From Candidatus Latescibacterota bacterium (GTDB taxonomy: Bacteria > Latescibacterota > UBA2968 > UBA8231), in assembly GCA_965248265.1 (NCBI GenBank), contig CBDFJF010000001.1, positions 2,720,001 to 2,784,000 of the forward strand: a stretch of 64,000 nt of DNA, given 5' to 3'. The stretch's first letter is position 1; each line of letters starts with the position of its first letter. Under the pieces are notes generated by a model that was given only the letters and a program-made list of their open reading frames with translations, did not search any database and was not told the origin of the DNA. This document shows positions 1-64,000 of this stretch, one piece after another. Position numbers and translations under genes: made by a program.

Positions 1-60
1 GAGATTCCCGAGGAGAAGCCAGCGATGCCCGCCGGCCCTCCCGGAGGGGACATGTACTAG
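1..60 (+). CDS. groEL: Chaperonin GroEL, C-terminal 19 aa (gene enters from the left edge)
   Basis: Frame 1 reads EIPEEKPAMPAGPPGGDMY*, a typical GroEL Pro/Gly/Met tail, followed by a strong terminator. Confidence 0.75.
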   Translation, partial: EIPEEKPAMPAGPPGGDMY

Positions 61-62
61 AC

Positions 63-110
63 AAAGAAAAAGGCTCCGCTGCCTCATGGCCGCGGAGCCT
101 TTCTTTTTTT
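63..110. terminator. Bidirectional intrinsic terminator
   Basis: AAAGGCTCCGC...GCGGAGCCTTT stem with an A-tract before and a T-tract after, between convergent genes. Confidence 0.85.
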
Positions 111-127
111 GTGCGGTCGCGATCCGG

Positions 128-613
128 TCAGTCCTTCCCCCGCGCCAGTTCGCCTTCGGGAGTCCCGTCACGACCGTCGGCTTCCTCAGCGTTGGTCGGA
201 AACTCACGCAACGTGGTCTTGGCCTGTTCCTGATCTTCCTCCCAATCATCCGGTACGGCAGCCAGTTCATCGGCCGGAAAAAACTCGGCGTTGGCGCCCT
301 CCTCCATTACCAGGTGGGGCGTTTCCACGGACCCGCAGAAGTGGCTGGAGGCGGCGAGATAGACCCGTCGACTGGCCTTGAGTTTTCCCCAGACCTTGCC
401 GCTGATTATCGCCTCGCTGACTTCCATGAGCTCAGCTATGACCTTTCCCTGGGCACCGACGATCATGGTCTCAGAAGTATTGAGCCGCCCCCGCAGGTAT
501 CCTTCGACGCGCACGCAGTGATCGATCTCCAGGGCTCCCTCCAGCATCGAACCCCGACCGATGACGGTACCGTGGTCCGAGCCGCCTGACCCGTTGTTTG
601 CCCTCACAGCCAT
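128..613 (-). CDS. Bactofilin (polymer-forming cytoskeletal protein, CcmA/BacA family)
   Basis: TVIGRGSMLEGALEIDHCVRVEGYLRGRL...IISGKVWGKL...GSVETPHLVMEEGA beta-helix repeats. Confidence 0.9.
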   Translation of the reverse strand: MAVRANNGSGGSDHGTVIGRGSMLEGALEIDHCVRVEGYLRGRLNTSETMIVGAQGKVIAELMEVSEAIISGKVWGKLKASRRVYLAASSHFCGSVETPHLVMEEGANAEFFPADELAAVPDDWEEDQEQAKTTLREFPTNAEEADGRDGTPEGELARGKD

Positions 614-1365
614 ATTCGATATTCCAATGGATTTCGTGGTCGACCATCCTCGTAGACACTGAAAAACAGACCCGTGTGATTACCGTCACCGCCACTCCCG
701 GACAGTGCCAGGGGCTGCCCCTTCTGCACAAACTCACCTGCCTCCACCAGCAACGTCCGGTTATATCCGTACTCCGTGGTCAGCCGATTTCCATGGTCCA
801 GGACCACCGCGTACCCGTGTTGGAGATCGAATCCCGCTCGCAGCACGGTGCCGGCGGCGCTGGCCCGCACCAGACTCCCACTTGGTGCAGCGACCACGAT
901 GCCGCCCGTGCTCGGTGAGAACCCTCCCACCGGCACTCCTCGAACAGGCCAGAGCGTGGGAACCGTACGCACGTGGCCCCCGAGCAGCCGATCAACGGAA
1001 GAGACGTAATGCTCGATCACCGATCCACCTGGCGATGGAGATGACGGCTCGCCGACATCGGGCGTCGCGGAGAGTATATGGCGCAGCTTCTTGTTGCGCT
1101 CCTCAAGGCTCTCCAGGAGCACTTCCAACTCAGTGAGCAAACCGACATCCTCCTCGAGGACCCCTTTCTCACGCTCCAGCTGTGCTACCAGGCGGCGCAT
1201 GTCCTTGGCGTCGGAGTGCGCGATGAAGCCGGCGATGAGCAGGAAGAGGACGACGACGCAGGAAAAACCGGCCAGCCATGCGAGTACACGCGGGATCTTG
1301 AACTCGTAGGTACGCCCTCCCTCTTCGGGAATGATGAGAAGGGTCAGTCGTCGCGCTTTGGCCAT
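604..1365 (-). CDS. M23/LytM-family protein with TM helix and coiled coil, probably catalytically inactive
   Basis: PTLWPVRG, AAPSGSLVRASAAGTV, GYAVVLDHG, GEFVQKGQPLALSG, DGRPRNPL; zinc ligands absent. Confidence 0.85.
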   Translation of the reverse strand: MAKARRLTLLIIPEEGGRTYEFKIPRVLAWLAGFSCVVVLFLLIAGFIAHSDAKDMRRLVAQLEREKGVLEEDVGLLTELEVLLESLEERNKKLRHILSATPDVGEPSSPSPGGSVIEHYVSSVDRLLGGHVRTVPTLWPVRGVPVGGFSPSTGGIVVAAPSGSLVRASAAGTVLRAGFDLQHGYAVVLDHGNRLTTEYGYNRTLLVEAGEFVQKGQPLALSGSGGDGNHTGLFFSVYEDGRPRNPLEYRIWL

Positions 1366-1368
1366 GGC

Positions 1369-1701
1369 CTATGCCGTTATGTCCAGCAGGATTCCGGTCA
1401 TCTCATCCTGCGCTCGAATTACATGTGCGAGACCGTTTGCGTGATTCGGAGCTGTCAGCAAGGGCAGGATACCCGTCGTCAATAGGTCTTCACTCGGATT
1501 GACCGTGCCATCGGCAGGAGTGAGCTGTGCGTGCGTCCGTGTTTCGACTCCCCGACCTTCGAGTTCACTGGCATGCGCCCGAAGAGTGACGGTGACCGAG
1601 GGAGGGACGGCAGCCTGACTGGCGATGTTGTGCGCCGCCCCCTGAAGACGAGCCTGCTGATGGCGCAGTCCGGAGGCAGCTATGGAAAGATTCGTGATCA
1701 T
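1369..1701 (-). CDS. Small flagellar basal-body rod/hook-like protein (FlgC/FlgE-type N- and C-terminal helices only)
   Basis: N-terminal IAASGL...RLQGAAHNIAS and C-terminal VIRAQDEMTGILLDITA motifs. Confidence 0.7.
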   Translation of the reverse strand: MITNLSIAASGLRHQQARLQGAAHNIASQAAVPPSVTVTLRAHASELEGRGVETRTHAQLTPADGTVNPSEDLLTTGILPLLTAPNHANGLAHVIRAQDEMTGILLDITA

Positions 1702-1760
1702 GTGTTTGGCTCTTCTGTATATATCATATATCGGATAAATCAGCAGAAAAGATCACTCTT

Positions 1761-1836
1761 CCGCTTTAGCGATCCGCTTTAGCGATCCGCTTTAGCGATC
1801 CGCTTTAGCGATCCGCTTTAGCGATCCGCTTTAGCG
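1761..1836. repeat. 13-bp tandem repeat (CCGCTTTAGCGAT) x ~5.8
   Basis: Five exact copies plus an 11-bp partial; overlaps the stop codon of the 1818..2294 gene. Confidence 0.95.
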
Positions 1837-2294
1837 TCCATGAAGACACCGCAGTGGAGCATTCGTGCACCGAAATACGGATTCGCGATGTCCCCGTTGC
1901 GCTGGATCCAGCGCGCCCCCTGGTAGTCGAACGCCATTGGACATCCGGCAACGCGAAGCCCGTCCATGAGCGCCTTGCCGTCGATGAGGTACTCGGAAAT
2001 CGACTGGAAAAGCACCCGGACGCTGTCGACGTCGGCCCCTTCCGCCCCGGCCACCAACCGTTGGACCTCCTCGGGTGCGGACTCGGACAGATGCCGAAGA
2101 GCCGCGATCGCCTCATCCAGACGATCCCGGGCAAGCGCGTCCTGAGCCACCAGATACTGCTTCAAAACCGGGTCAGCTTCAAGGGCAGCGTCCACCCGCC
2201 GGATCGCATCATCCTCACCGTTGGCGCAGCCGTTCAGACCCACAAGAACCAGGGCTGTGCCCCATCGCCCAATCCTGCGTACTTGCCCCGTCAT
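1818..2294 (-). CDS. DUF3347-like (CusB-associated heavy-metal-binding) lipoprotein
   Basis: Lipobox LNGC; YL...QDALARD; CPMAF...GARWIQ...IANPYFGARMLHCG. Confidence 0.8.
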   Translation of the reverse strand: MTGQVRRIGRWGTALVLVGLNGCANGEDDAIRRVDAALEADPVLKQYLVAQDALARDRLDEAIAALRHLSESAPEEVQRLVAGAEGADVDSVRVLFQSISEYLIDGKALMDGLRVAGCPMAFDYQGARWIQRNGDIANPYFGARMLHCGVFMDAKADR

Positions 2295-2424
2295 AAAAAA
2301 AGAATAGGGTGGCCGGCCCCGACAACCAAGGCTTCATCATCGTCGGGGGAGCCCGCACTCAGTCATGTAGACGACAGGTAACAGATCGATCTCCTTACAG
2401 CTTGGGTTTCTCGAGTTGATCGAC

Positions 2425-2440
2425 AGGCACGAAGATTGCG
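2425..2440 (+). promoter_or_regulatory. Putative sigma54 (-24/-12) promoter
   Basis: AGGCACGAAGATTGCG matches TGGCACG-N4-TTGCW with exact GG-N10-GC spacing. Confidence 0.6.
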
Positions 2441-2451
2441 TTTCCGACACT

Positions 2452-4014
2452 ATGCCCACTTGCGTACTCAGCGCCTTGACGCACGGAATCGAAGCCTACC
2501 TCGTCCGTGTCGAGGTCGATACCAGCCGCCAACTGCCCACCTTCACCGTCGTCGGTCTGCCCGACAGCGCAGTGCGAGAGAGCCGCGAACGGGTGATGGC
2601 CGCCATCCGGAACTCCGGATATGAGTGGCCCCGGCGACGCGTCACCGTCAACCTGGCGCCAGCGGATGTGCGCAAGGAGGGTTCCGCTTTTGACCTCGCA
2701 ATGGCAGTCGGCATTCTCGGTGCTTCCGGTCAACTCGACAATACCCTGTTAGCCGACTACGCCTTTCTCGGAGAGTTGTCCCTTGACGGGTCGGTGCGAC
2801 CCGTGCGCGGAGCCCTTTCGATGGCCATGGAGATGGCTCAGCAGGGGATATATGCCACCATCCTGCCGCGGGAGAACATGGAAGAAGCCGCCATGGCCGA
2901 CGGACCGCTCGTGTACGGGGCTCACACCTTGACTGAGACTATCGAGATCCTGGAGGGTAGTGTCCGCATTCCCCCGTACTCCGTCGATCTTGCCGCCGCC
3001 CTCGCTCGTCACCGTGGTCCCGCCGACGACATCGATTTCTCGGAGGTCCGGGGACAGGGACAAGCCAAGCGCGCGCTCGAGGTCGCTGCCGCGGGAGGCC
3101 ACAACGTCCTCCTCATCGGCCCGCCGGGATCCGGAAAAACCATGCTGGCTCGCCGGTTGCCCACCATACTCCCGGAGATTACCGCGGAGGAAGCCCTCGC
3201 GACGACGAGGATTCACTCCGTTGCCGGGCTGTTGCCTCCAGGGATTGCGGTAGTCAACCAGAGGCCATTCCGCGCCCCGCATCACACCATATCGGACGCC
3301 GGACTGATCGGTGGTGGCCGTTATCCCCGGCCGGGCGAGGCCTCACTCGCCCACCATGGCGTGCTCTTTCTGGATGAACTTCCCGAGTTCAAGAGGCATG
3401 TCGTCGAAGCCTTACGACAGCCATTGGAGGACAACCATATAACGATTGGCCGGGCAGCGTTGACGCTGACCTACCCGGCCCGTTTCATGCTGGTTGCCGC
3501 CATGAACCCATGTCCGTGTGGGCAGCTGACGAACCCGCAGCGCGAGTGCTCCTGCACGGCGACGACAGTACAGCGATACTGCAATCGGCTATCTGGGCCG
3601 TTATTAGACCGTATCGACCTTCACGTAGATGTCCCGGCGCCCTCCTATGGGCAGATGTCGGCGCCAGACGGCGGCGAATCCTCGCGCCAGATTGGCGCAC
3701 GAGTCACCTCGGCCAGGCATATACAACTCGATCGCTACGCCGGCATGCCCGATCAATTCTGCAATGCCCATCTGGGATCTCGAGATGTATCCGAGTTCTG
3801 CCGCTTGCACGGCGACGGCGAGCAGTTGCTGAGCTTGGCCATCACGCGGTTGAAGCTTTCCGCGCGCGCCTATCACCGTATCCTGAAGGTTTCGCGGACC
3901 ATAGCCGACCTTGATTGGGAAGGAGAAATCCTCTCGCACCACGTCAGCGAGGCCATCCAATACCGGAGTCTCGACCGCGCCTCGGCAACCGAGCCCACCA
4001 CCTTATTCCGGTGA
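2452..4014 (+). CDS. comM: YifB/ComM Mg-chelatase-related AAA+ ATPase
   Basis: VGLPDSAVRESRERV, VNLAPAD.RKEGSAFDL, GPPGSGKT, PFRAPHH, LFLDELPEF, AAMNPCPCG, LSARAYHRILKVSRTIADL; ATG 2452 preferred over TTG 2416. Confidence 0.95.
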   Translation: MPTCVLSALTHGIEAYLVRVEVDTSRQLPTFTVVGLPDSAVRESRERVMAAIRNSGYEWPRRRVTVNLAPADVRKEGSAFDLAMAVGILGASGQLDNTLLADYAFLGELSLDGSVRPVRGALSMAMEMAQQGIYATILPRENMEEAAMADGPLVYGAHTLTETIEILEGSVRIPPYSVDLAAALARHRGPADDIDFSEVRGQGQAKRALEVAAAGGHNVLLIGPPGSGKTMLARRLPTILPEITAEEALATTRIHSVAGLLPPGIAVVNQRPFRAPHHTISDAGLIGGGRYPRPGEASLAHHGVLFLDELPEFKRHVVEALRQPLEDNHITIGRAALTLTYPARFMLVAAMNPCPCGQLTNPQRECSCTATTVQRYCNRLSGPLLDRIDLHVDVPAPSYGQMSAPDGGESSRQIGARVTSARHIQLDRYAGMPDQFCNAHLGSRDVSEFCRLHGDGEQLLSLAITRLKLSARAYHRILKVSRTIADLDWEGEILSHHVSEAIQYRSLDRASATEPTTLFR

Positions 4015-5025
4015 AAGGGCGTTTTCTCGGGCAAACGCCCGCTCGCTTTCGACGAGCTCTCCCCGCAACAGGTGGATGCGTCCCAGCTCGCGCCACAAAA
4101 TGGCATTGGCAGGCATTCTCTCGACCAGTTGGCGCAGCAGTGGCAGCGCCTTTTCCGTGTCGTCCTTGACGATGTAACTGAGCGCCAGATTGTGCAGCGC
4201 GTCGTCGTCAGCCGGATCCAGGGCGACGGCTGTTTCGTATGCGCCAATCGCCTCGTCGTAGGCCTCCAGCTGCCAGTGCAGATTGCCCAGGTTGTAATGG
4301 ACTGTCTGGTCATCCGGCAGCATCTTCAATAATCGCTCATACACGCCGATGGCAGCTTCCAGGTTGCCACTTCCCTCACAGGCCTGGGCGAGGCTGCGCA
4401 GCCCGTCCCGGTGCTGGGGGTCCAGTTCCAGAAGTCGCTCAAAGCTTGTTGCCGCTTCGGCGTAACTTTGATTGGCCAGGTGGACCGTGCCCAGATCGAA
4501 CCACGATGTCGGGTTGTCAGCATCGACTCGAGCCGCGGCTTCGTACGCCGTCGTCGCCGCTGAGAGGCTGTCCAGTTTGAAATAGGTGTAGCCGAGGTTG
4601 CGCCACCCGGCGGCCTGCGCCGGATCGATCGCAGTCGCCGCTTTGAACGCCCCTATCGCCGCCGCGTGATCGGCAGTGGCCTCTTGCAGGATGGCAGCTC
4701 CACGGTTGTACTCGGTGGTGAAGTAGTCGGTACGCACGCGATCGACGCCAAGGAAGTGGTCATCGCCCAGCGCCAGCGAGCGCTCGAAGGCCTGGTTCAT
4801 TCGTGTGTAGTCGCCGCGGCGCGCGTGAATGGTGCCGATCAGAAAGGGAACTTCGGGATCCCCCGGCCGCTTCGTGCCCGCCTGTTCCAGGTAATCCAAA
4901 GCCTCTTGGTCCTGCCCATCACGCATGTAGAGCTTGCCTTTGGTCAGTTCACCCTGACATCCAATCAAGCATATCAGCGCCAACATGATGAGGGGGGTTC
5001 GTCCGATCGTTGATCGATTCATCAC
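4003..5025 (-). CDS. Tetratricopeptide-repeat lipoprotein
   Basis: Signal peptide with LIGC lipobox; multiple TPRs (W.NLG, HYNLG, LHNLA). Confidence 0.9.
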   Translation of the reverse strand: MMNRSTIGRTPLIMLALICLIGCQGELTKGKLYMRDGQDQEALDYLEQAGTKRPGDPEVPFLIGTIHARRGDYTRMNQAFERSLALGDDHFLGVDRVRTDYFTTEYNRGAAILQEATADHAAAIGAFKAATAIDPAQAAGWRNLGYTYFKLDSLSAATTAYEAAARVDADNPTSWFDLGTVHLANQSYAEAATSFERLLELDPQHRDGLRSLAQACEGSGNLEAAIGVYERLLKMLPDDQTVHYNLGNLHWQLEAYDEAIGAYETAVALDPADDDALHNLALSYIVKDDTEKALPLLRQLVERMPANAILWRELGRIHLLRGELVESERAFARENALSPE

Positions 5026-5089
5026 GGTCTCCTCACATTGCTTTCACTGGCCTGCATCAATCGCTTTATTCAAATTCCAGCCTCGTCTA

Positions 5090-5309
5090 AAGTGTCCCGT
5101 CGCAGAAATAGGTTGACGAAACTCGGCCGCCCGAACCGTCAGGTTCGCAGGCGCGTCCGGCTTGCAAGGCGCCTGAGCGAGTCGTATTAGTGGGATACGG
5201 CGAGCGAAGGCGCTCAGGGACGAGGCCGAACTCCAAGAGTTCGGTCCCACGCCGCGAGCAGGGATGGATCGGCGGAAGAATGTCGACATATTTCTGCGAC
5301 GGGACACTT
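5090..5309. mobile_element. MITE-like non-autonomous element (220 bp)
   Basis: Terminal inverted repeats AAGTGTCCCGTCGCAGAAATA (21 bp exact, 26 of 28 extended) at 5090-5117 and 5282-5309; internal hairpins; no clean target-site duplication seen. Confidence 0.75.
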
Positions 5310-5337
5310 ATAGTAGTTATAACTGAGGATTCGACTC

Positions 5338-7236
5338 GTGACTGCAGCAGACAATGACAGCGATGCCGTAACGGTAGTCCGTGATGTCATGGTGCCCATG
5401 CGGGACGGTGTGCACATGGCAACGGACATTTTTTTCCCTCCCGGCTGTGATCGCTCGGCGCCGCACCCCGTGCTCCTGCATCGCACGCCCTACAACAAGA
5501 TCGAAGCCGAGCGCATGACCAGCTACGCTCCGTGGTTTGCCCGACACGGCTACATCGGCGTCATGCAGGATTGCCGTGGTTGCTACAAATCGGAAGGCGA
5601 TGTCGATTTCTTTGCGCCGGAGGCCGAGGACGGCTTCGACACCCTGGAATGGATTTCTCAGCAAGAGTGGTCGAACGGCAAGGTTGGGACCTGGGGTACT
5701 TCGTGGGCGTCGTGGACTCAGACTGGCCCCGCGGCACTGGGCTCCAAGCACCTGGCCGTGATGGTGCCCAACATGAGCGGAGCGTTCGCGCATGAGAGTT
5801 CCGTCCGTCACGGGGGGGCGCTGGAGCTGCGCTTTCTTGCATGGGCTTTCTGGCACAGTGCGTGCAACACGCAGCGGGCGCTCAAATCGAACCCGGCCAT
5901 TGATGCTGCGTTGAATCATAAAGCTCCCACGTTCACCGATTGGCTGACCAGGATGCCATTGCGGCGAGGGCAGACGCAGCTGAGCATCGTGCCCGCCTAC
6001 GAGGAGTGGGCGCTGAAAATTCAGACCGAAGCGAATCTCACCGACTACTGGAAACAACCGAGTCTGTCACCGGGGTACTACTGGGACGACTTCCCGGACA
6101 TTCCCATTCTCATCGTCGGCGGGTGGTACGATTCCTACACACGCTCTACCTTCCGTAACTTCGAAGGACTCTCCAGCCGCAAAAAGGGGCCCATCAAAGT
6201 CCTCGTGGGCCCGTGGCTGCATGGCCACAACACCGTCGAACAGACCTTCGCGGGCGATATCGAATTCGGTGAGGATTCGGCCCTGGCGAGTTTTCGCGAC
6301 CTGCACAAGCGCTGGTTCGACGCGGCACTGAAGGGAGTCGATACCGGCATCGCTCATGAGGCGCCGGTGGAGATCTTTGTCATGGGCGGGGGCGGGGGCC
6401 AGCGCACAGCTGCGGGAAGATTGTTTCACGGAGGCTCCTGGAGGCAGGAAAAAGAGTGGCCGTTGGCACGCACCCAATACACCCCGTTTTATTTACAGGA
6501 TGACGGGGGCTTGATTCCCGAGAAACCGGACGACGACGACTCCTCAACGACCTACCGCTTTGACCCCTCGAATCCAGTGCCCTCGCTCGGCGGCAACGTG
6601 TCGGCGCTGTGCGACCTGCTGCCCAGTCCGGCCGGGGTGATGGATCCGGCCTTCACTCCGCGTGCCGGCAGGATCGAGACCCTGCTCAAGCCGGGTGGGT
6701 ATGATCAAGTCGAAGGCCCTCAGTATTGGGGCTGCACGCCACCCTACCTGCCGCTTGGATCGCGTCCTGATGTGCTGGTGTTTGAGACAGATCCGCTTAA
6801 ACAGGACATGGAAGTGACCGGACCGATTGAGGTTTTTCTGTGGGTGAGCTCGTCAGCCGTCGATACCGATTTCACGGCCAAGCTCATCGACGTCTATCCG
6901 CCGAGCTCATGGTACCCGTTCGGCTACGCCTTGAATCTCACCGACAGCATCATGCGACTGCGCTTCCGCAACGGCTACGAACACGGAGAGGAGTTGCTCA
7001 CACCCGGGAATCGTGTCCAGGTTCAGATCACCCTCTACCCGACCAGCAACCTGTTCGGCGCCGGACATCGTATCCGTCTCGATGTGTCCAGTTCGAATTT
7101 CCCACGCTTCGACGTCAATCCAAACACCGGGGATGCTATCGGCACGGAGCGTCGCCGCCAGGGGGCCGACAACACCGTCTTCCACAGTGCCTCCTACCCG
7201 TCCCACATCGTGCTACCCATCGTGCCGGCCAAATGA
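5338..7236 (+). CDS. CocE/NonD family serine hydrolase (peptidase S15-like)
   Basis: VPMRDGVHMATDIF.P, RTPYNK, QDCRGCYKSEG, W.NGKVGTWGTSW, GGWYD, GPWLH, DTDFTAKL.DV, GHRIRLDVSSSNFPRFDVNPNTG. Confidence 0.95.
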   Translation: MTAADNDSDAVTVVRDVMVPMRDGVHMATDIFFPPGCDRSAPHPVLLHRTPYNKIEAERMTSYAPWFARHGYIGVMQDCRGCYKSEGDVDFFAPEAEDGFDTLEWISQQEWSNGKVGTWGTSWASWTQTGPAALGSKHLAVMVPNMSGAFAHESSVRHGGALELRFLAWAFWHSACNTQRALKSNPAIDAALNHKAPTFTDWLTRMPLRRGQTQLSIVPAYEEWALKIQTEANLTDYWKQPSLSPGYYWDDFPDIPILIVGGWYDSYTRSTFRNFEGLSSRKKGPIKVLVGPWLHGHNTVEQTFAGDIEFGEDSALASFRDLHKRWFDAALKGVDTGIAHEAPVEIFVMGGGGGQRTAAGRLFHGGSWRQEKEWPLARTQYTPFYLQDDGGLIPEKPDDDDSSTTYRFDPSNPVPSLGGNVSALCDLLPSPAGVMDPAFTPRAGRIETLLKPGGYDQVEGPQYWGCTPPYLPLGSRPDVLVFETDPLKQDMEVTGPIEVFLWVSSSAVDTDFTAKLIDVYPPSSWYPFGYALNLTDSIMRLRFRNGYEHGEELLTPGNRVQVQITLYPTSNLFGAGHRIRLDVSSSNFPRFDVNPNTGDAIGTERRRQGADNTVFHSASYPSHIVLPIVPAK

Positions 7237-7250
7237 TCAAGTAGAGTTGA

Positions 7251-8594
7251 TCAGGTACAGCGGTCGACGACCTCCATGATCTCGGCGACCACGGTGTGAC
7301 CGAGCGATACTCGAAGTGCTTCTAAGCCGTTCTCATCCAGGTTGACCGCCCGCAGCACGGCGGGGTCGTAGTGACCACGTTCCTGCGGCAAGTATCCCAG
7401 ACCGAAATCCTTCGCCAGGTTGTCGGCCAGATGCACCAGGCACTGCAGAGCATTGGGCAGGGATTCTATATCGTTGTGCGTGGCCACTACCTTAACCACG
7501 TGTTCGCCCATCGCGGCCCTCATCAACAGTAGCTGCCCCACCTGCTGATGGGTGACGATATCCCCCAGACGCGCCTCCGCTTCGCGAAAGCTGACGTTGG
7601 TACCCGTCATCATCTGCTCAACCCGGTGGAAATAACTCCAGAAGAAGAACCCGAGGATGAGCTTGCCGACATCGTGCAACAAGGCGGCGACCCAGTACTC
7701 ACTAATGCCGATGTCGTTATCGAATTGTACAAGCCGCTCGCCGTAGATCTTGTCGGCGATATGGGCGCTGCCGACGGAATGGATCCAGAACCGTCTCAGA
7801 TCGAAGTGGCTCTCTTCCGGCTTGATTAGGCTGTTGATGAGCTTGATCTGCAGCGCGATACTGCCCAGCTTGCGGCGCCCTAGACGGACGATGGCTTCCT
7901 GGAGACTCCAATCGCCACGGTGACCGACGCCGGCGAAAGCCGGGGTATTGACGACCTGCAGCAACTTGTGAACGATGGCCGGGTCGCTGCGCAGGACTTC
8001 CTCCAACTGCTCCGGCGTCGAGTTGGCATCGCTGATCACCTCCATGATGCGGAGGACGACTTCGGGAAGCGTTGGAAGTGTATGCAGGTTGTTGAGCTGC
8101 TTCTCGACTCGTTTCTGCAGGATTCGGTAGGCGACATGTTGGGCGCGATCGAACAACCCGCCGATGCTGTTCTGCTCGAACACCTCTTCGATGCGCTCCC
8201 GCAAGGAGGCGCCAGCACCATGGGCCAACGCCCCTTCCCAGGTGATGACGTGAACATTGGGAAGTAGATCGACCGATTCCCCCTCGTCCAGCGCGCTCTC
8301 TGGAAGAACCAGAAACACAGGAACGGTTCCGTCTTTCGTAAACTTCGTCAGCGAGGCCTCCCCAACGGCCTGGTCCTGCACCAGAAAGACGTTGCGTATG
8401 AACTGGCCGCGCTCGCCGGAGGACAGCGTGGTAGCCTCACCGATGTGCCGGGCGAGAATGATGTTGAATCCGTAGAGGTAGTTGAGGACCAGACTAAGCC
8501 GTTTGACGAGCTCCTGCTGTTGCTCGCCCGGCTGTTGTACGATCAGGCCGTACTCGTCGCCGTCGTTGTCTGTGCCTGGCTTGTTCGTACTCAT
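7251..8594 (-). CDS. HDOD-domain signal-output protein with degenerate receiver-like N-terminus
   Basis: LPTLPEVVLRI, DPAIVHKLLQVVN, AIVRLG, FWIHSV, AALLHDVGKL, HQQVG, LVHLAD. Confidence 0.9.
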   Translation of the reverse strand: MSTNKPGTDNDGDEYGLIVQQPGEQQQELVKRLSLVLNYLYGFNIILARHIGEATTLSSGERGQFIRNVFLVQDQAVGEASLTKFTKDGTVPVFLVLPESALDEGESVDLLPNVHVITWEGALAHGAGASLRERIEEVFEQNSIGGLFDRAQHVAYRILQKRVEKQLNNLHTLPTLPEVVLRIMEVISDANSTPEQLEEVLRSDPAIVHKLLQVVNTPAFAGVGHRGDWSLQEAIVRLGRRKLGSIALQIKLINSLIKPEESHFDLRRFWIHSVGSAHIADKIYGERLVQFDNDIGISEYWVAALLHDVGKLILGFFFWSYFHRVEQMMTGTNVSFREAEARLGDIVTHQQVGQLLLMRAAMGEHVVKVVATHNDIESLPNALQCLVHLADNLAKDFGLGYLPQERGHYDPAVLRAVNLDENGLEALRVSLGHTVVAEIMEVVDRCT

Positions 8595-8619
8595 GCGCTG
8601 AACCGATCCGTCTGTGGCC

Positions 8620-9789
8620 TCAGAATATGGTCGCGAGTTGGAAGCCTACCATATGATCGTCGTCGTCGGGAGCGTCCTTGTCCCAATAGTTCAACTGTAG
8701 AGAAGATTTGAGGCGAGTGTCGCGAGTAATGTAGTACTCGACCCCCGTCTCGACCCTTGTGATATCGTAGTCCCAGGCCTGTTCATCGCCGGAACTGCCA
8801 TCGTCGATCTTGTCGTAGCGGATACCGCCTACCCTGAAGGTGTAATTGAACCCCGGTTTCAGTGCAACTGTCCCTTCGACGTACCCACCGGTGTTCCCCA
8901 GGCTGCTCTCGCTCAGGTTGGGGACCTCCCACTGGTTTCGGAGCAGTTCGAAGAACAGCTCGCATCGCCACACGCTGTACTCTCCATCAATGCCGAACGC
9001 CAGCTGGTTGTAATCCTCAGATGATTTGCCAGCCGGCATATCGGGATCGGCAGCAGCTTGTTCACTCAGGTACGGTCCGTAGGCACCCGAGACTCCGAGC
9101 TTCCATCCCATCGTAGGCTGGATTCCCAGGCGACCGACGAGCTGAGCGCCGTCGTTGTTAGCGGCGTCCGGATTCGACAGGGCGCCCTTGGTGAGGGCTA
9201 TGCCGTAGGTGACTCGCTCGGACGAGCCGAAGAGCTGTACACCTGTGTTCCAGCAAGCATCGTAGACGATCGGTTGCCCTCGCGCCTGGTAATTCGGGCT
9301 GTCACGCCGACGCAGTTGCTCGGCGGTGTCGCCGGCGATGCTGCGGCCGCTGATGGCGGAGAAGTACTGGTAGATCAGTGGCGTGCCGATGACGGGATTG
9401 ACGGTGGCGAACGAGCGCGAGGCGAAGCTTCCGAACGGGGTTGCCATCTTGCCCGCGAGCAGGTTCACCATCGGACGCTGGCCGATCTCGTGGAAGATGA
9501 CGTAGGCACCCTCCAGGTCGAAATGCTGGAGCCCTTCGTCGTAAAGAGTGGTGGTGGAGGCCGTGATGCTCTCACTGATCTCGGCGTCCGCGAACACGCG
9601 AGCCCGGACCAGACTGAAAGGACTCTTGCCCTTGAGGCTCGAATTGATACGGGAGTTCAGCTCATTTGATGCTGAACCGACATCCTGCTTGTAGGCCAGG
9701 TCCAACGTGCCGGTGATCTCGATTTGAGCCGACGCTGCTCCCGCGAGCATACTGAGGGCCACGCTGATTCTCACAACTATGTTTGCCAT
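8620..9789 (-). CDS. Outer-membrane beta-barrel / porin-like protein
   Basis: Signal peptide; amphipathic strands; LLAGKMATPFG; C-terminal FQLATIF ending in Phe. Confidence 0.75.
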   Translation of the reverse strand: MANIVVRISVALSMLAGAASAQIEITGTLDLAYKQDVGSASNELNSRINSSLKGKSPFSLVRARVFADAEISESITASTTTLYDEGLQHFDLEGAYVIFHEIGQRPMVNLLAGKMATPFGSFASRSFATVNPVIGTPLIYQYFSAISGRSIAGDTAEQLRRRDSPNYQARGQPIVYDACWNTGVQLFGSSERVTYGIALTKGALSNPDAANNDGAQLVGRLGIQPTMGWKLGVSGAYGPYLSEQAAADPDMPAGKSSEDYNQLAFGIDGEYSVWRCELFFELLRNQWEVPNLSESSLGNTGGYVEGTVALKPGFNYTFRVGGIRYDKIDDGSSGDEQAWDYDITRVETGVEYYITRDTRLKSSLQLNYWDKDAPDDDDHMVGFQLATIF

Positions 9790-11477
9790 GACAACTCCGC
9801 CACTTCCATTTCCTCGGAAAATCCCTTGAACGCAATCATGTGCACTTCCTTCACCGGCACCTGGTCTTCCAGGCCGGCCAGCAGGGCCTGCGGAACCAGA
9901 ATCTGGCCGGGGGCCGCCACCTGCATCAGGCGAGCGCCAAGATTGACGGCAGCGCCGATGGCGGTGTAGTCGAGGCGATTCTGAGCACCCATGTTGCCGA
10001 GGATGACCGGGCCGAAGTTGACGCCCACACCGATGTCGAGGGGCACGTCGTCGGTGTCGTGTTCGACCTTGACCCGCCGTTGGATCTCGACGGCGCAGTC
10101 GATGGCTCGCTGAAGGGCATCCTCGCCGATGAACAGGGCCATCATCTCGTCGCCGACGAACTTGTCGATGGAACCGCCGTAATTCGGCACGATCTCCGCC
10201 TGAAAACCGAGATAGCGATTCAGCATCGAAATCACTTCCTCGGGAGAGCGCTTCTCACTATACGGAGTAAATCCGCGGATATCAGTGAACAGCACCGCCA
10301 GCTCGCGTCGTGATCCGCCGAGTGGAACCTCTTCTTCGGAGCCCTCGCTAATCATCTCCATGGTGTGCGAACCGACGTACTTCATCAGCTGCAGGCGTTC
10401 CCTCAGGTTGACGATCATGTCATTGAAGGTGCTCGTCAGCAGTCCGATCTCGTCTCGCGTCGTGGGCTTGAGCGACACCTTCAAGTTACCGCTCGTCACC
10501 TGATTCATGCCTTCGACCAGATGCATGATGGGGCGCGACATGGTGCGGCCGAGGACGAGAGCTAGGGCGATGGTGATGGCTAGGCTGATTCCTGCTGTGG
10601 CGTAAATATTGTTTTGAAGTGTCGTCAAAATTTCCAACTCGGCAGCACGCGGGACGGTTGCAATGTAATAGCCAGTGTCGCCGATATCTGATCCCAAGGG
10701 GCTGATGAAAGCGAATACCTCCTGACCTGCGAAGTCAGCTTCAAACACCTCGGTAGTGGCCGCTTTCACGGATGATACCACCTCGTCTACCTTTGACATC
10801 CATTTCTGTTGTAAACGCGCAAGCTCGGAAGCGGTGAGATTCTCAATCGTGGACGCGATCAGCTGATCGTCGACTACGAATGTGATATCAGTCTGCGATT
10901 CCCCCTTCAGCTGCTGAGCCTCGACCTCCGTAATGCGGGTGCCGAGGACCAGGGCTCCGATGACCTCTTCACCCCCCTTCCAGATCGGCACCGAGGCCAC
11001 CTGGAAGAGCTCCTCACCTTCATGCCATAGTTCGGGATCTTCATACTCGAGGTCACCGCCCTTGTCCAGAGCAAGTGATACGCTCGACCGCCGTTTCAGA
11101 CTTTCTCCGTGGCGCTCGGGATCGCCGAGCCAGGCCAGGACATTCCCGGAAAGGTTTGTGACGATGAACAGGTCGACGGTGGTGAGGCCGGAAAGCAGCT
11201 CGACGATGTAATAGGCGTCGGCTGGACTATCCAGCGCAATGTTGGCGATGAACGTCGAGTTCTCACCGATAAGATCGGCGGCGGTAAGCAGATTGATGTA
11301 GTGCAGATTCTGTTCGCGGCTGAGTGCCCGGTCTGACTCCTGAAAATCGAATTTGACTTTGTTGTAGATGGCGTCGGTCAAGGTCCGGCTCACCGAAGTG
11401 AGCACTCCTGCCAGGACAACAGCCGCCAGACCGGTTAGGAGGAGAAAGAGCTTGCTGCGAATTGAGAATCGCATCAT
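9777..11477 (-). CDS. Membrane class III adenylate cyclase (TM-Cache-TM-HAMP-cyclase)
   Basis: HAMP RDEIGLLTSTFNDM; LFTDIRGFT, IDKFVGDEMMALF, DYTAIGAAVNLGARL with intact K/T, D/D and N/R residues. Confidence 0.93.
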   Translation of the reverse strand: MMRFSIRSKLFLLLTGLAAVVLAGVLTSVSRTLTDAIYNKVKFDFQESDRALSREQNLHYINLLTAADLIGENSTFIANIALDSPADAYYIVELLSGLTTVDLFIVTNLSGNVLAWLGDPERHGESLKRRSSVSLALDKGGDLEYEDPELWHEGEELFQVASVPIWKGGEEVIGALVLGTRITEVEAQQLKGESQTDITFVVDDQLIASTIENLTASELARLQQKWMSKVDEVVSSVKAATTEVFEADFAGQEVFAFISPLGSDIGDTGYYIATVPRAAELEILTTLQNNIYATAGISLAITIALALVLGRTMSRPIMHLVEGMNQVTSGNLKVSLKPTTRDEIGLLTSTFNDMIVNLRERLQLMKYVGSHTMEMISEGSEEEVPLGGSRRELAVLFTDIRGFTPYSEKRSPEEVISMLNRYLGFQAEIVPNYGGSIDKFVGDEMMALFIGEDALQRAIDCAVEIQRRVKVEHDTDDVPLDIGVGVNFGPVILGNMGAQNRLDYTAIGAAVNLGARLMQVAAPGQILVPQALLAGLEDQVPVKEVHMIAFKGFSEEMEVAELSWQT

Positions 11478-11489
11478 CAGCTTTGCCGG

Positions 11490-12266
11490 CTAAGGACTCA
11501 ACTCAAAGTGGCTTTCCACTCGAGCGCCCTCTTTCAGATGCACGGAAACAGCATCGGTGGTAAAGGCGGGATGGAACACCCGGATCTCGTACTCCCCGCT
11601 CGGAAGCCGCTCTATGGAGTAATTACCCGTGGAGTCGGGCGTGGTGTAGTACGGCGTGTCCAGACTCAGGATCGTCGCCGTCATCTGCGGATGGATGTCA
11701 CAAAACAGCTCAATGGCACCCACGGCCTCAATCTTCTGAGCATGCACTAAGCCGGTGCGCTTCCGCCCGATGTTGAAAGCCGCTCCCGGCGTCAGACTGA
11801 AGACATTGTGGTAAACCTTGTCCTTGTTGACGAACTCGACGGTGGATCCGACCGTCACCGGAAGCACGCGAGGCACGAAACTGACCTTCTCCTGGTCAAC
11901 TCGCAGCGAAGCAACAGCTTCAGGGGTCACCGAGAACGAGAACGGGTGGGCGCTGACGACGACATCGTTGAAGGACGACTTGGCCCCCCGCTGCTTTCCC
12001 TTCTCCTTGACTCCTCCGGAGAGCCGGCTGCGATAGGCGCTTCCGCGCAGGGTCCGTTTCTTTACTTTGGTGACCGGAACCGTCACGTGACCAGTGATAC
12101 TGCCTCCAGCGCTACCTTGGGGAGGCCCACCTTCCTCAGCAGCAACGCTGGCTCCCAGAAGAGCCCATGACAGCAAGATGCCGGCGATAGAGGTCGAGAT
12201 CATGTGAGTGCGTGAGTAAGTGAGCTGCAATACATGGCTTTCGGTTGGTGTGAATGGGTCGTACAA
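11490..12266 (-). CDS. Secreted cupredoxin-like protein with carboxypeptidase-regulatory-like Ig domain (true start may be ATG near 12203)
   Basis: FVPRVLPV.VGSTVEF.NKDKVYHNVFS and LFCDIHPQM (H...C-x2-H-x2-M copper ligands); GNYSIERLPSGEYEIRVFHP. Confidence 0.8.
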   Translation of the reverse strand: MYDPFTPTESHVLQLTYSRTHMISTSIAGILLSWALLGASVAAEEGGPPQGSAGGSITGHVTVPVTKVKKRTLRGSAYRSRLSGGVKEKGKQRGAKSSFNDVVVSAHPFSFSVTPEAVASLRVDQEKVSFVPRVLPVTVGSTVEFVNKDKVYHNVFSLTPGAAFNIGRKRTGLVHAQKIEAVGAIELFCDIHPQMTATILSLDTPYYTTPDSTGNYSIERLPSGEYEIRVFHPAFTTDAVSVHLKEGARVESHFELSP

Positions 12267-12387
12267 GATACCGGTATCCGACGCCGTTTACAACACATTG
12301 ATAGCCCACTTGCTGGCCGAGTGGACCATCGATATCATTCTGTAATTACTGAAATTATTCACGATTACGGACCTTCGTGGAGTCGCG

Positions 12388-14358
12388 GTGGCATCACTGA
12401 AGAAACTACTGGCTGAAGTCCGGGAGCGCAGGGTTGAAATCCTTGGCAAGTACGATGAGGCCGCGCGGGAATTGCTGCGTATTGCCTGGATCGACGGACA
12501 TTTTGATCAGCGCGGACCGGAGCCCGTGCGCTGGCCCACAGCCTCTCGTGAGAGCAGCGCGGACACGCTCTCTGCCCTCGAAAAGCGCGCCCGTATCATC
12601 GACACCATCTACCAGGGCATGCCGGCCCGGCGAGACCGGCGATTGAGTGAATCCCACACCCGCTATGACCACCTCCTACCCGGTTACCACGAAGCCAATC
12701 GCATATACATCCAGGTGAAGCGCCAGTTCCTGGAGCGCGATGCCGGCTCCGATCGCGACTTTTTGCGCCTGTACCAAGAGGTCTACCTGGAAGCCCTGAG
12801 CCGTGAGAACCCCCTCCCACTCGATGATGCCGAGGCCGCACTGGTCGAGTTCCGCGTTGCCCGTGTGCCCCTTTCGCATGCGCAGGCCGCCGCCGAGGGC
12901 ATGCAGGCGCAAAACGGTTCCGACGATCCGCTGTGGAGTACCGAATTCAGCTATCAGTTGTCGGGTAAGCAGCTGCGGCAGCCGCTGCGCCAGATCCTGA
13001 TGACGGTCGCCGAGCGTGTCGTCGATGCCATGGCCGCGGGAGAGCATCTGGCCATCCGCTACAACACCTTCAGCAACTTCATCTGGTTCGGAATCTGCAT
13101 CTGGAAGGTGGTGACCGACTTGGAACTGTTGCTGGCGCGATTGCAGGGATCTGTGCGCCAGCGCTGGCTGGACAAGATGGGCAACTACGTGCTGTTGGCG
13201 CAGGGAATGCTGCTCAAGTTTCTGGAGGCTCATCTGGAGGACCCGGCCCAGATCCGGCCCAAAGAGTACTGGTATGGTCAGGATTACAGCTACCTCACCC
13301 GCGACATGATCGATCTGGTTGTGGGGTTGGTGAAACAGGGCAATCGTCTGAGAAGACGAACGCGGCGCCTCGATCTCAACGCCGTACCCGAACTCGAATT
13401 GCCGTCGCTGTTGTCTGGCCAGATGCCGGCAGGACGGTTTCTGGAGTACGACCATGTTGGGGTACAGAAACCGGACTCGCCGTGGCGCCGCCGTGCCAAA
13501 CTATTGAAGTGGGTGCGGCTCTTTCGCCGTGCCGGTGCCCGCAAGATGCAACTGCTGCACTCGGAGCCGGACGAAGGCCGCCGAATCGCTGCCGCCTGGG
13601 AGGCCAATCAGGAGTGGGCGGCCAGGTCCATGGAGGTCCTGGGCATTCAGGTGAACGTCGTCATCGACCCACGCTTTGCGTCCCTCGCCCGAGACCTCGA
13701 CCTGACCGGACGCCACAAGAGGGTCGTCTTCTTCCCAACCCATCAGAGCCTTCTCGACCACCCCGTCATGTACCGTGTGATGGAGTCTCCGCAGCTCCTC
13801 GAGGCCCTCGGATGGGACGCGCCGATCCCCTGCACGATTCCGTCGCGGCCGCGCTTGATGGCACAGACCGCTTTCAAAATCGGGAAACGCGAATTCTCCC
13901 TCATCGGACTCGACCCCACGACCTACGATCGCATCGCTGAGGAAGTCGACGGCTACGTTATCATGTACTCGCAGGACGCCCGCAATCCGATTCAGCGTTT
14001 TTCCAAGTTGCTCGACGAGCGCCCCGGAATCGTCTACGGAGCCGGCACCACTGCCGCCTTCGAGCTGCAGATCATGCCGATGCAGCACCTCCTATTCGCG
14101 TACCTGCCCGAAGACGTCGTTATCGTACCCATGGCCTTTCGCGGCATTCACTCACTGTGGCCGAAATGTCCCAAAGGCAATCTCAACGTCGGATCCGGTG
14201 TTGTGGAGGTGTATGTTTCTCCTCCCATGCTGGGAGAGACCACGTTGCTGCCACGCAAGCGATCCCTGCGCACTCAGCTCGAGCCGACCACCTTTTTCCA
14301 GGCCGCCCACATCGCCACGCTGTTGAATCCCGAGCCCGCCAGCCAGGGCAGTTCTTGA
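12388..14358 (+). CDS. Large protein with C-terminal lysophospholipid/glycerol acyltransferase-like domain
   Basis: VVFFPTHQSLLDH (HxxxxD), YGAGT, VIVPMAFRG, VEVYVSPP; N-terminal ~400 aa unassigned. Confidence 0.65.
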   Translation: MASLKKLLAEVRERRVEILGKYDEAARELLRIAWIDGHFDQRGPEPVRWPTASRESSADTLSALEKRARIIDTIYQGMPARRDRRLSESHTRYDHLLPGYHEANRIYIQVKRQFLERDAGSDRDFLRLYQEVYLEALSRENPLPLDDAEAALVEFRVARVPLSHAQAAAEGMQAQNGSDDPLWSTEFSYQLSGKQLRQPLRQILMTVAERVVDAMAAGEHLAIRYNTFSNFIWFGICIWKVVTDLELLLARLQGSVRQRWLDKMGNYVLLAQGMLLKFLEAHLEDPAQIRPKEYWYGQDYSYLTRDMIDLVVGLVKQGNRLRRRTRRLDLNAVPELELPSLLSGQMPAGRFLEYDHVGVQKPDSPWRRRAKLLKWVRLFRRAGARKMQLLHSEPDEGRRIAAAWEANQEWAARSMEVLGIQVNVVIDPRFASLARDLDLTGRHKRVVFFPTHQSLLDHPVMYRVMESPQLLEALGWDAPIPCTIPSRPRLMAQTAFKIGKREFSLIGLDPTTYDRIAEEVDGYVIMYSQDARNPIQRFSKLLDERPGIVYGAGTTAAFELQIMPMQHLLFAYLPEDVVIVPMAFRGIHSLWPKCPKGNLNVGSGVVEVYVSPPMLGETTLLPRKRSLRTQLEPTTFFQAAHIATLLNPEPASQGSS

Positions 14359-14389
14359 ACGACGGCCGCCGGACTCACTGCTTTTTTCT

Positions 14390-15652
14390 TCACCGTTCCC
14401 CTTCCCCGAAAAGGTGCACCCGGCCATACTCGCCATCGTAGCCCGAATCGATGCACACCTTACCGGCGCGCATCCGCCGTACCCCCTCGGCGACCAGCGA
14501 CTCCCCGCCTCGGCGCTCGATCTGCCCCGGTTCCAGCTCACGCAGGATGTGTAATTCAGGACCGAGCTCGGCCAGTAGAGTATGATAGATGGTCTGGACT
14601 CGCTTGCTTCCCGGTCCAACGCCGACGACGGCGCTGATCACCTCCGGCAACGGAATCAGGTGCTCGAAGCGGCGCGGTGGCGTGTTGATGGCTTCGGCCG
14701 CGGGCCGGTCGGCCAGGGTCTCGATTCGATGCAATACGCCAACCGTGAGCTGTCGTCCGCATTTGGGACAAACCCCCTGCGCGGCGATCGTTTGCGCAGG
14801 CTCCCAGCAGATACCGCATTTGCGATGCCCGTCGTGGTGATACTTCCCTTCCTCAGGATAGAACTCGATCGTGGTGGTGAAGCGGCTGGTATCACGCTGT
14901 CGCAATGCGTCGAGGATGGCCGGGTACGATAGCTCAGTGTCAAAGCACGTGGCTTCGCGACCCAGCTTGGGCGGCGAGTGCGCGTCCGAGTTGGAAACCA
15001 GCGTGAAGCGGTCGAGGGCGGTAAGCCTGCTGTGCATGGCCGGGTCGGACGACAACCCCGTCTCGACCGCGTATATGTACGGCAACAGATCCTCGAAACA
15101 CTCTTCCAGGCTGTCAAAGCCGGATTTGGACCCAAGAGCCGCAAAGTGAGGAGTCCAGATGTGCGCCGGGATGAAGAGGACGTCAGGACACACCTCAAGG
15201 CAGATCCCCAGCAGATCGCGACTGGCCAGGCCGAGAATCGGGCGTCCATCCGACTTGAGGTTGCCGATGGCTGCGAGCCGGCGGTTGAGTGCGTCGGCAC
15301 TGGCAAAGTCAGGCAAGGCGACGACATTGTGGACTTTGCGGGTGCGGCCGTTCTTCTTGTATATGGAGCTGATCTCCACCGTGAGGAGAAAACGCACGTC
15401 GCGCCGGCAGGAGGCATAGATCTCGTCGTCGACTGGCCGGGCCAGATTCGGCTTCAAGCGAAAAACTCCCTCTTGTGCCGGTTCCAGTTTCTGCTTGATC
15501 TCGGCCAGCCATTCGGGGTGGGTGAAATCGGCGGTGCCGACCAGGTCGATGCCCTTGAGCGCCGACCACCGGTGCAGGTTTTCGGGGGTCAGGTCTCGGC
15601 TGGTCGCGCGCGAATAGTGAGAGTGGAGATGTACATCAGCTACGAATGACAT
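14390..15652 (-). CDS. Endonuclease Q family protein (PHP fold plus Zn ribbon)
   Basis: ADVHLHSHYSRATS, GTADFTHPEW, IPAHIWTP, ETGLSSDP, SNSDAHSP.KLGREA, GKYHHDGHRKC, CPKCG, GYDGEYG. Confidence 0.93.
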   Translation of the reverse strand: MSFVADVHLHSHYSRATSRDLTPENLHRWSALKGIDLVGTADFTHPEWLAEIKQKLEPAQEGVFRLKPNLARPVDDEIYASCRRDVRFLLTVEISSIYKKNGRTRKVHNVVALPDFASADALNRRLAAIGNLKSDGRPILGLASRDLLGICLEVCPDVLFIPAHIWTPHFAALGSKSGFDSLEECFEDLLPYIYAVETGLSSDPAMHSRLTALDRFTLVSNSDAHSPPKLGREATCFDTELSYPAILDALRQRDTSRFTTTIEFYPEEGKYHHDGHRKCGICWEPAQTIAAQGVCPKCGRQLTVGVLHRIETLADRPAAEAINTPPRRFEHLIPLPEVISAVVGVGPGSKRVQTIYHTLLAELGPELHILRELEPGQIERRGGESLVAEGVRRMRAGKVCIDSGYDGEYGRVHLFGEGER

Positions 15653-15770
15653 GACGCGTTGGCACTGTGATTGGGAGAAAGAGGTGTGATACAGTAGGCG
15701 AGTCAGTGTACACGCTCAACCACACAGGCACAATCGATCCTGAGATTTACCTCATGAAAGGGATTTACCG

Positions 15771-16520
15771 ATGACGAGATTTTCGGAACAGGTCGCACTT
15801 GTTACTGGCGGCGGCACAGGAATCGGGGAGGCCACCTGCCTGATGTTCGCCGAGGAAGGGGCCGCCGTGGCCGTCAACTACTCACGTTCGCAAGCTGAGG
15901 CGGAGGCCGTGGTGGCGAAAATCGAAAAAGCAGGTGGCCGCGCAGTGGCGCTCAAGGCGGATGTGTCCGAAGACGACCAGGTGTGCTCCATGGTGGATGA
16001 GGTCGTCGCGACTTTTGGTCGCCTGGACGTTCTAGTCAACAACGGGGGCACAACCGAGCGCGTGCCGTACACGGATCTGGACGGTATGACTGAGCAGGCC
16101 TGGGACCGCATCATGGCAGTCAATGCCAAGGGCACCTTCCTGTGTTCGCGGGCGGCCATAAAGGCGATGAAGAAACGGGGCTCCGGGCAGATCATCAACA
16201 CCACGTCGATTTCCGCCTACACCGGCCAGGGAAGCTGCATCGCCTACTCGGCTTCCAAAGCAGCCATCATCAACATCACCCGGGCTCTGGCGATCAGCCA
16301 GGCTCCGGATATTCGCGTCAACGCTGTGGCTCCTGGTGTGGTCGAAACCCGCTGGATAGCGGGCATGGAGGAATTCACTGAGCCCCACCGGGAAGCCACA
16401 CCGATGAAGAGGCTGGCCACGCCGGAGGATGTGGCGCTGGCCATTTTCGGCCTGGCGGTTAACGACTTCATCACCGGTAAAACGCTCTGCGTCGACGGCG
16501 GCCGCAGCCTGGTGTGCTAG
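15771..16520 (+). CDS. Short-chain dehydrogenase/reductase (SDR)
   Basis: TGGGTGIG, LDVLVNNGG, YSASK, RVNAVAPG, ITGKTLCVDGG. Confidence 0.95.
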   Translation: MTRFSEQVALVTGGGTGIGEATCLMFAEEGAAVAVNYSRSQAEAEAVVAKIEKAGGRAVALKADVSEDDQVCSMVDEVVATFGRLDVLVNNGGTTERVPYTDLDGMTEQAWDRIMAVNAKGTFLCSRAAIKAMKKRGSGQIINTTSISAYTGQGSCIAYSASKAAIINITRALAISQAPDIRVNAVAPGVVETRWIAGMEEFTEPHREATPMKRLATPEDVALAIFGLAVNDFITGKTLCVDGGRSLVC

Positions 16521-16547
16521 GATTTCGTGCTAGGATGTCGTGTTAGG
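16514..16547. repeat. Degenerate 13-bp tandem repeat (GTGCTAGGATKTC) x ~2.6 across the SDR stop codon
   Basis: gtgctaggatttc / gtgctaggatgtc / gtgttagg. Confidence 0.75.
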
Positions 16548-16568
16548 CATGCCCGTACGAGGGAGAGA

Positions 16569-17930
16569 ATGATGGACCAGGTAGATCTGATGAATTCGAG
16601 CTTTCTGCCGATGAACCTGCACACGGACTATCCCGTCATCGTGCGGGCCGAGGGGCGACACCTGTACGCGGCTGATGGTCGCGTGTTTCTGGACGGCGCT
16701 TCGGGCGGCGTCGGTGCCGTCAACATCGGACACGGGGTCCCTGAAGTGTTGGCGGCGATCGTGGACCAAAGCCAGAAAGTGTGCCACGCCAATGCCTCCC
16801 TGTTCATGAACGCGGCTTCTATCGAACTGGCTGAGCTGATCGTGCAGGAGTTCGCCCCCTCGCCCATGAACAAGGTCTACTTCGTCTCCACCGGGACCGA
16901 GGCGACCGAATTGTGCGTCAAGTTCGCCCGTGTCTACCACCTCTACAAAGGCCATCCTGAACGGTCGAAGATCATCAGTCGCTGGAGTGGCTACCACGGC
17001 AGCTCCCTGGCTGCCCTGTCATTCTCGGGACGCACCAGCCGACGCGCCGACTTTCAACCCTACTACTTTCCCAGCATCCGCATCCGCCCGGCGTATCACT
17101 TTCGCGACGGTCGAGGTTTGAGTGAAGCAGAGTACGCGCAGGTGTGTGCTCGCGACCTCGAGGATGCGATCGTGCGCGAGGTGCCCGAGACGGTTTCCTG
17201 CTTCATCGCCGAGCCCTTCGTCAACACCATGGGAGCCTGCCCCGCCCCGGCAGGGTATTTCGAACTGGTGCGGGAGATCTGTGACCGCTACGATGTCCTC
17301 ATGATCTCGGATGAGGTGGTGACGGGGTACGGCCGCACGGGGCGTTCCTTCGGCATCGACCACTGGAACACCGTTCCGGATCTAATCGCCTGCGGCAAGG
17401 GACTCTCGGGTGGCTACAGCCCCATCGCATGCACCATCGTGCACGACAAGATCTTCGACGTATTGAAGAGCCACCCCAGTGGCAACACCGTCGCCGGTTA
17501 CACGCATGCCGCCAACCCCTTGTCCGCGGCCACGGCGAAGGCTGTTCTGCGCTACATCCTCGACAATGACCTGGTCACGCGCTCGGCCCAGATCGGTGAG
17601 CACTTGATAGGCCTGGTACGCGATCGCCTCGGTGATCATCCACACATCGGTGACATTCGCGGTAGAGGGTGCCACATGGCGCTGGAATTCGTCACGAACC
17701 GCGATTCCCTGGAGACTTATCCAGATCACGTCAACAAGGCGGGTGAGGTGTATGACGCGTGCATGGCCGAGGGTCTGAACCTGTGTCCGGTGCATGGTGA
17801 CGCCGACGGGCTGCGCGGAGACAGCATCATCATCAAGCCTGCGTTCACCTTCACCGATGGGGAGCTCGACGAGCTGGTGGACATGCTGGCGGCCGGGATC
17901 GACAACGTGAGCTGGGGAAGCAGTTCTTGA
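16569..17930 (+). CDS. Class III PLP-dependent aminotransferase
   Basis: RAEG..LY..DG..FLDG, GTEATE, YHG, FIAEP, DEVVTGYGRTG, PDLIACGKGLSGGY, GDIRGRG; GGAG RBS before ATG 16569. Confidence 0.93.
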   Translation: MMDQVDLMNSSFLPMNLHTDYPVIVRAEGRHLYAADGRVFLDGASGGVGAVNIGHGVPEVLAAIVDQSQKVCHANASLFMNAASIELAELIVQEFAPSPMNKVYFVSTGTEATELCVKFARVYHLYKGHPERSKIISRWSGYHGSSLAALSFSGRTSRRADFQPYYFPSIRIRPAYHFRDGRGLSEAEYAQVCARDLEDAIVREVPETVSCFIAEPFVNTMGACPAPAGYFELVREICDRYDVLMISDEVVTGYGRTGRSFGIDHWNTVPDLIACGKGLSGGYSPIACTIVHDKIFDVLKSHPSGNTVAGYTHAANPLSAATAKAVLRYILDNDLVTRSAQIGEHLIGLVRDRLGDHPHIGDIRGRGCHMALEFVTNRDSLETYPDHVNKAGEVYDACMAEGLNLCPVHGDADGLRGDSIIIKPAFTFTDGELDELVDMLAAGIDNVSWGSSS

Positions 17931-18119
17931 GTCATGCGATCGTTGCACCGCCGTGTGAGTGCCTGTTTACCTCCTGGGAGCTCCATCGGTGGTACGCCAG
18001 ACTGTGACTGTGGACACGACGATCGAGCAGCCCGGATGGTTAATTGATGCACGCCCCACGCGATAAATTCCCCGGTCTCACGGAACATCACCTGACGTAG
18101 GGCGTCACCAACACACACC

Positions 18120-19940
18120 ATGACTGAACAGACTTCAACTCTGCCAACCTGGGACCTGTCCGACCTGTACGGCGGTGTCGATGATCCCGCCCTGGCGGCC
18201 GACCTCAAACGAATCGAAGGCGACGCAACTGCTTTCGAGAGCCGCTTCAAGGGCACGATCGCCTCAGAAAGCCTTACCGCCTCCCACCTGCGTGACGCTC
18301 TGGATGCCTACGAAGCATTGTTGACGGATCAGTACAAGCCGGAGTCGTACGCCTCTCTTCTCTACTCGACTGACGCCACCGATCCCCGGCGTGGAGCCTT
18401 GTTGCAGAAGACCCGCGAGTTCGATAGCACGATCGCAACGCATCTGGTGTTCTTCGACCTGGAAATAGGGCTCATTGCAGACGACGTGTACGATGTGATG
18501 GTTGCAGGCGATGAATCCCTGGCGCCGTACCGCCATTACCTGGACCACCAGCGTCAGCTGGCTGCCCACAATCTGTCGGAACCGGAAGAGAAAGTTCTTG
18601 TCGAAACCGCGAATTCGCGTGGCCGAGCTTTTGCCCGTCTGGCAACGGAGGTCAACACCCGCACCCGCTTCACGATCCGACTGGAAGGGGAAGGGGAAGA
18701 GGAGAAGACACAGAGCGAGATTTTGCCTCTGCTCTACGATGCCTCCCGCGAAACCAGACGCCTGGCTGCCTCCGCCATCTCGCAGGGTTTGGAGGCCAAC
18801 CGGCACGTGGGCACCTTCATCTACAATACGCTGTTGCACGAGAAGGATGTGCTGGATCGGCTGCGTGCTTATGACTCGCCTGAACAGAGTCGCCACCTGA
18901 ACAATGAACTGTCCGCGGACATCGTCGACACCGTGTCGGACGTTTGCGCCGCTAACTACGATATCGTCGCTGACTACTATCGGCTGAAGGCCCGGATGCT
19001 GAAGCTGCCGGAACTGACTCATTACGACCGCTACGCGCCGATTACGAGCGCTGAGAGCTCGTTTCCATTCGATCGTGCGCGGGAGATTGTTCTGGCCTCG
19101 TTCGCCGAGTTCTCGCCTCACCTGGCCGAGATTGCCGAACCGTTCTTCAGCCGCAGATGGATCGATGCGGCCCTCGCCGATGGCAAGAGAGGTGGCGCCT
19201 ATTGCGCCGGCATCACGCCCGATCACCATCCCTACGTGTTCCTCAACTACACCGAGCGCCCACGCGACGTGATGACCTTGGCACATGAGCTTGGGCATGG
19301 GGTCCATGATGTGCTCGCCTCCCGCAACCATTTGCTCGACTACCACCCGGTCCTCCCCATGGCGGAGACCGCCAGCACCTTTGCCGAAATGCTGGTATTC
19401 GAGCGGCTGCGCTCGGAGCTGTCTACGGAGGAGGAGCAACTTGCGCTGCTTTGTAGTAAGACAGAGGACACGTTCGCTACCGTCTTTCGCCAGATCGCCA
19501 TGTACCGGTTCGAACAGAGCGCCCACCGTGAGCGCCGGCGCGATGGCGAACTTCCGGCTGAGCGTTTGGACCAGCTGTGGCAAAGCCACATGCAGGAGAT
19601 GTTCGGCGACTCCATCCGGTTGGGGGATGAACACGCCTGCTGGTGGCTCTACATCCCCCATATCGTCGATGTCCCGTTTTACGTCTACGCCTACGCCTTC
19701 GGCGAACTGCTGGTGATGGCTCTGTACGCACGGTATCGCGCTGAGGGATCACCGTTCGTCGAGCGCTACTTTGAACTGCTGGCCAATGGTGGGGCACGCG
19801 CGCCGCGAGATTTGGTGTCGACGATGGGAATCGACATCGGCGACCGTGCGTTCTGGCAGGAGGGGTGTGATTTGATCCGGCGCAATGTCACCGAGGCCGT
19901 CGAGTTGGCTGGGCGGAGAGGCCAAATCTCTGGCGACTAG
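18120..19940 (+). CDS. M3B oligoendopeptidase F family peptidase
   Basis: WDLSDLY, WID...GKRGGAYC, TLAHELGHGVH, AETASTFAE, IPHI...FYVYAYAFG. Confidence 0.93.
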   Translation: MTEQTSTLPTWDLSDLYGGVDDPALAADLKRIEGDATAFESRFKGTIASESLTASHLRDALDAYEALLTDQYKPESYASLLYSTDATDPRRGALLQKTREFDSTIATHLVFFDLEIGLIADDVYDVMVAGDESLAPYRHYLDHQRQLAAHNLSEPEEKVLVETANSRGRAFARLATEVNTRTRFTIRLEGEGEEEKTQSEILPLLYDASRETRRLAASAISQGLEANRHVGTFIYNTLLHEKDVLDRLRAYDSPEQSRHLNNELSADIVDTVSDVCAANYDIVADYYRLKARMLKLPELTHYDRYAPITSAESSFPFDRAREIVLASFAEFSPHLAEIAEPFFSRRWIDAALADGKRGGAYCAGITPDHHPYVFLNYTERPRDVMTLAHELGHGVHDVLASRNHLLDYHPVLPMAETASTFAEMLVFERLRSELSTEEEQLALLCSKTEDTFATVFRQIAMYRFEQSAHRERRRDGELPAERLDQLWQSHMQEMFGDSIRLGDEHACWWLYIPHIVDVPFYVYAYAFGELLVMALYARYRAEGSPFVERYFELLANGGARAPRDLVSTMGIDIGDRAFWQEGCDLIRRNVTEAVELAGRRGQISGD

Positions 19941-19983
19941 CGATATTTGAGTGTAACTAACCCTGATCGATGTCGGAGACCAT

Positions 19984-21816
19984 ATGTGTGGAATCATTGG
20001 GTACCTGGGAAACAAGACGCTGACCCAGGTCTTGATTACCGGGTTGCAACGCCTCGAGTACCGCGGCTATGACTCAGCAGGAGTGTGTGCGGTCGAGGGC
20101 GGTGCCCTGTCATTGCGCAAGTCTGCAGGGCGCATCAGCGAGTTGGAGAAACGGCTCGAAGAGGACCCCGTCGAAGGCTCTGTCGGCATCGCCCACACAC
20201 GTTGGGCGACCCATGGCACTCCCAACGATGAGAATGCGCATCCACATGCCGACGCCTCTGGGAAGTTCGCTCTCGTTCACAACGGTATCATCGAAAACCA
20301 CAGCGCCGTCCGGGCTTACCTTGAAGAGAAAGGTGTCGAATTCAGCAGCGACACGGACACGGAGGCGCTGGTCCAGTTGATCGGTTATCTCTACGCGGAG
20401 TCTGGTGATCTGGTGGCGAGCGTGCGTCGCGCTCTCGGCGATGTGACCGGGGCCTATGGCATCGCCTTGGTTTGCACCGACGCCCCCGACACCCTGATCG
20501 CCGCCCGTCGTGGCAGCCCGCTCATCGTCGGTGTCGGCGAAGGGGAGTACCTCGTCTCCTCCGACGGCAGCGCCATCGTCGAGCACACCAGCCAGGTCAT
20601 CTATCTACACGACAACGAGATGGTCTGTCTGGGACCCAAGGGGATCGAGGTCAGTACCATCGATGCGCAGCCAGTACACCGGGAAATCGATACGCTCGAA
20701 TTGACGCTCGACCAGATTCAACTGGGCGGCTATGAGCATTTCATGCTCAAGGAGATCCACGAGCAGCCTGAAAGCCTGCGCAACTGCCTACGCGGACGCC
20801 TGGATCGGCGGTCCGGCGTCACCAAGCTCGGCGGCCTTGAAGGCCTGGATCGCGAACTGGCCCGTTGTGAGCGCATCATGCTTACAGCATGTGGCACCGC
20901 ATGGCATGCGGCTCTGATCGGAGAGTACCTCTTTGAAGAATTGGCCCGGGTACAGACTGAGGTTGAGTACGCCAGCGAGCTGCGCTATCGCAACCCGGTC
21001 ATCGAACGCGACACCATCGGTATCGTCATCAGTCAGTCTGGAGAAACCGCTGACAGCCTTGCGGCCTTGCGCGAAATGCGCACCAGGGGCGCCACGGTGC
21101 TGGGCATCGTCAATGCCGTGGGTTCAACCATCGCCCGCGAGACGGATGCCGGCATCTATCTTCACGCCGGCGCCGAAATCGGTGTCGCCAGCACCAAGGC
21201 ATTCACGGCCCAGGTCGCAGTGCTGGCGATGATGGCCGTGGACACCGGACGGAGACGCCACCTCGCCCCGGATCGAACTTCCCAGTTTCTGGCTGAACTC
21301 GATGAACTGCCGGGCAAGGTCGAAACGGCCATCGGACTCGACAAACAGGCAGGGGAGCTGGCGCAGCGGTTGAGCAGTTGCGACAACTGGTTGTACCTGG
21401 GACGGGGCGTTAACTATCCGGTGGCACTCGAAGGAGCCCTCAAGCTGAAGGAGATCAGCTACATTCACGCAGAAGGCCTGCCGGCAGCGGAGATGAAGCA
21501 TGGTCCCATCGCCTTGATAGACGAGAACATGCCCGTCCTCGTCATCGCTCCCAGGGACCACACCTATGAGAAGGTCCTCGCCAACATCGAGGAAGTGCGT
21601 TCCCGGCACGGAAGAGTCATCGCCATCGCCAGTGAAAGGGATGCCGAACTGGAAAGACTGGCTGAGGAGGTCATGTACGTGCCCTCGACCCTGCCCCTGT
21701 TGTCCCCGATCATCACTACCGTGCCCCTCCAGCTCATCGCGTATCATGCGGCACTGGCACGCGGTCACGACGTCGACAAGCCGCGCAACCTGGCGAAAAG
21801 TGTGACGGTCGAGTAA
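19984..21816 (+). CDS. glmS: Glutamine--fructose-6-phosphate aminotransferase (isomerizing)
   Basis: MCGIIG, LEYRGYDSAG, HTRWATHG, SQSGETAD, VASTKAFT, EGALKLKEISYIHAEG, DKPRNLAKSVTVE. Confidence 0.98.
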   Translation: MCGIIGYLGNKTLTQVLITGLQRLEYRGYDSAGVCAVEGGALSLRKSAGRISELEKRLEEDPVEGSVGIAHTRWATHGTPNDENAHPHADASGKFALVHNGIIENHSAVRAYLEEKGVEFSSDTDTEALVQLIGYLYAESGDLVASVRRALGDVTGAYGIALVCTDAPDTLIAARRGSPLIVGVGEGEYLVSSDGSAIVEHTSQVIYLHDNEMVCLGPKGIEVSTIDAQPVHREIDTLELTLDQIQLGGYEHFMLKEIHEQPESLRNCLRGRLDRRSGVTKLGGLEGLDRELARCERIMLTACGTAWHAALIGEYLFEELARVQTEVEYASELRYRNPVIERDTIGIVISQSGETADSLAALREMRTRGATVLGIVNAVGSTIARETDAGIYLHAGAEIGVASTKAFTAQVAVLAMMAVDTGRRRHLAPDRTSQFLAELDELPGKVETAIGLDKQAGELAQRLSSCDNWLYLGRGVNYPVALEGALKLKEISYIHAEGLPAAEMKHGPIALIDENMPVLVIAPRDHTYEKVLANIEEVRSRHGRVIAIASERDAELERLAEEVMYVPSTLPLLSPIITTVPLQLIAYHAALARGHDVDKPRNLAKSVTVE

Positions 21817-21835
21817 CCGTCCGAGTATGTTCCAC

Positions 21836-22765
21836 CTATTCGGTGCCGGTGCTCCTGCCGTTGACGATGGCGATACCGGCCGCGACCAGCAGCATGCTCA
21901 AGATCAGCTGAACCGTCACCTCATCCTGTAGCAACACCACGCTCAGCAAGACCCCCAGAATGGGCGTGGCGAAACCGAAAATGCCGAGCCTGGTGGCGCT
22001 ATGGCGCCGGAGCAGGTAGAGCCACAGGATGAAACAGAGGCCGGCGACGACGACCCCTTGGTACAGCACCGCGCCGATAACGGGACCGGTGATGTTCCAG
22101 GTCTCTTCCTGCTCGAACAGAGCAGCCAGTACACAGAACACGGGCACGCTGAGCGTCGATTGCCAGAACAGGACAGCGTACGGGTGCATGTCGTGTACGA
22201 GTCGTTTCAGAACGACCTGACGTAGTCCCAGCAGGATGGCACTGCCGAAGACGATCAGATCACCCCATAGAAAATGGCCGTAGTCCTGGAGCGCCAGTGC
22301 ATCACTGAAAATCAAGAGCATTCCAGCGAAGGCCAGACTGATACCGACGACCTTCGCCAGCGTCAGGCGATCGCCGGGCACCCAGACATGGCAGAATAGG
22401 GCGATAAAAAACGGATGGGCCGAGATCAAAATGGATGATCGGCTGGCGCTCGTCAGCTGCGTGCCTTCGTTGAGAAAGACGATCTGCAGAATGAACAGAG
22501 CGCTGAGCCCGAGTAGTCTGAGGGCGTGAGAGCTGTGCACCCGCAGTGAGACACCGGCGATCGCGGCCGCCGTGGAAACGACGACCAGACCGACAGCAAA
22601 ACGGGCCGCCGCCATGGCCAGCGGCGGCATGCCCGAGAGGCCGATCTTGATGAAGGGTTGATTGCCACCCCACAACAGGGCGGCCAATAGCGCCAGCAAA
22701 GCGGCGCTGAGGCCGACGCGGTCATTGCGGATTTCTGTGGTCGTGGGTGCGGCTGGTGCGCTCAC
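21836..22765 (-). CDS. DMT/EamA family transporter
   Basis: About 10 TM helices; LLWGGN, PPLAMAAARF, two EamA halves. Confidence 0.9.
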   Translation of the reverse strand: MSAPAAPTTTEIRNDRVGLSAALLALLAALLWGGNQPFIKIGLSGMPPLAMAAARFAVGLVVVSTAAAIAGVSLRVHSSHALRLLGLSALFILQIVFLNEGTQLTSASRSSILISAHPFFIALFCHVWVPGDRLTLAKVVGISLAFAGMLLIFSDALALQDYGHFLWGDLIVFGSAILLGLRQVVLKRLVHDMHPYAVLFWQSTLSVPVFCVLAALFEQEETWNITGPVIGAVLYQGVVVAGLCFILWLYLLRRHSATRLGIFGFATPILGVLLSVVLLQDEVTVQLILSMLLVAAGIAIVNGRSTGTE

Positions 22766-23424
22766 TCCTGGATGTAGGCGCTCTTGATGTAGTCCAGGTT
22801 GGGGAAGAGCTTGTTCAGGTACTTGTTGCCCTTCAGGCCGATCTGCTGCTGATTGGGCTTCTGCTGGTACTCGGCATTGATCGCCTGAACCGCCTCCATG
22901 CCTTCCGTGATCGTCCCGAAAGGGGCGAAACCCTGGCCATCAAGGTTCCCGGCATTGTTGCCAAGATTGATAAACATCTGAGTCGTCCGGGAGTTTGGCA
23001 TATTCGTCTTGGCAAAGGTGATGGTACCCGGCGTGTTGCTCGACACGACCGGGTCATCTGGAATGCTCGCGCTGTGCCATTTGGCCGTTACCTCCGGATC
23101 CCCGTGCATCCCCCACTGAACCACGAACCCCGGCAACACGCGAAAGAATCGCTGCTCATTGTAATAGCCGTTGCGAACCAGATTGTAAAAGCGGTCGACA
23201 CCGTTGGGTGACAGCTCTCTCTTCACATCGATGACGAAATCTCCCGCACTGGTCTCGAACTTGGCGCGGAATTCGTCAGGTGCTGTTTTGTTCATCTCGG
23301 GACCAGCTGGATCCATTAACGCCTCCTCGTTGACCTGCACCGTGGCGCCATCACCTTCCGCGCCGCAGCCCAGGCAGAGGATAGTCACCGCTAGCAAACT
23401 GAGTACTGTCTTGACCACTGGCAT
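22762..23424 (-). CDS. Cyclophilin-type peptidyl-prolyl isomerase (lipoprotein)
   Basis: CLGC lipobox; FFRVLPGFVVQWG, GTITFA, SRTTQMFINL, GFAPFG; start placed at ATG 23424 after GAAGGA. Confidence 0.92.
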   Translation of the reverse strand: MPVVKTVLSLLAVTILCLGCGAEGDGATVQVNEEALMDPAGPEMNKTAPDEFRAKFETSAGDFVIDVKRELSPNGVDRFYNLVRNGYYNEQRFFRVLPGFVVQWGMHGDPEVTAKWHSASIPDDPVVSSNTPGTITFAKTNMPNSRTTQMFINLGNNAGNLDGQGFAPFGTITEGMEAVQAINAEYQQKPNQQQIGLKGNKYLNKLFPNLDYIKSAYIQE

Positions 23425-23467
23425 TTTCTCTCGTCCTTCTTTAGGTGATGTACGTCCTATTCGAGCT

Positions 23468-25726
23468 CTACAGCTCGGAAACGGCACCGGCAATGGCCTC
23501 GGCAGTGATACCGAAATGACCCCAAGTTTCCATGTGTCCGTCCGCGGGCGCGATTCGAGGATCGGTGACACCCACATGGGCACATGGCAAACCAGCGCTG
23601 CCGGCAAGGCCGGAAACGAGACCGGCGAATCCTCGCACTCCGGTCTGGCGTGTACCGATGAAACCATCTTCAACGGTAACGATACCAGCGGTGTGGGTGG
23701 CGAGCAATCCCTCCAACGCTCCGGGAGGCAGCGGCAGGCCGTTGACTATATAGACATCCGTTGGCAACCCGCGTTTTGCCAGTTGCTCGGCTGCATCGTC
23801 TGCCACAAACGCCGGAGCACCCATGGCTACGATGGCCCGCTCGGCTCCCGGGTGGAGCCGGTATTCGGTAACGGCCTCCCACGCTGAATCCGCGTTCCAC
23901 AGCGGGTTTCCGTCTGCATTCGTCAGAATGGGCAGATTGTCACGCGGTATGCCGATGATGTGGCCACCGTAGTGGGCGGCCAGATCACGGACGGCTAGGA
24001 ATGCGGAGCGAGCATCCGCCGGCGCGTAAAAGCGGTGCAGGTAAGGCAGGTAGGTCAGGCCGATGTTGATCCAGTCCAACCCCCAGCCCGAGAAATGATC
24101 GCGTCCGGTGCAGGCACCTACATGAGAGACGTGAAAGGTTACGTTTAGCCCTTCGTTGACGCCCGTCAGGTTGCGCTGGTAGCGCCACATGTCGAAGCCT
24201 TCTCGCGCGATACCCTCGTAGAAGGCGGCGAAGGTCGAGACGACATTCAGTTGCTGTTTGTTCGAACTCATCGCCAACCCGTCCGCCAGCAGTGTCGCCG
24301 CCTGCTCCTCGATGCTCATTTCGAACTGGTGATCAGGGGCGATGAACCCACGGGCTTTCGACAGCTTCGTCGAAGGGTCCAGATCACAGCTGACAACGAA
24401 GACATTTTCCGGAAATGCCTTGGCGACAGCAGCGTAACCGGCCTCTGATCCGTTGCGAGCACTGACCGTCTCGCCGACCTCAGGCAAATCAACGGCGTTC
24501 AGCGCGCTCTTTGGAAGAACCAGGTTTGGACTGCCGGGCGCCGGCCTTGCTTTCGTAGTCACGCGACGCTGTTTGCTGCTGCGCAACGCCGCCATTGCCG
24601 TATCGTGAGCAGCGGTGAACTGCAACATCGGGTTGGCCAGCACTTCAGCCTCATCACGACCCTTCAACGAGCCGTCGTGGTGTCCCTCACCGCCGGGTAA
24701 TCCATTGACGAGGAAGAGGCATTCGATCATCGAGCCCACATCCCTGAAGCTCATCAGCGCGCCGGGAATCCACACCTGCTGGCTCATGGAAACGCCATGC
24801 GACTGGGCAAAAGCACTCACCGCGTCTGTAACCCCGTACGACTCTCCAAAGTGACTGAGATCGATCGTCACTCCGCCGCCGGAGCGAAAACCGACCGGAT
24901 AGATGAGACTGGCTTTGCCTCGTCGGGCACAGGCGTTCGCATGCCGGTAAGCCTCGTACAGAGCCTGGACGTCATGTAACGTTGGAATCTCGATGATCTC
25001 GACCCCCAACGACTCGATCACCGGCCGGGGATCGCGGTCCAGGATGCTTTTCGTCGTGCCGGAGAGCTGAATGCCATTGCGGTGCATGACGAAGGTGATG
25101 GGAGCCTCGTGCACGGAGGCCCCGTTGAAACCGTTGAGTGCCTGGCCCGAGATCCAACCGGCGTCCCCGCAGTGGACGACCACCCAGCTGCCGTCACCGA
25201 TGACGGCGCGTTTGCCAAGGGCCTGCCCCACGGCGGTCGGTATCATCACTCCCAGACGACCACCGTTGAGAGGAGTACCGCCGGGCAACCAGGAGACATG
25301 ACCGGGAACGTCGAGGCCTCGGCGAAAGCCATCGACTACATCTTGCTCTTCCAGAAAACCAAGAGCAGCAAGGGCCGAAAAGTAGCCGATGCTGGTGTGG
25401 GCGTGCTCTATCGTGTACTCAACCTTGTCGTAATCCGTAACAGCCAAGGTTAGCAACAACGGCGGAATCAGATCCAGTCCGCCGCCGAGATGGTCGACTT
25501 CATTGATCTTGGCCAGTGATCCCAATGCCTTGATCGCCGTGCGCGCTGCCTGAATCGACAGTGCCTCGTGCGTACCCACTTGATCGGCGCTGAGCCTTTC
25601 GCCACTGATATCAATCTGAAATGGCAGCACGTCAGAGGTAGTGGAACTGCCCAGATACCGGGACTGGGCCAGAAGTCGCGTGTTGCGAGCCGCCTGCTCC
25701 TCAGACCCTTGTTGTATGCCGATCAT
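23468..25726 (-). CDS. Divergent single-chain transketolase-like ThDP enzyme
   Basis: HLGGGL, PGHV, GRLG..IPTAVG.ALG, GDAG...N (ThDP motif), DLDPST, SIEEQ, STFAAF, VTVED. Confidence 0.75.
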   Translation of the reverse strand: MIGIQQGSEEQAARNTRLLAQSRYLGSSTTSDVLPFQIDISGERLSADQVGTHEALSIQAARTAIKALGSLAKINEVDHLGGGLDLIPPLLLTLAVTDYDKVEYTIEHAHTSIGYFSALAALGFLEEQDVVDGFRRGLDVPGHVSWLPGGTPLNGGRLGVMIPTAVGQALGKRAVIGDGSWVVVHCGDAGWISGQALNGFNGASVHEAPITFVMHRNGIQLSGTTKSILDRDPRPVIESLGVEIIEIPTLHDVQALYEAYRHANACARRGKASLIYPVGFRSGGGVTIDLSHFGESYGVTDAVSAFAQSHGVSMSQQVWIPGALMSFRDVGSMIECLFLVNGLPGGEGHHDGSLKGRDEAEVLANPMLQFTAAHDTAMAALRSSKQRRVTTKARPAPGSPNLVLPKSALNAVDLPEVGETVSARNGSEAGYAAVAKAFPENVFVVSCDLDPSTKLSKARGFIAPDHQFEMSIEEQAATLLADGLAMSSNKQQLNVVSTFAAFYEGIAREGFDMWRYQRNLTGVNEGLNVTFHVSHVGACTGRDHFSGWGLDWINIGLTYLPYLHRFYAPADARSAFLAVRDLAAHYGGHIIGIPRDNLPILTNADGNPLWNADSAWEAVTEYRLHPGAERAIVAMGAPAFVADDAAEQLAKRGLPTDVYIVNGLPLPPGALEGLLATHTAGIVTVEDGFIGTRQTGVRGFAGLVSGLAGSAGLPCAHVGVTDPRIAPADGHMETWGHFGITAEAIAGAVSEL

Positions 25727-25797
25727 CGATTACCCTCCAGAATCTTGAAGGGTATAGCATATCAAGGCGATGGAGGCTCGGCAAGGAGGCGCGCGCT

Positions 25798-26868
25798 TTA
25801 CTCTCCCGCCCAGTAGTCGACAGCGTCCCGTTTTCGAAAATTGAGTCTCTGCGGCAGCGCCTTGACACCGATTTTCTCCGTGTCGGGGTACTCGGAAACG
25901 TCGTGCGCATCCTCGTTTCCCAGCGCCAGCATGACACAGGGCTCGTCGCTCTCGTTGACGAATTTGTGAGCGCTGCTAGCGCCGGGAGGGAAGCTCAGAA
26001 AATCTCCCGCCCGAACCGAGTGCCGACCGCTGCGGGTGATGACCGTGCACTCGCCCTCCATGATCTGGAAGAGTTCCTCGGTCACGTGGTGGAAGTGATA
26101 GGGGAAGGTGGCCTGGCCTGGCGGCAGGCGGATCAGACGGTACCCGAGACGCCGTGCACCGATTTGTGAGTCGATTTCCTTGGATTCCCATCGATAACCG
26201 TCTCGAGTGCTGCAGGGCGTCCAGTCCATTTCGTCGACGTGGATGCTGTTGATGAAGATGTCACTGCGCGACTCGAGGCAGCGCAACAAGCGTTCCCTGG
26301 CGCCCGAGAGCAGTGAATGGCCGTCCCCCAACAGGATAGCGTCAAACTCAAGGGCCAACAGCTTCCGCAGCTCAAGCACGGCAGCGGCCGGATTCTCCAG
26401 TTTCGGATCAGGCAGGATACTGAGTTCACCCAGCGGCTCCCCTACAATCAGGTCACCGGCGAGGACAAGCCGTTTCTGCGGCCAGTAGAGGGCGATCTCT
26501 CCGGGGCTCTTGCCGTGGCGTAGATGAACGGCCAGCAGTCCCGGGACGATCTCCTCTGCGTCGGCGACGGTGCGGTCGGGAGTGGTCTCCACGAGTGGTG
26601 CATCCGCTTCGTGGGTGACGACCTGGGCACCGGTGCGATCGCGAAAGAACGCCGCCTCACGCTCGTGGTCACGATTGGTGATGACGATGTGGCTGACAGG
26701 ACCCAGGCTGTCGAGCTGCTCCAGGTCCGAGTCAATCATGGGTACCGGGTCGATGAGGATGTTGCTCTCCCCTTCCCGCACCCACAGGTGTCCGTTGAAA
26801 TCGATTTGCCGATCCTCGTTGAAGATGGACCAGGAATAGAATTCGTTCTTCCCCAATGTTCGTTTCAT
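25798..26868 (-). CDS. MBL-fold (degenerate) plus cupin fusion protein
   Basis: ILIDP, ITNRDHERE, HGKSPGE, LAGD, GDGH; cupin PYHFHHVTEELF..MEG...GDF..FPPG..SAHKFVN; ATG 26868 after GGGAG. Confidence 0.8.
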   Translation of the reverse strand: MKRTLGKNEFYSWSIFNEDRQIDFNGHLWVREGESNILIDPVPMIDSDLEQLDSLGPVSHIVITNRDHEREAAFFRDRTGAQVVTHEADAPLVETTPDRTVADAEEIVPGLLAVHLRHGKSPGEIALYWPQKRLVLAGDLIVGEPLGELSILPDPKLENPAAAVLELRKLLALEFDAILLGDGHSLLSGARERLLRCLESRSDIFINSIHVDEMDWTPCSTRDGYRWESKEIDSQIGARRLGYRLIRLPPGQATFPYHFHHVTEELFQIMEGECTVITRSGRHSVRAGDFLSFPPGASSAHKFVNESDEPCVMLALGNEDAHDVSEYPDTEKIGVKALPQRLNFRKRDAVDYWAGE

Positions 26869-27090
26869 GGTCTGCTCACTCCCGCACCTCGGCGCCAGTA
26901 ACGACATTACCCGTTCGATTGCTTGAAAACAGCAGGCTGACCCCCACCGTGTCAATCGGCGCTTTGCGGGAGCAGATACAGACGAGGACGATCCCGTGCC
27001 GACAAAACGAGGGCAGTACTGTAATTGGGAAAGCGGTGTTCGCGATGAAAGGTTGTTATCTGGATGCAGAGAGCCGAAGCCCGGCCGCGT

Positions 27091-27879
27091 TCATGTGCGA
27101 CGGCGCAACGCGTAGGCTCCGGTGCCGACGAGGAGGAACAGCATTGCTTTCTCTCCGCCAAATGGTATCGTCACCGCGGCGCCGTCGGTGGTCTTGGCGG
27201 GCCCGCCGCCGATGACGATGTGGTTGGCATTGTCGGCCAGCACCGGCAACCCGATATCGGAGTCAACCCCCCCGAGCCCTGTTTCTTCCATTCCGATGTT
27301 GTTGACGACGGCGCCGACCCGGAATGCATGGTCGGCGGTTGCCTGTCCGGAAATGCGCACTGAGATAATGAAGAAAATGGAACCTTGATCCGGAATGTCT
27401 CTGTCCACACCGGCTCCCGTGGCATCGACCTCCGTGATCGCGCCGATGTTTACCGGCGAGACCGAGGACATGAAGGTGTCAGCGCCGTCCAGAATCCCGT
27501 CCAGGCTGCGGTAGAGACGCATCTCAGTGAAGTCGCCGGAGACGATGCCGGTCGCCGTGGTCAAATCCGAAATGGTTAGCTGGATGCCTGTATTGAGTCC
27601 GACCCTGCCCAGGTGCCCATCAGGAGCGCCAAAAGGTCCTCCGTCCGCCAACTCGGTGGCATATATCTGAATCTCGTTGCCGAACTGGACCTGGGTTATA
27701 CCGGTCAGGCCGGTGACGCTCAGTGGAACATGAACCTGGCCGGAACCAGCTTGCGGCCAGAGCAGGCATGCCATGATCACCCACAGCCAGGCGAAGTACG
27801 GGGTAACACCGACTGCGCGTCGGGTTGTGCAATTGTCGTGATCGTCGACCATGTCGCCTGAAAAGGAAGGAATCGGCAC
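27091..27879 (-). CDS. Secreted beta-sandwich protein with C-terminal sorting signal (IPFGG motif, TM, RRR); putative exosortase target (start uncertain)
   Basis: N-terminal hydrophobic signal ending PQAGSG; C-terminus ...AVTIPFGGEKAMLFLLVGTGAYALRRRT*; lies next to an exosortase. Confidence 0.75.
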   Translation of the reverse strand: MPIPSFSGDMVDDHDNCTTRRAVGVTPYFAWLWVIMACLLWPQAGSGQVHVPLSVTGLTGITQVQFGNEIQIYATELADGGPFGAPDGHLGRVGLNTGIQLTISDLTTATGIVSGDFTEMRLYRSLDGILDGADTFMSSVSPVNIGAITEVDATGAGVDRDIPDQGSIFFIISVRISGQATADHAFRVGAVVNNIGMEETGLGGVDSDIGLPVLADNANHIVIGGGPAKTTDGAAVTIPFGGEKAMLFLLVGTGAYALRRRT

Positions 27880-27966
27880 GCTGTTGACCCGCCGTTCGGG
27901 CGCAACACTCCTATTCCTCTATATCGGCGTTCAGGCGATTTGGCTACAGCGGTTTTTCGTCTCTCT

Positions 27967-28671
27967 CTATCGCGATGGTTCAGACAGCCAATGGCTCCAT
28001 CGGGGAAACAGGCGGCAAACACTCGCCCAGCTCCACTGAGTGGGGAGAGCTGGTATGTCATCAGCCTGACCGGCTGTAACTGGCGCGGCAGCAGGTGTCC
28101 GCAAAACGGCCGTCGATCGATTTCGGATGGCGACGTACCAGACGGCCAAGCCAAGCCCGTAGCGAGCCCAGACGTTCCACAGCTCCAGGAGGCGAACCCA
28201 CAACGGGTCCAGAACACCGAATGCGGCGCTCAATTGGGCTGCCGCCGTCGCACTGGCCTCTGTGGGGGTCAATGTTGCGAGATAGCCGCCGATGGCCACC
28301 TGGCCACCCAATAGAAAGCTGAACACGTGAGTGGCCCAGAGGAACAGCCAGCTGCAGGCAATCCACCGCGCCCGCCACCCCCAACTCACGCCGGAAGTGG
28401 CCGTGAACAGGGCCGCGACTGCGATCAAGTTCAGGTAGACTGAGTCGTAGTCCAACGCCTGCAATCTCAAGCCACCGACGACGGGTTCATAGACGTAGAG
28501 CAGCAGGTCTCGCCTCTGCTCGAGGTGCAACGGCAGGTGTTGCTGCTCAAGCAGCCAGTTTACCGCCGGCACTACCGTGCGCAGGTAGACATTGGAAATC
28601 ACGTCCCAGGCGCACAGGGCGATGCTGGACGCGGCCACGAAGCGGACCAGGAACAGAAGGCTGCACCTCAA
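27967..28671 (-). CDS. Exosortase-associated membrane protein (XrtH-partner-like)
   Basis: Four TM segments; YLNLIAVAALFTAT, W..R...FLWATHV; TTG start overlaps the exosortase stop (TTGA). Confidence 0.65.
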   Translation of the reverse strand: MRCSLLFLVRFVAASSIALCAWDVISNVYLRTVVPAVNWLLEQQHLPLHLEQRRDLLLYVYEPVVGGLRLQALDYDSVYLNLIAVAALFTATSGVSWGWRARWIACSWLFLWATHVFSFLLGGQVAIGGYLATLTPTEASATAAAQLSAAFGVLDPLWVRLLELWNVWARYGLGLAVWYVAIRNRSTAVLRTPAAAPVTAGQADDIPALPTQWSWASVCRLFPRWSHWLSEPSR

Positions 28672-29249
28672 CTCAGCGTCCTTCCCGCGCCGGCCGCCCG
28701 CACCCAATACATCCATATGGTCAATACGAAACCGATGTTGACGAGGACCATCACGTAGAGATGGAACAGGTCAATGTACTGGGGAGCCAGATGCGCTACT
28801 ATACCCAACGTGACAAGGCGAAAAATGCTGTAACAGAGAAAAGCCGGAATGACCAGGCCGAGGCCCTTGATGCGGTGGATGATACGGGTCGGATAAGCCA
28901 GCACGGATGCCAGGCACAAGAACAGGGCGAAGATACCCGTACACTCGAACGATACCCGGTAAATGACGTTCTCCAACGCCAATTGACAGACCCCGGTCGA
29001 TGTGTCGAGCCCGCTCAGCTGCGCCTGTAACCCAAGGAATCGCAGTACCAACACGGCTCCGTACGTGACCGGGTACATGAACAGGTCGACCCAGACGCGA
29101 CGCCAGCTTTCGAACAGTACCCCCGTGGCCCCGAGCCAGACGGCGAACATGACGCAGAAACGGACGCCTGCTCCGCTGAGCTGGTTGCGCACCGAGGATA
29201 TCCCGTCCGCCAGAGCAGGACGTTGGCTGGCGATCCGGCTCAACGACAT
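28668..29249 (-). CDS. Exosortase/archaeosortase-family intramembrane cysteine protease, XrtH-like
   Basis: Cys-Arg-His triad context: VSFECTG, LASVLAYP, YSIFRLV, DLFHLYV; short multi-TM architecture. Confidence 0.85.
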   Translation of the reverse strand: MSLSRIASQRPALADGISSVRNQLSGAGVRFCVMFAVWLGATGVLFESWRRVWVDLFMYPVTYGAVLVLRFLGLQAQLSGLDTSTGVCQLALENVIYRVSFECTGIFALFLCLASVLAYPTRIIHRIKGLGLVIPAFLCYSIFRLVTLGIVAHLAPQYIDLFHLYVMVLVNIGFVLTIWMYWVRAAGAGRTLS

Positions 29250-29575
29250 GGAACCTCAGATCGACAGCAGCCAGCGAACGGCGATTTGAAACGCTGTGCC
29301 CGCGAGAATGACCCCGAGGCTGGCTAGACTGAGCAGGACCCCGGCGCCGGATAGGCGTAGTGCGTTTGACATGAAGTGGAACATCCGTGTCCCTCCGTAC
29401 CCGCAGTAAGAATGGGAAAATCGAAGGTGTCACCAAGCCTGTTGAGCCAACGACACCTTTCCCCTCACTTACGGATATCGGCGGCGATCTCCTGATCTTT
29501 AATACTGTTTTATAGGAGTGGTGTCGCCGGCGCGAAAACACCGACGACTTATCTGTCGAGGAGCTGACTCGTCCT

Positions 29576-32500
29576 CTACTTGATCATCAACAAGCGCCGC
29601 GATTGCACCGATCGACCGGCACGCAGCACGTAGATGTAGGTGCCCGAGGCGACGTTGTTGCCGTCGTCGTCGCGACCGTCCCAGACGTTGGCGTGAAACC
29701 CCGCTTCCAGCTCCCTGGCGGCCAGAGACCGCACGTGCTGGCCCAGCGTGTTGACGAGGACGAGATCGACCAGGGCTGCCTCAGGAAGGTCAAAGCGGAT
29801 AGTCGTTTCTCCATTGAATGGATTCGGGAAGTTGGAGTGCAGGTTGAACACACTCGGGACCGGTGCTGGGGACTGTTGCGACTGCAGATTCCCACCGCCG
29901 GCGACCTTGATGGTGGCATCGTTGAGATGGCCGTGAACGCGTAGAGCGGAAATCAGACTTGCTGCGGAGATCGTGGAACTCGCCGGCAAGGCGATGCGCA
30001 GCAGCTCTCCGGGGCCTTCGACCGGCCGTTCCAGTGCAAAGGCGATGCGCAGACGATCACCGTCGTGGCGGGAGTCGAGTAAGGCGTTGGCGACGTCAGG
30101 TCCCAGACTCACTCCAGTCTCATCCACACCCTCGACCCGAAGGTCGCCTGAAAGGATGTTGTCGCGTTGCTCGAGCCAGATTGAGATGTAGCCGTCTCCG
30201 GGTCGCAATGCCAGTTCGCGACCCTCTACGGCAACCTTGGGCACGGATTGATCGGTTTCCGGTTGGGGATGGTTGTCCGACTCGTCCTCCTGGATCGGAA
30301 AGCGACCGATGAGGCCGACTCGTTGACGAATCACCAGAGAGGCGTCGAAAGCCGTTATCGGTCCGAACGGCGCCAGCAGGTCAACGTTGGCAGCCATCGA
30401 ATCGTGGTCAGCCAGGGTAATGTTACCTACGGAGTGCGCCAGAATGAGTGCTGCGTCAAAAGCCTTGGTCGTGCCGTTGCCGCTGGCGTCGCCGAGCGGA
30501 TCGATGACGAAATTGGTAGCGGTGAGGTTGAGGCTGACCCCGGCCGAGTTCAGCAAGTCCTCGAATGAGGTAAATAGGTTGTCCCCGTCCTGCGTATTGA
30601 ATTCGCCGTCATTGTCCATCCCCGCCACGGTGCCGAACACGGTGGTCACCGTGCCGAAGAAGATACTGTCGTCGGCCGTCTGCTCGGTCAGATTGACGGT
30701 TTCCAGCTCGTTGGTCACAGAATTGACAACCTCCACGGTGACAACCTCGATCGCCGCCGGATTGACGTTGAGATCGGGATCGATGGCGCGTACCCGCACC
30801 GTGTCGCCGGGCGTCGACACCACCGTCGTCGCCAGGCTGCCGTCATTACCCACCAAGAGAACGGAGCCGTTCGCGAAGAGGACCCATTCCGGGCGCCCCC
30901 CGTTGAAATGTACGTGCGCGCCTTCGAGTATCGAGCTGGCCGGTGTGCGTACGTCGAGTACGGTGAAATCGATGTTGAGAAGGACGCCCTTCACCGTCGA
31001 CGCCGCGCCATTCGTCGATGCGGAAATCTTCAACGTATCGATCGTGGACGCGTTACCCGGCGAAACCGCGCCGTTGACGGTCCATGCATTAATGAGCGTT
31101 CCCGCGTCCAGAATCGAGTTCCACGACAACAGGTCGGAGTCGAACGCGATATGAAGATCGACCTCGGCCATTTTGAGCCCGTTCGTGGTGTCGACGGTGA
31201 CCGGGATGACCAGATTCTCATTGTAGGTGGCGTTGATGACGGGGAGGCTGAGCTCTACGTAGGGCGCCTCTCCGTAAATGACGTAGACTTCGCCGGCATC
31301 CAGGCCCGCGCCTGTGTCCGCTGTTGGCGCGCCAGGCATCAGGTCCTCAATGAAATCACCGTTGAGATCGCCTCCAGCGACGGCGTAACCGAGAAAATCG
31401 CCGGCGTCGTCCCCGAGAATAGTTACGTCGGCTTGCGTCGACGCCAGGCTGATCTGGCTGGCCAGCTGGGGATCCCCGGCAATCAAATAGCTCTTTCCTG
31501 CCCCGGTTCCTCCTGGGGTATCAGCCGGGTAGGCGCCGAGAAGCAGGTCATCAAAGCCATCACCGTTACTGTTCAGCGCGGCCATCGACCATCCGAGGTT
31601 GTGCGAAGCAGCCTCTCCCTGAATCCGCACGTCGGCGGCACCGGGCAGATTCTCTGTTGTCGACAGCGTTCCGCCGTATAGCACGTAGACCTCGCCGGCG
31701 TTTGACAGGCCGCCCGGATCGGCGCCCGTGGTGCCGATGATGACGTCGTCGAAACCGTCGCCGTTGACATCTCCGGCGGCGACCGCTTCACCTGCCTTGT
31801 CAAGGATGGCGGCGCCCTGGATATGCACACCGACACCTGGCGCCGGTTTGGTGATGAGATCGAATTGTTGATAGCTGCTCGGCGTAGCGGCGGGATCGCC
31901 GTAGAGGACATACGCCTCGCCACTGAGCGAGCCGTTCGGATCGGCCCAGTATGCCGCCACGATGACGTCGTCGGCAGCGTCGCCGTCGATGTCACCGGCG
32001 GCTACGGCGTTGCCGAGATTGTCATTCAACACGGCCCCTATGATCTCGATATTCTTGTCGGCCTGTACACTCATGGACAGGGTGGCTGGCGTGATGATCG
32101 TTGGGTCGCCGTAGATGACATAGACCTTGCCGGCATCGAAGCGCGACGCCGGCGCGTCCGCCTTGCGGGCACCGGCGATAATGTCGGCGAAGCCGTCGCC
32201 GTTGATATCACCGGTCGCGACAGCTCCTCCCAGAAAATCGCTGGCTGCCGAACCGACGAGGGTCAATTCTGTCGGTTGGCTCAGCAGATCCAGGGTGTTA
32301 GGCAAAGTAGCGCTGCCGTAAATGACATACACCTTGCCGGCATCGAGCACCGCGCCGTCGTCGGATGAGTGTGCTCCGACGATGATATCTTCGAAGCCGT
32401 CGCCGTTGACATCGCCTGCGGCAACTGAGCGGCCCGACTGATCAGAACTCGCAGCACCGAGTATGACCATGTCAGCGACCCCTCCGGCCAGGTCCATCGG

Positions 32501-32815
32501 AGTAGGCAGCGGGTTGGAATCGCCGTAGACGATATAGGTAATGCCTGCGCCCGCGCGGCCCGGGGGGGAGGCTCCGTAGACACCCATGATGAGATCGTCA
32601 ATCCCATCGCCGTTAACGTCGCCGCCGGCAACGGAGAATCCGAGAAAGCCACTGCCGTCCTCGCCCAGTACACGCACGTCTTCCTCGCCCGCGTCGAGAT
32701 CGATGGTCGTCTGCGCGAAGGCAGATCCACACACCGACAGACAGATGTAGCCCACGCGGCGCAGGGACCGTAGCACCCGCTGGCGTGTAGTGGTTATGTC
32801 AACTCGGTTGCGCAT
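29576..32815 (-). CDS. Secreted FG-GAP (integrin-alpha-like) propeller / cohesin / Ig / dockerin / FlgD-Ig(T9SS-like) CTD protein
   Basis: Seven GD(V/I/L)NGDG.xD-type repeats; VIPVTVD...IAFDSDLL cohesin; GDASGNG...FDA...ITAFDA dockerin; NFPNPFN...WDGRDDDG...RRLLMIK. Confidence 0.85.
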   Translation of the reverse strand: MRNRVDITTTRQRVLRSLRRVGYICLSVCGSAFAQTTIDLDAGEEDVRVLGEDGSGFLGFSVAGGDVNGDGIDDLIMGVYGASPPGRAGAGITYIVYGDSNPLPTPMDLAGGVADMVILGAASSDQSGRSVAAGDVNGDGFEDIIVGAHSSDDGAVLDAGKVYVIYGSATLPNTLDLLSQPTELTLVGSAASDFLGGAVATGDINGDGFADIIAGARKADAPASRFDAGKVYVIYGDPTIITPATLSMSVQADKNIEIIGAVLNDNLGNAVAAGDIDGDAADDVIVAAYWADPNGSLSGEAYVLYGDPAATPSSYQQFDLITKPAPGVGVHIQGAAILDKAGEAVAAGDVNGDGFDDVIIGTTGADPGGLSNAGEVYVLYGGTLSTTENLPGAADVRIQGEAASHNLGWSMAALNSNGDGFDDLLLGAYPADTPGGTGAGKSYLIAGDPQLASQISLASTQADVTILGDDAGDFLGYAVAGGDLNGDFIEDLMPGAPTADTGAGLDAGEVYVIYGEAPYVELSLPVINATYNENLVIPVTVDTTNGLKMAEVDLHIAFDSDLLSWNSILDAGTLINAWTVNGAVSPGNASTIDTLKISASTNGAASTVKGVLLNIDFTVLDVRTPASSILEGAHVHFNGGRPEWVLFANGSVLLVGNDGSLATTVVSTPGDTVRVRAIDPDLNVNPAAIEVVTVEVVNSVTNELETVNLTEQTADDSIFFGTVTTVFGTVAGMDNDGEFNTQDGDNLFTSFEDLLNSAGVSLNLTATNFVIDPLGDASGNGTTKAFDAALILAHSVGNITLADHDSMAANVDLLAPFGPITAFDASLVIRQRVGLIGRFPIQEDESDNHPQPETDQSVPKVAVEGRELALRPGDGYISIWLEQRDNILSGDLRVEGVDETGVSLGPDVANALLDSRHDGDRLRIAFALERPVEGPGELLRIALPASSTISAASLISALRVHGHLNDATIKVAGGGNLQSQQSPAPVPSVFNLHSNFPNPFNGETTIRFDLPEAALVDLVLVNTLGQHVRSLAARELEAGFHANVWDGRDDDGNNVASGTYIYVLRAGRSVQSRRLLMIK

Positions 32816-32818
32816 CGC

Positions 32819-34906
32819 TCACTTCAATAGGGTCATCTTGCGCACGTCTGTACGCGTGGAACTGTGCAATCGATAGAAATAGGTTCCGCCGGCAACCCCG
32901 GTGCCGGTGTTATCGCGACCGTCCCAGACTGCCCGGTAGCTGCCCGTCGCCAGCGGACCACTGTGCAGGGTGCGAATCAGCTGCCCGAGTTCGTTGAATA
33001 TCTGCAGACGTACGAACTCGGGGCGGTCGATCTGATAGGGTATGATCGTTTCGGGATTGAACGGGTTTGGAATATTGGGTTGCAGTCTGAATTGAACGGG
33101 AGTAACGGGTGCCGTCAGAGCCGTCTGTACGCTCCCGATTATGTCACCACCGTTGAATCGGACGGTACGCAACTGTGGCACTCGCCCATCTTCAGGAAAC
33201 AAGCGCAACAGTTCGCCGTCACCGTGCATGGGGACGGCCCCGGCCATGGCGATCCGACGGTCAAGGGGATCGCGTCCGACGGCCAGCAAGAATCCCTCCA
33301 CCCCCGCACCGAGTTCCACACGCCCTTCGAAATCAGCCAACGAGAGTTGCGCGGAAAGGATGCCCTCGCGGTCATCGGCGAGCAGGGAGATGTAACCCTC
33401 TCCACGGACGAGGGATATCATGCGCAAGTCGGGGATCGTCTTAGGTACCGAATTCGCGGTTTCCGGCTGAGGATGGTTGTCCGCATCAGGTGTCTGCACC
33501 GGAAAACGAGATATCAGTCCCACCCGCCACTGCAAGACCAGGGTGGCATCCTCCGCATCGATCGGGCTGAGAGGAGCCTGGAGATCCAGGTTGGAGGCCA
33601 TTGCATCCAGGCCGGCCAGGGTGATGTTGCCGACCTCATGCTCCAGCATCAGGAAGGCATCGAGGGCGCTAACGCTCCCGTTGCCGCTGGCATCCCCGAG
33701 GGGATCGACGATCACCGTGGTGGCCTGGAACGAGGCCGGCGGACCTGCTGCCGTCATTGTGTCGTCGTAGCGGACAAACAGAAGGTCGGCCTTCTGGATG
33801 TGCATGATGGTGTCGCCGGCAGCACCGGCACTCTGGCCGAAAACCGTGTAGAAACGACCGAGAAAAATATCGGTGTCTGGACCGGTCTCCAGCAGCAACA
33901 CGGTCTCTTCCTCGACAGAGGTGTCGTGCGAGACGTTTACGGTCGTGCTCTGTGCCGTGAGTGGATCCGTGTTCAGGTCCTGATCCTCGACGCGGACATA
34001 AAGGGTATCACCCGGCTCCGCCACGATCGTCACGTCGACGATTCCGTCCGTGTTTCCTTCCACGGTGACGAGGTCGCAACGTGGCAGGGTGACTCCTGCA
34101 GCGTCGAGGACGTCGTCGTAGCAAATCGAGATTTGATCACCGACTTCGGCCTGAACCAGGAAATCACCAGGATTTGCTGCCGCTGAGAAGGTCACGGGAA
34201 TTGAAATCTCGAATAGACCCGTTGCCGCGCCCGTTTCCACAGCAGTCAAGCTCTCGACATCGGCTCCGTTGGTTACCGTCACCGGCACGGAGTCCGCTGC
34301 GCCTGTCCGGTCTTCGTCCGCATCGTCGATCGCAATAAGTACGGTCTGCTCGAGCTCCACCGGCTCCGGGGTAGCGTCGATGGTGCCGTCGACGCCGATA
34401 ACCGTTATCAGACCATCGGATGTACCACCAGTTGGTGGCGCCTCGTTCAGGGAGACTTCTTCCAGGGTCAGCGGCGAATTCGCAGGATCGCGAAGATCGG
34501 CGACGTCAAATTCCAGCTCGAACAGAATGCCGGAGACATCGATGATGTCATTGACGGTCGCTCCGGCAATTTTCAGTGTATCGACGACACCCCCGTCGAC
34601 GAGGTTGGACTCAAGGAATCCGACCCATGGCTCCGTCAGATGACCAGTGAAGGTGATGTTGGTATAGGTCAGGACGCTGGTGTCAAAAGACACGAAGACC
34701 TCGACGGACACGATCTGTTCCGTCGTAACGCCAATCAAAGACACCGGTATTGTTGCGGAAGTCCCGTGTGGGACACCAACGGTCGGCGCGCTCACGGTGA
34801 CGACAGCAGCAGCCGGGAGGCTCGTTGCCACGACCGTGGCGAGCACGAATTGCGCCAGTAATCTCGGCGCTGTGCGCAGGGGGTTTCTAAGGAAGGTAAG
34901 TTTCAC
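32819..34906 (-). CDS. Secreted cohesin / 2x Ig-like / dockerin / FlgD-Ig CTD protein
   Basis: TIPVSL...VSFDTSVL...GILFELEF cohesin; two ETG..TG.F/GD...Y.D domains; GDASGNGSVSALDA dockerin; NIPNPFNPET...RKMTLLK. Confidence 0.85.
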   Translation of the reverse strand: MKLTFLRNPLRTAPRLLAQFVLATVVATSLPAAAVVTVSAPTVGVPHGTSATIPVSLIGVTTEQIVSVEVFVSFDTSVLTYTNITFTGHLTEPWVGFLESNLVDGGVVDTLKIAGATVNDIIDVSGILFELEFDVADLRDPANSPLTLEEVSLNEAPPTGGTSDGLITVIGVDGTIDATPEPVELEQTVLIAIDDADEDRTGAADSVPVTVTNGADVESLTAVETGAATGLFEISIPVTFSAAANPGDFLVQAEVGDQISICYDDVLDAAGVTLPRCDLVTVEGNTDGIVDVTIVAEPGDTLYVRVEDQDLNTDPLTAQSTTVNVSHDTSVEEETVLLLETGPDTDIFLGRFYTVFGQSAGAAGDTIMHIQKADLLFVRYDDTMTAAGPPASFQATTVIVDPLGDASGNGSVSALDAFLMLEHEVGNITLAGLDAMASNLDLQAPLSPIDAEDATLVLQWRVGLISRFPVQTPDADNHPQPETANSVPKTIPDLRMISLVRGEGYISLLADDREGILSAQLSLADFEGRVELGAGVEGFLLAVGRDPLDRRIAMAGAVPMHGDGELLRLFPEDGRVPQLRTVRFNGGDIIGSVQTALTAPVTPVQFRLQPNIPNPFNPETIIPYQIDRPEFVRLQIFNELGQLIRTLHSGPLATGSYRAVWDGRDNTGTGVAGGTYFYRLHSSTRTDVRKMTLLK

Positions 34907-34918
34907 GCATGGCGCCCC

Positions 34919-37900
34919 CTAGCGCAGAAGCAGAAGCTTGCGGACCTGCCGGAAGCTGTCTGCCTCGAGGGCGTACAGGTACACTCCGCTGGCTACTGCA
35001 CGCCCGGAGCGGTCAAGCCCGTTCCACTCTAACTGGTGCAGGCCCGCGGAGTACTCTTCACCGGCCGCCAGTGCCGTGACCTCTTGACCCAGCACATCGA
35101 ACACACGCAACCACACTTGGGCCGGTTGCGGTAACTGAAAGCGGATCGAGGTTTGTGGGTTGAACGGGTTGGGATAGTTGGGCAACAACTCGAAGTGTTG
35201 CGGCTGTAGGTGCAATTGACTTTCGGGTCCAACAGCGAACGCGGAGATCACCCCTTGCGCGTCAACGGCAACGGCCTCGGCAATTCGAAGCTGGCCGGTT
35301 GGAGCTCCAGGCCAGGTGCGGAAGACCAAGTTGAAAACCGTGTTCATCTCACCGTCGGCCGACGGCTGTATCAGATAACTCCCCACAGCGACTGTACCGG
35401 AATCGTCGGCGAGCACAACGAGAATCTGGGCTTCGCCTTCCGGCACCCCACTCGTAGCACGCAAGAACTCGAAGGAATCTGAATCGTACTCGAAGGTGAC
35501 TCCATGCCCCTGCATTCCAGGCCCCTCAGAGGCCACGGAAACCTGGTAATGGTCGGACTCGACCATCTTCTCGTGCACCAACCTCAACGACGGCAACTCA
35601 CCATCAGTACGCCCGACTCCGGGTGCCGTTACGATGGCTCTTCCCGTCTCGTAGTGGGTGCCGAAGACGTCGGCGAACAGAAAGAAATCACCGAGGGCTA
35701 TAGTGCCGTCACCATCCAGATCGAAGATGCTGTCGAACCCTGGATCGGCGGAGTTCAAACCCCAGACGTCAGCCATCAGAAAGAAGTCGGAGAAATTGAC
35801 GATACCATCTCGCAGAAAATCTCCAGGGCGATCATGGACCAGCAGTGTCAGGATGTCCGAGGCGACACTTTCATTGGGTGGACTTGCGCCATCGAGGGCC
35901 GTGATGTAATAGCGGAATTCGCCGCCCTCGGGGAGGCCATTGTCAGCGTACTCCAAACCCTCCACCGGACCGGCGATCAGCTCGAAATCGCCTGCGATAG
36001 CGCGGTATACGTTGTACCCGGCTATGTCGTCGAACGGGTCGGAGGCCCAGTCCACGGTGACGGTGTTCCGTCCACTTTGCCCGCTCTGCCGTACAGATAT
36101 CACAGTGGGTGACACGGGGGGCGTCTCGTCAGGGGCGCCCGCGGTTGCGAAAATGAGTTCCGAACTCATCGCGGGACCGTTCCCCGCCGCGTCAGCCGAC
36201 GCTACGGTGAAGCGGTATTCGGTTGCGGCGTTGAGGTTCGTCAACTCAACGTTGTGCTCGAGCTCAACCTCGGCGCGCCCTGTCACGGCATCCAGTGCAT
36301 CGGTGCCGAACTGGACGAATCCGTCCGTTCCCTCATTCGTTGCCCAGACGATGACGGCGGTGTTATCGGTAACGTGCTCCACGGAGGGTCCAGAAATTAT
36401 CTGCGGTGCCAACTCATCAGGACTGATGGCAGTGGCGAAAGACTGCACGCTGCTCTGCTGGGGACCATTGCCGAAAGCATCCGTGACACTGACTCTAAAT
36501 TGGTACGACGACGCCGGATTCAGGTTGGTCAGTTTGACCGTTTGTTGGGACAGGGTCTCGGTGACGACGAGCGACTGATCCAGCGCGAAGTCGCCGTAGT
36601 CCACAACGGAACTGGCGCCTTCATCCGTCGACCAGGAAATGGTGGCGCTGCGATCTTCGAGCGCGATGATCTGCGGTCCACTGGTCAGTACCGGAGCGTC
36701 GTCGTCAGGTTCCATGGGCGTCGTGAAGGACAGCGGCTGGCTCTCGGCCGGCCCGTTGCCGACCGGGTCCGCCGATGCCGCCACTACCGTGTAGGTGGTG
36801 GCCGGACTCAAATCAGTCAGCAGCACCTGGTGCTCGAAGCTGTGCTCTGGTACGAAGTCCGCGAGGGTGCGACTACCGTCGGCCGCTACAAGCCACAGCC
36901 TGGTGTCGCTGACTTCATCGGTGTCCCATGTGATCACGGCCTCCGTGTCCGTCGTCGACAGCTTGGCCGGTCCGGACAGGAAGGTGGGGGCCTGCAGATC
37001 CTCATCGACATCTGTAGTAAAGCTGATCTCACCGCCGTCAAGCAAAGGTCGGACGACCTTACCGGCACCTTGATTGCGGTTGCCGAAGGTAAGTTGGTTA
37101 CCGCTGAGGTCCTTCATTACAAGAGCGAAGAAATACCGCACGCCCGCCTGCAGTCCGGTGATGGTGACGTTGTGGTCATCGTCGGCCTCTTCCTCATCGA
37201 AGAGTACCTCTGAAGGAGTCCCCAATTCGTCCTCCGTGCCGACTGCGATGGCACCGAAGCAAGGCTCATTCGTCTTCCATGAAAAAGTCGCGGTGGCATG
37301 CGAGGCGATGATTTCGGGACCGAAGACGATTTCTGGCGCAAGCTCGTCTTCCTCGTCATCCGTCGTGAAGGTATCATTCCCCGAGAATGCAGTCAGACCG
37401 TCGATGTCGGTTGATTGTACTTGGAAATGATAGGTCGTGCCCGAACTCAAGCCGGTTATCAGTGCCGTGTGCCGGCGGCGGATATCAGCGGATCCAACTT
37501 CATCACTGTACTGATCGCTCTGGCCGTAACGGATAAACCCATCGGTCGGACGTGTCGTCCACCAGGTAATCAATGCCGAACTCGCCGTCACCTTGCGAAC
37601 GTGCAGGTTGCGAATGGAGGGCGGCTCTTGCTCGTCGTCTTCAGGCTCGTCGAGCACGAAGGTAAGATCTCGACTGGTGACCGGTTCGTTGCCGGCTTCG
37701 TCGGAAGAGGTAACGCGGTAGTGGTACTCGATGCCCGGTTCACCGAGCAACATTACACGGTGCAATCTCCGGAAGTTCTCGGAGCTGACTTCACTGCCGT
37801 AGTTGATGTCTGGTCCGAAATCTACCGACGCATCGGTCGGCTCGTCCGTCAGCCACTCGATGAAAACCCCTCTGCTCGATCTGTCGACGATGTCTGGACC

Positions 37901-40324
37901 CGACAGGATGCGCGGACTCGTGACATCGGGCTCTGGTATGGTCGTGACCGTGAAGTTACCACTCATCGTCGGCCCGTTCCCATCCGGATCCTTGGAGGAA
38001 ACGCGAAAGTGATAGGTCGTACCTGCCAACAGGCGCGTCAGCGTGACGACGTGCTCGCGCGTGGGATCGGGACTCTCAGCGAAAAGGCCGTATGCTTCGG
38101 TCAGTCCGTATTCCACTACGGAATCGCTGGCCTCATTGGTCTTCCAGACGACGGTTACGTAATCGTGCCCTCGTGTGCGCACACCGGGATCCGAGCTGAT
38201 GCTGGGTGGCTCGGTATCCTCGGCTGCTGCCGTTTCCAACTCAAAGTCTTCCGAGGACGTCGGCCCGTTGCCAGCGAGATCGACCATGCGAATGTTGCAG
38301 TGGTAGCGTGTCCCGGCGGTGAAACCCGTCAACGTCACGACATGTTTGGTTGCGGCCGTCGCTATGTCGATGAAGCGGCCATACTCGGATGTGGGGCCGA
38401 ATTCGATCTGGCCGTTGGCGTCCTCATCCATTTCCCAACCGATCGTAATCTTGTTGTGGAAACGTTTGATGATGTATGGGCGCCGCACGAACTTGCACGG
38501 TCTGGTGTCGTTGTCCTTCTTGGTGACGAATGTGTGATTCTCGCTGGACACGGTATTGCCGCTGGCATCCGTCGATTGAACGCGGTAGTGATAGAGCGTC
38601 GATGACTCCAATCCGATCAACAGCGATCGGTGTTTGCGCACGAGGTCATCGTTCTCGACAACTTGGCCGTAGTCTTCGTTGGTACCGTACTCGACGCGAG
38701 AGTGGCTGCCTTCGTCAGTCCGCCAGCGTATGACAGCCTTGGTTTTTTTGGTCGTCGACTTGGGACCCTTGGTAATCCGCGGGGCCTCTCCGTCTTCCTG
38801 GGGGGTGTGGAACTTGCCCAGCTTAAACGCCGAGCTGTTACCGGAAGCGTCCGTGGACCTGACCCGATAGATGTACGACACACTGGATTGTAAGCCCTCG
38901 ATCCATATCTCGTGCTTGAGAACCAGGTCAGTTACCAGTATCTCTTCGGCCCCGTCGAACAGATCGTCAACATCGTCCTCCCCGTCATCGTCGTATTCTG
39001 CGTACTGCAGAAAGCTGTCGCTGAACTCATCCGTGATCCAGGTGACGTGAGCTTCCTCTGGTGCTACTTCGGCCGTCGGACCAAGCGTGATGTCGGGCGG
39101 GTCGTCGTCCGGAGCTTCCTGCGTGATGAAATAACCACCCTTCCAGCGTGAAGCGTTGCCCGCACTGTCGACGGAGCGCACCCGGAAGAGGTAGAAGGTG
39201 TCCGGTGTCAGTGAACTTAGCTCGACTTTGTGATCTTTGGTCAGTGTCAAATCGACTACGCGCCCGCAGTCGAAGGTGAACACCGGGACGGCGGCATCGA
39301 GGTCGTTAAAGTGGGGCAGGTCACCCTGCAACAGCAGATCGGTAGCGTTCTCGAGTGTTGTAGCTTGCTCTTCAGCCAGCAGCTCAACCGCCTCAGTGAA
39401 ATTGTGCGGCCGGATCTTGGCGGCACAATAGACGACCCGACTATCACTCAGTTCAGTAGTCGTCCACAGAATGTGTGCGCTGTTGTCGGTCACACTGGCG
39501 ACACTCGGGCCTGAATCGATTTCCGGCGGCTGGGTGTCGGGATTGACCTGGATGTAATCCTCTTTGACCTCCGTGGCGCTGCCGGGCCCTCCCGTCACGG
39601 TTAGACTAACCGTGTAGTCACCGGCTGTTTCGTAGACGTGGGTGGGGTGCTGTTCCTCACTCGTGCCGCCGTCGCCGAAGGTCAACGCGTAGGAGCTGAT
39701 CTCTCCAGAGGAGAGGTCCTCGAAACGGACCTCAAGAGGCACCATGCCCTCCAGCGGATGGCCACTGAAATCGGGCGTGATGACATCCTCGACGATGGTG
39801 ATGGTGCCGTCGACGGTGATGGGTACGGGCGTGCCATTGTTGAAGGCGGCGGCCTGAAAACTGATGTTGGTGACGGTGTTGAGCGGTGCGGATGGGGCGA
39901 TGATGCCCTCAATTACGAAGAAAGTACCGTCCTCGGCTATTACACCGGTGGCAGTAGCACCAGCAATAAGAAGCGGGCCTGCCTCGGGGGGGTCGCTTTG
40001 TGCGACAAACGGGTTGTAGGCGACGCTCCAATTGGCACTCAAGGTGCCGGTGCGATCGATGGCAATGTCGCCGGGCGGCAAGATAAGAGCATCGTAACTT
40101 ATCTCGATGTTGCAGGAGAGGAGTTCGTCGGGGGCAACGTCCGTCAGCGTAACCGGAATACGGACCCGGTCGCCGGGACCGGCTTCGACATCCGCCAACG
40201 CCACCTGTAGTGCCTCAGCCGGATGCACCAAGGCAGAAGCGATCGACAGCACCATCAAGGTGCAGACGACCGCTGTCAGCCGGTGCTGCCTATGGGTCGA
40301 GGGGAGTGCCATGCCCATAGCCAC
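34919..40324 (-). CDS. Giant secreted cohesin / PKD / ~12x FN3 / EF-hand dockerin-like / cohesin-like / FlgD-Ig CTD protein
   Basis: GDRVRIPV...YDALIL; PKD FGDG...P.HVY...G.YTVSLTV; repeated WxTxE...H.V.L..L...T.Y.FRV.S.D..GN; GDFLRDGIVNFSDFF/DLDGDGTIALGDFF; NYPNPFNPQT...RKLLLLR. Confidence 0.88.
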   Translation of the reverse strand: MAMGMALPSTHRQHRLTAVVCTLMVLSIASALVHPAEALQVALADVEAGPGDRVRIPVTLTDVAPDELLSCNIEISYDALILPPGDIAIDRTGTLSANWSVAYNPFVAQSDPPEAGPLLIAGATATGVIAEDGTFFVIEGIIAPSAPLNTVTNISFQAAAFNNGTPVPITVDGTITIVEDVITPDFSGHPLEGMVPLEVRFEDLSSGEISSYALTFGDGGTSEEQHPTHVYETAGDYTVSLTVTGGPGSATEVKEDYIQVNPDTQPPEIDSGPSVASVTDNSAHILWTTTELSDSRVVYCAAKIRPHNFTEAVELLAEEQATTLENATDLLLQGDLPHFNDLDAAVPVFTFDCGRVVDLTLTKDHKVELSSLTPDTFYLFRVRSVDSAGNASRWKGGYFITQEAPDDDPPDITLGPTAEVAPEEAHVTWITDEFSDSFLQYAEYDDDGEDDVDDLFDGAEEILVTDLVLKHEIWIEGLQSSVSYIYRVRSTDASGNSSAFKLGKFHTPQEDGEAPRITKGPKSTTKKTKAVIRWRTDEGSHSRVEYGTNEDYGQVVENDDLVRKHRSLLIGLESSTLYHYRVQSTDASGNTVSSENHTFVTKKDNDTRPCKFVRRPYIIKRFHNKITIGWEMDEDANGQIEFGPTSEYGRFIDIATAATKHVVTLTGFTAGTRYHCNIRMVDLAGNGPTSSEDFELETAAAEDTEPPSISSDPGVRTRGHDYVTVVWKTNEASDSVVEYGLTEAYGLFAESPDPTREHVVTLTRLLAGTTYHFRVSSKDPDGNGPTMSGNFTVTTIPEPDVTSPRILSGPDIVDRSSRGVFIEWLTDEPTDASVDFGPDINYGSEVSSENFRRLHRVMLLGEPGIEYHYRVTSSDEAGNEPVTSRDLTFVLDEPEDDEQEPPSIRNLHVRKVTASSALITWWTTRPTDGFIRYGQSDQYSDEVGSADIRRRHTALITGLSSGTTYHFQVQSTDIDGLTAFSGNDTFTTDDEEDELAPEIVFGPEIIASHATATFSWKTNEPCFGAIAVGTEDELGTPSEVLFDEEEADDDHNVTITGLQAGVRYFFALVMKDLSGNQLTFGNRNQGAGKVVRPLLDGGEISFTTDVDEDLQAPTFLSGPAKLSTTDTEAVITWDTDEVSDTRLWLVAADGSRTLADFVPEHSFEHQVLLTDLSPATTYTVVAASADPVGNGPAESQPLSFTTPMEPDDDAPVLTSGPQIIALEDRSATISWSTDEGASSVVDYGDFALDQSLVVTETLSQQTVKLTNLNPASSYQFRVSVTDAFGNGPQQSSVQSFATAISPDELAPQIISGPSVEHVTDNTAVIVWATNEGTDGFVQFGTDALDAVTGRAEVELEHNVELTNLNAATEYRFTVASADAAGNGPAMSSELIFATAGAPDETPPVSPTVISVRQSGQSGRNTVTVDWASDPFDDIAGYNVYRAIAGDFELIAGPVEGLEYADNGLPEGGEFRYYITALDGASPPNESVASDILTLLVHDRPGDFLRDGIVNFSDFFLMADVWGLNSADPGFDSIFDLDGDGTIALGDFFLFADVFGTHYETGRAIVTAPGVGRTDGELPSLRLVHEKMVESDHYQVSVASEGPGMQGHGVTFEYDSDSFEFLRATSGVPEGEAQILVVLADDSGTVAVGSYLIQPSADGEMNTVFNLVFRTWPGAPTGQLRIAEAVAVDAQGVISAFAVGPESQLHLQPQHFELLPNYPNPFNPQTSIRFQLPQPAQVWLRVFDVLGQEVTALAAGEEYSAGLHQLEWNGLDRSGRAVASGVYLYALEADSFRQVRKLLLLR

Positions 40325-40356
40325 GATTCCTTTCGCGCTTTCCGTTTGGATTTTCG

Positions 40357-43300
40357 TTATCGAATAAGGGCCATTTTTCGCGTTTTGATCACTTCACCAG
40401 CCTGGAGGCTGTAGAGATAAACTCCGCCAGCCACTTCATATCCTGAATTGTTACGTCCATCCCAGGTCATGGTGTAGGATCCCGTTTGTTGATAGTCGAA
40501 GACCAGGGTGCGAACTGTCTGTCCAAGCAGATCGTACACGATCAACTCAACGAAGGATTCTTCCGGCAGGTTGTATCGGATCTGCGTTTCAGGGTTGAAC
40601 GGGTTGGGCCAATTTTGCCAAAGGGTGTAGCTACTGGGCAGTACGAAAGCGGCCGGGTTATCAACCACGTCTATTGTCGTTGTGCCTCCGTTGAAGGATA
40701 CCTCCTCGAACTCGAAAGGCTGGCTTCCCGGCCTGGCATTCGGCAGAGGTTCGATCGGAATCGTCAATATGGCGGCTGAACCTTCTGAACTGGACTCAGC
40801 TCCAGCAAAGGCGATCATCAATCTACCATCGACTACATTGCTGGCCACGAGAAAGTCCGATGTTTCATCGGTTGTCGAGACCTTTCCGACTTCGTACTGC
40901 GAAGAATCGAATCCCAGCGTCATACTCCCCGCATACAGGCCATCTACCTCCGAAACCACGATCGGTACGGATATACCCAGGGCGGAGGTTTCGGGTGGAC
41001 CCAGCGCCAGACTACGGGCATCGGGGACCACCTTGTAGGGATGCGGGTTGGGAACGTTGTTAGGCGACTCCTGGACCGGAAACAACAGAGAGGGGTCATT
41101 GATGTCGGGCGGCAACTCGACAACGAACCGTAGAATCTGAGATGCATCGTCTGGAATGGGGTCTGGATAGCCGACCGCGCTCGGATTCACGTCCCCGACG
41201 AGCAACTGGTAGCCGTCGAGGGGCGGGACCAGTAGCCCCACGACGTCAGACAAAATCAACGAGGCGTCCAGTGAACTGACCGTCCCGCTCTTACTCGTGT
41301 CACCCCAAAGAACGCCGAAGCTATTGGCGATCAGCTCAATGGGCTCGCCTTGCGCCGCGATATCGTCGTAGCGCACCTCGATTGGATCCGTGTCGCCGAT
41401 CTGTAGAATTCCATCGTTCGCCGGCAATCCCGGAAGTGTCGGCATCCCTGGATTCGGTACGCCGGGGTTTATTTCGAAGATTCCGCTGTCCACATCTGTT
41501 TCTGTCAGCGTAACGGTTTCGATGTCCAAGTTAGTCATATTCTCGACTTCAACGTCGACCTCGTCGGGGCCGCCGGTCGTGTTGTGATCGGCATCAACGA
41601 GCCGAATGCGAAAACCTTCGCCTGCCTGCACGCCCTGACTGACGGTCAGTACGCCCGTGACCCCGTTCGCGAAAATGATCTCACCACCTGGGGCGGGATT
41701 TACGATGGTGTTCGCTTCACCCTCCGTATTGAGTGCATCGTCATATTCGGCCGTAACTGAATCACCGGCCTTGACACCAAACACGGTGTCGCCCGGGTTG
41801 CCCACAGTGCCCGGATCGAAGGTGGTCACGATCGAGCCCGCGAAGTTACCCAGATTCAGCGGGTCTTCGGTCAGTATCACATCCTCGACGTCATTGGGTG
41901 TCACTGAGGTGTTGACGATGCGGACCGTCACCGAGCCCTGCGTCTCCAGATCGTGATCCTCCAGAGCCACATCGATCGTCACACCCGGATATGCGGGAAC
42001 AGACTGCGGCGTGATGCTCAATACACCCGTGTCACCGCCGCCGATGGTGATCTCACCACCGGGTGCCGGATTCACCAAGGTGTTCGCTTCACCCTCCGTG
42101 TTGAGTGCATCGTCATATTCGGCCGTGACTGAATCACCGGCCTTGACGCCAAACACGGTGTCGCCCGGGTTGCCCACAGTGCCCGGATCGAAGGTGGTCA
42201 CGATCGAGCCCGCGAAGTTACCCAGATTCAGCGGGTCTTCGGTCAGTATCACATCCTCGACGTCATTAGGTGTCACTGAGGTGTTGACGATGCGGACCGT
42301 CACCGAGCCCTGCGTCTCCAGATCGTGATCCTCCAAAGCCACATCGATCGTCACACCCGGATTTGCGGGAACAGACTGCGGCGTGATGCTCAATACACCC
42401 GTGTCACCGCCGCCGATGGTGATCTCACCACCGGGTGCCGGATTCACCAAGGTGTTCGCTTCACCCTCCGTGTTGAGTGCATCGTCATATTCGGCCGTAA
42501 CTGAATCACCGGCCTTGACGCCAAACACGGTGTCGCCCGGGTTGCCCACAGTGCCCGGATCGAAGGTGGTCACGATCGAGCCCGCGAAGTTACCCAGATT
42601 CAGCGGGTCTTCGGTCAGTATCACATCCTCGACGTCATTGGGTGTCACTGAGGTGTTGACGATGCGGACCGTCACCGAGCCCTGCGTCTCCAGATCATGA
42701 TCCTCCAGAGTCACATCGATCGTCACACCTGGATTTGCGGGAACAGACTGCGGTGTGATGCTCAATACACCCGTGTCACCGCCGCCGATGGTGATCTCAC
42801 CACCGGGTGCCGGATTCACCAAGGTGTTCGCTTCACCCTCCGTGTTGAGTGCATCGTCATACTCGGCCGTGACTGAGTCACCGGCCTTGACGCCAAACAC
42901 GGTGTCGCCCGGGTTGCCCACAGTGCCCGGATCGAAGGTGGTCACGATCGAGCCCGCGAAGTTACCCAGATTCAGCGGGTCTTCGGTCAGTATCACATCC
43001 TCGACGTCATTGGGTGTCACTGAGGTGTTGACGATGCGGACCGTCACCGAGCCCTGCGTCTCCAGATCGTGATCCTCCAAAGCCACATCGATCGTCACAC
43101 CCGGATTTGCGGGAACAGACTGCGGCGTAATGCTCAATACACCGGTGCTGCCACCCAGCGAAATCGACCCGTCTGTCGCATTGACGGAGACCAGAGCCTC
43201 ATTCAATTCGGCGACGTCAAAGGTGATCGCCGTCGACACCGGAACGGAGGTGTCTTCGGTCGTGAACTGGATTATCAGCAGGTCAGCCGGAGTCGAAATA

Positions 43301-43692
43301 TCCCCGAGTGCAGTCGAGCTGGCTGCAGAGATACGCAGTTCGTCGACGGTAGTAAGTGGAACGTCGACGACGTTGGCCGCCGTGAACCAAGTCGCGATTT
43401 CCGTTCCCGCCGTGATGATCGGCAGTTGAGGCTGTGCCACCGCGCTGTCGTAGGTGATCACGAGATCAACACTGGTGACATTGTCCAAAGCCAGAACGCC
43501 GTCGATGAGGATCGGCAGATCGGTCGAGTTATCGCCAGGGAGGACGGTCTGGTTCTTCGCGAATACCACGTCGGGCACAGACAGATCAACGGCCTGCGCG
43601 AAGGTCCCGGTCAGCAAGATGCCAGCGATGATCAGCGGCAGTGAAATTCGAAGCCGAGGGACCTGGCTCTGAGTAGATGCCCTCGTATTCAT
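40357..43692 (-). CDS. Secreted cohesin / 4x124-aa tandem Ig-like repeats / Ig / dockerin / cohesin / FlgD-Ig CTD protein
   Basis: Signal peptide; LPILID...ITYDSAV cohesin; four near-identical repeats; GDTSKSGTVSSLDA dockerin; VPIVV...GFDSSQY cohesin; NWPNPFNPET...RKMALIR. Confidence 0.88.
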   Translation of the reverse strand: MNTRASTQSQVPRLRISLPLIIAGILLTGTFAQAVDLSVPDVVFAKNQTVLPGDNSTDLPILIDGVLALDNVTSVDLVITYDSAVAQPQLPIITAGTEIATWFTAANVVDVPLTTVDELRISAASSTALGDISTPADLLIIQFTTEDTSVPVSTAITFDVAELNEALVSVNATDGSISLGGSTGVLSITPQSVPANPGVTIDVALEDHDLETQGSVTVRIVNTSVTPNDVEDVILTEDPLNLGNFAGSIVTTFDPGTVGNPGDTVFGVKAGDSVTAEYDDALNTEGEANTLVNPAPGGEITIGGGDTGVLSITPQSVPANPGVTIDVTLEDHDLETQGSVTVRIVNTSVTPNDVEDVILTEDPLNLGNFAGSIVTTFDPGTVGNPGDTVFGVKAGDSVTAEYDDALNTEGEANTLVNPAPGGEITIGGGDTGVLSITPQSVPANPGVTIDVALEDHDLETQGSVTVRIVNTSVTPNDVEDVILTEDPLNLGNFAGSIVTTFDPGTVGNPGDTVFGVKAGDSVTAEYDDALNTEGEANTLVNPAPGGEITIGGGDTGVLSITPQSVPAYPGVTIDVALEDHDLETQGSVTVRIVNTSVTPNDVEDVILTEDPLNLGNFAGSIVTTFDPGTVGNPGDTVFGVKAGDSVTAEYDDALNTEGEANTIVNPAPGGEIIFANGVTGVLTVSQGVQAGEGFRIRLVDADHNTTGGPDEVDVEVENMTNLDIETVTLTETDVDSGIFEINPGVPNPGMPTLPGLPANDGILQIGDTDPIEVRYDDIAAQGEPIELIANSFGVLWGDTSKSGTVSSLDASLILSDVVGLLVPPLDGYQLLVGDVNPSAVGYPDPIPDDASQILRFVVELPPDINDPSLLFPVQESPNNVPNPHPYKVVPDARSLALGPPETSALGISVPIVVSEVDGLYAGSMTLGFDSSQYEVGKVSTTDETSDFLVASNVVDGRLMIAFAGAESSSEGSAAILTIPIEPLPNARPGSQPFEFEEVSFNGGTTTIDVVDNPAAFVLPSSYTLWQNWPNPFNPETQIRYNLPEESFVELIVYDLLGQTVRTLVFDYQQTGSYTMTWDGRNNSGYEVAGGVYLYSLQAGEVIKTRKMALIR
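41659..43146 (-). repeat. Four intragenic 372-bp tandem repeats (124 aa each)
   Basis: Identical antisense ORFs at 42011/42383/42755 with period 372; only scattered substitutions. Confidence 0.97.
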
Positions 43693-43869
43693 AATACGTC
43701 TCCTAGGGGAAAGGGACGAAAACCATCATTTTTGTCCAAAGGTCGTTTTCGACTCCTACGCTAATGAATTAACGATACTTGTTGTGCCGCAGCAAGTTGT
43801 GAATCAGTGGCCGGTACCCGCCAAGAGCATGTTCCACCGAAGTCGCCACGTTAATCTATATTATATAGA

Positions 43870-43885
43870 CGCAATAATCGTACCC
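43870..43885 (-). promoter_or_regulatory. Putative sigma54 promoter for the cohesin-dockerin operon
   Basis: Minus strand GGGTACGATTATTGCG (GG-N10-GC, ACG and TTGC conserved) in an AT-rich intergenic region just downstream of a sigma54 activator gene. Confidence 0.65.
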
Positions 43886-44012
43886 ATAACTGGTTCGTTT
43901 TGTCCGTTTTCGGCAAATGGACCTATCTCAGTGTACCACAATTACTTAAGAACATTGACAGATTGCACTCGGTGGCTTCAGTCCGTCAAATGCGGCTGAC
44001 GAGAGGGCTATT

Positions 44013-44031
44013 TACCCCATATTTTGGGGCA
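44013..44031. promoter_or_regulatory. Candidate upstream activator sequence (inverted repeat)
   Basis: TACCCCA-TATTT-TGGGGCA about 130-145 bp upstream of the -24 element. Confidence 0.35.
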
Positions 44032-44140
44032 TATACCCACCGGCTCACACTCCTTGTTGGTTGATCTGTGTCTGTCGCTGGATCGAACCTGGTTTGTGGT
44101 TCGAGGCGAAAAAGACGAGAAGTGCTCGGGATCCCTCGGC

Positions 44141-45166
44141 TCAGGCAGCCGGGACGCCCTCGGAGGCCAACCCGTGTTTGCTGATCCGATAGCGAAGAGT
44201 GTCGCGGCTGACCTGTAGAAGCTCAGCCGCTCGCGTGACGTTTCTGCCCGATTTCTCCAGAGCCGCGCGAATCAGTTCCCGCTCCACGGCTTCCAGAGCC
44301 AGGCCCTGAGGGGGGAATTCGACTGCAATGGCCCCTTGATCGTCCAGGCGAATTGCACTGCTCGCGGATGGTGAGGTCGTGACCGCTCCTGCGTAGTTGC
44401 GCCTGTCTATGATCAAGTCGTCTGCCCTGATCACTGTGCGGTCGGTCATCAGCACCGCTCGCTCGATGACGTGGCGCAGTTCGCGAACATTGCCTGGCCA
44501 GGAGTAGGCACTCAAGAGAAGCTGGGCGCTTTCACCCAATCGGCGAGCTCCAGTGCCGTGTATCCTGGTGTATTCAGCCAGGACGTGGTCGGCTATCAGG
44601 CGAACATCTTCTCCTCGCGTCCGTAGTGGAGGAGCCTCGATCGGCACCACGTTCAAGCGATGATAGAGATCATCCCGGAAACGCCCGTCTTGCACCGCCG
44701 ATTCCAGATCTTCGTTTGTCGCTGCCAGAAACCGCACGTCCACCTGAATCTCAACAGTGCCGCCGACCCGACGAAATCGCTGGGTCTCGAGAACGTTGAG
44801 TATTTTTGCCTGCAATTCGAGTGGCATGAGGCCGATTTCATCCAGTAACACGGTGCCGCCACCGGCAATCTCCAACAGACCCTTCTTGGAGGTGCTGGCA
44901 TCGGTAAAGGCTCCGCGCTCATGCCCGAACAGCTCGGATTCCATCAGGTTGGCTGGGATGTTGGTGCAGTCGACGGTTACGAAGGCGTTGTCACTCCGGT
45001 TGCTGAGCTGGTGTATCGCACGGGCGATAAGCTCTTTGCCGGTGCCGCTTTCACCCCGAATGAGTAGGGTTGCTCTGGTGTGTGCCACGCGCTCGACCAG
45101 CCGAGACAGATCGTGCATGACCGCGCTCTGGCCGACAACACCCTCTGTTTCAAGTGCCGATGACAT
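44141..45166 (-). CDS. Sigma54-dependent enhancer-binding protein (AAA+ and Fis HTH) without N-terminal sensor domain
   Basis: GESGTGKE, ESELFGHERGAFTDA, LLDEIG, FRDDLYHRLNV, WPGNVREL, NVTRAAELL.VSRDTLRYRI. Confidence 0.95.
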   Translation of the reverse strand: MSSALETEGVVGQSAVMHDLSRLVERVAHTRATLLIRGESGTGKELIARAIHQLSNRSDNAFVTVDCTNIPANLMESELFGHERGAFTDASTSKKGLLEIAGGGTVLLDEIGLMPLELQAKILNVLETQRFRRVGGTVEIQVDVRFLAATNEDLESAVQDGRFRDDLYHRLNVVPIEAPPLRTRGEDVRLIADHVLAEYTRIHGTGARRLGESAQLLLSAYSWPGNVRELRHVIERAVLMTDRTVIRADDLIIDRRNYAGAVTTSPSASSAIRLDDQGAIAVEFPPQGLALEAVERELIRAALEKSGRNVTRAAELLQVSRDTLRYRISKHGLASEGVPAA

Positions 45167-45405
45167 GCTGTACGCTGAGCCCTCCTTGTGTCCGCATTGG
45201 GTGAATTCCCCCATCCGCACCGTGGAAAAAGCGCATGAGAGAAGTGCCAGTAATATAACTACTTATGACAGACCTCCCAGCGTTCCGTATGCACACCGAG
45301 GGCGCTATTGGGGGATGGGGTGAGCTGGGCGTGGTGAATGGACGAGATTTTGCGGATGGCTCAGTGCAGGCGCAGGGTGGCGTGCGTAGATTCACAATTG
45401 GCCGG

Positions 45406-45663
45406 TCAGTCCAACATGCCTCGTTCTCGCATCCATTCCTCAACCTCATCACCACCGACGTCGGCCAGCATTTGACCTGCCACTTCGACGCACGGTGATG
45501 AGTACTGGCCGCTTTTGGCAACCATTTCTTCGTAGTCGGTGTGGTTCTTCGTTATGTCTCGGTACTCAAACGAGAGCTTGCGACTTTCGAGGAAGTGGAC
45601 GACACCCCGCGTCCAGGGACAGTAGGGGTCCAGATAGGCGATTATCTTGATAGGATCTGTCAT
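45406..45663 (-). CDS. Glutaredoxin/NrdH-like small thioredoxin-fold protein (single Cys, CPWT)
   Basis: IAYLDPYCPWT, FEYRDI, KSGQYSSPCVEV. Confidence 0.8.
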   Translation of the reverse strand: MTDPIKIIAYLDPYCPWTRGVVHFLESRKLSFEYRDITKNHTDYEEMVAKSGQYSSPCVEVAGQMLADVGGDEVEEWMRERGMLD

Positions 45664-45756
45664 AGCAGCGGCTCGTGTTGTCGATCTGTCGTGGTCGTTA
45701 GATGGTGGTTCGTGCATGTTGGATTCGGCTGCACATCGACTGGTTGCCAGCTCCTG

Positions 45757-46635
45757 ATGTTCGAGTTCTACGCACTGGCCTGCGCCTTCCTTTGGTCCAT
45801 CAGCAGCTTCATTGTGCGCACGCAAGCCGCGACCATGACCCCTGCCCTCATGAACGCCATTCGGTGTTCCGCCGCCGGGATCGTGTTCTGGGTATTGCTA
45901 CCCTTTAACGCTTCGGCTGCCGATTTCGCTGCCGTTTCGCTGCCTCTTGGCGCGCTTCTGATAGGCTCCATCGTGGTAAATATAGTCCTCGGTGACACCC
46001 TCAGTTTGATGTCCATCCGCGCCATTGGCCTGTCCCGGTCGATGCCTCTGGCCAGCACATTTCCAGTCACCACCATCATTACCGAATACCTCTTGCTGGG
46101 AGAGGCTGCTGGACCGGATCTGATCATAGCGGCCGGTCTCATCGTATTGGGTACGTATTTTCTGTCCCGATCCAGGAAGGGAGCACAAGGCTCTGGAAAC
46201 CTGTCAGCACGGGAGTTGCGTCTTGGCGTCGGTTTCGCGCTGGGGGCATCGGTGATGTGGGGCCTCGGCACGGTCCTGCTGAAGCCGGTACTGGAGGAAG
46301 TGAGTATTCTCGTCACCAATTCCATTCGCATGCCGGCCGCCGTCGCCCTGCTGATCCTGGTGAGAATCATCCCCTCAGAACGCCGCCACCTGCACAAAAT
46401 AACCGCGCGAAGCGTGGTTTTCCTGGTGGCCAGCGGGCTGATCGGTATGGCACTGGGTTCGTACCTGTTCCTGGCGGCTCTCCAGGGACTCGAGGCGTCA
46501 AGGGTCGTGACCTTGTTGGCGGTCTCGCCACTGTTCGGCATGCTGCTGAGCGTGCTCTTTTTGAAAGAAAAGGTGGGACTGAGTGTGATCGCGGGTATGG
46601 TCTTGTGTTTCGCCGGCGTCGTGGTCGCGTTCTAG
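45757..46635 (+). CDS. DMT/EamA family transporter
   Basis: About 10 TM helices; AFLWS, IGLSRSMPL, SPLFGMLLSVLFLKEK. Confidence 0.9.
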   Translation: MFEFYALACAFLWSISSFIVRTQAATMTPALMNAIRCSAAGIVFWVLLPFNASAADFAAVSLPLGALLIGSIVVNIVLGDTLSLMSIRAIGLSRSMPLASTFPVTTIITEYLLLGEAAGPDLIIAAGLIVLGTYFLSRSRKGAQGSGNLSARELRLGVGFALGASVMWGLGTVLLKPVLEEVSILVTNSIRMPAAVALLILVRIIPSERRHLHKITARSVVFLVASGLIGMALGSYLFLAALQGLEASRVVTLLAVSPLFGMLLSVLFLKEKVGLSVIAGMVLCFAGVVVAF

Positions 46636-46659
46636 GCTGTCCTTCGTATTACATCCGTA

Positions 46660-47643
46660 TTACACCGTTTTGTAGCGGCAGGGCGAGCTCCCGGGATTCG
46701 CCTGGTTGATGATGCCGAAGCTCTCCATGCGCGCCAGATGTCCCGAAAAGATGTAACAGCATTCAATATTTGCCTGCTCCGGCCAATCGCCAAGCGCGGG
46801 GCCGACCTGCTCGCACAACTCCCGCATGGAGACACCATCGCTACCGGAGCGCTCGATCGCCTCTAGCAGCAAGCGGTCGGCCTGCTCGACCAGGGTTCGT
46901 GATTCGTCGCAGAACGTGGCGATCTCCTCCTGACCACGCGCCAGCGGCCAGTGACAGGTCGTGAACAGATCAAGGCCGAGATTTTCGATGAGTCGGATGG
47001 TATCCAGATAGGGTTCGACGTAGAGGTACGTCGGCGGCATCACAGCCTTGCCAGCGAGGTCCGGAATCGATGCGCCGTGAATAGCATCAGCCCCGTACAG
47101 GGCCTTGTTCTTCGGGTCCAGAATGGCCAGGTGCCCCCTGCTGTGTCCGGGTGTATGGATGAGCTCCACCTGCCAGTCGGGCGACAGCCGCAACCGCTCT
47201 CCACCGCGAAAGCTGATGTCCACTGGCTGTGGTTGACCAGCCGCATCCGCCATCCATGCTGTCACCGCCTCATCGTAGAACACGCCGTGGCGCTCACGAT
47301 AGGCGTCGTAGCGGCGACTCAACAAGGCATTGGGTGATTCCACCTGGTCGAGGTCCGCATGGCCACAACCCAGCATGGCCTGCGGGGCCGATTTCTTCAT
47401 ACCATGATTACCTCCCACATGATCCAGATCGCAGTGACTGATCACGATCCAGGAGAGATCTCCGGCGGCGAGACCGACCTCCGACAGGGCCGGCAGGATC
47501 AGTCCATCGACATCCGCGGCACAGCCAGTATCGAGAAGGACCGACGCATCTTCTCCGACGAGCAGAGTCAACCTCAACAGGCGGCCCCCTATCTCACCTT
47601 CGATGGTGTGAACACCTTCGAACAATGTGTTGGTCAATGACAT
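46660..47643 (-). CDS. Metallo-beta-lactamase-fold hydrolase
   Basis: LLDTG, ISHCDLDHVGG, HTPGHSRGH, GADA, TCHW; AGGAG RBS before ATG 47643. Confidence 0.9.
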   Translation of the reverse strand: MSLTNTLFEGVHTIEGEIGGRLLRLTLLVGEDASVLLDTGCAADVDGLILPALSEVGLAAGDLSWIVISHCDLDHVGGNHGMKKSAPQAMLGCGHADLDQVESPNALLSRRYDAYRERHGVFYDEAVTAWMADAAGQPQPVDISFRGGERLRLSPDWQVELIHTPGHSRGHLAILDPKNKALYGADAIHGASIPDLAGKAVMPPTYLYVEPYLDTIRLIENLGLDLFTTCHWPLARGQEEIATFCDESRTLVEQADRLLLEAIERSGSDGVSMRELCEQVGPALGDWPEQANIECCYIFSGHLARMESFGIINQANPGSSPCRYKTV

Positions 47644-47720
47644 TACTAAACTCTCCTGTAACAAGCTGCGGAGGAACGGTTCCGCCGCCGTGATTGTCTG
47701 CCACCGTTATGATTGTTGTT

Positions 47721-48779
47721 TCAGATAAACGGGGATCTGGCCGGCAGTTCGTCCTCTATTCCCGGCATGCCCAGCTCTTCCAGCACCAACCGGCGAATCT
47801 GCGTCAACTCCTGTTGCCCTTGCGGCACCAGAGTCGGTAACAACAGCCGTGGCATGTGATTGCGTAGCCATTGGTCCACGAATTCAACAGGTACCTCGAG
47901 TCGCCGGCACGGCCACACCATCTTGTCCGCCACCAGACGCGTGCGTTCCATCAGGCCAAAGCTGGACACCGGTTGTTCGTTCATGGCCGATCGCGCCACT
48001 ACGGCCAGGCGCGCTCCACCCAGGATCGCTTCCACCGACATGACCGCCTCGCAGCCGTGGCGAAAGTAGGCATCCTCGCTGACACCACAAAAATGCGGTT
48101 GCTCGGCGAACACGGCCTGTGCTGTCGAACGGCTGAAGAGCTTGAACCCCGAATGAAAATCGGGGAACTCCTCGATGGCGGTCGTGTACTCGAGCGCCAG
48201 CGGCTTTGCGCGGATCGCGGCATCGAAGTGCAACGCATCCAGCAACACGCGGTCGGCGATCTCCTCCATCTCACCCCGCAGGAATCCGAGAGGCCGGTGA
48301 CGTGACCGCCGGCTCCCGAGGACGAAGACCTCGGCATCCTGTTCCTGTGCTCTCAGCAGCAGAGCACACCGCAACATGGTCTGGAGCTCGTACGGAAAGT
48401 GATCACCATCGGCGTCGACGACAGCGAAGTACTGCAACTGGGACTGCAACAGGGGCCGCGACAGCAAGTGTTGCATGCCGTGACGCAGTGCCCACAGCTT
48501 GCCTCGATTGGAATCGGCGACGATGACGCTGACGCCGAGCCTGGCGCCGAGGTCGGCGGCGACGTCAGCGCCGTGCTGCTCGCCGTCGACGCTCAAGCAA
48601 ACGCTCTCAGGGCTGCCGACGCTCTCCAGACACGAGTGCACGGTGTCCCGTAGCAATTCCACCGCGATGTCATCTCTACCCCCTTCGCTATCCGGAAAGA
48701 AAACGGGAATAACAATGCCCGTTTCTGCGTTGAGGGCTGCTGCTCCCGCTGTGGCGGATCCTGTCAGCTCATTGGACAT
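47721..48779 (-). CDS. GT-A fold glycosyltransferase (family 2-like), divergent
   Basis: IVIPVF, SVDG, NRGKLWALRHG, VVDADGDH, VLGSR, DFHSGFKLFSR. Confidence 0.8.
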   Translation of the reverse strand: MSNELTGSATAGAAALNAETGIVIPVFFPDSEGGRDDIAVELLRDTVHSCLESVGSPESVCLSVDGEQHGADVAADLGARLGVSVIVADSNRGKLWALRHGMQHLLSRPLLQSQLQYFAVVDADGDHFPYELQTMLRCALLLRAQEQDAEVFVLGSRRSRHRPLGFLRGEMEEIADRVLLDALHFDAAIRAKPLALEYTTAIEEFPDFHSGFKLFSRSTAQAVFAEQPHFCGVSEDAYFRHGCEAVMSVEAILGGARLAVVARSAMNEQPVSSFGLMERTRLVADKMVWPCRRLEVPVEFVDQWLRNHMPRLLLPTLVPQGQQELTQIRRLVLEELGMPGIEDELPARSPFI

Positions 48780-48900
48780 GACGTCTCCGGAAATAGTCAG
48801 GGGCCAACACTTTTGGTTGACGGTCCCTCCGGCAAACCTTATTTATTCGATTGTGACCGACGTTATCGTCTAACACCGATTTCCTACCCTGTGTCGAGCC

Positions 48901-49647
48901 TTGTCAGAATCAGCAAAAGCTGCAGATCAAAACGTTGACCTGAGCACTGAGGGTCCAATTCTGATCGTCGACGACGATCCGGCCCTGCTGCGGCTGTGTG
49001 ATCGGGTCCTGTCTACCAAAGGCTATTCCGTGCGCACCGCCGGCAATGGAGAAGAGGCGTTGCGTATGGTGGATGAGGAGGAATTCCGCGTCGTCCTGCT
49101 CGACCTCAAGATGCCGGGAATGGACGGCATTCAAGTCCTGGCGCGGCTCAAATCAGTCGGCTGCCGCGCCGACGTCGTCATGGTCACGGGATACGGAAAC
49201 GTGCCAACGGCGGTGGAGGCGATGAAAATGGGCGCCTCCGACTTCATCGAAAAACCGTTCAAACCGGATGATCTCCGAGCGATGATCGAGGACATCCTGC
49301 TGCGTCGGCTCCGCGACAGCGACCTCTTCGACGACCCGGTCGTCGCCTACATTCAACAGCACGCAACCGAGATCAGCTCCCGAAAGGATGTTGCCATGCG
49401 GCTGGGCGTCAGTCTCGAACGCGTTTCCAGTCATGTTCAGGAAGCCACCAGTCAGTCATTCCGTCAGTTCCTGCATTCCTGTCGACTTGACCTGGCCAAG
49501 AAACTACTGGAGACGACGCAACTCGATATTTCCGAGATCTCCGAACGCACCGGCTTCCAGACCGTACAGCACTTCAGCCGCGTCTTCAGCCGGCGCTCCG
49601 GTATTTCGCCGAAAAACTACCGCCTGCAGGCACGCGCCCAGAACTGA
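48901..49647 (+). CDS. Response regulator (receiver plus AraC-type HTH)
   Basis: ILIVDDD, LLDLKMPGMDG, TGYG, FIEKPF; RLDLAKKLL...ISEIS..TGF....FSRVF...GISPKNYR. Confidence 0.93.
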   Translation: MSESAKAADQNVDLSTEGPILIVDDDPALLRLCDRVLSTKGYSVRTAGNGEEALRMVDEEEFRVVLLDLKMPGMDGIQVLARLKSVGCRADVVMVTGYGNVPTAVEAMKMGASDFIEKPFKPDDLRAMIEDILLRRLRDSDLFDDPVVAYIQQHATEISSRKDVAMRLGVSLERVSSHVQEATSQSFRQFLHSCRLDLAKKLLETTQLDISEISERTGFQTVQHFSRVFSRRSGISPKNYRLQARAQN

Positions 49648-49653
49648 TTCCGC

Positions 49654-51243
49654 CTACCCAACGTCCTCCTGCGTCCAGCTGCCGTCGATCGAACGCCACA
49701 TGCCACCCGGATTGGCATCGCGGAGCGACGCTGGCAGGCGATGATCACGAACTCCATCGAAACACTGCAGCATGGCGAAGCGCAACATCGACGCCGGGAT
49801 GCCGACGGCCGTGAAGCCGGGATGTCCGGTCGCCGGGTACGGCCCTCCGTGATTCATCGCGGGGGTCACAGCAACCCCGGTAGGCATCTTATCGTTCAAC
49901 AAACGACCTACCTTGCGTCGCAGAATGGGCACGATGGTCTCATACGCCGCTTCGTCGTCGCTGCCTGAGTGGCTGTAGACGGCGCCGGTCAGATTACCCT
50001 CAAAATGGCGTGTCACCTGCGCGGCCTGTTCGATGTTCTCAGCAACAACGAGAAGCGACTCATTGCCGAATGCTTCCGTTTGCAGCGCTTCCGGATTGCT
50101 GAGGAACTGGTCTCCACTAACCTGCAGCAAGGTGTTTTGAAAACTGTAGCCGTTGCCACCGCCGGCCCCGCCGCCGGTAACCAAATCGGCGCCGGCTTGC
50201 TGCAACGAATCAACACTTTGCTGCAACCCCGATAGGACACTCGACCCCAACAGCGTACCCACAGGAGCTTCCTGAAATTTCGTCTTCGCCGCTTCTATGA
50301 AGGCGTCGGCCTCATCGCCTTTGAGCAACAGGATCACGCCGGGGTTGGTGCAGAACTGACCCGTACCCATCAAACAGGACGTCTGGAAATCCCCAGCAAT
50401 TTCCTCACCGCGCTCGCGCAGTGCGCCCGGCAGGATAACGACGGGGTTGATGCTGCTGAGCTCCAGATAGATCGGCTTGCCGGCACGGTCAGCGGCTTCT
50501 TTGAGTACAAGACCTGCGTTGCGGGAACCGGTGTACCCGGTCGCCGCGATGGCCGGGTGCGAAACCAGGGTCTTTCCGACCTCGTGGTCGGTACGGTAGA
50601 TCATCTGAACCGCCGCCTTTGGCAGCCCGCAGGCGGTGACCGCCTCCAAGGCCTCCTCTGCTAGAACCCGGGTGGTGCCCGGGTGGGAGGAATTGGCCTT
50701 GGCGATGACGGGGTTTCCGGCCGCGATGGCCGCAGCGAAATCTCCACCGGCAGCGCCGTTGAAGGCGAACGGAAAGTTGTTGGGCCCAAACACGGCCACG
50801 CCCCCGCCAAGTGGCCCGTAGACGGATCGAATACCTGCGGCCATGTCGATGGTCGCCAGCGACCACGAACGCTCGCGCGCCGCCGCCGCCGCCTGCCGCA
50901 GCTGGCCTGTCGTGCGCGGCAGCTCGATGTCGTCCAGGCGCGGCGAGGCCGGTAATGCGGTCTCGCGGTTGGCAATTTCAACGAGTTCGGTTCGCCGTGC
51001 TTCAATGCGATCGGCGTACGCCTCCAGGAAATCGGCGACGCCGTCCGGGTAGTGCCGCTCCAACTCCTCGGCCGCTCCCGCCGCCGCCTCGACGGCCTCA
51101 ACCACTTCACTTTCACTGCTGACAGGGTATTCCTCACCCGTCGGTGCCATCTTGCCCGGATCGTCCGGTGCGAATGAGCCATCCGCGTTGGAATCGCGCC
51201 ACACGCCATCGATGAGTACGGGTGCTGGTTTTGCCATCTGCAT
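49654..51243 (-). CDS. NADP+-dependent aldehyde dehydrogenase (alpha-ketoglutarate-semialdehyde dehydrogenase-like)
   Basis: FGPNNFPFAF, GGDFAAAIAAG, YTGS, ELSSINP, GQFCTNPG, EAFG, MNHGGPYPAT. Confidence 0.92.
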   Translation of the reverse strand: MQMAKPAPVLIDGVWRDSNADGSFAPDDPGKMAPTGEEYPVSSESEVVEAVEAAAGAAEELERHYPDGVADFLEAYADRIEARRTELVEIANRETALPASPRLDDIELPRTTGQLRQAAAAARERSWSLATIDMAAGIRSVYGPLGGGVAVFGPNNFPFAFNGAAGGDFAAAIAAGNPVIAKANSSHPGTTRVLAEEALEAVTACGLPKAAVQMIYRTDHEVGKTLVSHPAIAATGYTGSRNAGLVLKEAADRAGKPIYLELSSINPVVILPGALRERGEEIAGDFQTSCLMGTGQFCTNPGVILLLKGDEADAFIEAAKTKFQEAPVGTLLGSSVLSGLQQSVDSLQQAGADLVTGGGAGGGNGYSFQNTLLQVSGDQFLSNPEALQTEAFGNESLLVVAENIEQAAQVTRHFEGNLTGAVYSHSGSDDEAAYETIVPILRRKVGRLLNDKMPTGVAVTPAMNHGGPYPATGHPGFTAVGIPASMLRFAMLQCFDGVRDHRLPASLRDANPGGMWRSIDGSWTQEDVG

Positions 51244-51273
51244 TTCTCCTGTATGCGTAAGAAGAGGCAGAAG

Positions 51274-52842
51274 TTACGGACTGGGCCGATCCGGCTCCAG
51301 CCTTGCCGGTCTCCAGTCTGGTGTGCCGAGTCGGTCGAGCACTGCCCGGTACAGCACCCAGGCATGGCTTGGGTTGGGGCCACCCTCAGCACCTGCTGCC
51401 GCCGGCACCCGGTTAGTCTTGTCATCAGCCGGCCAGCTCAATACGGACAGCGGGTACCTCCTGGGAGACGAACCGCTCATACATGCAGGCTCGTAGCATT
51501 CATACACGTACACGAGATGGAGATCAACAATGTGATCCACTTCAGGAGCGGTCTGGTTGCGCCAGAGCAGGAACCGCAGGTAGGTGTGCTGAGGTCCGTC
51601 TTGATAAGGGGCTTGCGACCAGTAGTGGCCGCGCAGACCGTGATGCGCTCCCTTCCTGGGAAAGGGCGCTTCCAAGGTCGGCGCTTCTCCGGTAATGAGA
51701 TCGATCGCGCTGCCGTCCTGCCGATGCCCCAACGCCACCCACCAACCGCCGTGGCGGGCCGGTTCGGGGGCGTACATCGCCCACGAGCTCTCCACCCCCA
51801 ACAGGTACTTCAGTCTGAGCACCCATGTTGCCCCCGGATAGGGCATGCGCAGATCAGCGTCTAGCGCCCGTAGTCGGTTGCCTTCGATGTTGACGACAAA
51901 ACACAGACCGAAGAAAGCTATCAACAGGTACTGCCTGGCTCGGCCGCAGGAGGCGAGTGATGCAACGCCCTGCGAACTTTCTTCCCTCTGCTCGATAACC
52001 GCGTGCGCCCTTCGGCCAGTCATTCGCCTGGCCATCTGCTTCCAGAAAGCAGCCGGCAACAGCGCCGTGGCCGCTGCCACCATGGTTGGGGGAAAACTGC
52101 CAATGTCCATCAACAACCACATGGCCCCATGCACGCCGGCGAGGGCCAGGACACACACCGTGCGCAGGAGTGATCGCTTCCATGGGCTGAGCAAGAGCAA
52201 GGGGATGACCCATTCTACCGCCATGACGGCGTGCGTGGCGGTGCGAAAGAAGGCCTCCGGGAGATGGGCCAGCGCCCAGACACCGGTAGGTGACCGGGCG
52301 GAGAAATCCATCAACGCAAGGCGAACGGCGCTGCCCTCAGACCACCAGGCGGCGCCGTCCTTGAATGCCGCCGTGTTCAGGTAGAGCCAGGCCAGCGTCA
52401 GCACAAACCCGCACCCGGCAACAACCTGGGCCGGAGTCCGTCGCACTGGGTTGGCGGTAGCCGCGAGCGACGCGTCGATGGAAAATCGCTGACCTAACGG
52501 AAGGGCCAGGCTCCACAGAAGCAGATTGACGATGACGGCATCGTGGTAGTCCAGCGTGTTTCTGGCGGCGTATTGATGTCCGCTACTGATCAGCCACACG
52601 GCCAGTGTGCACCACCCTGTTCGGTAGCCGAGCAGGAATCCGATGGTGCAGGCTGCGTAGAGACCGAAGATGAGCTGAAGGATGGTCTCGTCCGAAAATC
52701 CGATCCAGTTCGGCAGCGGCAGGCCATCGTAGTACCCCTGCAGGCCGGCCCAGTCATCTATCAGGCTCCAGCTCTGGTTGATGTCGTACAGAACGACGCA
52801 CGCCAAAAGCACCCGAAAGCAAGCCAGGGAGCGGAGATCCAA
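51274..52842 (-). CDS. HTTM-domain membrane protein (vitamin-K-carboxylase/LMF-like); start uncertain
   Basis: DLRSLACFR, LGYRT, LPLG.RFSIDA, K.G..W..GSAV, WAMYAPEP. Confidence 0.8.
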   Translation of the reverse strand: MDLRSLACFRVLLACVVLYDINQSWSLIDDWAGLQGYYDGLPLPNWIGFSDETILQLIFGLYAACTIGFLLGYRTGWCTLAVWLISSGHQYAARNTLDYHDAVIVNLLLWSLALPLGQRFSIDASLAATANPVRRTPAQVVAGCGFVLTLAWLYLNTAAFKDGAAWWSEGSAVRLALMDFSARSPTGVWALAHLPEAFFRTATHAVMAVEWVIPLLLLSPWKRSLLRTVCVLALAGVHGAMWLLMDIGSFPPTMVAAATALLPAAFWKQMARRMTGRRAHAVIEQREESSQGVASLASCGRARQYLLIAFFGLCFVVNIEGNRLRALDADLRMPYPGATWVLRLKYLLGVESSWAMYAPEPARHGGWWVALGHRQDGSAIDLITGEAPTLEAPFPRKGAHHGLRGHYWSQAPYQDGPQHTYLRFLLWRNQTAPEVDHIVDLHLVYVYECYEPACMSGSSPRRYPLSVLSWPADDKTNRVPAAAGAEGGPNPSHAWVLYRAVLDRLGTPDWRPARLEPDRPSP

Positions 52843-52895
52843 CCAGCCTAGCTGAGAAAGGTATTTGCCGATCGGGATGGGTGGGTGGGTACTCG

Positions 52896-53573
52896 CTACT
52901 CGAATTGTTGCTTGAAGGTTTCGAGTTGCGCGCGTATTTGTGCAACCTCGTCTCGCAACTCCTGGAAGGCGGACTCGAGGCGGTCGAGACGCTCGTTTTC
53001 GGCCTGGACAGCCACGCGCGCCGGCTCGGGACCAGGTCCCTGGTCATCGGCGAGTTCGTCATCGGGCGGCTCGGGTTCCCCCGCAAAGAGGTGCACGTAG
53101 CGCGACTCCTTGCGCCCGGGTTGCCGCGGCAACTGGGTCACCGCCCGACCGGATGCGCGCTCCGTGAGATCACCCAGTACCGTTTCGACGGCGCTCAGTT
53201 CGGGAAACTCGAACATTCGATTGGCCCTGCCGCGCAATTCGCCTACTGTCTGTGGACCTCTGAGCATCAATTCACAGAGGATAGCTATCTGCGCTGGGGA
53301 CAGATCTTCACATTCGTCGAATCGGTGGTAGTACTTCGGCACCCGTATGTCAGCGCCGCTGACAACTCGAGTGAGCTCCTTTTCACGCAGTGAGTCCAGG
53401 GCCCGTACAACGATTTTTTCATCCAGCTCGAGCACCGGATCGCGATTTGATTTTTGATTGCAGGCGGCGGTGAGGGCATTGAGTGTGAGGGGATAGTAGT
53501 CCGGCGTGGTGATGCTCTTTTCGATCAGACACCCCAGAACCCGCTCCTCGATCTTGTCCAGTTCATATCTCAT
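52896..53573 (-). CDS. yceH: YceH / DUF480 family protein
   Basis: RVLGCLIEK..TTPDYYPLTLNAL..ACNQKSNRDPV, LRGPQTVGELRGR, PGRKESRYVHL. Confidence 0.93.
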   Translation of the reverse strand: MRYELDKIEERVLGCLIEKSITTPDYYPLTLNALTAACNQKSNRDPVLELDEKIVVRALDSLREKELTRVVSGADIRVPKYYHRFDECEDLSPAQIAILCELMLRGPQTVGELRGRANRMFEFPELSAVETVLGDLTERASGRAVTQLPRQPGRKESRYVHLFAGEPEPPDDELADDQGPGPEPARVAVQAENERLDRLESAFQELRDEVAQIRAQLETFKQQFE

Positions 53574-53668
53574 ATTCTGCTGCCACCAGCGGTCTGTGAC
53601 GCAACCGCAACATGTTGTATGTATCCTGTGATAGGCAAGGTATCCGCCCCCTTTAATAATCGCAACCG

Positions 53669-54805
53669 ATGACCCCAGAGACTAACCCTTCCCCCACAAC
53701 CAACGCTCTGACCTGGCTGCGGGGAGACATGCACAACCACTGCGAACGGCCGGAATTGATCGAAGAGCATCTGTCCGGTGGCGTCGAGCGTCTCGATTTT
53801 GTCGCTCTCACCAACCATGCCCAGAAACCGATTTTCTTCGAACAGCATGAGATGATCGCCCGTGGCCGCGAGCTCTACCCTGATTTTCCGCTTTTTTTTG
53901 GCATGGAGTGGAACGCTGCCGGCGGCCGGCACGCCAACATCCTGTTTTCGCCTTCCGCCGATGAGTCGGCGCACGCGTACGCGCTGTCGAGGGCCTATGA
54001 CCGGCACGTGGAGGGCAGCAATCCTGATATTGCCGGAGCCCTGAAACAACTCTCGGAGATTGACCAGCCTCCCATCCTCTTCTTCAACCATCCCCAACCG
54101 GGTGATTGGTCAACGGAGGTGGTGGACGAGTACCTCGGCTGCCCTGTTCCAGTACGAATCGTTGCCGGCCTGGAAGCCGTTCACGGACACCAGGCGCAGC
54201 CGCGAGGTGTCAGGCTGGACCACGACCACTACCCTGGATGCGCCGTCGGCGGCCTGGCGGACCACGTGTACGAAAAGGGAATGCCGCTGGCGCTGCTGGC
54301 ACACTCGGACTTTCATGTGCACAAGCAGGCGAAGGCGTACGACTATCCTCTCGGGGTTTTCAGCCACACTCGAGTTGGGGTAAGCGGGAGCTCCTTCGAA
54401 GCGGAGGACATTCTCGCTGCCATCCGTGCCGGCCGCACCTGCGCCTGTCTTGGTCATTGGCTGGATCTTGCTGACTTCTCCATATCAGCTTCCGGAGACG
54501 GTGTACCAGCCTTGATTGGCGATCGCTGGTCCAGCTCCGTCACGGCCGACCTGACCATTTCACTGAACGCGTCTGAGGCGTTGCAATCCGTGGATCTGAT
54601 CGGCCGCCTCAGCAGTGACGTGACTACGTCCATCATCAAGCGCTTCGGCACGCAGCCGGTTGGGGTCACGAACCTGATTTTTAAGATTCCACCAGGAGCT
54701 CACGGACACGTGCGCCTGCGGGTGATCTCTCAGAGTCACGATCGGCCGGCGCCCGGACAAACAGCTCCCAAGGCGTTCTTTACCTCGGCCATCTTGCTGG
54801 GTTGA
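53669..54805 (+). CDS. PHP-domain metallohydrolase
   Basis: WLRGDMHNH, DFVALTNH, GMEW, FNHP, HSDFH, ILAAIRAGR. Confidence 0.85.
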   Translation: MTPETNPSPTTNALTWLRGDMHNHCERPELIEEHLSGGVERLDFVALTNHAQKPIFFEQHEMIARGRELYPDFPLFFGMEWNAAGGRHANILFSPSADESAHAYALSRAYDRHVEGSNPDIAGALKQLSEIDQPPILFFNHPQPGDWSTEVVDEYLGCPVPVRIVAGLEAVHGHQAQPRGVRLDHDHYPGCAVGGLADHVYEKGMPLALLAHSDFHVHKQAKAYDYPLGVFSHTRVGVSGSSFEAEDILAAIRAGRTCACLGHWLDLADFSISASGDGVPALIGDRWSSSVTADLTISLNASEALQSVDLIGRLSSDVTTSIIKRFGTQPVGVTNLIFKIPPGAHGHVRLRVISQSHDRPAPGQTAPKAFFTSAILLG

Positions 54806-54842
54806 GGGTCACGACGGTTTCAACGCTGTGGGTTTCAGCACC

Positions 54843-54873
54843 ACCGTTTCAGTACTACCGTTTCAGTACTACC
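54843..54873. repeat. 14-bp tandem duplication (ACCGTTTCAGTACT x2) across the Smr stop codon, with two decayed upstream copies
   Basis: GTTTCA cores at 54817, 54832, 54846 and 54860. Confidence 0.8.
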
Positions 54874-55175
54874 AATGTCGCACCCCAACCGCCACCGCCT
54901 TCTCCCGCCTGGGTGAAGGACTCAACTTCATCGAGCCGTTCCAGAATCGCCTGCACGGACCGGCGCAGTACTCCCTTACCTTTGCCGTGAACGATGCGGA
55001 CATTAAAAATTCCGCGTTGGCGACACTCACCCAGATAATCCGGAATCAGCGTCTTGAGATCCTTGGGACTGAAGGTGTGCAGATCCAGCGTGCCGTCGAT
55101 GGGCATTTCGACCGCGGCGAATTCGTCATCTTCCTCATTATCCAAACGCCGGGGCGGATCCTCCGTTTGCACCAC
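54855..55175 (-). CDS. Stand-alone Smr/MutS2 C-terminal domain protein
   Basis: LDLHTF, RIVHGKGKGVLRRSV, GGWGATLVVL. Confidence 0.92.
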   Translation of the reverse strand: MVQTEDPPRRLDNEEDDEFAAVEMPIDGTLDLHTFSPKDLKTLIPDYLGECRQRGIFNVRIVHGKGKGVLRRSVQAILERLDEVESFTQAGEGGGGWGATLVVLKR

Positions 55176-55188
55176 TCATCCTTTCCAT

Positions 55189-55248
55189 TGGTGGCTCAAT
55201 TGTTGGAGGTCCAGCTTCTGGTGGCTCAATTGTTGGAGGTCCAGCTTC
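55189..55248. repeat. Exact 30-bp tandem duplication
   Basis: TGGTGGCTCAATTGTTGGAGGTCCAGCTTC x2, intergenic. Confidence 0.95.
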
Positions 55249-55307
55249 GCAACCCGAATCCACCGGCAGACCTGCATAACTTGAACCCTGACCGGCTCGC
55301 CCGGCCG

Positions 55308-56026
55308 TCAGCGAATAACGCCCACTGCACCTTCGCCACATGAAACACCGGGATTGATCGCCTGATCGACGGCACACAGCCGCGCGTTGAGATCGACGAC
55401 GAGGCCGTTGGCTTGTGCCAGCTTGGACTCTGCCTGGGCGTACATGCTCTCGCCCTCACCGCTGGCAAACCCCTCGATGACGAGTGCCTGAGCGTCTATG
55501 CGCAAGACCATCAATTGCCTTACATCATCGTGCAGTGGAATCAGTGGGGGGGGCGGCACGATACGATCCAATTCCACCAACGCTTCCAGCAAGCGTGGCC
55601 GCACTGTCGTGTACACTGAATTGAGATTTTCCGCCGTCGCCACATTGCTGGACCCCACCGCTTGCTCCTGCACTTCGGTTTGAACCTCGTTCACGGCATC
55701 GATGACGGGGTTCAACGAAGAACGGTAGGCTTCGACTTCAGGCAGGTTGCCGAACGGCGTGTCGAATCCTCCGCTCACCGAATCATCGTCTCCGCATCCA
55801 GAGACTGCGATCAGGTAACCGCTGAGGACCAGGGCTAGGAGCCCGTTGATAAACCCGCTTTGGAGCTGAGGCCGAGCAATTTCGGCCGATATCAAGGCGT
55901 GCGATCGAGTCGCATCAGTGGGATGCGGCGAGTGAGCACAACGCAGAGATCGGACGAAAGGGCCGGCTTCAGGCCAAATGGGGTTTTTCAACGGGCTCCT
56001 AGGGAAAGTTGACGGACGGGATTCAA
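55308..56026 (-). pseudogene. Helical lipoprotein gene interrupted in its signal peptide by a MITE (may be rescued by an in-element TTG start at 55991)
   Basis: Removing 164 bp between the two CTAG sites restores MNPVRQLSLALVLSGYLIAVSG-C in frame, starting 1 nt after the upstream gene's stop. Confidence 0.75.
55835..56002. mobile_element. MITE-like element with CTAG target duplication
   Basis: CTAG-GAGCCCGTTGA(T/A)AAACCC inverted at both ends (21 of 22 match); internal hairpins. Confidence 0.85.
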
Positions 56027-56027
56027 C

Positions 56028-56507
56028 TCACCGGGTCTCGCTGACGCTACGCCTTTGCGGTTTTCCGGTCGCAATCCTGTCCGAGAGCTCCTTGACGACT
56101 TCCTCGACTGACTCCTTGCCAACCTCCCATTCGCCAACGGCGTAGGTGAAGGTCAGTCCCTGAGCTTTCGCGCTTTCTTGCAACTCAGCAATCTTGGAAT
56201 CCGCAAACGGCCGATCGCTGTCGAAGAGGATGACGATCTCATCACCCGAATACCACCTCGCAACCAGGTCGCTGCGACGCAAGGAGATGGCGGAAAAGGA
56301 GGCTTGAATTCGCGCGTCAACGGCGGTGTACCCCAGCTCGTTGTTGAGCACGTGGATCCTGTCTAGGTCGATGAAGACGACGGTGCGCCGACTGCGGGGC
56401 AAAACCTGACAGAACTGGAGGATGGCGCTACGGGTCCACATGCCGTACGCCGAATCCCAGCTGAGCTCTTCGACGCGTTGGCGTAATTCCTTGAGGTCTG
56501 TATCCAG
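56028..56507 (-). CDS. Small stand-alone GGDEF-like domain protein (SGDEI); start uncertain
   Basis: EELSWDSAYGMWTR, VVFIDLDRIH.LN.ELGY..VD, RRSDLVARWYSGDEIVILF; homology extends upstream of ATG 56441 to a CTG at 56507. Confidence 0.7.
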   Translation of the reverse strand: MDTDLKELRQRVEELSWDSAYGMWTRSAILQFCQVLPRSRRTVVFIDLDRIHVLNNELGYTAVDARIQASFSAISLRRSDLVARWYSGDEIVILFDSDRPFADSKIAELQESAKAQGLTFTYAVGEWEVGKESVEEVVKELSDRIATGKPQRRSVSETR

Positions 56508-56666
56508 GCCACACTATTTTGCAACAATTTCCTTCAGCACTGTGCCTGTACCCTCCATTTTGATTCACAATCGAATCGGCCTAAGCGGTCCCCCGGCAAC
56601 AAGATGACTCTTTTTTTTGTTCGGGGAAACAACCGCGATGACGGTATCAGTGATGCAGCCCGTCCG

Positions 56667-57470
56667 TCACAGCGTAACCGTGGTGCCGGCAAGCTTCTCA
56701 GTGATGGTCTCGATATCTGCCCTACTGGTCAAATCCAGAACTCCCGCTTCGAAAAACAGAGATTGAAAAGTCTGTCCTCGATCGATGGTGTACTGAACGG
56801 CGTCCGTCAGCTCCAGCTCACCGCGCGTCGAGGGCGGTATTACTCTGCAAGCCTCGAAGATATCGGCATGGAACCGCCAGCAGTTCATGCTGACCCCGAC
56901 CGGTTTGGGCAGGCTGTCGATAACCTCCGGAGTGGGCTTTTCGAGCACCCGAAGCAGACGGCCGTCTGCATCCGTGGATCCGACCGCGAACTTGGTGATA
57001 CGATCTGAGTCGATGTTACCGGACGAAAGCATGCTGTCGCGGTCGAACAAGGCCAGGCCGGGAGTGGATAGGTCCCGCAGTGCTCGCAGCGCCTCGGGCG
57101 GGTAGTAGTTATCCGAATTGAGCACCAGAATCGGGTCAGATGCGGAAAACTCCTCTGCTGCTGAGACGGCGTCGGCGGTGCCGCGAGGATGCTCCTGTAC
57201 GGCGAAGTGTATCTGGATGCGCACCCGCTCGACTGAGCCATAGTAGTCGCGGACGAGATCGTGCTCTGGACCGATAACGAGACACACGTGCCGGTACCCC
57301 GCATCTGCCAGACCGGACATGACGTAGTCGAGGAACGGGCGATCTATCGGCACCAATGCTTTGATGCCCTGTGACGCCATCGCCGATTGTTCCGAGGTCA
57401 GTTCGGTGGACGAGTCCTCAGCCCGCATTCTTGAGCCCAGACCGCGCGCGAGGATGACTGCCTTATCCAT
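56667..57470 (-). CDS. Sugar-1-phosphate nucleotidyltransferase (RmlA/GalU-like)
   Basis: KAVILARGLGSRMR, KALVPI.RPFLDY, Q..PRGTADAV, LNSDN, VLEKP, PSTRGELELTDA. Confidence 0.9.
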   Translation of the reverse strand: MDKAVILARGLGSRMRAEDSSTELTSEQSAMASQGIKALVPIDRPFLDYVMSGLADAGYRHVCLVIGPEHDLVRDYYGSVERVRIQIHFAVQEHPRGTADAVSAAEEFSASDPILVLNSDNYYPPEALRALRDLSTPGLALFDRDSMLSSGNIDSDRITKFAVGSTDADGRLLRVLEKPTPEVIDSLPKPVGVSMNCWRFHADIFEACRVIPPSTRGELELTDAVQYTIDRGQTFQSLFFEAGVLDLTSRADIETITEKLAGTTVTL

Positions 57471-57625
57471 TGTGCCTGCCCTTTCCTGCTGATTCACTCC
57501 TTGAGAAAACTGCCGCTGCCGAGCAACCAGGGGTAATCCGTTCCCTTCGTGACCGTGCATACGTATCACGTGAATACCGTTTATACAATTGTTTTTAATA
57601 CACTTAAAGTAAAATCTCACCGAAG

Positions 57626-57641
57626 TGGCACGGCACTTGCC
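57626..57641 (+). promoter_or_regulatory. Putative sigma54 promoter (near-perfect consensus)
   Basis: TGGCACGGCACTTGCC preceded by an AT-rich tract (about 57575-57615). Confidence 0.75.
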
Positions 57642-57909
57642 AGTATCTTACTGAGTGCCCCAGCGGCGGCACGGATGCAAAAATACGCAAAAAATACTTC
57701 GCTGGGGCTTGTTTATGTGCGCAGGATTGATGAGATTTCTGCTGTGGCTTCAGTAGTCACAACGATCTTCTGTGATCATGAGACGTCAACGGCGTCTCCG
57801 AGGCGGTGATCTCAGCAGGCTGCTTTCCTTCCTCGGGCGGGGGCTAACCCGGTTCTATTTCGAGGAATCACGGTGCCGACGCTCCCCGTGTGGGCCAAGG
57901 AGTATGGAC

Positions 57910-58020
57910 GTGCTGACTTCCGCCAGAAGAGAGACCAGGTTCCCTGTGCTGGTCTCCTGGATAGCATTTGCTGGACTCGTAGTCGTGTTTGGCCGCATTA
58001 TTCCGGCTCTTTTTCAGTAG
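57910..58020 (+). CDS. Small single-TM membrane peptide (36 aa)
   Basis: AAGGAG 7 nt before GTG; MLTSARRETRFPVLVSWIAFAGLVVVFGRIIPALFQ. Confidence 0.5.
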   Translation: MLTSARRETRFPVLVSWIAFAGLVVVFGRIIPALFQ

Positions 58021-58156
58021 CCCAGCCGGCCTTAGACCCGTTCCCCCGCTTCCGTAGCAAGCGGAGGCGAGTGCATCTTTCTCAATCTGCGCCGAATGCC
58101 ACACAGCATGTAGCGGTGTGGCATTGCTCCGCCACGCAGCCACGGGGGTGGGTGGG

Positions 58157-58942
58157 TCAAGCGGAGGCTCCGGAGTATCGTTTCAGACCTGCCTTCCAGA
58201 ACGCGCGTGATCCCACCAACAACGCTGCAGCCAATGCGATGGAGCCGGCCAGCAGGTCCGCATCCAAACGCCCAACCAGGGCCTGTGACGGCACGGTCAC
58301 CGCAAACGCGACCGGCACAAGAAAGGTCAGTGCTGCCTTCAGCCAACCTGGATAGATGGTGATCGGCCAGCGAGCGGCATCGTACATGCTGTGGAAGATC
58401 ATCAGAATGTTGCCGACACGGACGAACCAGAATGACATGGTCGCCAGGATGATCCAGAAGCTGTACATGATGGCGCCTCCCGCTGCCAAAGTCAGAGCGA
58501 ACTCTCCCATCGGTCGCCACCCCACCGACGCCCCCAGATGGTACAGGGCAACACTGATTATGATCAGTCCGGCGGCCACATCGATGATGCGCCAGACCCG
58601 GACCTGATTGACGCTGACGAGGACCTGCGCCTCCTCCGGCTTCGTGAGGATATAGTCCAGCGTTCCCTCCGTAACATCTTCGATCAGCTGCTCCATGCTG
58701 GGCTGAATCACCACTCCGATCAACCCCGCCATCATCGTGAAGACCCCCAATAGCACGACCAGTTGTGCCGGCTCCCAGCCGTTTAGGTTCTCGGTGTGAC
58801 TGTAGACGACCCCGACCGCTGCCAGTGACCAGGTGATGTTGAATCCCGTCTTGAACAACTGCATGACGAGGTTTGCCCGGTACTGCAGCTCGTTCATCAA
58901 GCCGATTCGAAAAAAGACAACGAGCAGCCGCAGCAGGCTCAT
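58157..58942 (-). CDS. ABC-2 type transporter permease (DUF990-like)
   Basis: ELQYRAN, GW..AQL, EGTLDYILTKP, ARWPITIYP.WL...LTFLVPVAF, GLKRYSGASA; ATGA overlap with upstream gene. Confidence 0.9.
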   Translation of the reverse strand: MSLLRLLVVFFRIGLMNELQYRANLVMQLFKTGFNITWSLAAVGVVYSHTENLNGWEPAQLVVLLGVFTMMAGLIGVVIQPSMEQLIEDVTEGTLDYILTKPEEAQVLVSVNQVRVWRIIDVAAGLIIISVALYHLGASVGWRPMGEFALTLAAGGAIMYSFWIILATMSFWFVRVGNILMIFHSMYDAARWPITIYPGWLKAALTFLVPVAFAVTVPSQALVGRLDADLLAGSIALAAALLVGSRAFWKAGLKRYSGASA

Positions 58943-59733
58943 GCGCCCACCGCTGAGTAGCGTCGAGCAGCGCGGTGCCAGCACAGATTTAGCACACCCA
59001 GCGCCAGGACCAGCCAAATCGCCTGAGCCGCCAGGCCGATCATCGCTTGAGATTGAGAAACACGGCCCAACAACAACTCCACCGGGAAAGAGACCATCCA
59101 GCGGAAGGGCAACGCCGAGGCACCCACCTGCACCCATTCCGGCATCAGGGACAATGGCGCCACCTTGCCCGTCAAAAACATTCCGGTCACCCAGTACAGA
59201 TTGTTCAACCCGGAGGTATCCGTGACCCAAAAGGCCAGTAGGGCAACGGTCCACTCGACCGCGAAACGCATCAAGAAAGCGAGGACGACCGCCGGGACGA
59301 ATGCGACTAGAGCCCAACCCGGTGTGTCGAAGGCGGGCTCGAAGTACCATGTCAGAAGACCGGCGGCTGGCACCACGACGACGAGGGTCAGCAGCTTGTA
59401 GGCGATGTTGCTTGTCAGATCCCGGTGGATGGGATGCAGGGGCTGCAGCAGCAGGGGAGAAAAAGAACCCGAGCGCACACGCCATCCCATTTCGTGCATG
59501 TGCCAATCGAAGGTAACATGGTTAACCACCATGAAGACGATGTAGTAGGCCGCCAGCCCCGGCTCGTCAAAATCGCCGACGCTGCCGTCTCGGGAACGTG
59601 CCACCGTGATCCAGACGACGAGATAGACGACAGGCTGCAGCATCAATCCCAGCAGCCAGATCAGCATGGCTGCCCTGTACTGCAACATGACGGCAAGTTC
59701 GGTACGCAACAGGGACGCGTAGATCCTTCGCAC
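58939..59733 (-). CDS. ABC-2 type transporter permease (DUF990-like)
   Basis: MLQYRA, VRSGSFSPLLLQP.HP, G.VAPL..MP.W, LPF...FPVE, RRYSAVGA; TAGTG overlap. Confidence 0.9.
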   Translation of the reverse strand: MRRIYASLLRTELAVMLQYRAAMLIWLLGLMLQPVVYLVVWITVARSRDGSVGDFDEPGLAAYYIVFMVVNHVTFDWHMHEMGWRVRSGSFSPLLLQPLHPIHRDLTSNIAYKLLTLVVVVPAAGLLTWYFEPAFDTPGWALVAFVPAVVLAFLMRFAVEWTVALLAFWVTDTSGLNNLYWVTGMFLTGKVAPLSLMPEWVQVGASALPFRWMVSFPVELLLGRVSQSQAMIGLAAQAIWLVLALGVLNLCWHRAARRYSAVGA

Positions 59734-60719
59734 TATTCCGCTTCCTGAGCGAAGACTTGCTCGATGACTTCCTCGATCGGAGGCTCCTGCACGGTCAGGT
59801 CGATGACCGGCAGCGCCGACAGCAGCTGACCCGTCAAGCTCGCCGCCGTCTCTTTGGGTACCAGCAGTGTGACCCGGGTGCCGTCGTGGTCGACGACTTC
59901 GCCGTACGAGCTCAGGTCGAGGCCTTCTTGATCCAGCTCGACTACGATCGTCTTGCGGGGTGAGAATTTCTCCACCAAAGCGCTCAGGGCGCCGTCGAAC
60001 AGCAGCTGTCCGTGGTGGATGACGAGGACGCGTTCGCACAGCGCCTCGACATCGGCCATGTAGTGGCTGGTTAGCAACACGGTGGCATCATAGAGCTTGT
60101 TGTAGGCGCCGATGAAGCTGCGGATCCGACGCTGCATCGTGACATCCAGACCGAGCGTGGGCTCGTCCAGGAAGAGGATACGCGGACGGTGGAGGAGCGC
60201 CGCGGCGACCTCGCACTTCATGCGCTCTCCCAGCGACAGATTGCGTACCGGTTTCTGCAGCAACTCTCCCAAATCGAGCAGCTGCGAAAGCCCGTCGACG
60301 GTCTCCCGGAACTGAGCCATCGGTATGCGGTAGATGGCGCGGTTGCGCTCGAAGGAGTCCGACACCGGGATGTCCCAGACAAGCTGGTTGCGATTGCCCA
60401 TCACCAGGGTGATCTGGCGCAGGAAGGAGCGCTCGCGCTTGAAGGGCTCGGCGCCCAGCACACTCACGGCGCCCGCAGAGGGGTTCAGCAGGCCGGACAT
60501 CATCTTCAGAGTCGTCGTCTTGCCGGCTCCATTGGGACCGAGAAAACCGACGATCTCACCCGAAGCCACCTCGAATGAAATCTCCTTGACCGCCTCCACT
60601 TCTTCGGTGCGACGGCGCACGACGCTCTTGAGTGCCGCGGACAGTCCGGGGTCGCGGACCGGAATCCGGTAGTTCTTGGACAGGTTCCGTACTGAGATCG
60701 GGCTGGAATCAACTCCCAT
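59733..60719 (-). CDS. ABC transporter ATP-binding protein
   Basis: GPNGAGKTT, LSLGERMK, LFLDEPT, TSHYM. Confidence 0.95.
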   Translation of the reverse strand: MGVDSSPISVRNLSKNYRIPVRDPGLSAALKSVVRRRTEEVEAVKEISFEVASGEIVGFLGPNGAGKTTTLKMMSGLLNPSAGAVSVLGAEPFKRERSFLRQITLVMGNRNQLVWDIPVSDSFERNRAIYRIPMAQFRETVDGLSQLLDLGELLQKPVRNLSLGERMKCEVAAALLHRPRILFLDEPTLGLDVTMQRRIRSFIGAYNKLYDATVLLTSHYMADVEALCERVLVIHHGQLLFDGALSALVEKFSPRKTIVVELDQEGLDLSSYGEVVDHDGTRVTLLVPKETAASLTGQLLSALPVIDLTVQEPPIEEVIEQVFAQEAE

Positions 60720-60723
60720 TTCC

Positions 60724-63700
60724 CTATCCTGACTTGAGGGCTGGTAGCAATTTGGCTTGCATCGCCAACAGAGCGGCGATGGCGGCGGACGCCATTCCGG
60801 CCGCGACCACGAGACCCAGCGTAACCGCGAGTGATTTCCACGGCATTGCGGTTCCTCCCAGGTGAGGCAACACGGCCGCCAGTGCGCACCCGGTGCCCAG
60901 AACGACTCCGGTCAGCAACAGAACCCCACTCTCGGTCAGCAGCATACGATAGAGTCGTGTACGGGTGAAGCCGAAGGCTCGCTGAACCGCCAGTTCCCCG
61001 GTGCGTTCGAGCGCATTTCTGATCGAGACGATGGCCAGGCCGAGTGTCCCCAGAAGGAGACCGAGGCCACCTAGTGTCTGGAAGGTCGAAAGGTAGGTGT
61101 TCTCGACAGCCTGGAAACGCGCCGCCCGTTCGCTCGCTGCCATGACGTCGAAACCGTATGCCTCCAGGTCACGCTCAAGATCAACTGCCAGTCCCGCTGC
61201 ATCGAGCTCGGCGGGGACGTCGAAGGCATAGAAACCGAACCCGGATTCGGCCGGGAAATAGCGTTCAAAATTCTCCATAGACATCAGCAGTTCACTCTGG
61301 AAGACGCTGCGATCCAGGAGTCCGACCAGGAGCAACTCAACCTGGGCGCCATCAGGATTGACGTCCAGGGTCAGTCGGTCTCCCACATCGAGATGTAGAA
61401 TCCATCGAGCGGAGTTGTAGTCACCGAACACGGGAATCGTGCCGGGGCCCAGGTCGAGGTTTAACAACGACCAGGGATTCTCTTTTGCGACAACAGCCTG
61501 TGGGAAGGATTCCACTTGCTTGAAGTGGAAGCCGCCCCGTTGAATGAATTCATCAGGTACGCCCAGAACACGGGGACGCTCGGGTCTGTAGAGATTGAGG
61601 CAGCTTGCATCTTCGCCGGATCTGTTGCGAAAGGCGAACACTCGTGACTGCGACAATACACTCTTGACCCCGAGGGACAGCGCCAGTTCGTCGCGGCCAC
61701 TGCTGGTGGTCAAGCTCTGAAAAAGCGGGATCTCCGTTTCGGCCAGCAGAGCGAATCCTCCCGTTGTCGCTACATCCTTGCCGACATCATCGAAATCCCT
61801 GCCGCTGGCGCCGACGGCGACGATGACGAAACAGGCACACGCTATCAGAGAGACGGCCAGCATGCTGCGGCCCGGGTGCCGGCCTATGTTGCGCACCCCC
61901 ATGCGCACCCCGATACCTCCCAGCGTCGATATGGAAGAGGCGTTGACACGGACGCGCCCCTTCATCCACGACGAACACACGCTCAAACCACATCCCAGAA
62001 GCGCCGCACCGCTGAAGAAGAACAACCCAGCTGCGTGACTCGAGTCCGCCCCATTCGCCAGAAGAGCCCCTGCACCAGCGCAGAGCGCAAACAGGACAGC
62101 CACCGGTGACCGCCTGCGCCCTGTTGACTGAATCGACAGTGAACTGGCGCTACCGGCGAGCAGGGAGCGTACCGGCAGGCGTGAGTAGCGGCGTACGGCC
62201 ACGAGGATGGAAGCGGCCACGATGACGACAGAAAAAACAAGGCCACCGACAAGGCTGCTCGCCTCAACGTGCAGTTGCAGATCGGGGGTGCCGACGGCGT
62301 CCTGCCACAGGTGGCGCAGACCCGCCAGCATTGCCCATCCGTAGCCAAGGGAGCCGGCCATGCCGATGATTCCGCCGACAAGGGCGAGAGCGATCCCCTC
62401 CAGCAGGAAACGACGCCGGACCAACGCAACCGTGAATCCGACGGCCATGAGCAACCCCAACTCGCGCAGTCGCTGCTCAACGTTGAGCCTGAAGAGCAAT
62501 ACCACCAGTAACAGGGCAGCGGTGATGATGAACAGGCTGAAGCCGATGAAGAGCATGCTGAAATCGGTGGCCCCCTCAGCTGCTCTCAACCCCTGCTCTC
62601 GTACTGGCTGGAAAACGAAGCCTGCCTGCTGTGGTCGCAGTTGCTGCAGCAAAGCCCGTTCAAACAGGGCGGTCGTCGTCGCCAAGTCATTGTCCGGTGC
62701 GGCGGCGATGCGAAACGAGGTCATCTCTCCAAAGCGGTTGCTCCACATTCGCGCCCCTGCCTCGATCCCGACGAAGGCCTTAGGCGTTGCGCCATGCTGT
62801 TCCCAATAGGCCTCGTCGCGCGCGCGTATGCGATTGAGGTCGACGGGAAACGGCGTTGACCAGTCCCCAATGTTGCGCGCTCCCTGAATACCGGGATAGT
62901 CGGGTGTAAGGCCGCGATCCGCCCCTGAGCCCGTCATCGCCACGACACCACTCACCCTTAACCGTGTGTGGCGGGTTTGCAGCTGTTCATCCGGGTCGAC
63001 GATGTAGTAGCTGAGTGTGACGGAATCTCCTGCTGCCACCGCCAGATCTTCAGCAACCCATTCATTCACCAGGATCTCGTTGTCGTTGAGGGTGGGAGCC
63101 CTGGAGCCATCCCTCAGCTCAAGGCGCCCCAAAGTACGCGCTGCCTGGTCCAGTACGCCGGGATCGAGTGCCGTAACGGTCGAATAGGGTACGGATCCGT
63201 CATCGCTGGCGATCGCTGTCGCCATGTAGGTGAACACGCTGGCGTGGGGGGCCTGAACCTCAAGTGCAGCACGGCCGGCGGCGGCGCTGCTCGCTGCATC
63301 GATGAGAAAGCGTCGGCTCTCCAGTACGGCAGCATCAGAACCGACCCGCACGAACAGTCCGTAGTCTTCCAGGGTGAGAGCGGCATCCAAGGCCGCGGCG
63401 AGCTGCCCGCATCCGTCACTGGAACCGTCCTCGGCCAGGAGCAAGGCGTTGACCTTCCCCTGACGATCCAGCGCGGTCTCCAGGTCGTCCAGCGGCACGA
63501 AAATGTTCAGCGGCTGCGCTTGATGTGGTTGCAAACCAAAACGTCCTAGGCCGTCGTCTTCGACAACACGACGCAGGCGCAGCCGCAGACGTTGCACCAC
63601 GTCCGCGGAAGCACGTCTGCCGAACAGTGATTCACGCGGCACGGCCGTCTGGCGTTGAAAGGCAACGATCAGATCGTCACCTACTCGTGCGCCCAGTTGC

Positions 63701-64000
63701 TGTTGCAGAGAACGGTTGATGATGGCGGGGGGAAAGACGACACGGGCGCTGGATGCTGCCGGACCGGTGAAATCGAGCTCACCTCCCAGCATCCGGGCAA
63801 GGGCGGGATCGGCTCCTACGATTTGAACACGGGACGCCCGGGCTCTGCTCTGCACGTGCACGGCAGTCCCTGCCAGCAAAGTGGCGGGAACCACCTGCGC
63901 TCCTGACACGGTGGCCAGGTCAGCGGCGACACTTGCTCGGAAGAAACGCTCCGACACCAGAGCCTGGTCGATGGCGCCCAGACGCTCCAGGGTGATCTGG
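60724..64000 (-). CDS. Large FtsX/MacB-type ABC permease (5' end lies beyond the window)
   Basis: Two FtsX domains (EQRLRELGLLMAVGF; ERTGELAVQRAFGF); frame is open towards the window edge. Confidence 0.88.
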   Translation of the reverse strand, partial: QITLERLGAIDQALVSERFFRASVAADLATVSGAQVVPATLLAGTAVHVQSRARASRVQIVGADPALARMLGGELDFTGPAASSARVVFPPAIINRSLQQQLGARVGDDLIVAFQRQTAVPRESLFGRRASADVVQRLRLRLRRVVEDDGLGRFGLQPHQAQPLNIFVPLDDLETALDRQGKVNALLLAEDGSSDGCGQLAAALDAALTLEDYGLFVRVGSDAAVLESRRFLIDAASSAAAGRAALEVQAPHASVFTYMATAIASDDGSVPYSTVTALDPGVLDQAARTLGRLELRDGSRAPTLNDNEILVNEWVAEDLAVAAGDSVTLSYYIVDPDEQLQTRHTRLRVSGVVAMTGSGADRGLTPDYPGIQGARNIGDWSTPFPVDLNRIRARDEAYWEQHGATPKAFVGIEAGARMWSNRFGEMTSFRIAAAPDNDLATTTALFERALLQQLRPQQAGFVFQPVREQGLRAAEGATDFSMLFIGFSLFIITAALLLVVLLFRLNVEQRLRELGLLMAVGFTVALVRRRFLLEGIALALVGGIIGMAGSLGYGWAMLAGLRHLWQDAVGTPDLQLHVEASSLVGGLVFSVVIVAASILVAVRRYSRLPVRSLLAGSASSLSIQSTGRRRSPVAVLFALCAGAGALLANGADSSHAAGLFFFSGAALLGCGLSVCSSWMKGRVRVNASSISTLGGIGVRMGVRNIGRHPGRSMLAVSLIACACFVIVAVGASGRDFDDVGKDVATTGGFALLAETEIPLFQSLTTSSGRDELALSLGVKSVLSQSRVFAFRNRSGEDASCLNLYRPERPRVLGVPDEFIQRGGFHFKQVESFPQAVVAKENPWSLLNLDLGPGTIPVFGDYNSARWILHLDVGDRLTLDVNPDGAQVELLLVGLLDRSVFQSELLMSMENFERYFPAESGFGFYAFDVPAELDAAGLAVDLERDLEAYGFDVMAASERAARFQAVENTYLSTFQTLGGLGLLLGTLGLAIVSIRNALERTGELAVQRAFGFTRTRLYRMLLTESGVLLLTGVVLGTGCALAAVLPHLGGTAMPWKSLAVTLGLVVAAGMASAAIAALLAMQAKLLPALKSG

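Follow-up and report, generated by a model that had tools for sequence, protein, structure and literature searches.

Paralogous cohesin-dockerin proteins with T9SS sorting domains are encoded beside a minimal exosortase in a Candidatus Latescibacterota genome

Non-cellulosomal proteins carrying cohesin or dockerin modules outside any cellulose context were reportedly described by Peer and colleagues in 2009. The solved cohesin 2xdh is presumably that of Archaeoglobus fulgidus, in a protein that we take to carry both a cohesin and a dockerin. To our knowledge, the surface layers of Tannerella forsythia and Nitrosopumilus maritimus make no use of cohesin-dockerin contacts. Excerpts of PMC4175972 state that the T. 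forsythia S-layer (TfsA/TfsB) needs the T9SS. In Ca. Stygibacter (Cloacimonadota), of an FCB-type lineage, a protein that combines cohesins with a T9SS CTD is read as a surface complex; according to excerpts of PMC8542988, this scaffoldin of 3755 aa combines tandem cohesins and CBM2/CBM3 on one protein, with the dockerins on enzymes. For Flavobacterium johnsoniae, passages of PMC10936215 report that deletions of XrtF and of the exosortase-F-associated protein lower surface colonisation and biofilm formation, as do T9SS mutants, and that the XrtF substrates are still to be found.

The locus presented here comprises eight co-oriented genes, all on the minus strand of the window (the whole 64-kb stretch of DNA that was analysed), with a micro-ORF and candidate control elements between them:

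44141-45166, minus strand: act, sigma54 enhancer-binding protein, AAA+ and Fis-type HTH; ORF open to GTG 45220
44015-44029: palindrome CCCCA-N5-TGGGG, candidate activator site ~135 bp upstream of the sigma54-type promoter
43871-43884, minus strand: sigma54-type promoter candidate GGTACGATTATTGC, ~180 nt before the A start codon (ATG)
40357-43692, minus strand: A, 1111 aa; signal peptide, Coh1, Ig-like repeats, dockerin, Coh2, T9SS CTD
41676-43147: tandem array within A, 4.0 copies of a 372-bp unit, 97% matches (Tandem Repeats Finder)
34919-40324, minus strand: B, 1801 aa; signal peptide, Coh1, PKD, long FN3-type run, dockerin, Coh2, T9SS CTD
32819-34906, minus strand: C, 695 aa; signal peptide, Coh1, two S-layer-like Ig domains, dockerin, Coh2, T9SS CTD
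29576-32815, minus strand: D, 1079 aa; signal peptide, seven-repeat FG-GAP propeller, Coh1, Ig domain, dockerin, Coh2, T9SS CTD
29460-29515, minus strand: spacer between D and xrt, AT-rich patch and then a conserved GCCGATA; candidate internal promoter or leader of the exosortase genes
29255-29384, minus strand: micro-ORF, 42-aa single-pass membrane peptide just 5' of xrt
28668-29249, minus strand: xrt, 193 aa, minimal exosortase-family membrane protein
27967-28716, minus strand: mem, polytopic membrane partner of xrt; the two genes overlap by 49 bp
27091-27879, minus strand: sub, secreted, 262 aa, ending in VTIPFGGE, a membrane helix and RRRT; presumed exosortase substrate

Spacings of 32 bp (A-B), 12 bp (B-C), 3 bp (C-D) and 326 bp (D-xrt) are exactly those given by the earlier, sequence-only reading, and pI values of 4.05-4.28 bear out its description of the products of A to D as acidic.

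A to D are four paralogous acidic secreted proteins that share one plan, namely an optional head, Coh1, Ig/FN3 spacers, a dockerin, Coh2 and a T9SS CTD. Their cohesin and dockerin modules lie as follows (minus strand):

A: Coh1 43138-43593; dockerin 41038-41316; Coh2 40612-41010
B: Coh1 39779-40213; dockerin 35618-35845; Coh2 35177-35587
C: Coh1 34382-34807; dockerin 33461-33718; Coh2 33074-33448
D: Coh1 30836-31261; dockerin 30257-30514; Coh2 29831-30244

The Pfam Cohesin cut-off (24.1 bits) was exceeded in B (36.6 bits), in C (29.8 bits as a whole protein, 35.0 as a piece) and by Coh2 of A (25.5 bits); Coh1 of A remained below it (17.6 bits), and D passed as a piece (29.2 bits) and fell short in the whole-protein scan (23.7 bits). 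By fold, Coh1 of C matched the cohesin 1g1k_A at TMt 0.78 (Foldseek on the AF2 model). The Coh2 profile aligned with that of Coh1 (hhalign probability 96.9%, E 1.7e-10) and found 2xdh_A, 'COHESIN', as its best solved match (E 1.1e-7); judged by sequence, Coh2 is a cohesin. None of the four proteins reached the Pfam Dockerin_1 cut-off of 22.9 bits (B 14.9, D 12.2 bits), but a profile of 12 dockerin-like modules matched solved dockerins, the best being 4uyq_B (E 3.8e-9). In the profile alignment, C/D-type dockerins carry three more residues in their second calcium loop than this best match does, and AF2 confidence for the dockerin was low (pLDDT 53 alone, ~32 within full-length C). Both identities hold, that of the dockerin as predicted by profile comparison. 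The first reading had given each protein one cohesin-like and one dockerin-like module; the identities stand, and the count becomes two cohesins each. The Pfam/HHpred-type confirmation it proposed succeeded for Cohesin and FlgD_ig and failed for Dockerin_1.

The Ig, FN3 and PKD spacers were likewise recovered. B gave PKD_4 (59.9 bits), Pur_ac_phosph_N (199.8 bits, eight stretches) and fn3 (145.2 bits) in Pfam, and the Ig-like spacers of A, C and D resemble Nitrosopumilus S-layer Ig arrays (8c8k_A, E 3.2e-7, profile versus PDB sequences). The AF2 model of full-length C (mean pLDDT 73.6) matched N. maritimus S-layer chains in Foldseek at E 5.6e-13. The repeats of A include four near-identical 124-aa copies, and A orthologs range from 1049 to 1453 aa as stop-to-stop frames; the head of D scored 167.8 bits for FG-GAP over seven stretches (Pfam). 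Pfam scans found no catalytic family in A to D, in agreement with the proposal of an enzyme-free scaffold, and no CBM.

FlgD_ig (cut-off 27 bits) matched the C-terminus of all four proteins at 35.5-47.1 bits, and TIGR04183 (cut-off 23 bits) matched A (28.0), B (27.8) and D (25.6). The genome encodes three PorU matches above 600 bits each, SprA, and at least 121 ORFs bearing a T9SS CTD. This genome has a full T9SS, and the tails are T9SS sorting domains of the ordinary kind; their earlier description as "T9SS-like" was right in kind and too weak in wording. A to D therefore have a surface-anchor route of their own.

The Doc-Coh2-CTD cassette is widespread, with 229 protein clusters at E<=1e-30, so that the plug-and-socket design belongs to a large protein family and is not unique to this operon. 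Among the 150 best representatives, 140 end in dockerin, Coh2 and CTD in this order and 112 have in addition a distal Coh1, separate from the cassette. A short, conserved linker (FPVQ...NHPQPE) joins the dockerin to Coh2, and 84-100 residues remain after the cassette in 19 of the first 20 matches listed. Heads were scanned in 48 of the 150, taking every third, and are mostly propellers (FG-GAP 11, UnbV_ASPIC 7, PD40 6, LTD 4, beta-helix 2, LRR 1); no glycoside hydrolase family was present among the 25 families listed of 52. The Coh1...Doc-Coh2-CTD plan, the four-gene operon and the exosortase neighbour were not found in print, and this two-socket, one-plug design is widespread yet apparently undescribed.

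The order A-B-C-D-xrt-mem was kept in all seven assessable genomes, from five genera (this one, G013, G019, G020, G129, G131 and G144), which sustains the exosortase-scaffold linkage that the earlier reading had made its point of possible refutation. Four genera contain some species with both the cluster and a close xrt, and others with neither. The upstream flank, encoding AraC-type response regulators, is syntenic as well, and part of the xrt linkage may therefore represent plain inheritance within one family. At a paralogous locus, two giant CTD proteins lie directly 5' of another set of xrt, mem and IPF-tail genes; adjoining CTD proteins were found at only one of about nine assessable paralogous xrt loci.

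When Coh1 and the dockerin of C were modelled as a pair, the score was 0.46 against 0.02 for the best control, rated as weak support, with partner pLDDT of at least 63 and runs agreeing in at least 98% of contacts. Of 157 solved complexes, 116 reached the pass mark, compared with 2 of 215 mismatched pairs; passing scores of 0.60 or less include only 18 of those solved complexes and both passing mismatches. Since cohesin-dockerin complexes have already been solved, the pass may reflect likeness only. The model weakly suggests head-to-tail chaining through cohesin-dockerin contacts. Taken as a whole, we consider it somewhat better than an even chance that A to D form a T9SS-anchored, cohesin-dockerin-linked surface layer, accompanied by a separate exosortase sorting module. 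From the workings of the T9SS, Sec would take A to D through the inner membrane and the T9SS itself would take them through the outer one, whereupon PorU would cut off the CTD and fix the new C-terminus, just after Coh2, to the outer-membrane surface. The dockerin of one subunit may then plug into a cohesin of another, and the four proteins together would be cross-linked into a strongly acidic layer or adhesive mesh on the surface, with outer ends that bear binding heads such as the integrin-like propeller of D. If so, plug-and-socket proteins may be a means by which some bacteria with two membranes construct a protein coat or an adhesive mesh.

It is also conceivable, at about half that likelihood or less, that A to D are four independent T9SS adhesins in which Doc-Coh2, likened to an X-module-dockerin dyad, is a self-closing or stalk-stiffening unit with no intermolecular network. 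The fixed adjacency in 140 of 150 members fits such an intramolecular or purely structural pair too, as do the near-constant length after the cassette, the short conserved linker and heads that are binding modules. However, independent adhesins would leave the distal Coh1 without a partner, the dockerin is not packed on Coh2 in the AF2 model of full-length C, the modelled pairing in trans points weakly the other way, and the four paralogs keep a fixed order in 7/7 genomes.

Less probable still, A to D could be cellulosome-like scaffoldins whose free cohesins recruit dockerin-bearing T9SS cargo from genes elsewhere in the genome, enzymes included, as proposed for Cloacimonadota; excerpts of PMC8542988 give the precedent of a scaffoldin that has a CTD and is accompanied by GH18, GH57 and peptidases tagged with dockerins. 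The genome does encode other dockerin-bearing CTD proteins, one with a beta-helix/NosD/pectinesterase-like region, and an arylsulfotransferase plus CBM4_9 protein with a weak cohesin match. Nevertheless, beyond the cluster the 7.3-Mb genome has only four Pfam dockerin matches, the dockerin subtype of A to D occurs in only six proteins, four of which are A to D themselves, and most dockerin carriers also hold a cohesin; the want of a CBM in A to D and of glycoside hydrolase families in the family sample argues the same way.

As the sequence-only reading had it, the exosortase genes xrt, mem and sub follow D. The xrt product exceeds the exosortase/archaeosortase model TIGR04178 (32 bits, cut-off 23) and its Cys, Arg and His are invariant in 21/21 homologs; assignment to XrtX (48 bits, cut-off 170), XrtH (36, cut-off 86) or XrtF (29.9, cut-off 90) was rejected at scores far below each cut-off. 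Mem matches no Pfam or NCBIfam family and lies 3' of xrt in orthologous loci, in the second copy of this genome and in several paralogous loci. Sub homologs adjoin the xrt paralogs, and every copy of xrt has beside it a presumed substrate whose tail is of the [IV]P[FLA]-TM-basic type. That sub tethers the cohesin-dockerin chain to the cell, as first suggested, is very improbable, because the conserved adjacency of xrt-mem to A to D is outweighed by the lack of any cohesin or dockerin detectable in the sub sequence (hhalign 0.2% with Coh1 and 0.05% with Coh2; no PDB match at E<=10, no Pfam match at E<=1), by the T9SS anchors already on A to D, and by two other genes that part mem from the sub homolog in G024, the only relative whose contig reaches that far, the others ending at the same two genes.

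The micro-ORF had escaped the first reading; similar peptides (G-x-G-x-LLG ... WLL) occur in six of eight D-xrt spacers translated (own, G019, G020, G129, G131, G144) and are absent from the stretches translated for G013 and G024. The AT-rich patch reported near 29490-29515 is present, and GCCGATA is invariant in 7/7 aligned spacers; a scan for sigma70-type promoters found none, nor was a terminator found. The micro-ORF, xrt, mem and sub would be a separate sorting system in which a minimal exosortase serves a one-to-one substrate with a tail of the IPF type. This system is gained and lost along with A to D; it probably serves the same surface structure, anchoring of A to D by it being conjecture.

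Predicted sigma54 control is coherent in this genome, which encodes rpoN (442.5 bits). Act matches Sigma54_activat (226.9 bits), AAA_lid_14 and HTH_8 in Pfam, has no N-terminal sensor or receiver domain, and reaches the cut-off of no named NCBIfam equivalog. GGYAC-N5-TTGC matched five times in the window (0.83 expected) and the palindrome once (0.14 expected); in a second, 20-kb locus (L011) its sole match also lies in the act-A spacer (0.02 expected), with ~134-138 bp between palindrome and promoter in both. In G019 an act ortholog (61.5% identity) occupies the same place, and the act-A spacer also holds a sigma54-type site, GGCACGAACCTTGC. The operon would be driven by this sensor-less activator here and in one other genus, not in the other relatives. 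Activator, promoter and palindrome occur in only 2/9 genomes with the cluster, and sigma54 control is therefore not defining: the earlier claim finds support in this genome and fails as a general trait.

Like F. johnsoniae XrtF (excerpts of PMC10936215), xrt encodes a minimal exosortase, lies beside the gene of a membrane partner and belongs to an organism that has a T9SS; it differs in its score against the XrtF model, in a mem that matches no family, and in the tailed substrate adjoining each copy. A to D are large and Ig-rich like TfsA/TfsB and the N. maritimus S-layer (PDB 8c8k-8c8r). Compared with the Ca. Stygibacter scaffoldin, as presented in excerpts of PMC8542988, plugs and sockets stand together on enzyme-free proteins. 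As in the non-cellulosomal cohesin/dockerin proteins, the modules of A to D occur outside any cellulose context. The cellulosomal adaptor and anchoring scaffoldins of Clostridia (Acetivibrio cellulolyticus ScaB/ScaC; PDB 4uyp/4uyq) also place cohesins and a dockerin on one non-catalytic polypeptide; the ScaB dockerin is the closest solved match, and Coh1 resembles the cohesins of cellulosomes in both sequence and fold. In contrast to those scaffoldins, A to D belong to a double-membraned host, depend on a T9SS CTD rather than SLH or sortase for export and anchoring, lack a CBM and dockerin-tagged glycoside hydrolases, have a dockerin below the Pfam cut-off with a longer second loop, and carry two cohesins and one dockerin on every subunit.

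The locus at 27091-45166 is an enzyme-free cohesin-dockerin surface system that is predicted to be T9SS-anchored, belongs to a large protein family and has a conserved exosortase neighbour. The eight genes described in the sequence-only reading were borne out in strand, domains and spacing, with the gaps of 32, 12, 3 and 326 bp between genes exact on re-measurement. The window belongs to a source genome of 7.32 Mb in two contigs, and the locus contains the following features.

44141-45166, minus strand: act, sigma54 activator (reading frame open to 45220)
44015-44029: palindrome CCCCA-N5-TGGGG, unique in the window
43871-43884: sigma54-type promoter candidate GGTAC-N5-TTGC, GGTACGATTATTGC
40357-43692, minus strand: A, large acidic secreted protein, 1111 aa
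34919-40324, minus strand: B, large acidic secreted protein, 1801 aa
32819-34906, minus strand: C, large acidic secreted protein, 695 aa
29576-32815, minus strand: D, large acidic secreted protein, 1079 aa
29460-29515, minus strand: GCCGATA after an AT-rich TAAAG patch in the D-xrt spacer, invariant in 7/7 such spacers aligned
29255-29384, minus strand: micro-ORF, a 42-aa single-pass membrane peptide just upstream of xrt
28668-29249, minus strand: xrt, exosortase, 193 aa
27967-28716, minus strand: mem, membrane partner, 249 aa
27091-27879, minus strand: sub, presumed exosortase substrate, 262 aa

The N-termini of A-D are signal-peptide-like, and the proteins are very acidic, with pI values of 4.05-4.28. 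BLASTP revealed that the four are paralogous, with modules in common, and gene A contains a 372-bp unit in 4.0 copies at 97% identity. D carries seven FG-GAP repeats (167.8 bits), and B contains PKD and many FN3-type domains. The Pfam scan detected no catalytic family in A-D, in agreement with the claim that the scaffold genes are enzyme-free, and no GH, PL, CE or CBM family, so that neither the dockerin-tagged enzymes nor the CBM scaffoldin of a cellulosome were found among them. Homologs of C at 44-46% identity come from MAGs labelled in their sources as Latescibacterota or Gemmatimonadota.

Cohesin modules exceeded the gathering cut-off of Pfam Cohesin (PF00963, 24.1 bits) in B (36.6 bits), C (29.8 bits, or 35.0 as a piece), D (29.2 bits as a piece, against 23.7 when the whole protein was scanned) and the second cohesin (Coh2) of A, near residues 907-1000 (25.5 bits); the first cohesin (Coh1) of A reached only 17.6-22.4 bits, under the cut-off. 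Coh1 of C was modelled at pLDDT 85-94 with a cohesin-like fold (TMt 0.78 and rmsd 2.6 against 1g1k_A), and Foldseek searches with the full-length C model returned cohesin matches at TMt 0.72-0.79. The fold comparison covered Coh1 of C, and Coh2 was tested by profile: its profile (25 rows) aligned to the Coh1 profile (25 rows) with an hhalign probability of 96.9% (E 1.7e-10) and matched 2xdh_A, annotated as 'COHESIN', in the PDB (E 1.1e-7). Judged by these profiles, the beta-sandwich between the dockerin and the C-terminal sorting domain (CTD) is a second cohesin, and every subunit therefore reads as an optional head, Coh1, spacers, dockerin (Doc), Coh2 and CTD. Each subunit has two sockets and one plug.

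The dockerin assignment was reached by a different route. With a gathering cut-off of 22.9 bits for Dockerin type I (PF00404), B scored 14.9 and D 12.2 bits, no match was listed for A and C, and the A-D modules are absent from the genome's four Pfam dockerin matches. As the Pfam scores fell under the cut-off, 12 dockerin-like modules from the window and three relatives were aligned, and their profile was run against PDB sequences. Dockerins led the matches, with 4uyq_B first (E 3.8e-9 over positions 7-78 of 86), 4uyp_B second (6.7e-9) and more dockerin chains after them, and the profile also picks up a Pfam-valid dockerin elsewhere in the source genome. The first calcium loop retains GD-x-S/D-x-N/S-G...D, with G8, D9 and D20 invariant, and the second loop of the C/D-type dockerins is 3 residues longer than that of 4uyq_B. 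AF2 produced three helices at low confidence, with pLDDT 53 for the module alone (12-row alignment) and ~32 inside full-length C. This quality was insufficient for a fold search, and sequence profiles are thus the basis of the dockerin call. By profile the modules appear to be dockerins, their homology to solved ones spanning the entire duplicated segment, so that the earlier claim stands at the profile level and falls short at the Dockerin_1 cut-off.

The FlgD-Ig/T9SS-like tails were likewise found where they had been proposed. FlgD_ig lies at the C-termini of all four proteins with 35.5-47.1 bits (cut-off 27), and TIGR04183 (cut-off 23 bits) is passed by A (28.0), B (27.8) and D (25.6) and failed by C (19.1). 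The search for T9SS machinery covered PorU and SprA, and in the source genome PorU was matched three times at 626-655 bits (cut-off 420) and SprA at 297 and 277 bits. Family models give many CTD matches there as well, and our own CTD profile identified at least 121 CTD-bearing ORFs. By these matches the tails of A-D are predicted to be ordinary T9SS signals, which, with the T9SS genes of the genome, makes A-D T9SS cargo. The known T9SS mechanism would attach these proteins to the outer membrane by the residue that directly follows Coh2.

The Doc-Coh2-CTD design is not confined to this locus and defines a large coherent family. In a search of 1.84 billion representatives, a 20-row Doc+Coh2 profile matched 10,423 proteins at E<=0.001, 2,470 at <=1e-10 and 229 at <=1e-30. 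Among the best 150 members, our own profiles identified Coh-Doc-Coh2-CTD in 112, Doc-Coh2-CTD in 25, and a C-terminal Doc-Coh2-CTD in 140. A Pfam scan of every third of these (48 members) found FlgD_ig in 43, Cohesin in 14, FG-GAP in 11, UnbV_ASPIC in 7, PD40 in 6, LTD in 4, beta-helix/NosD in 2 and LRR in 1; no glycoside hydrolase family was among the 25 families listed, of 52, for the 48 members. The cassette is present in records titled Poribacteria, Cloacimonadota, Balneolales and Melioribacter. Loci from a Melioribacter MAG record (L119) and a Balneolales MAG record (L054) contain runs of two or three neighbouring T9SS cargo genes, in which one gene encodes Doc-Coh2-CTD and its neighbours have one or two cohesins; gene clusters of this cohesin-dockerin kind are thus also present in other FCB-type phyla. 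A scan with the C-family alignment returned mostly CTD-only matches, with cohesin or dockerin matches in only 15 of 96 CTD-bearing ORFs, and within 2-kb flanks its loci outside the phylum contained no xrt or mem. The source genome itself has 10 cohesin and 4 dockerin matches by Pfam, and the dockerin subtype of A-D occurs in only 6 of its proteins; other carriers of these modules include a beta-helix/pectinesterase-like protein and an arylsulfotransferase+CBM4_9 protein. Our literature search found no account joining Latescibacteria, cohesin and dockerin, and none joining cohesin, dockerin and FG-GAP; a salt-lake survey of microbial diversity mentions cohesin, dockerin and Poribacteria, and one ANME review names exosortase and cohesin as separate subjects.

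Comparison of related genomes upheld the linkage of the exosortase genes to the scaffold genes. A search of 168 genomes of the phylum placed C-like proteins (E<=1e-30) in 31 of them, a search of 61 related genomes placed the xrt protein in 14, and the multi-gene cluster was found in nine genomes (the source genome, G013, G019, G020, G024, G129, G131, G132 and G144). The order A-B-C-D-xrt-mem holds in 7/7 genomes whose contig extends far enough, with xrt identity of 49-55%, counts that come from kin and are not independent, the upstream flank with AraC-type response regulators being syntenic too. The contigs of G132 and G024 end inside D, with xrt-mem of G024 on a separate 4.7-kb contig, and G004 (85% complete, 980 contigs), where C/D-like pieces are scattered over three small contigs and xrt gave no match, was set aside as too fragmented. 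Among 60 related genomes, xrt of at least 52% identity occurs only in G013, G019, G020 and G024, which are those with the cluster, and other species of four genera (g6, g7, g14, g15) lack both the cluster and a close xrt. One independent case is locus L013 of G019, where two giant CTD proteins stand immediately before a paralogous xrt-mem-IPF-tail set. At ~8 other assessable paralogous loci no CTD gene lies beside xrt. After mem in G024 (L008), and in other relatives to the contig limit, lie a PKD-repeat protein and a TolB-like lipoprotein, both missing from the window, and the sub homolog of G024 stands beyond them. The lipoprotein (L008:628-1881, with the TolB-like propeller; L036:1-544; L038:18134-18724; L011:1-710) contains short, perfect tandem peptide repeats (VEDPV, VVDPPDT, GTDPTD, GDDGTP), and the contigs of other relatives end there.

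The exosortase module couples one sortase to one substrate, and the tail of that substrate is uncatalogued. xrt passed the exosortase/archaeosortase signature TIGR04178 (32.0 bits, cut-off 23) and scored far under the cut-offs of the named subfamilies XrtX (48/170), XrtH (36.4/86) and XrtF (29.9/90), as well as under those of XrtM (23.8/125) and XrtY (17.9/160 bits). Cys, Arg and His, which we take to be its catalytic residues, are invariant in 21/21 homologs. No Pfam or NCBIfam match was obtained for mem, and sub gave only a far sub-threshold ScyE_fam match in the same databases. The tail of sub, VTIPFGGE-KAMLFLLVGTGAYAL-RRRT, lies at the extreme C-terminus, and six further tails adjoining xrt copies fit [IV]P[FLA]-TM-basic. 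The proteins beside xrt paralogs in relatives are diverse (BNR/sortilin-type, ASH-type Ig, sub-like), all with [IV]P[FLA]-x-TM-basic tails, and none of the NCBIfam tail models fits, the best being GVDTG_CTERM (14.3 bits vs 29). A second xrt-mem-substrate set in the source genome (G000:C1:340416-343359) encodes a substrate of 399 aa as a stop-to-stop frame, with the tail ...SIPFQSKW-TM-KLK, and adjoins a response regulator, not cohesin-dockerin genes. Micro-ORF-like peptides are present in 6/8 orthologous spacers translated (the source genome and 5/7 others), and the micro-ORF is likely a fourth component of the module. The GCCGATA/AT-rich patch may be an internal promoter or leader; GCCGATA...WAGWG did not behave as a genome-wide regulon motif (14 matches vs 7 in the reversed control), and scans for sigma70 promoters and terminators turned up no useful candidate between D and xrt or between act and A.

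The proposal that the scaffold is tethered via the exosortase substrate found no support at the level of profiles. A role for sub as an exosortase-sorted cohesin was not supported by profile, and neither a cohesin nor a dockerin was detected in it: hhalign probabilities were 0.2% against Coh1 and 0.05% against Coh2, and the sub profile had no PDB match at E<=10. In a study on Flavobacterium johnsoniae, xrtF and its partner are required for surface colonisation, and the substrates of the XrtF-type enzymes are still to be found (PMC10936215). A minimal XrtF-like exosortase with visible substrates could help to find XrtF-type targets in Bacteroidota, where mutants have colonisation defects.

The suggested sigma54 control stood in part. 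act is a sensor-less sigma54 activator by Pfam (PF00158, 226.9 bits) with the loop GAFTDA, where the consensus of such activators is GAFTGA, and rpoN is present in the source genome (442.5 bits). The candidate promoter and the palindrome both have counterparts in the act-A spacer of G019, the promoter as GGCACGAACCTTGC and the palindrome as the only one in its locus, with a palindrome-promoter spacing of ~134-138 bp in both genomes. The operon thus appears to carry sigma54 parts, namely an EBP, a candidate promoter and rpoN. In the remaining 7 genomes with the cluster, act is not next to it and a good -24/-12 site is lacking; sigma54 control appears confined to some lineages. Elsewhere in the window, the sole perfect TGGCAC-N5-TTGC (57626-57640, plus strand) lies just outside the 5' end of a nucleotidyl-transferase ORF on the other strand (56667-57620, minus) and overlaps a reverse-strand TGG-N9-TGC match. 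A weak match to GT2 glycosyltransferases (24.8 bits) was obtained for a 352-aa protein (window 47721-48779, minus strand; L026:2287-3420); its G019 ortholog directly precedes and overlaps act, and in the window the two genes are separated by an EamA transporter and a gene of metallo-beta-lactamase fold.

Complex modelling covered one pair, the Coh1 and dockerin modules of C (with alignments). It scored 0.46 against 0.02 for the best control, classed as 'weak support'. Of 157 solved complexes, 116 attained the mark on this scale, as did 2 of 215 mismatches; only 18 of the 157 solved complexes, and both passing mismatches, did so at 0.60 or under. The partner had a pLDDT of 63 or more, and at least 98% of contacts agreed between runs. 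Cohesin-dockerin complexes are already among solved structures, so the pass may reflect likeness only, and the model weakly suggests that Coh1 and the dockerin of C may bind.

The full-length AF2 model of C (mean pLDDT 73.6) comprises the cohesin (36-180), two Ig domains (185-400), the poorly modelled dockerin (401-490) and the beta-sandwich (493-595), followed by the CTD. Its top Foldseek match was the Nitrosopumilus maritimus S-layer protein (E 5.6e-13), and the C-family profile matches 8c8k_A across residues 187-383 (E 3.2e-7). This likeness is confined to the Ig domains. T9SS mutants of T. forsythia are reported to have no S-layer (PMC4175972). We consider it rather improbable that the Coh1...Doc-Coh2-CTD proteins form an undescribed kind of bacterial surface layer, spread across Latescibacterota-like, Poribacteria, Cloacimonadota, Ignavibacteriota and Balneolales genomes, in which T9SS-anchored subunits daisy-chain by cohesin-dockerin pairing (one plug and two sockets each) and not by lattice contacts, with a minimal exosortase system (micro-peptide, XrtF-like enzyme, partner, IPF-tail substrate) as a part that co-evolved in this lineage. 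The family gives a concrete, testable model for how uncultured FCB-type bacteria might form coats, sheaths or adhesive meshes, and T9SS hosts could gain from it compact, putatively self-assembling modules for surface display.

Cohesin-dockerin pairs are the glue of Gram-positive cellulosomes, and their role elsewhere has long been noted as an open question. Cloacimonadota have a CTD-bearing scaffoldin with dockerin-tagged enzymes, as described in PMC8542988. In the family described here, the plug and the sockets are on the same enzyme-free T9SS cargo protein, beside its predicted point of attachment to the outer membrane.
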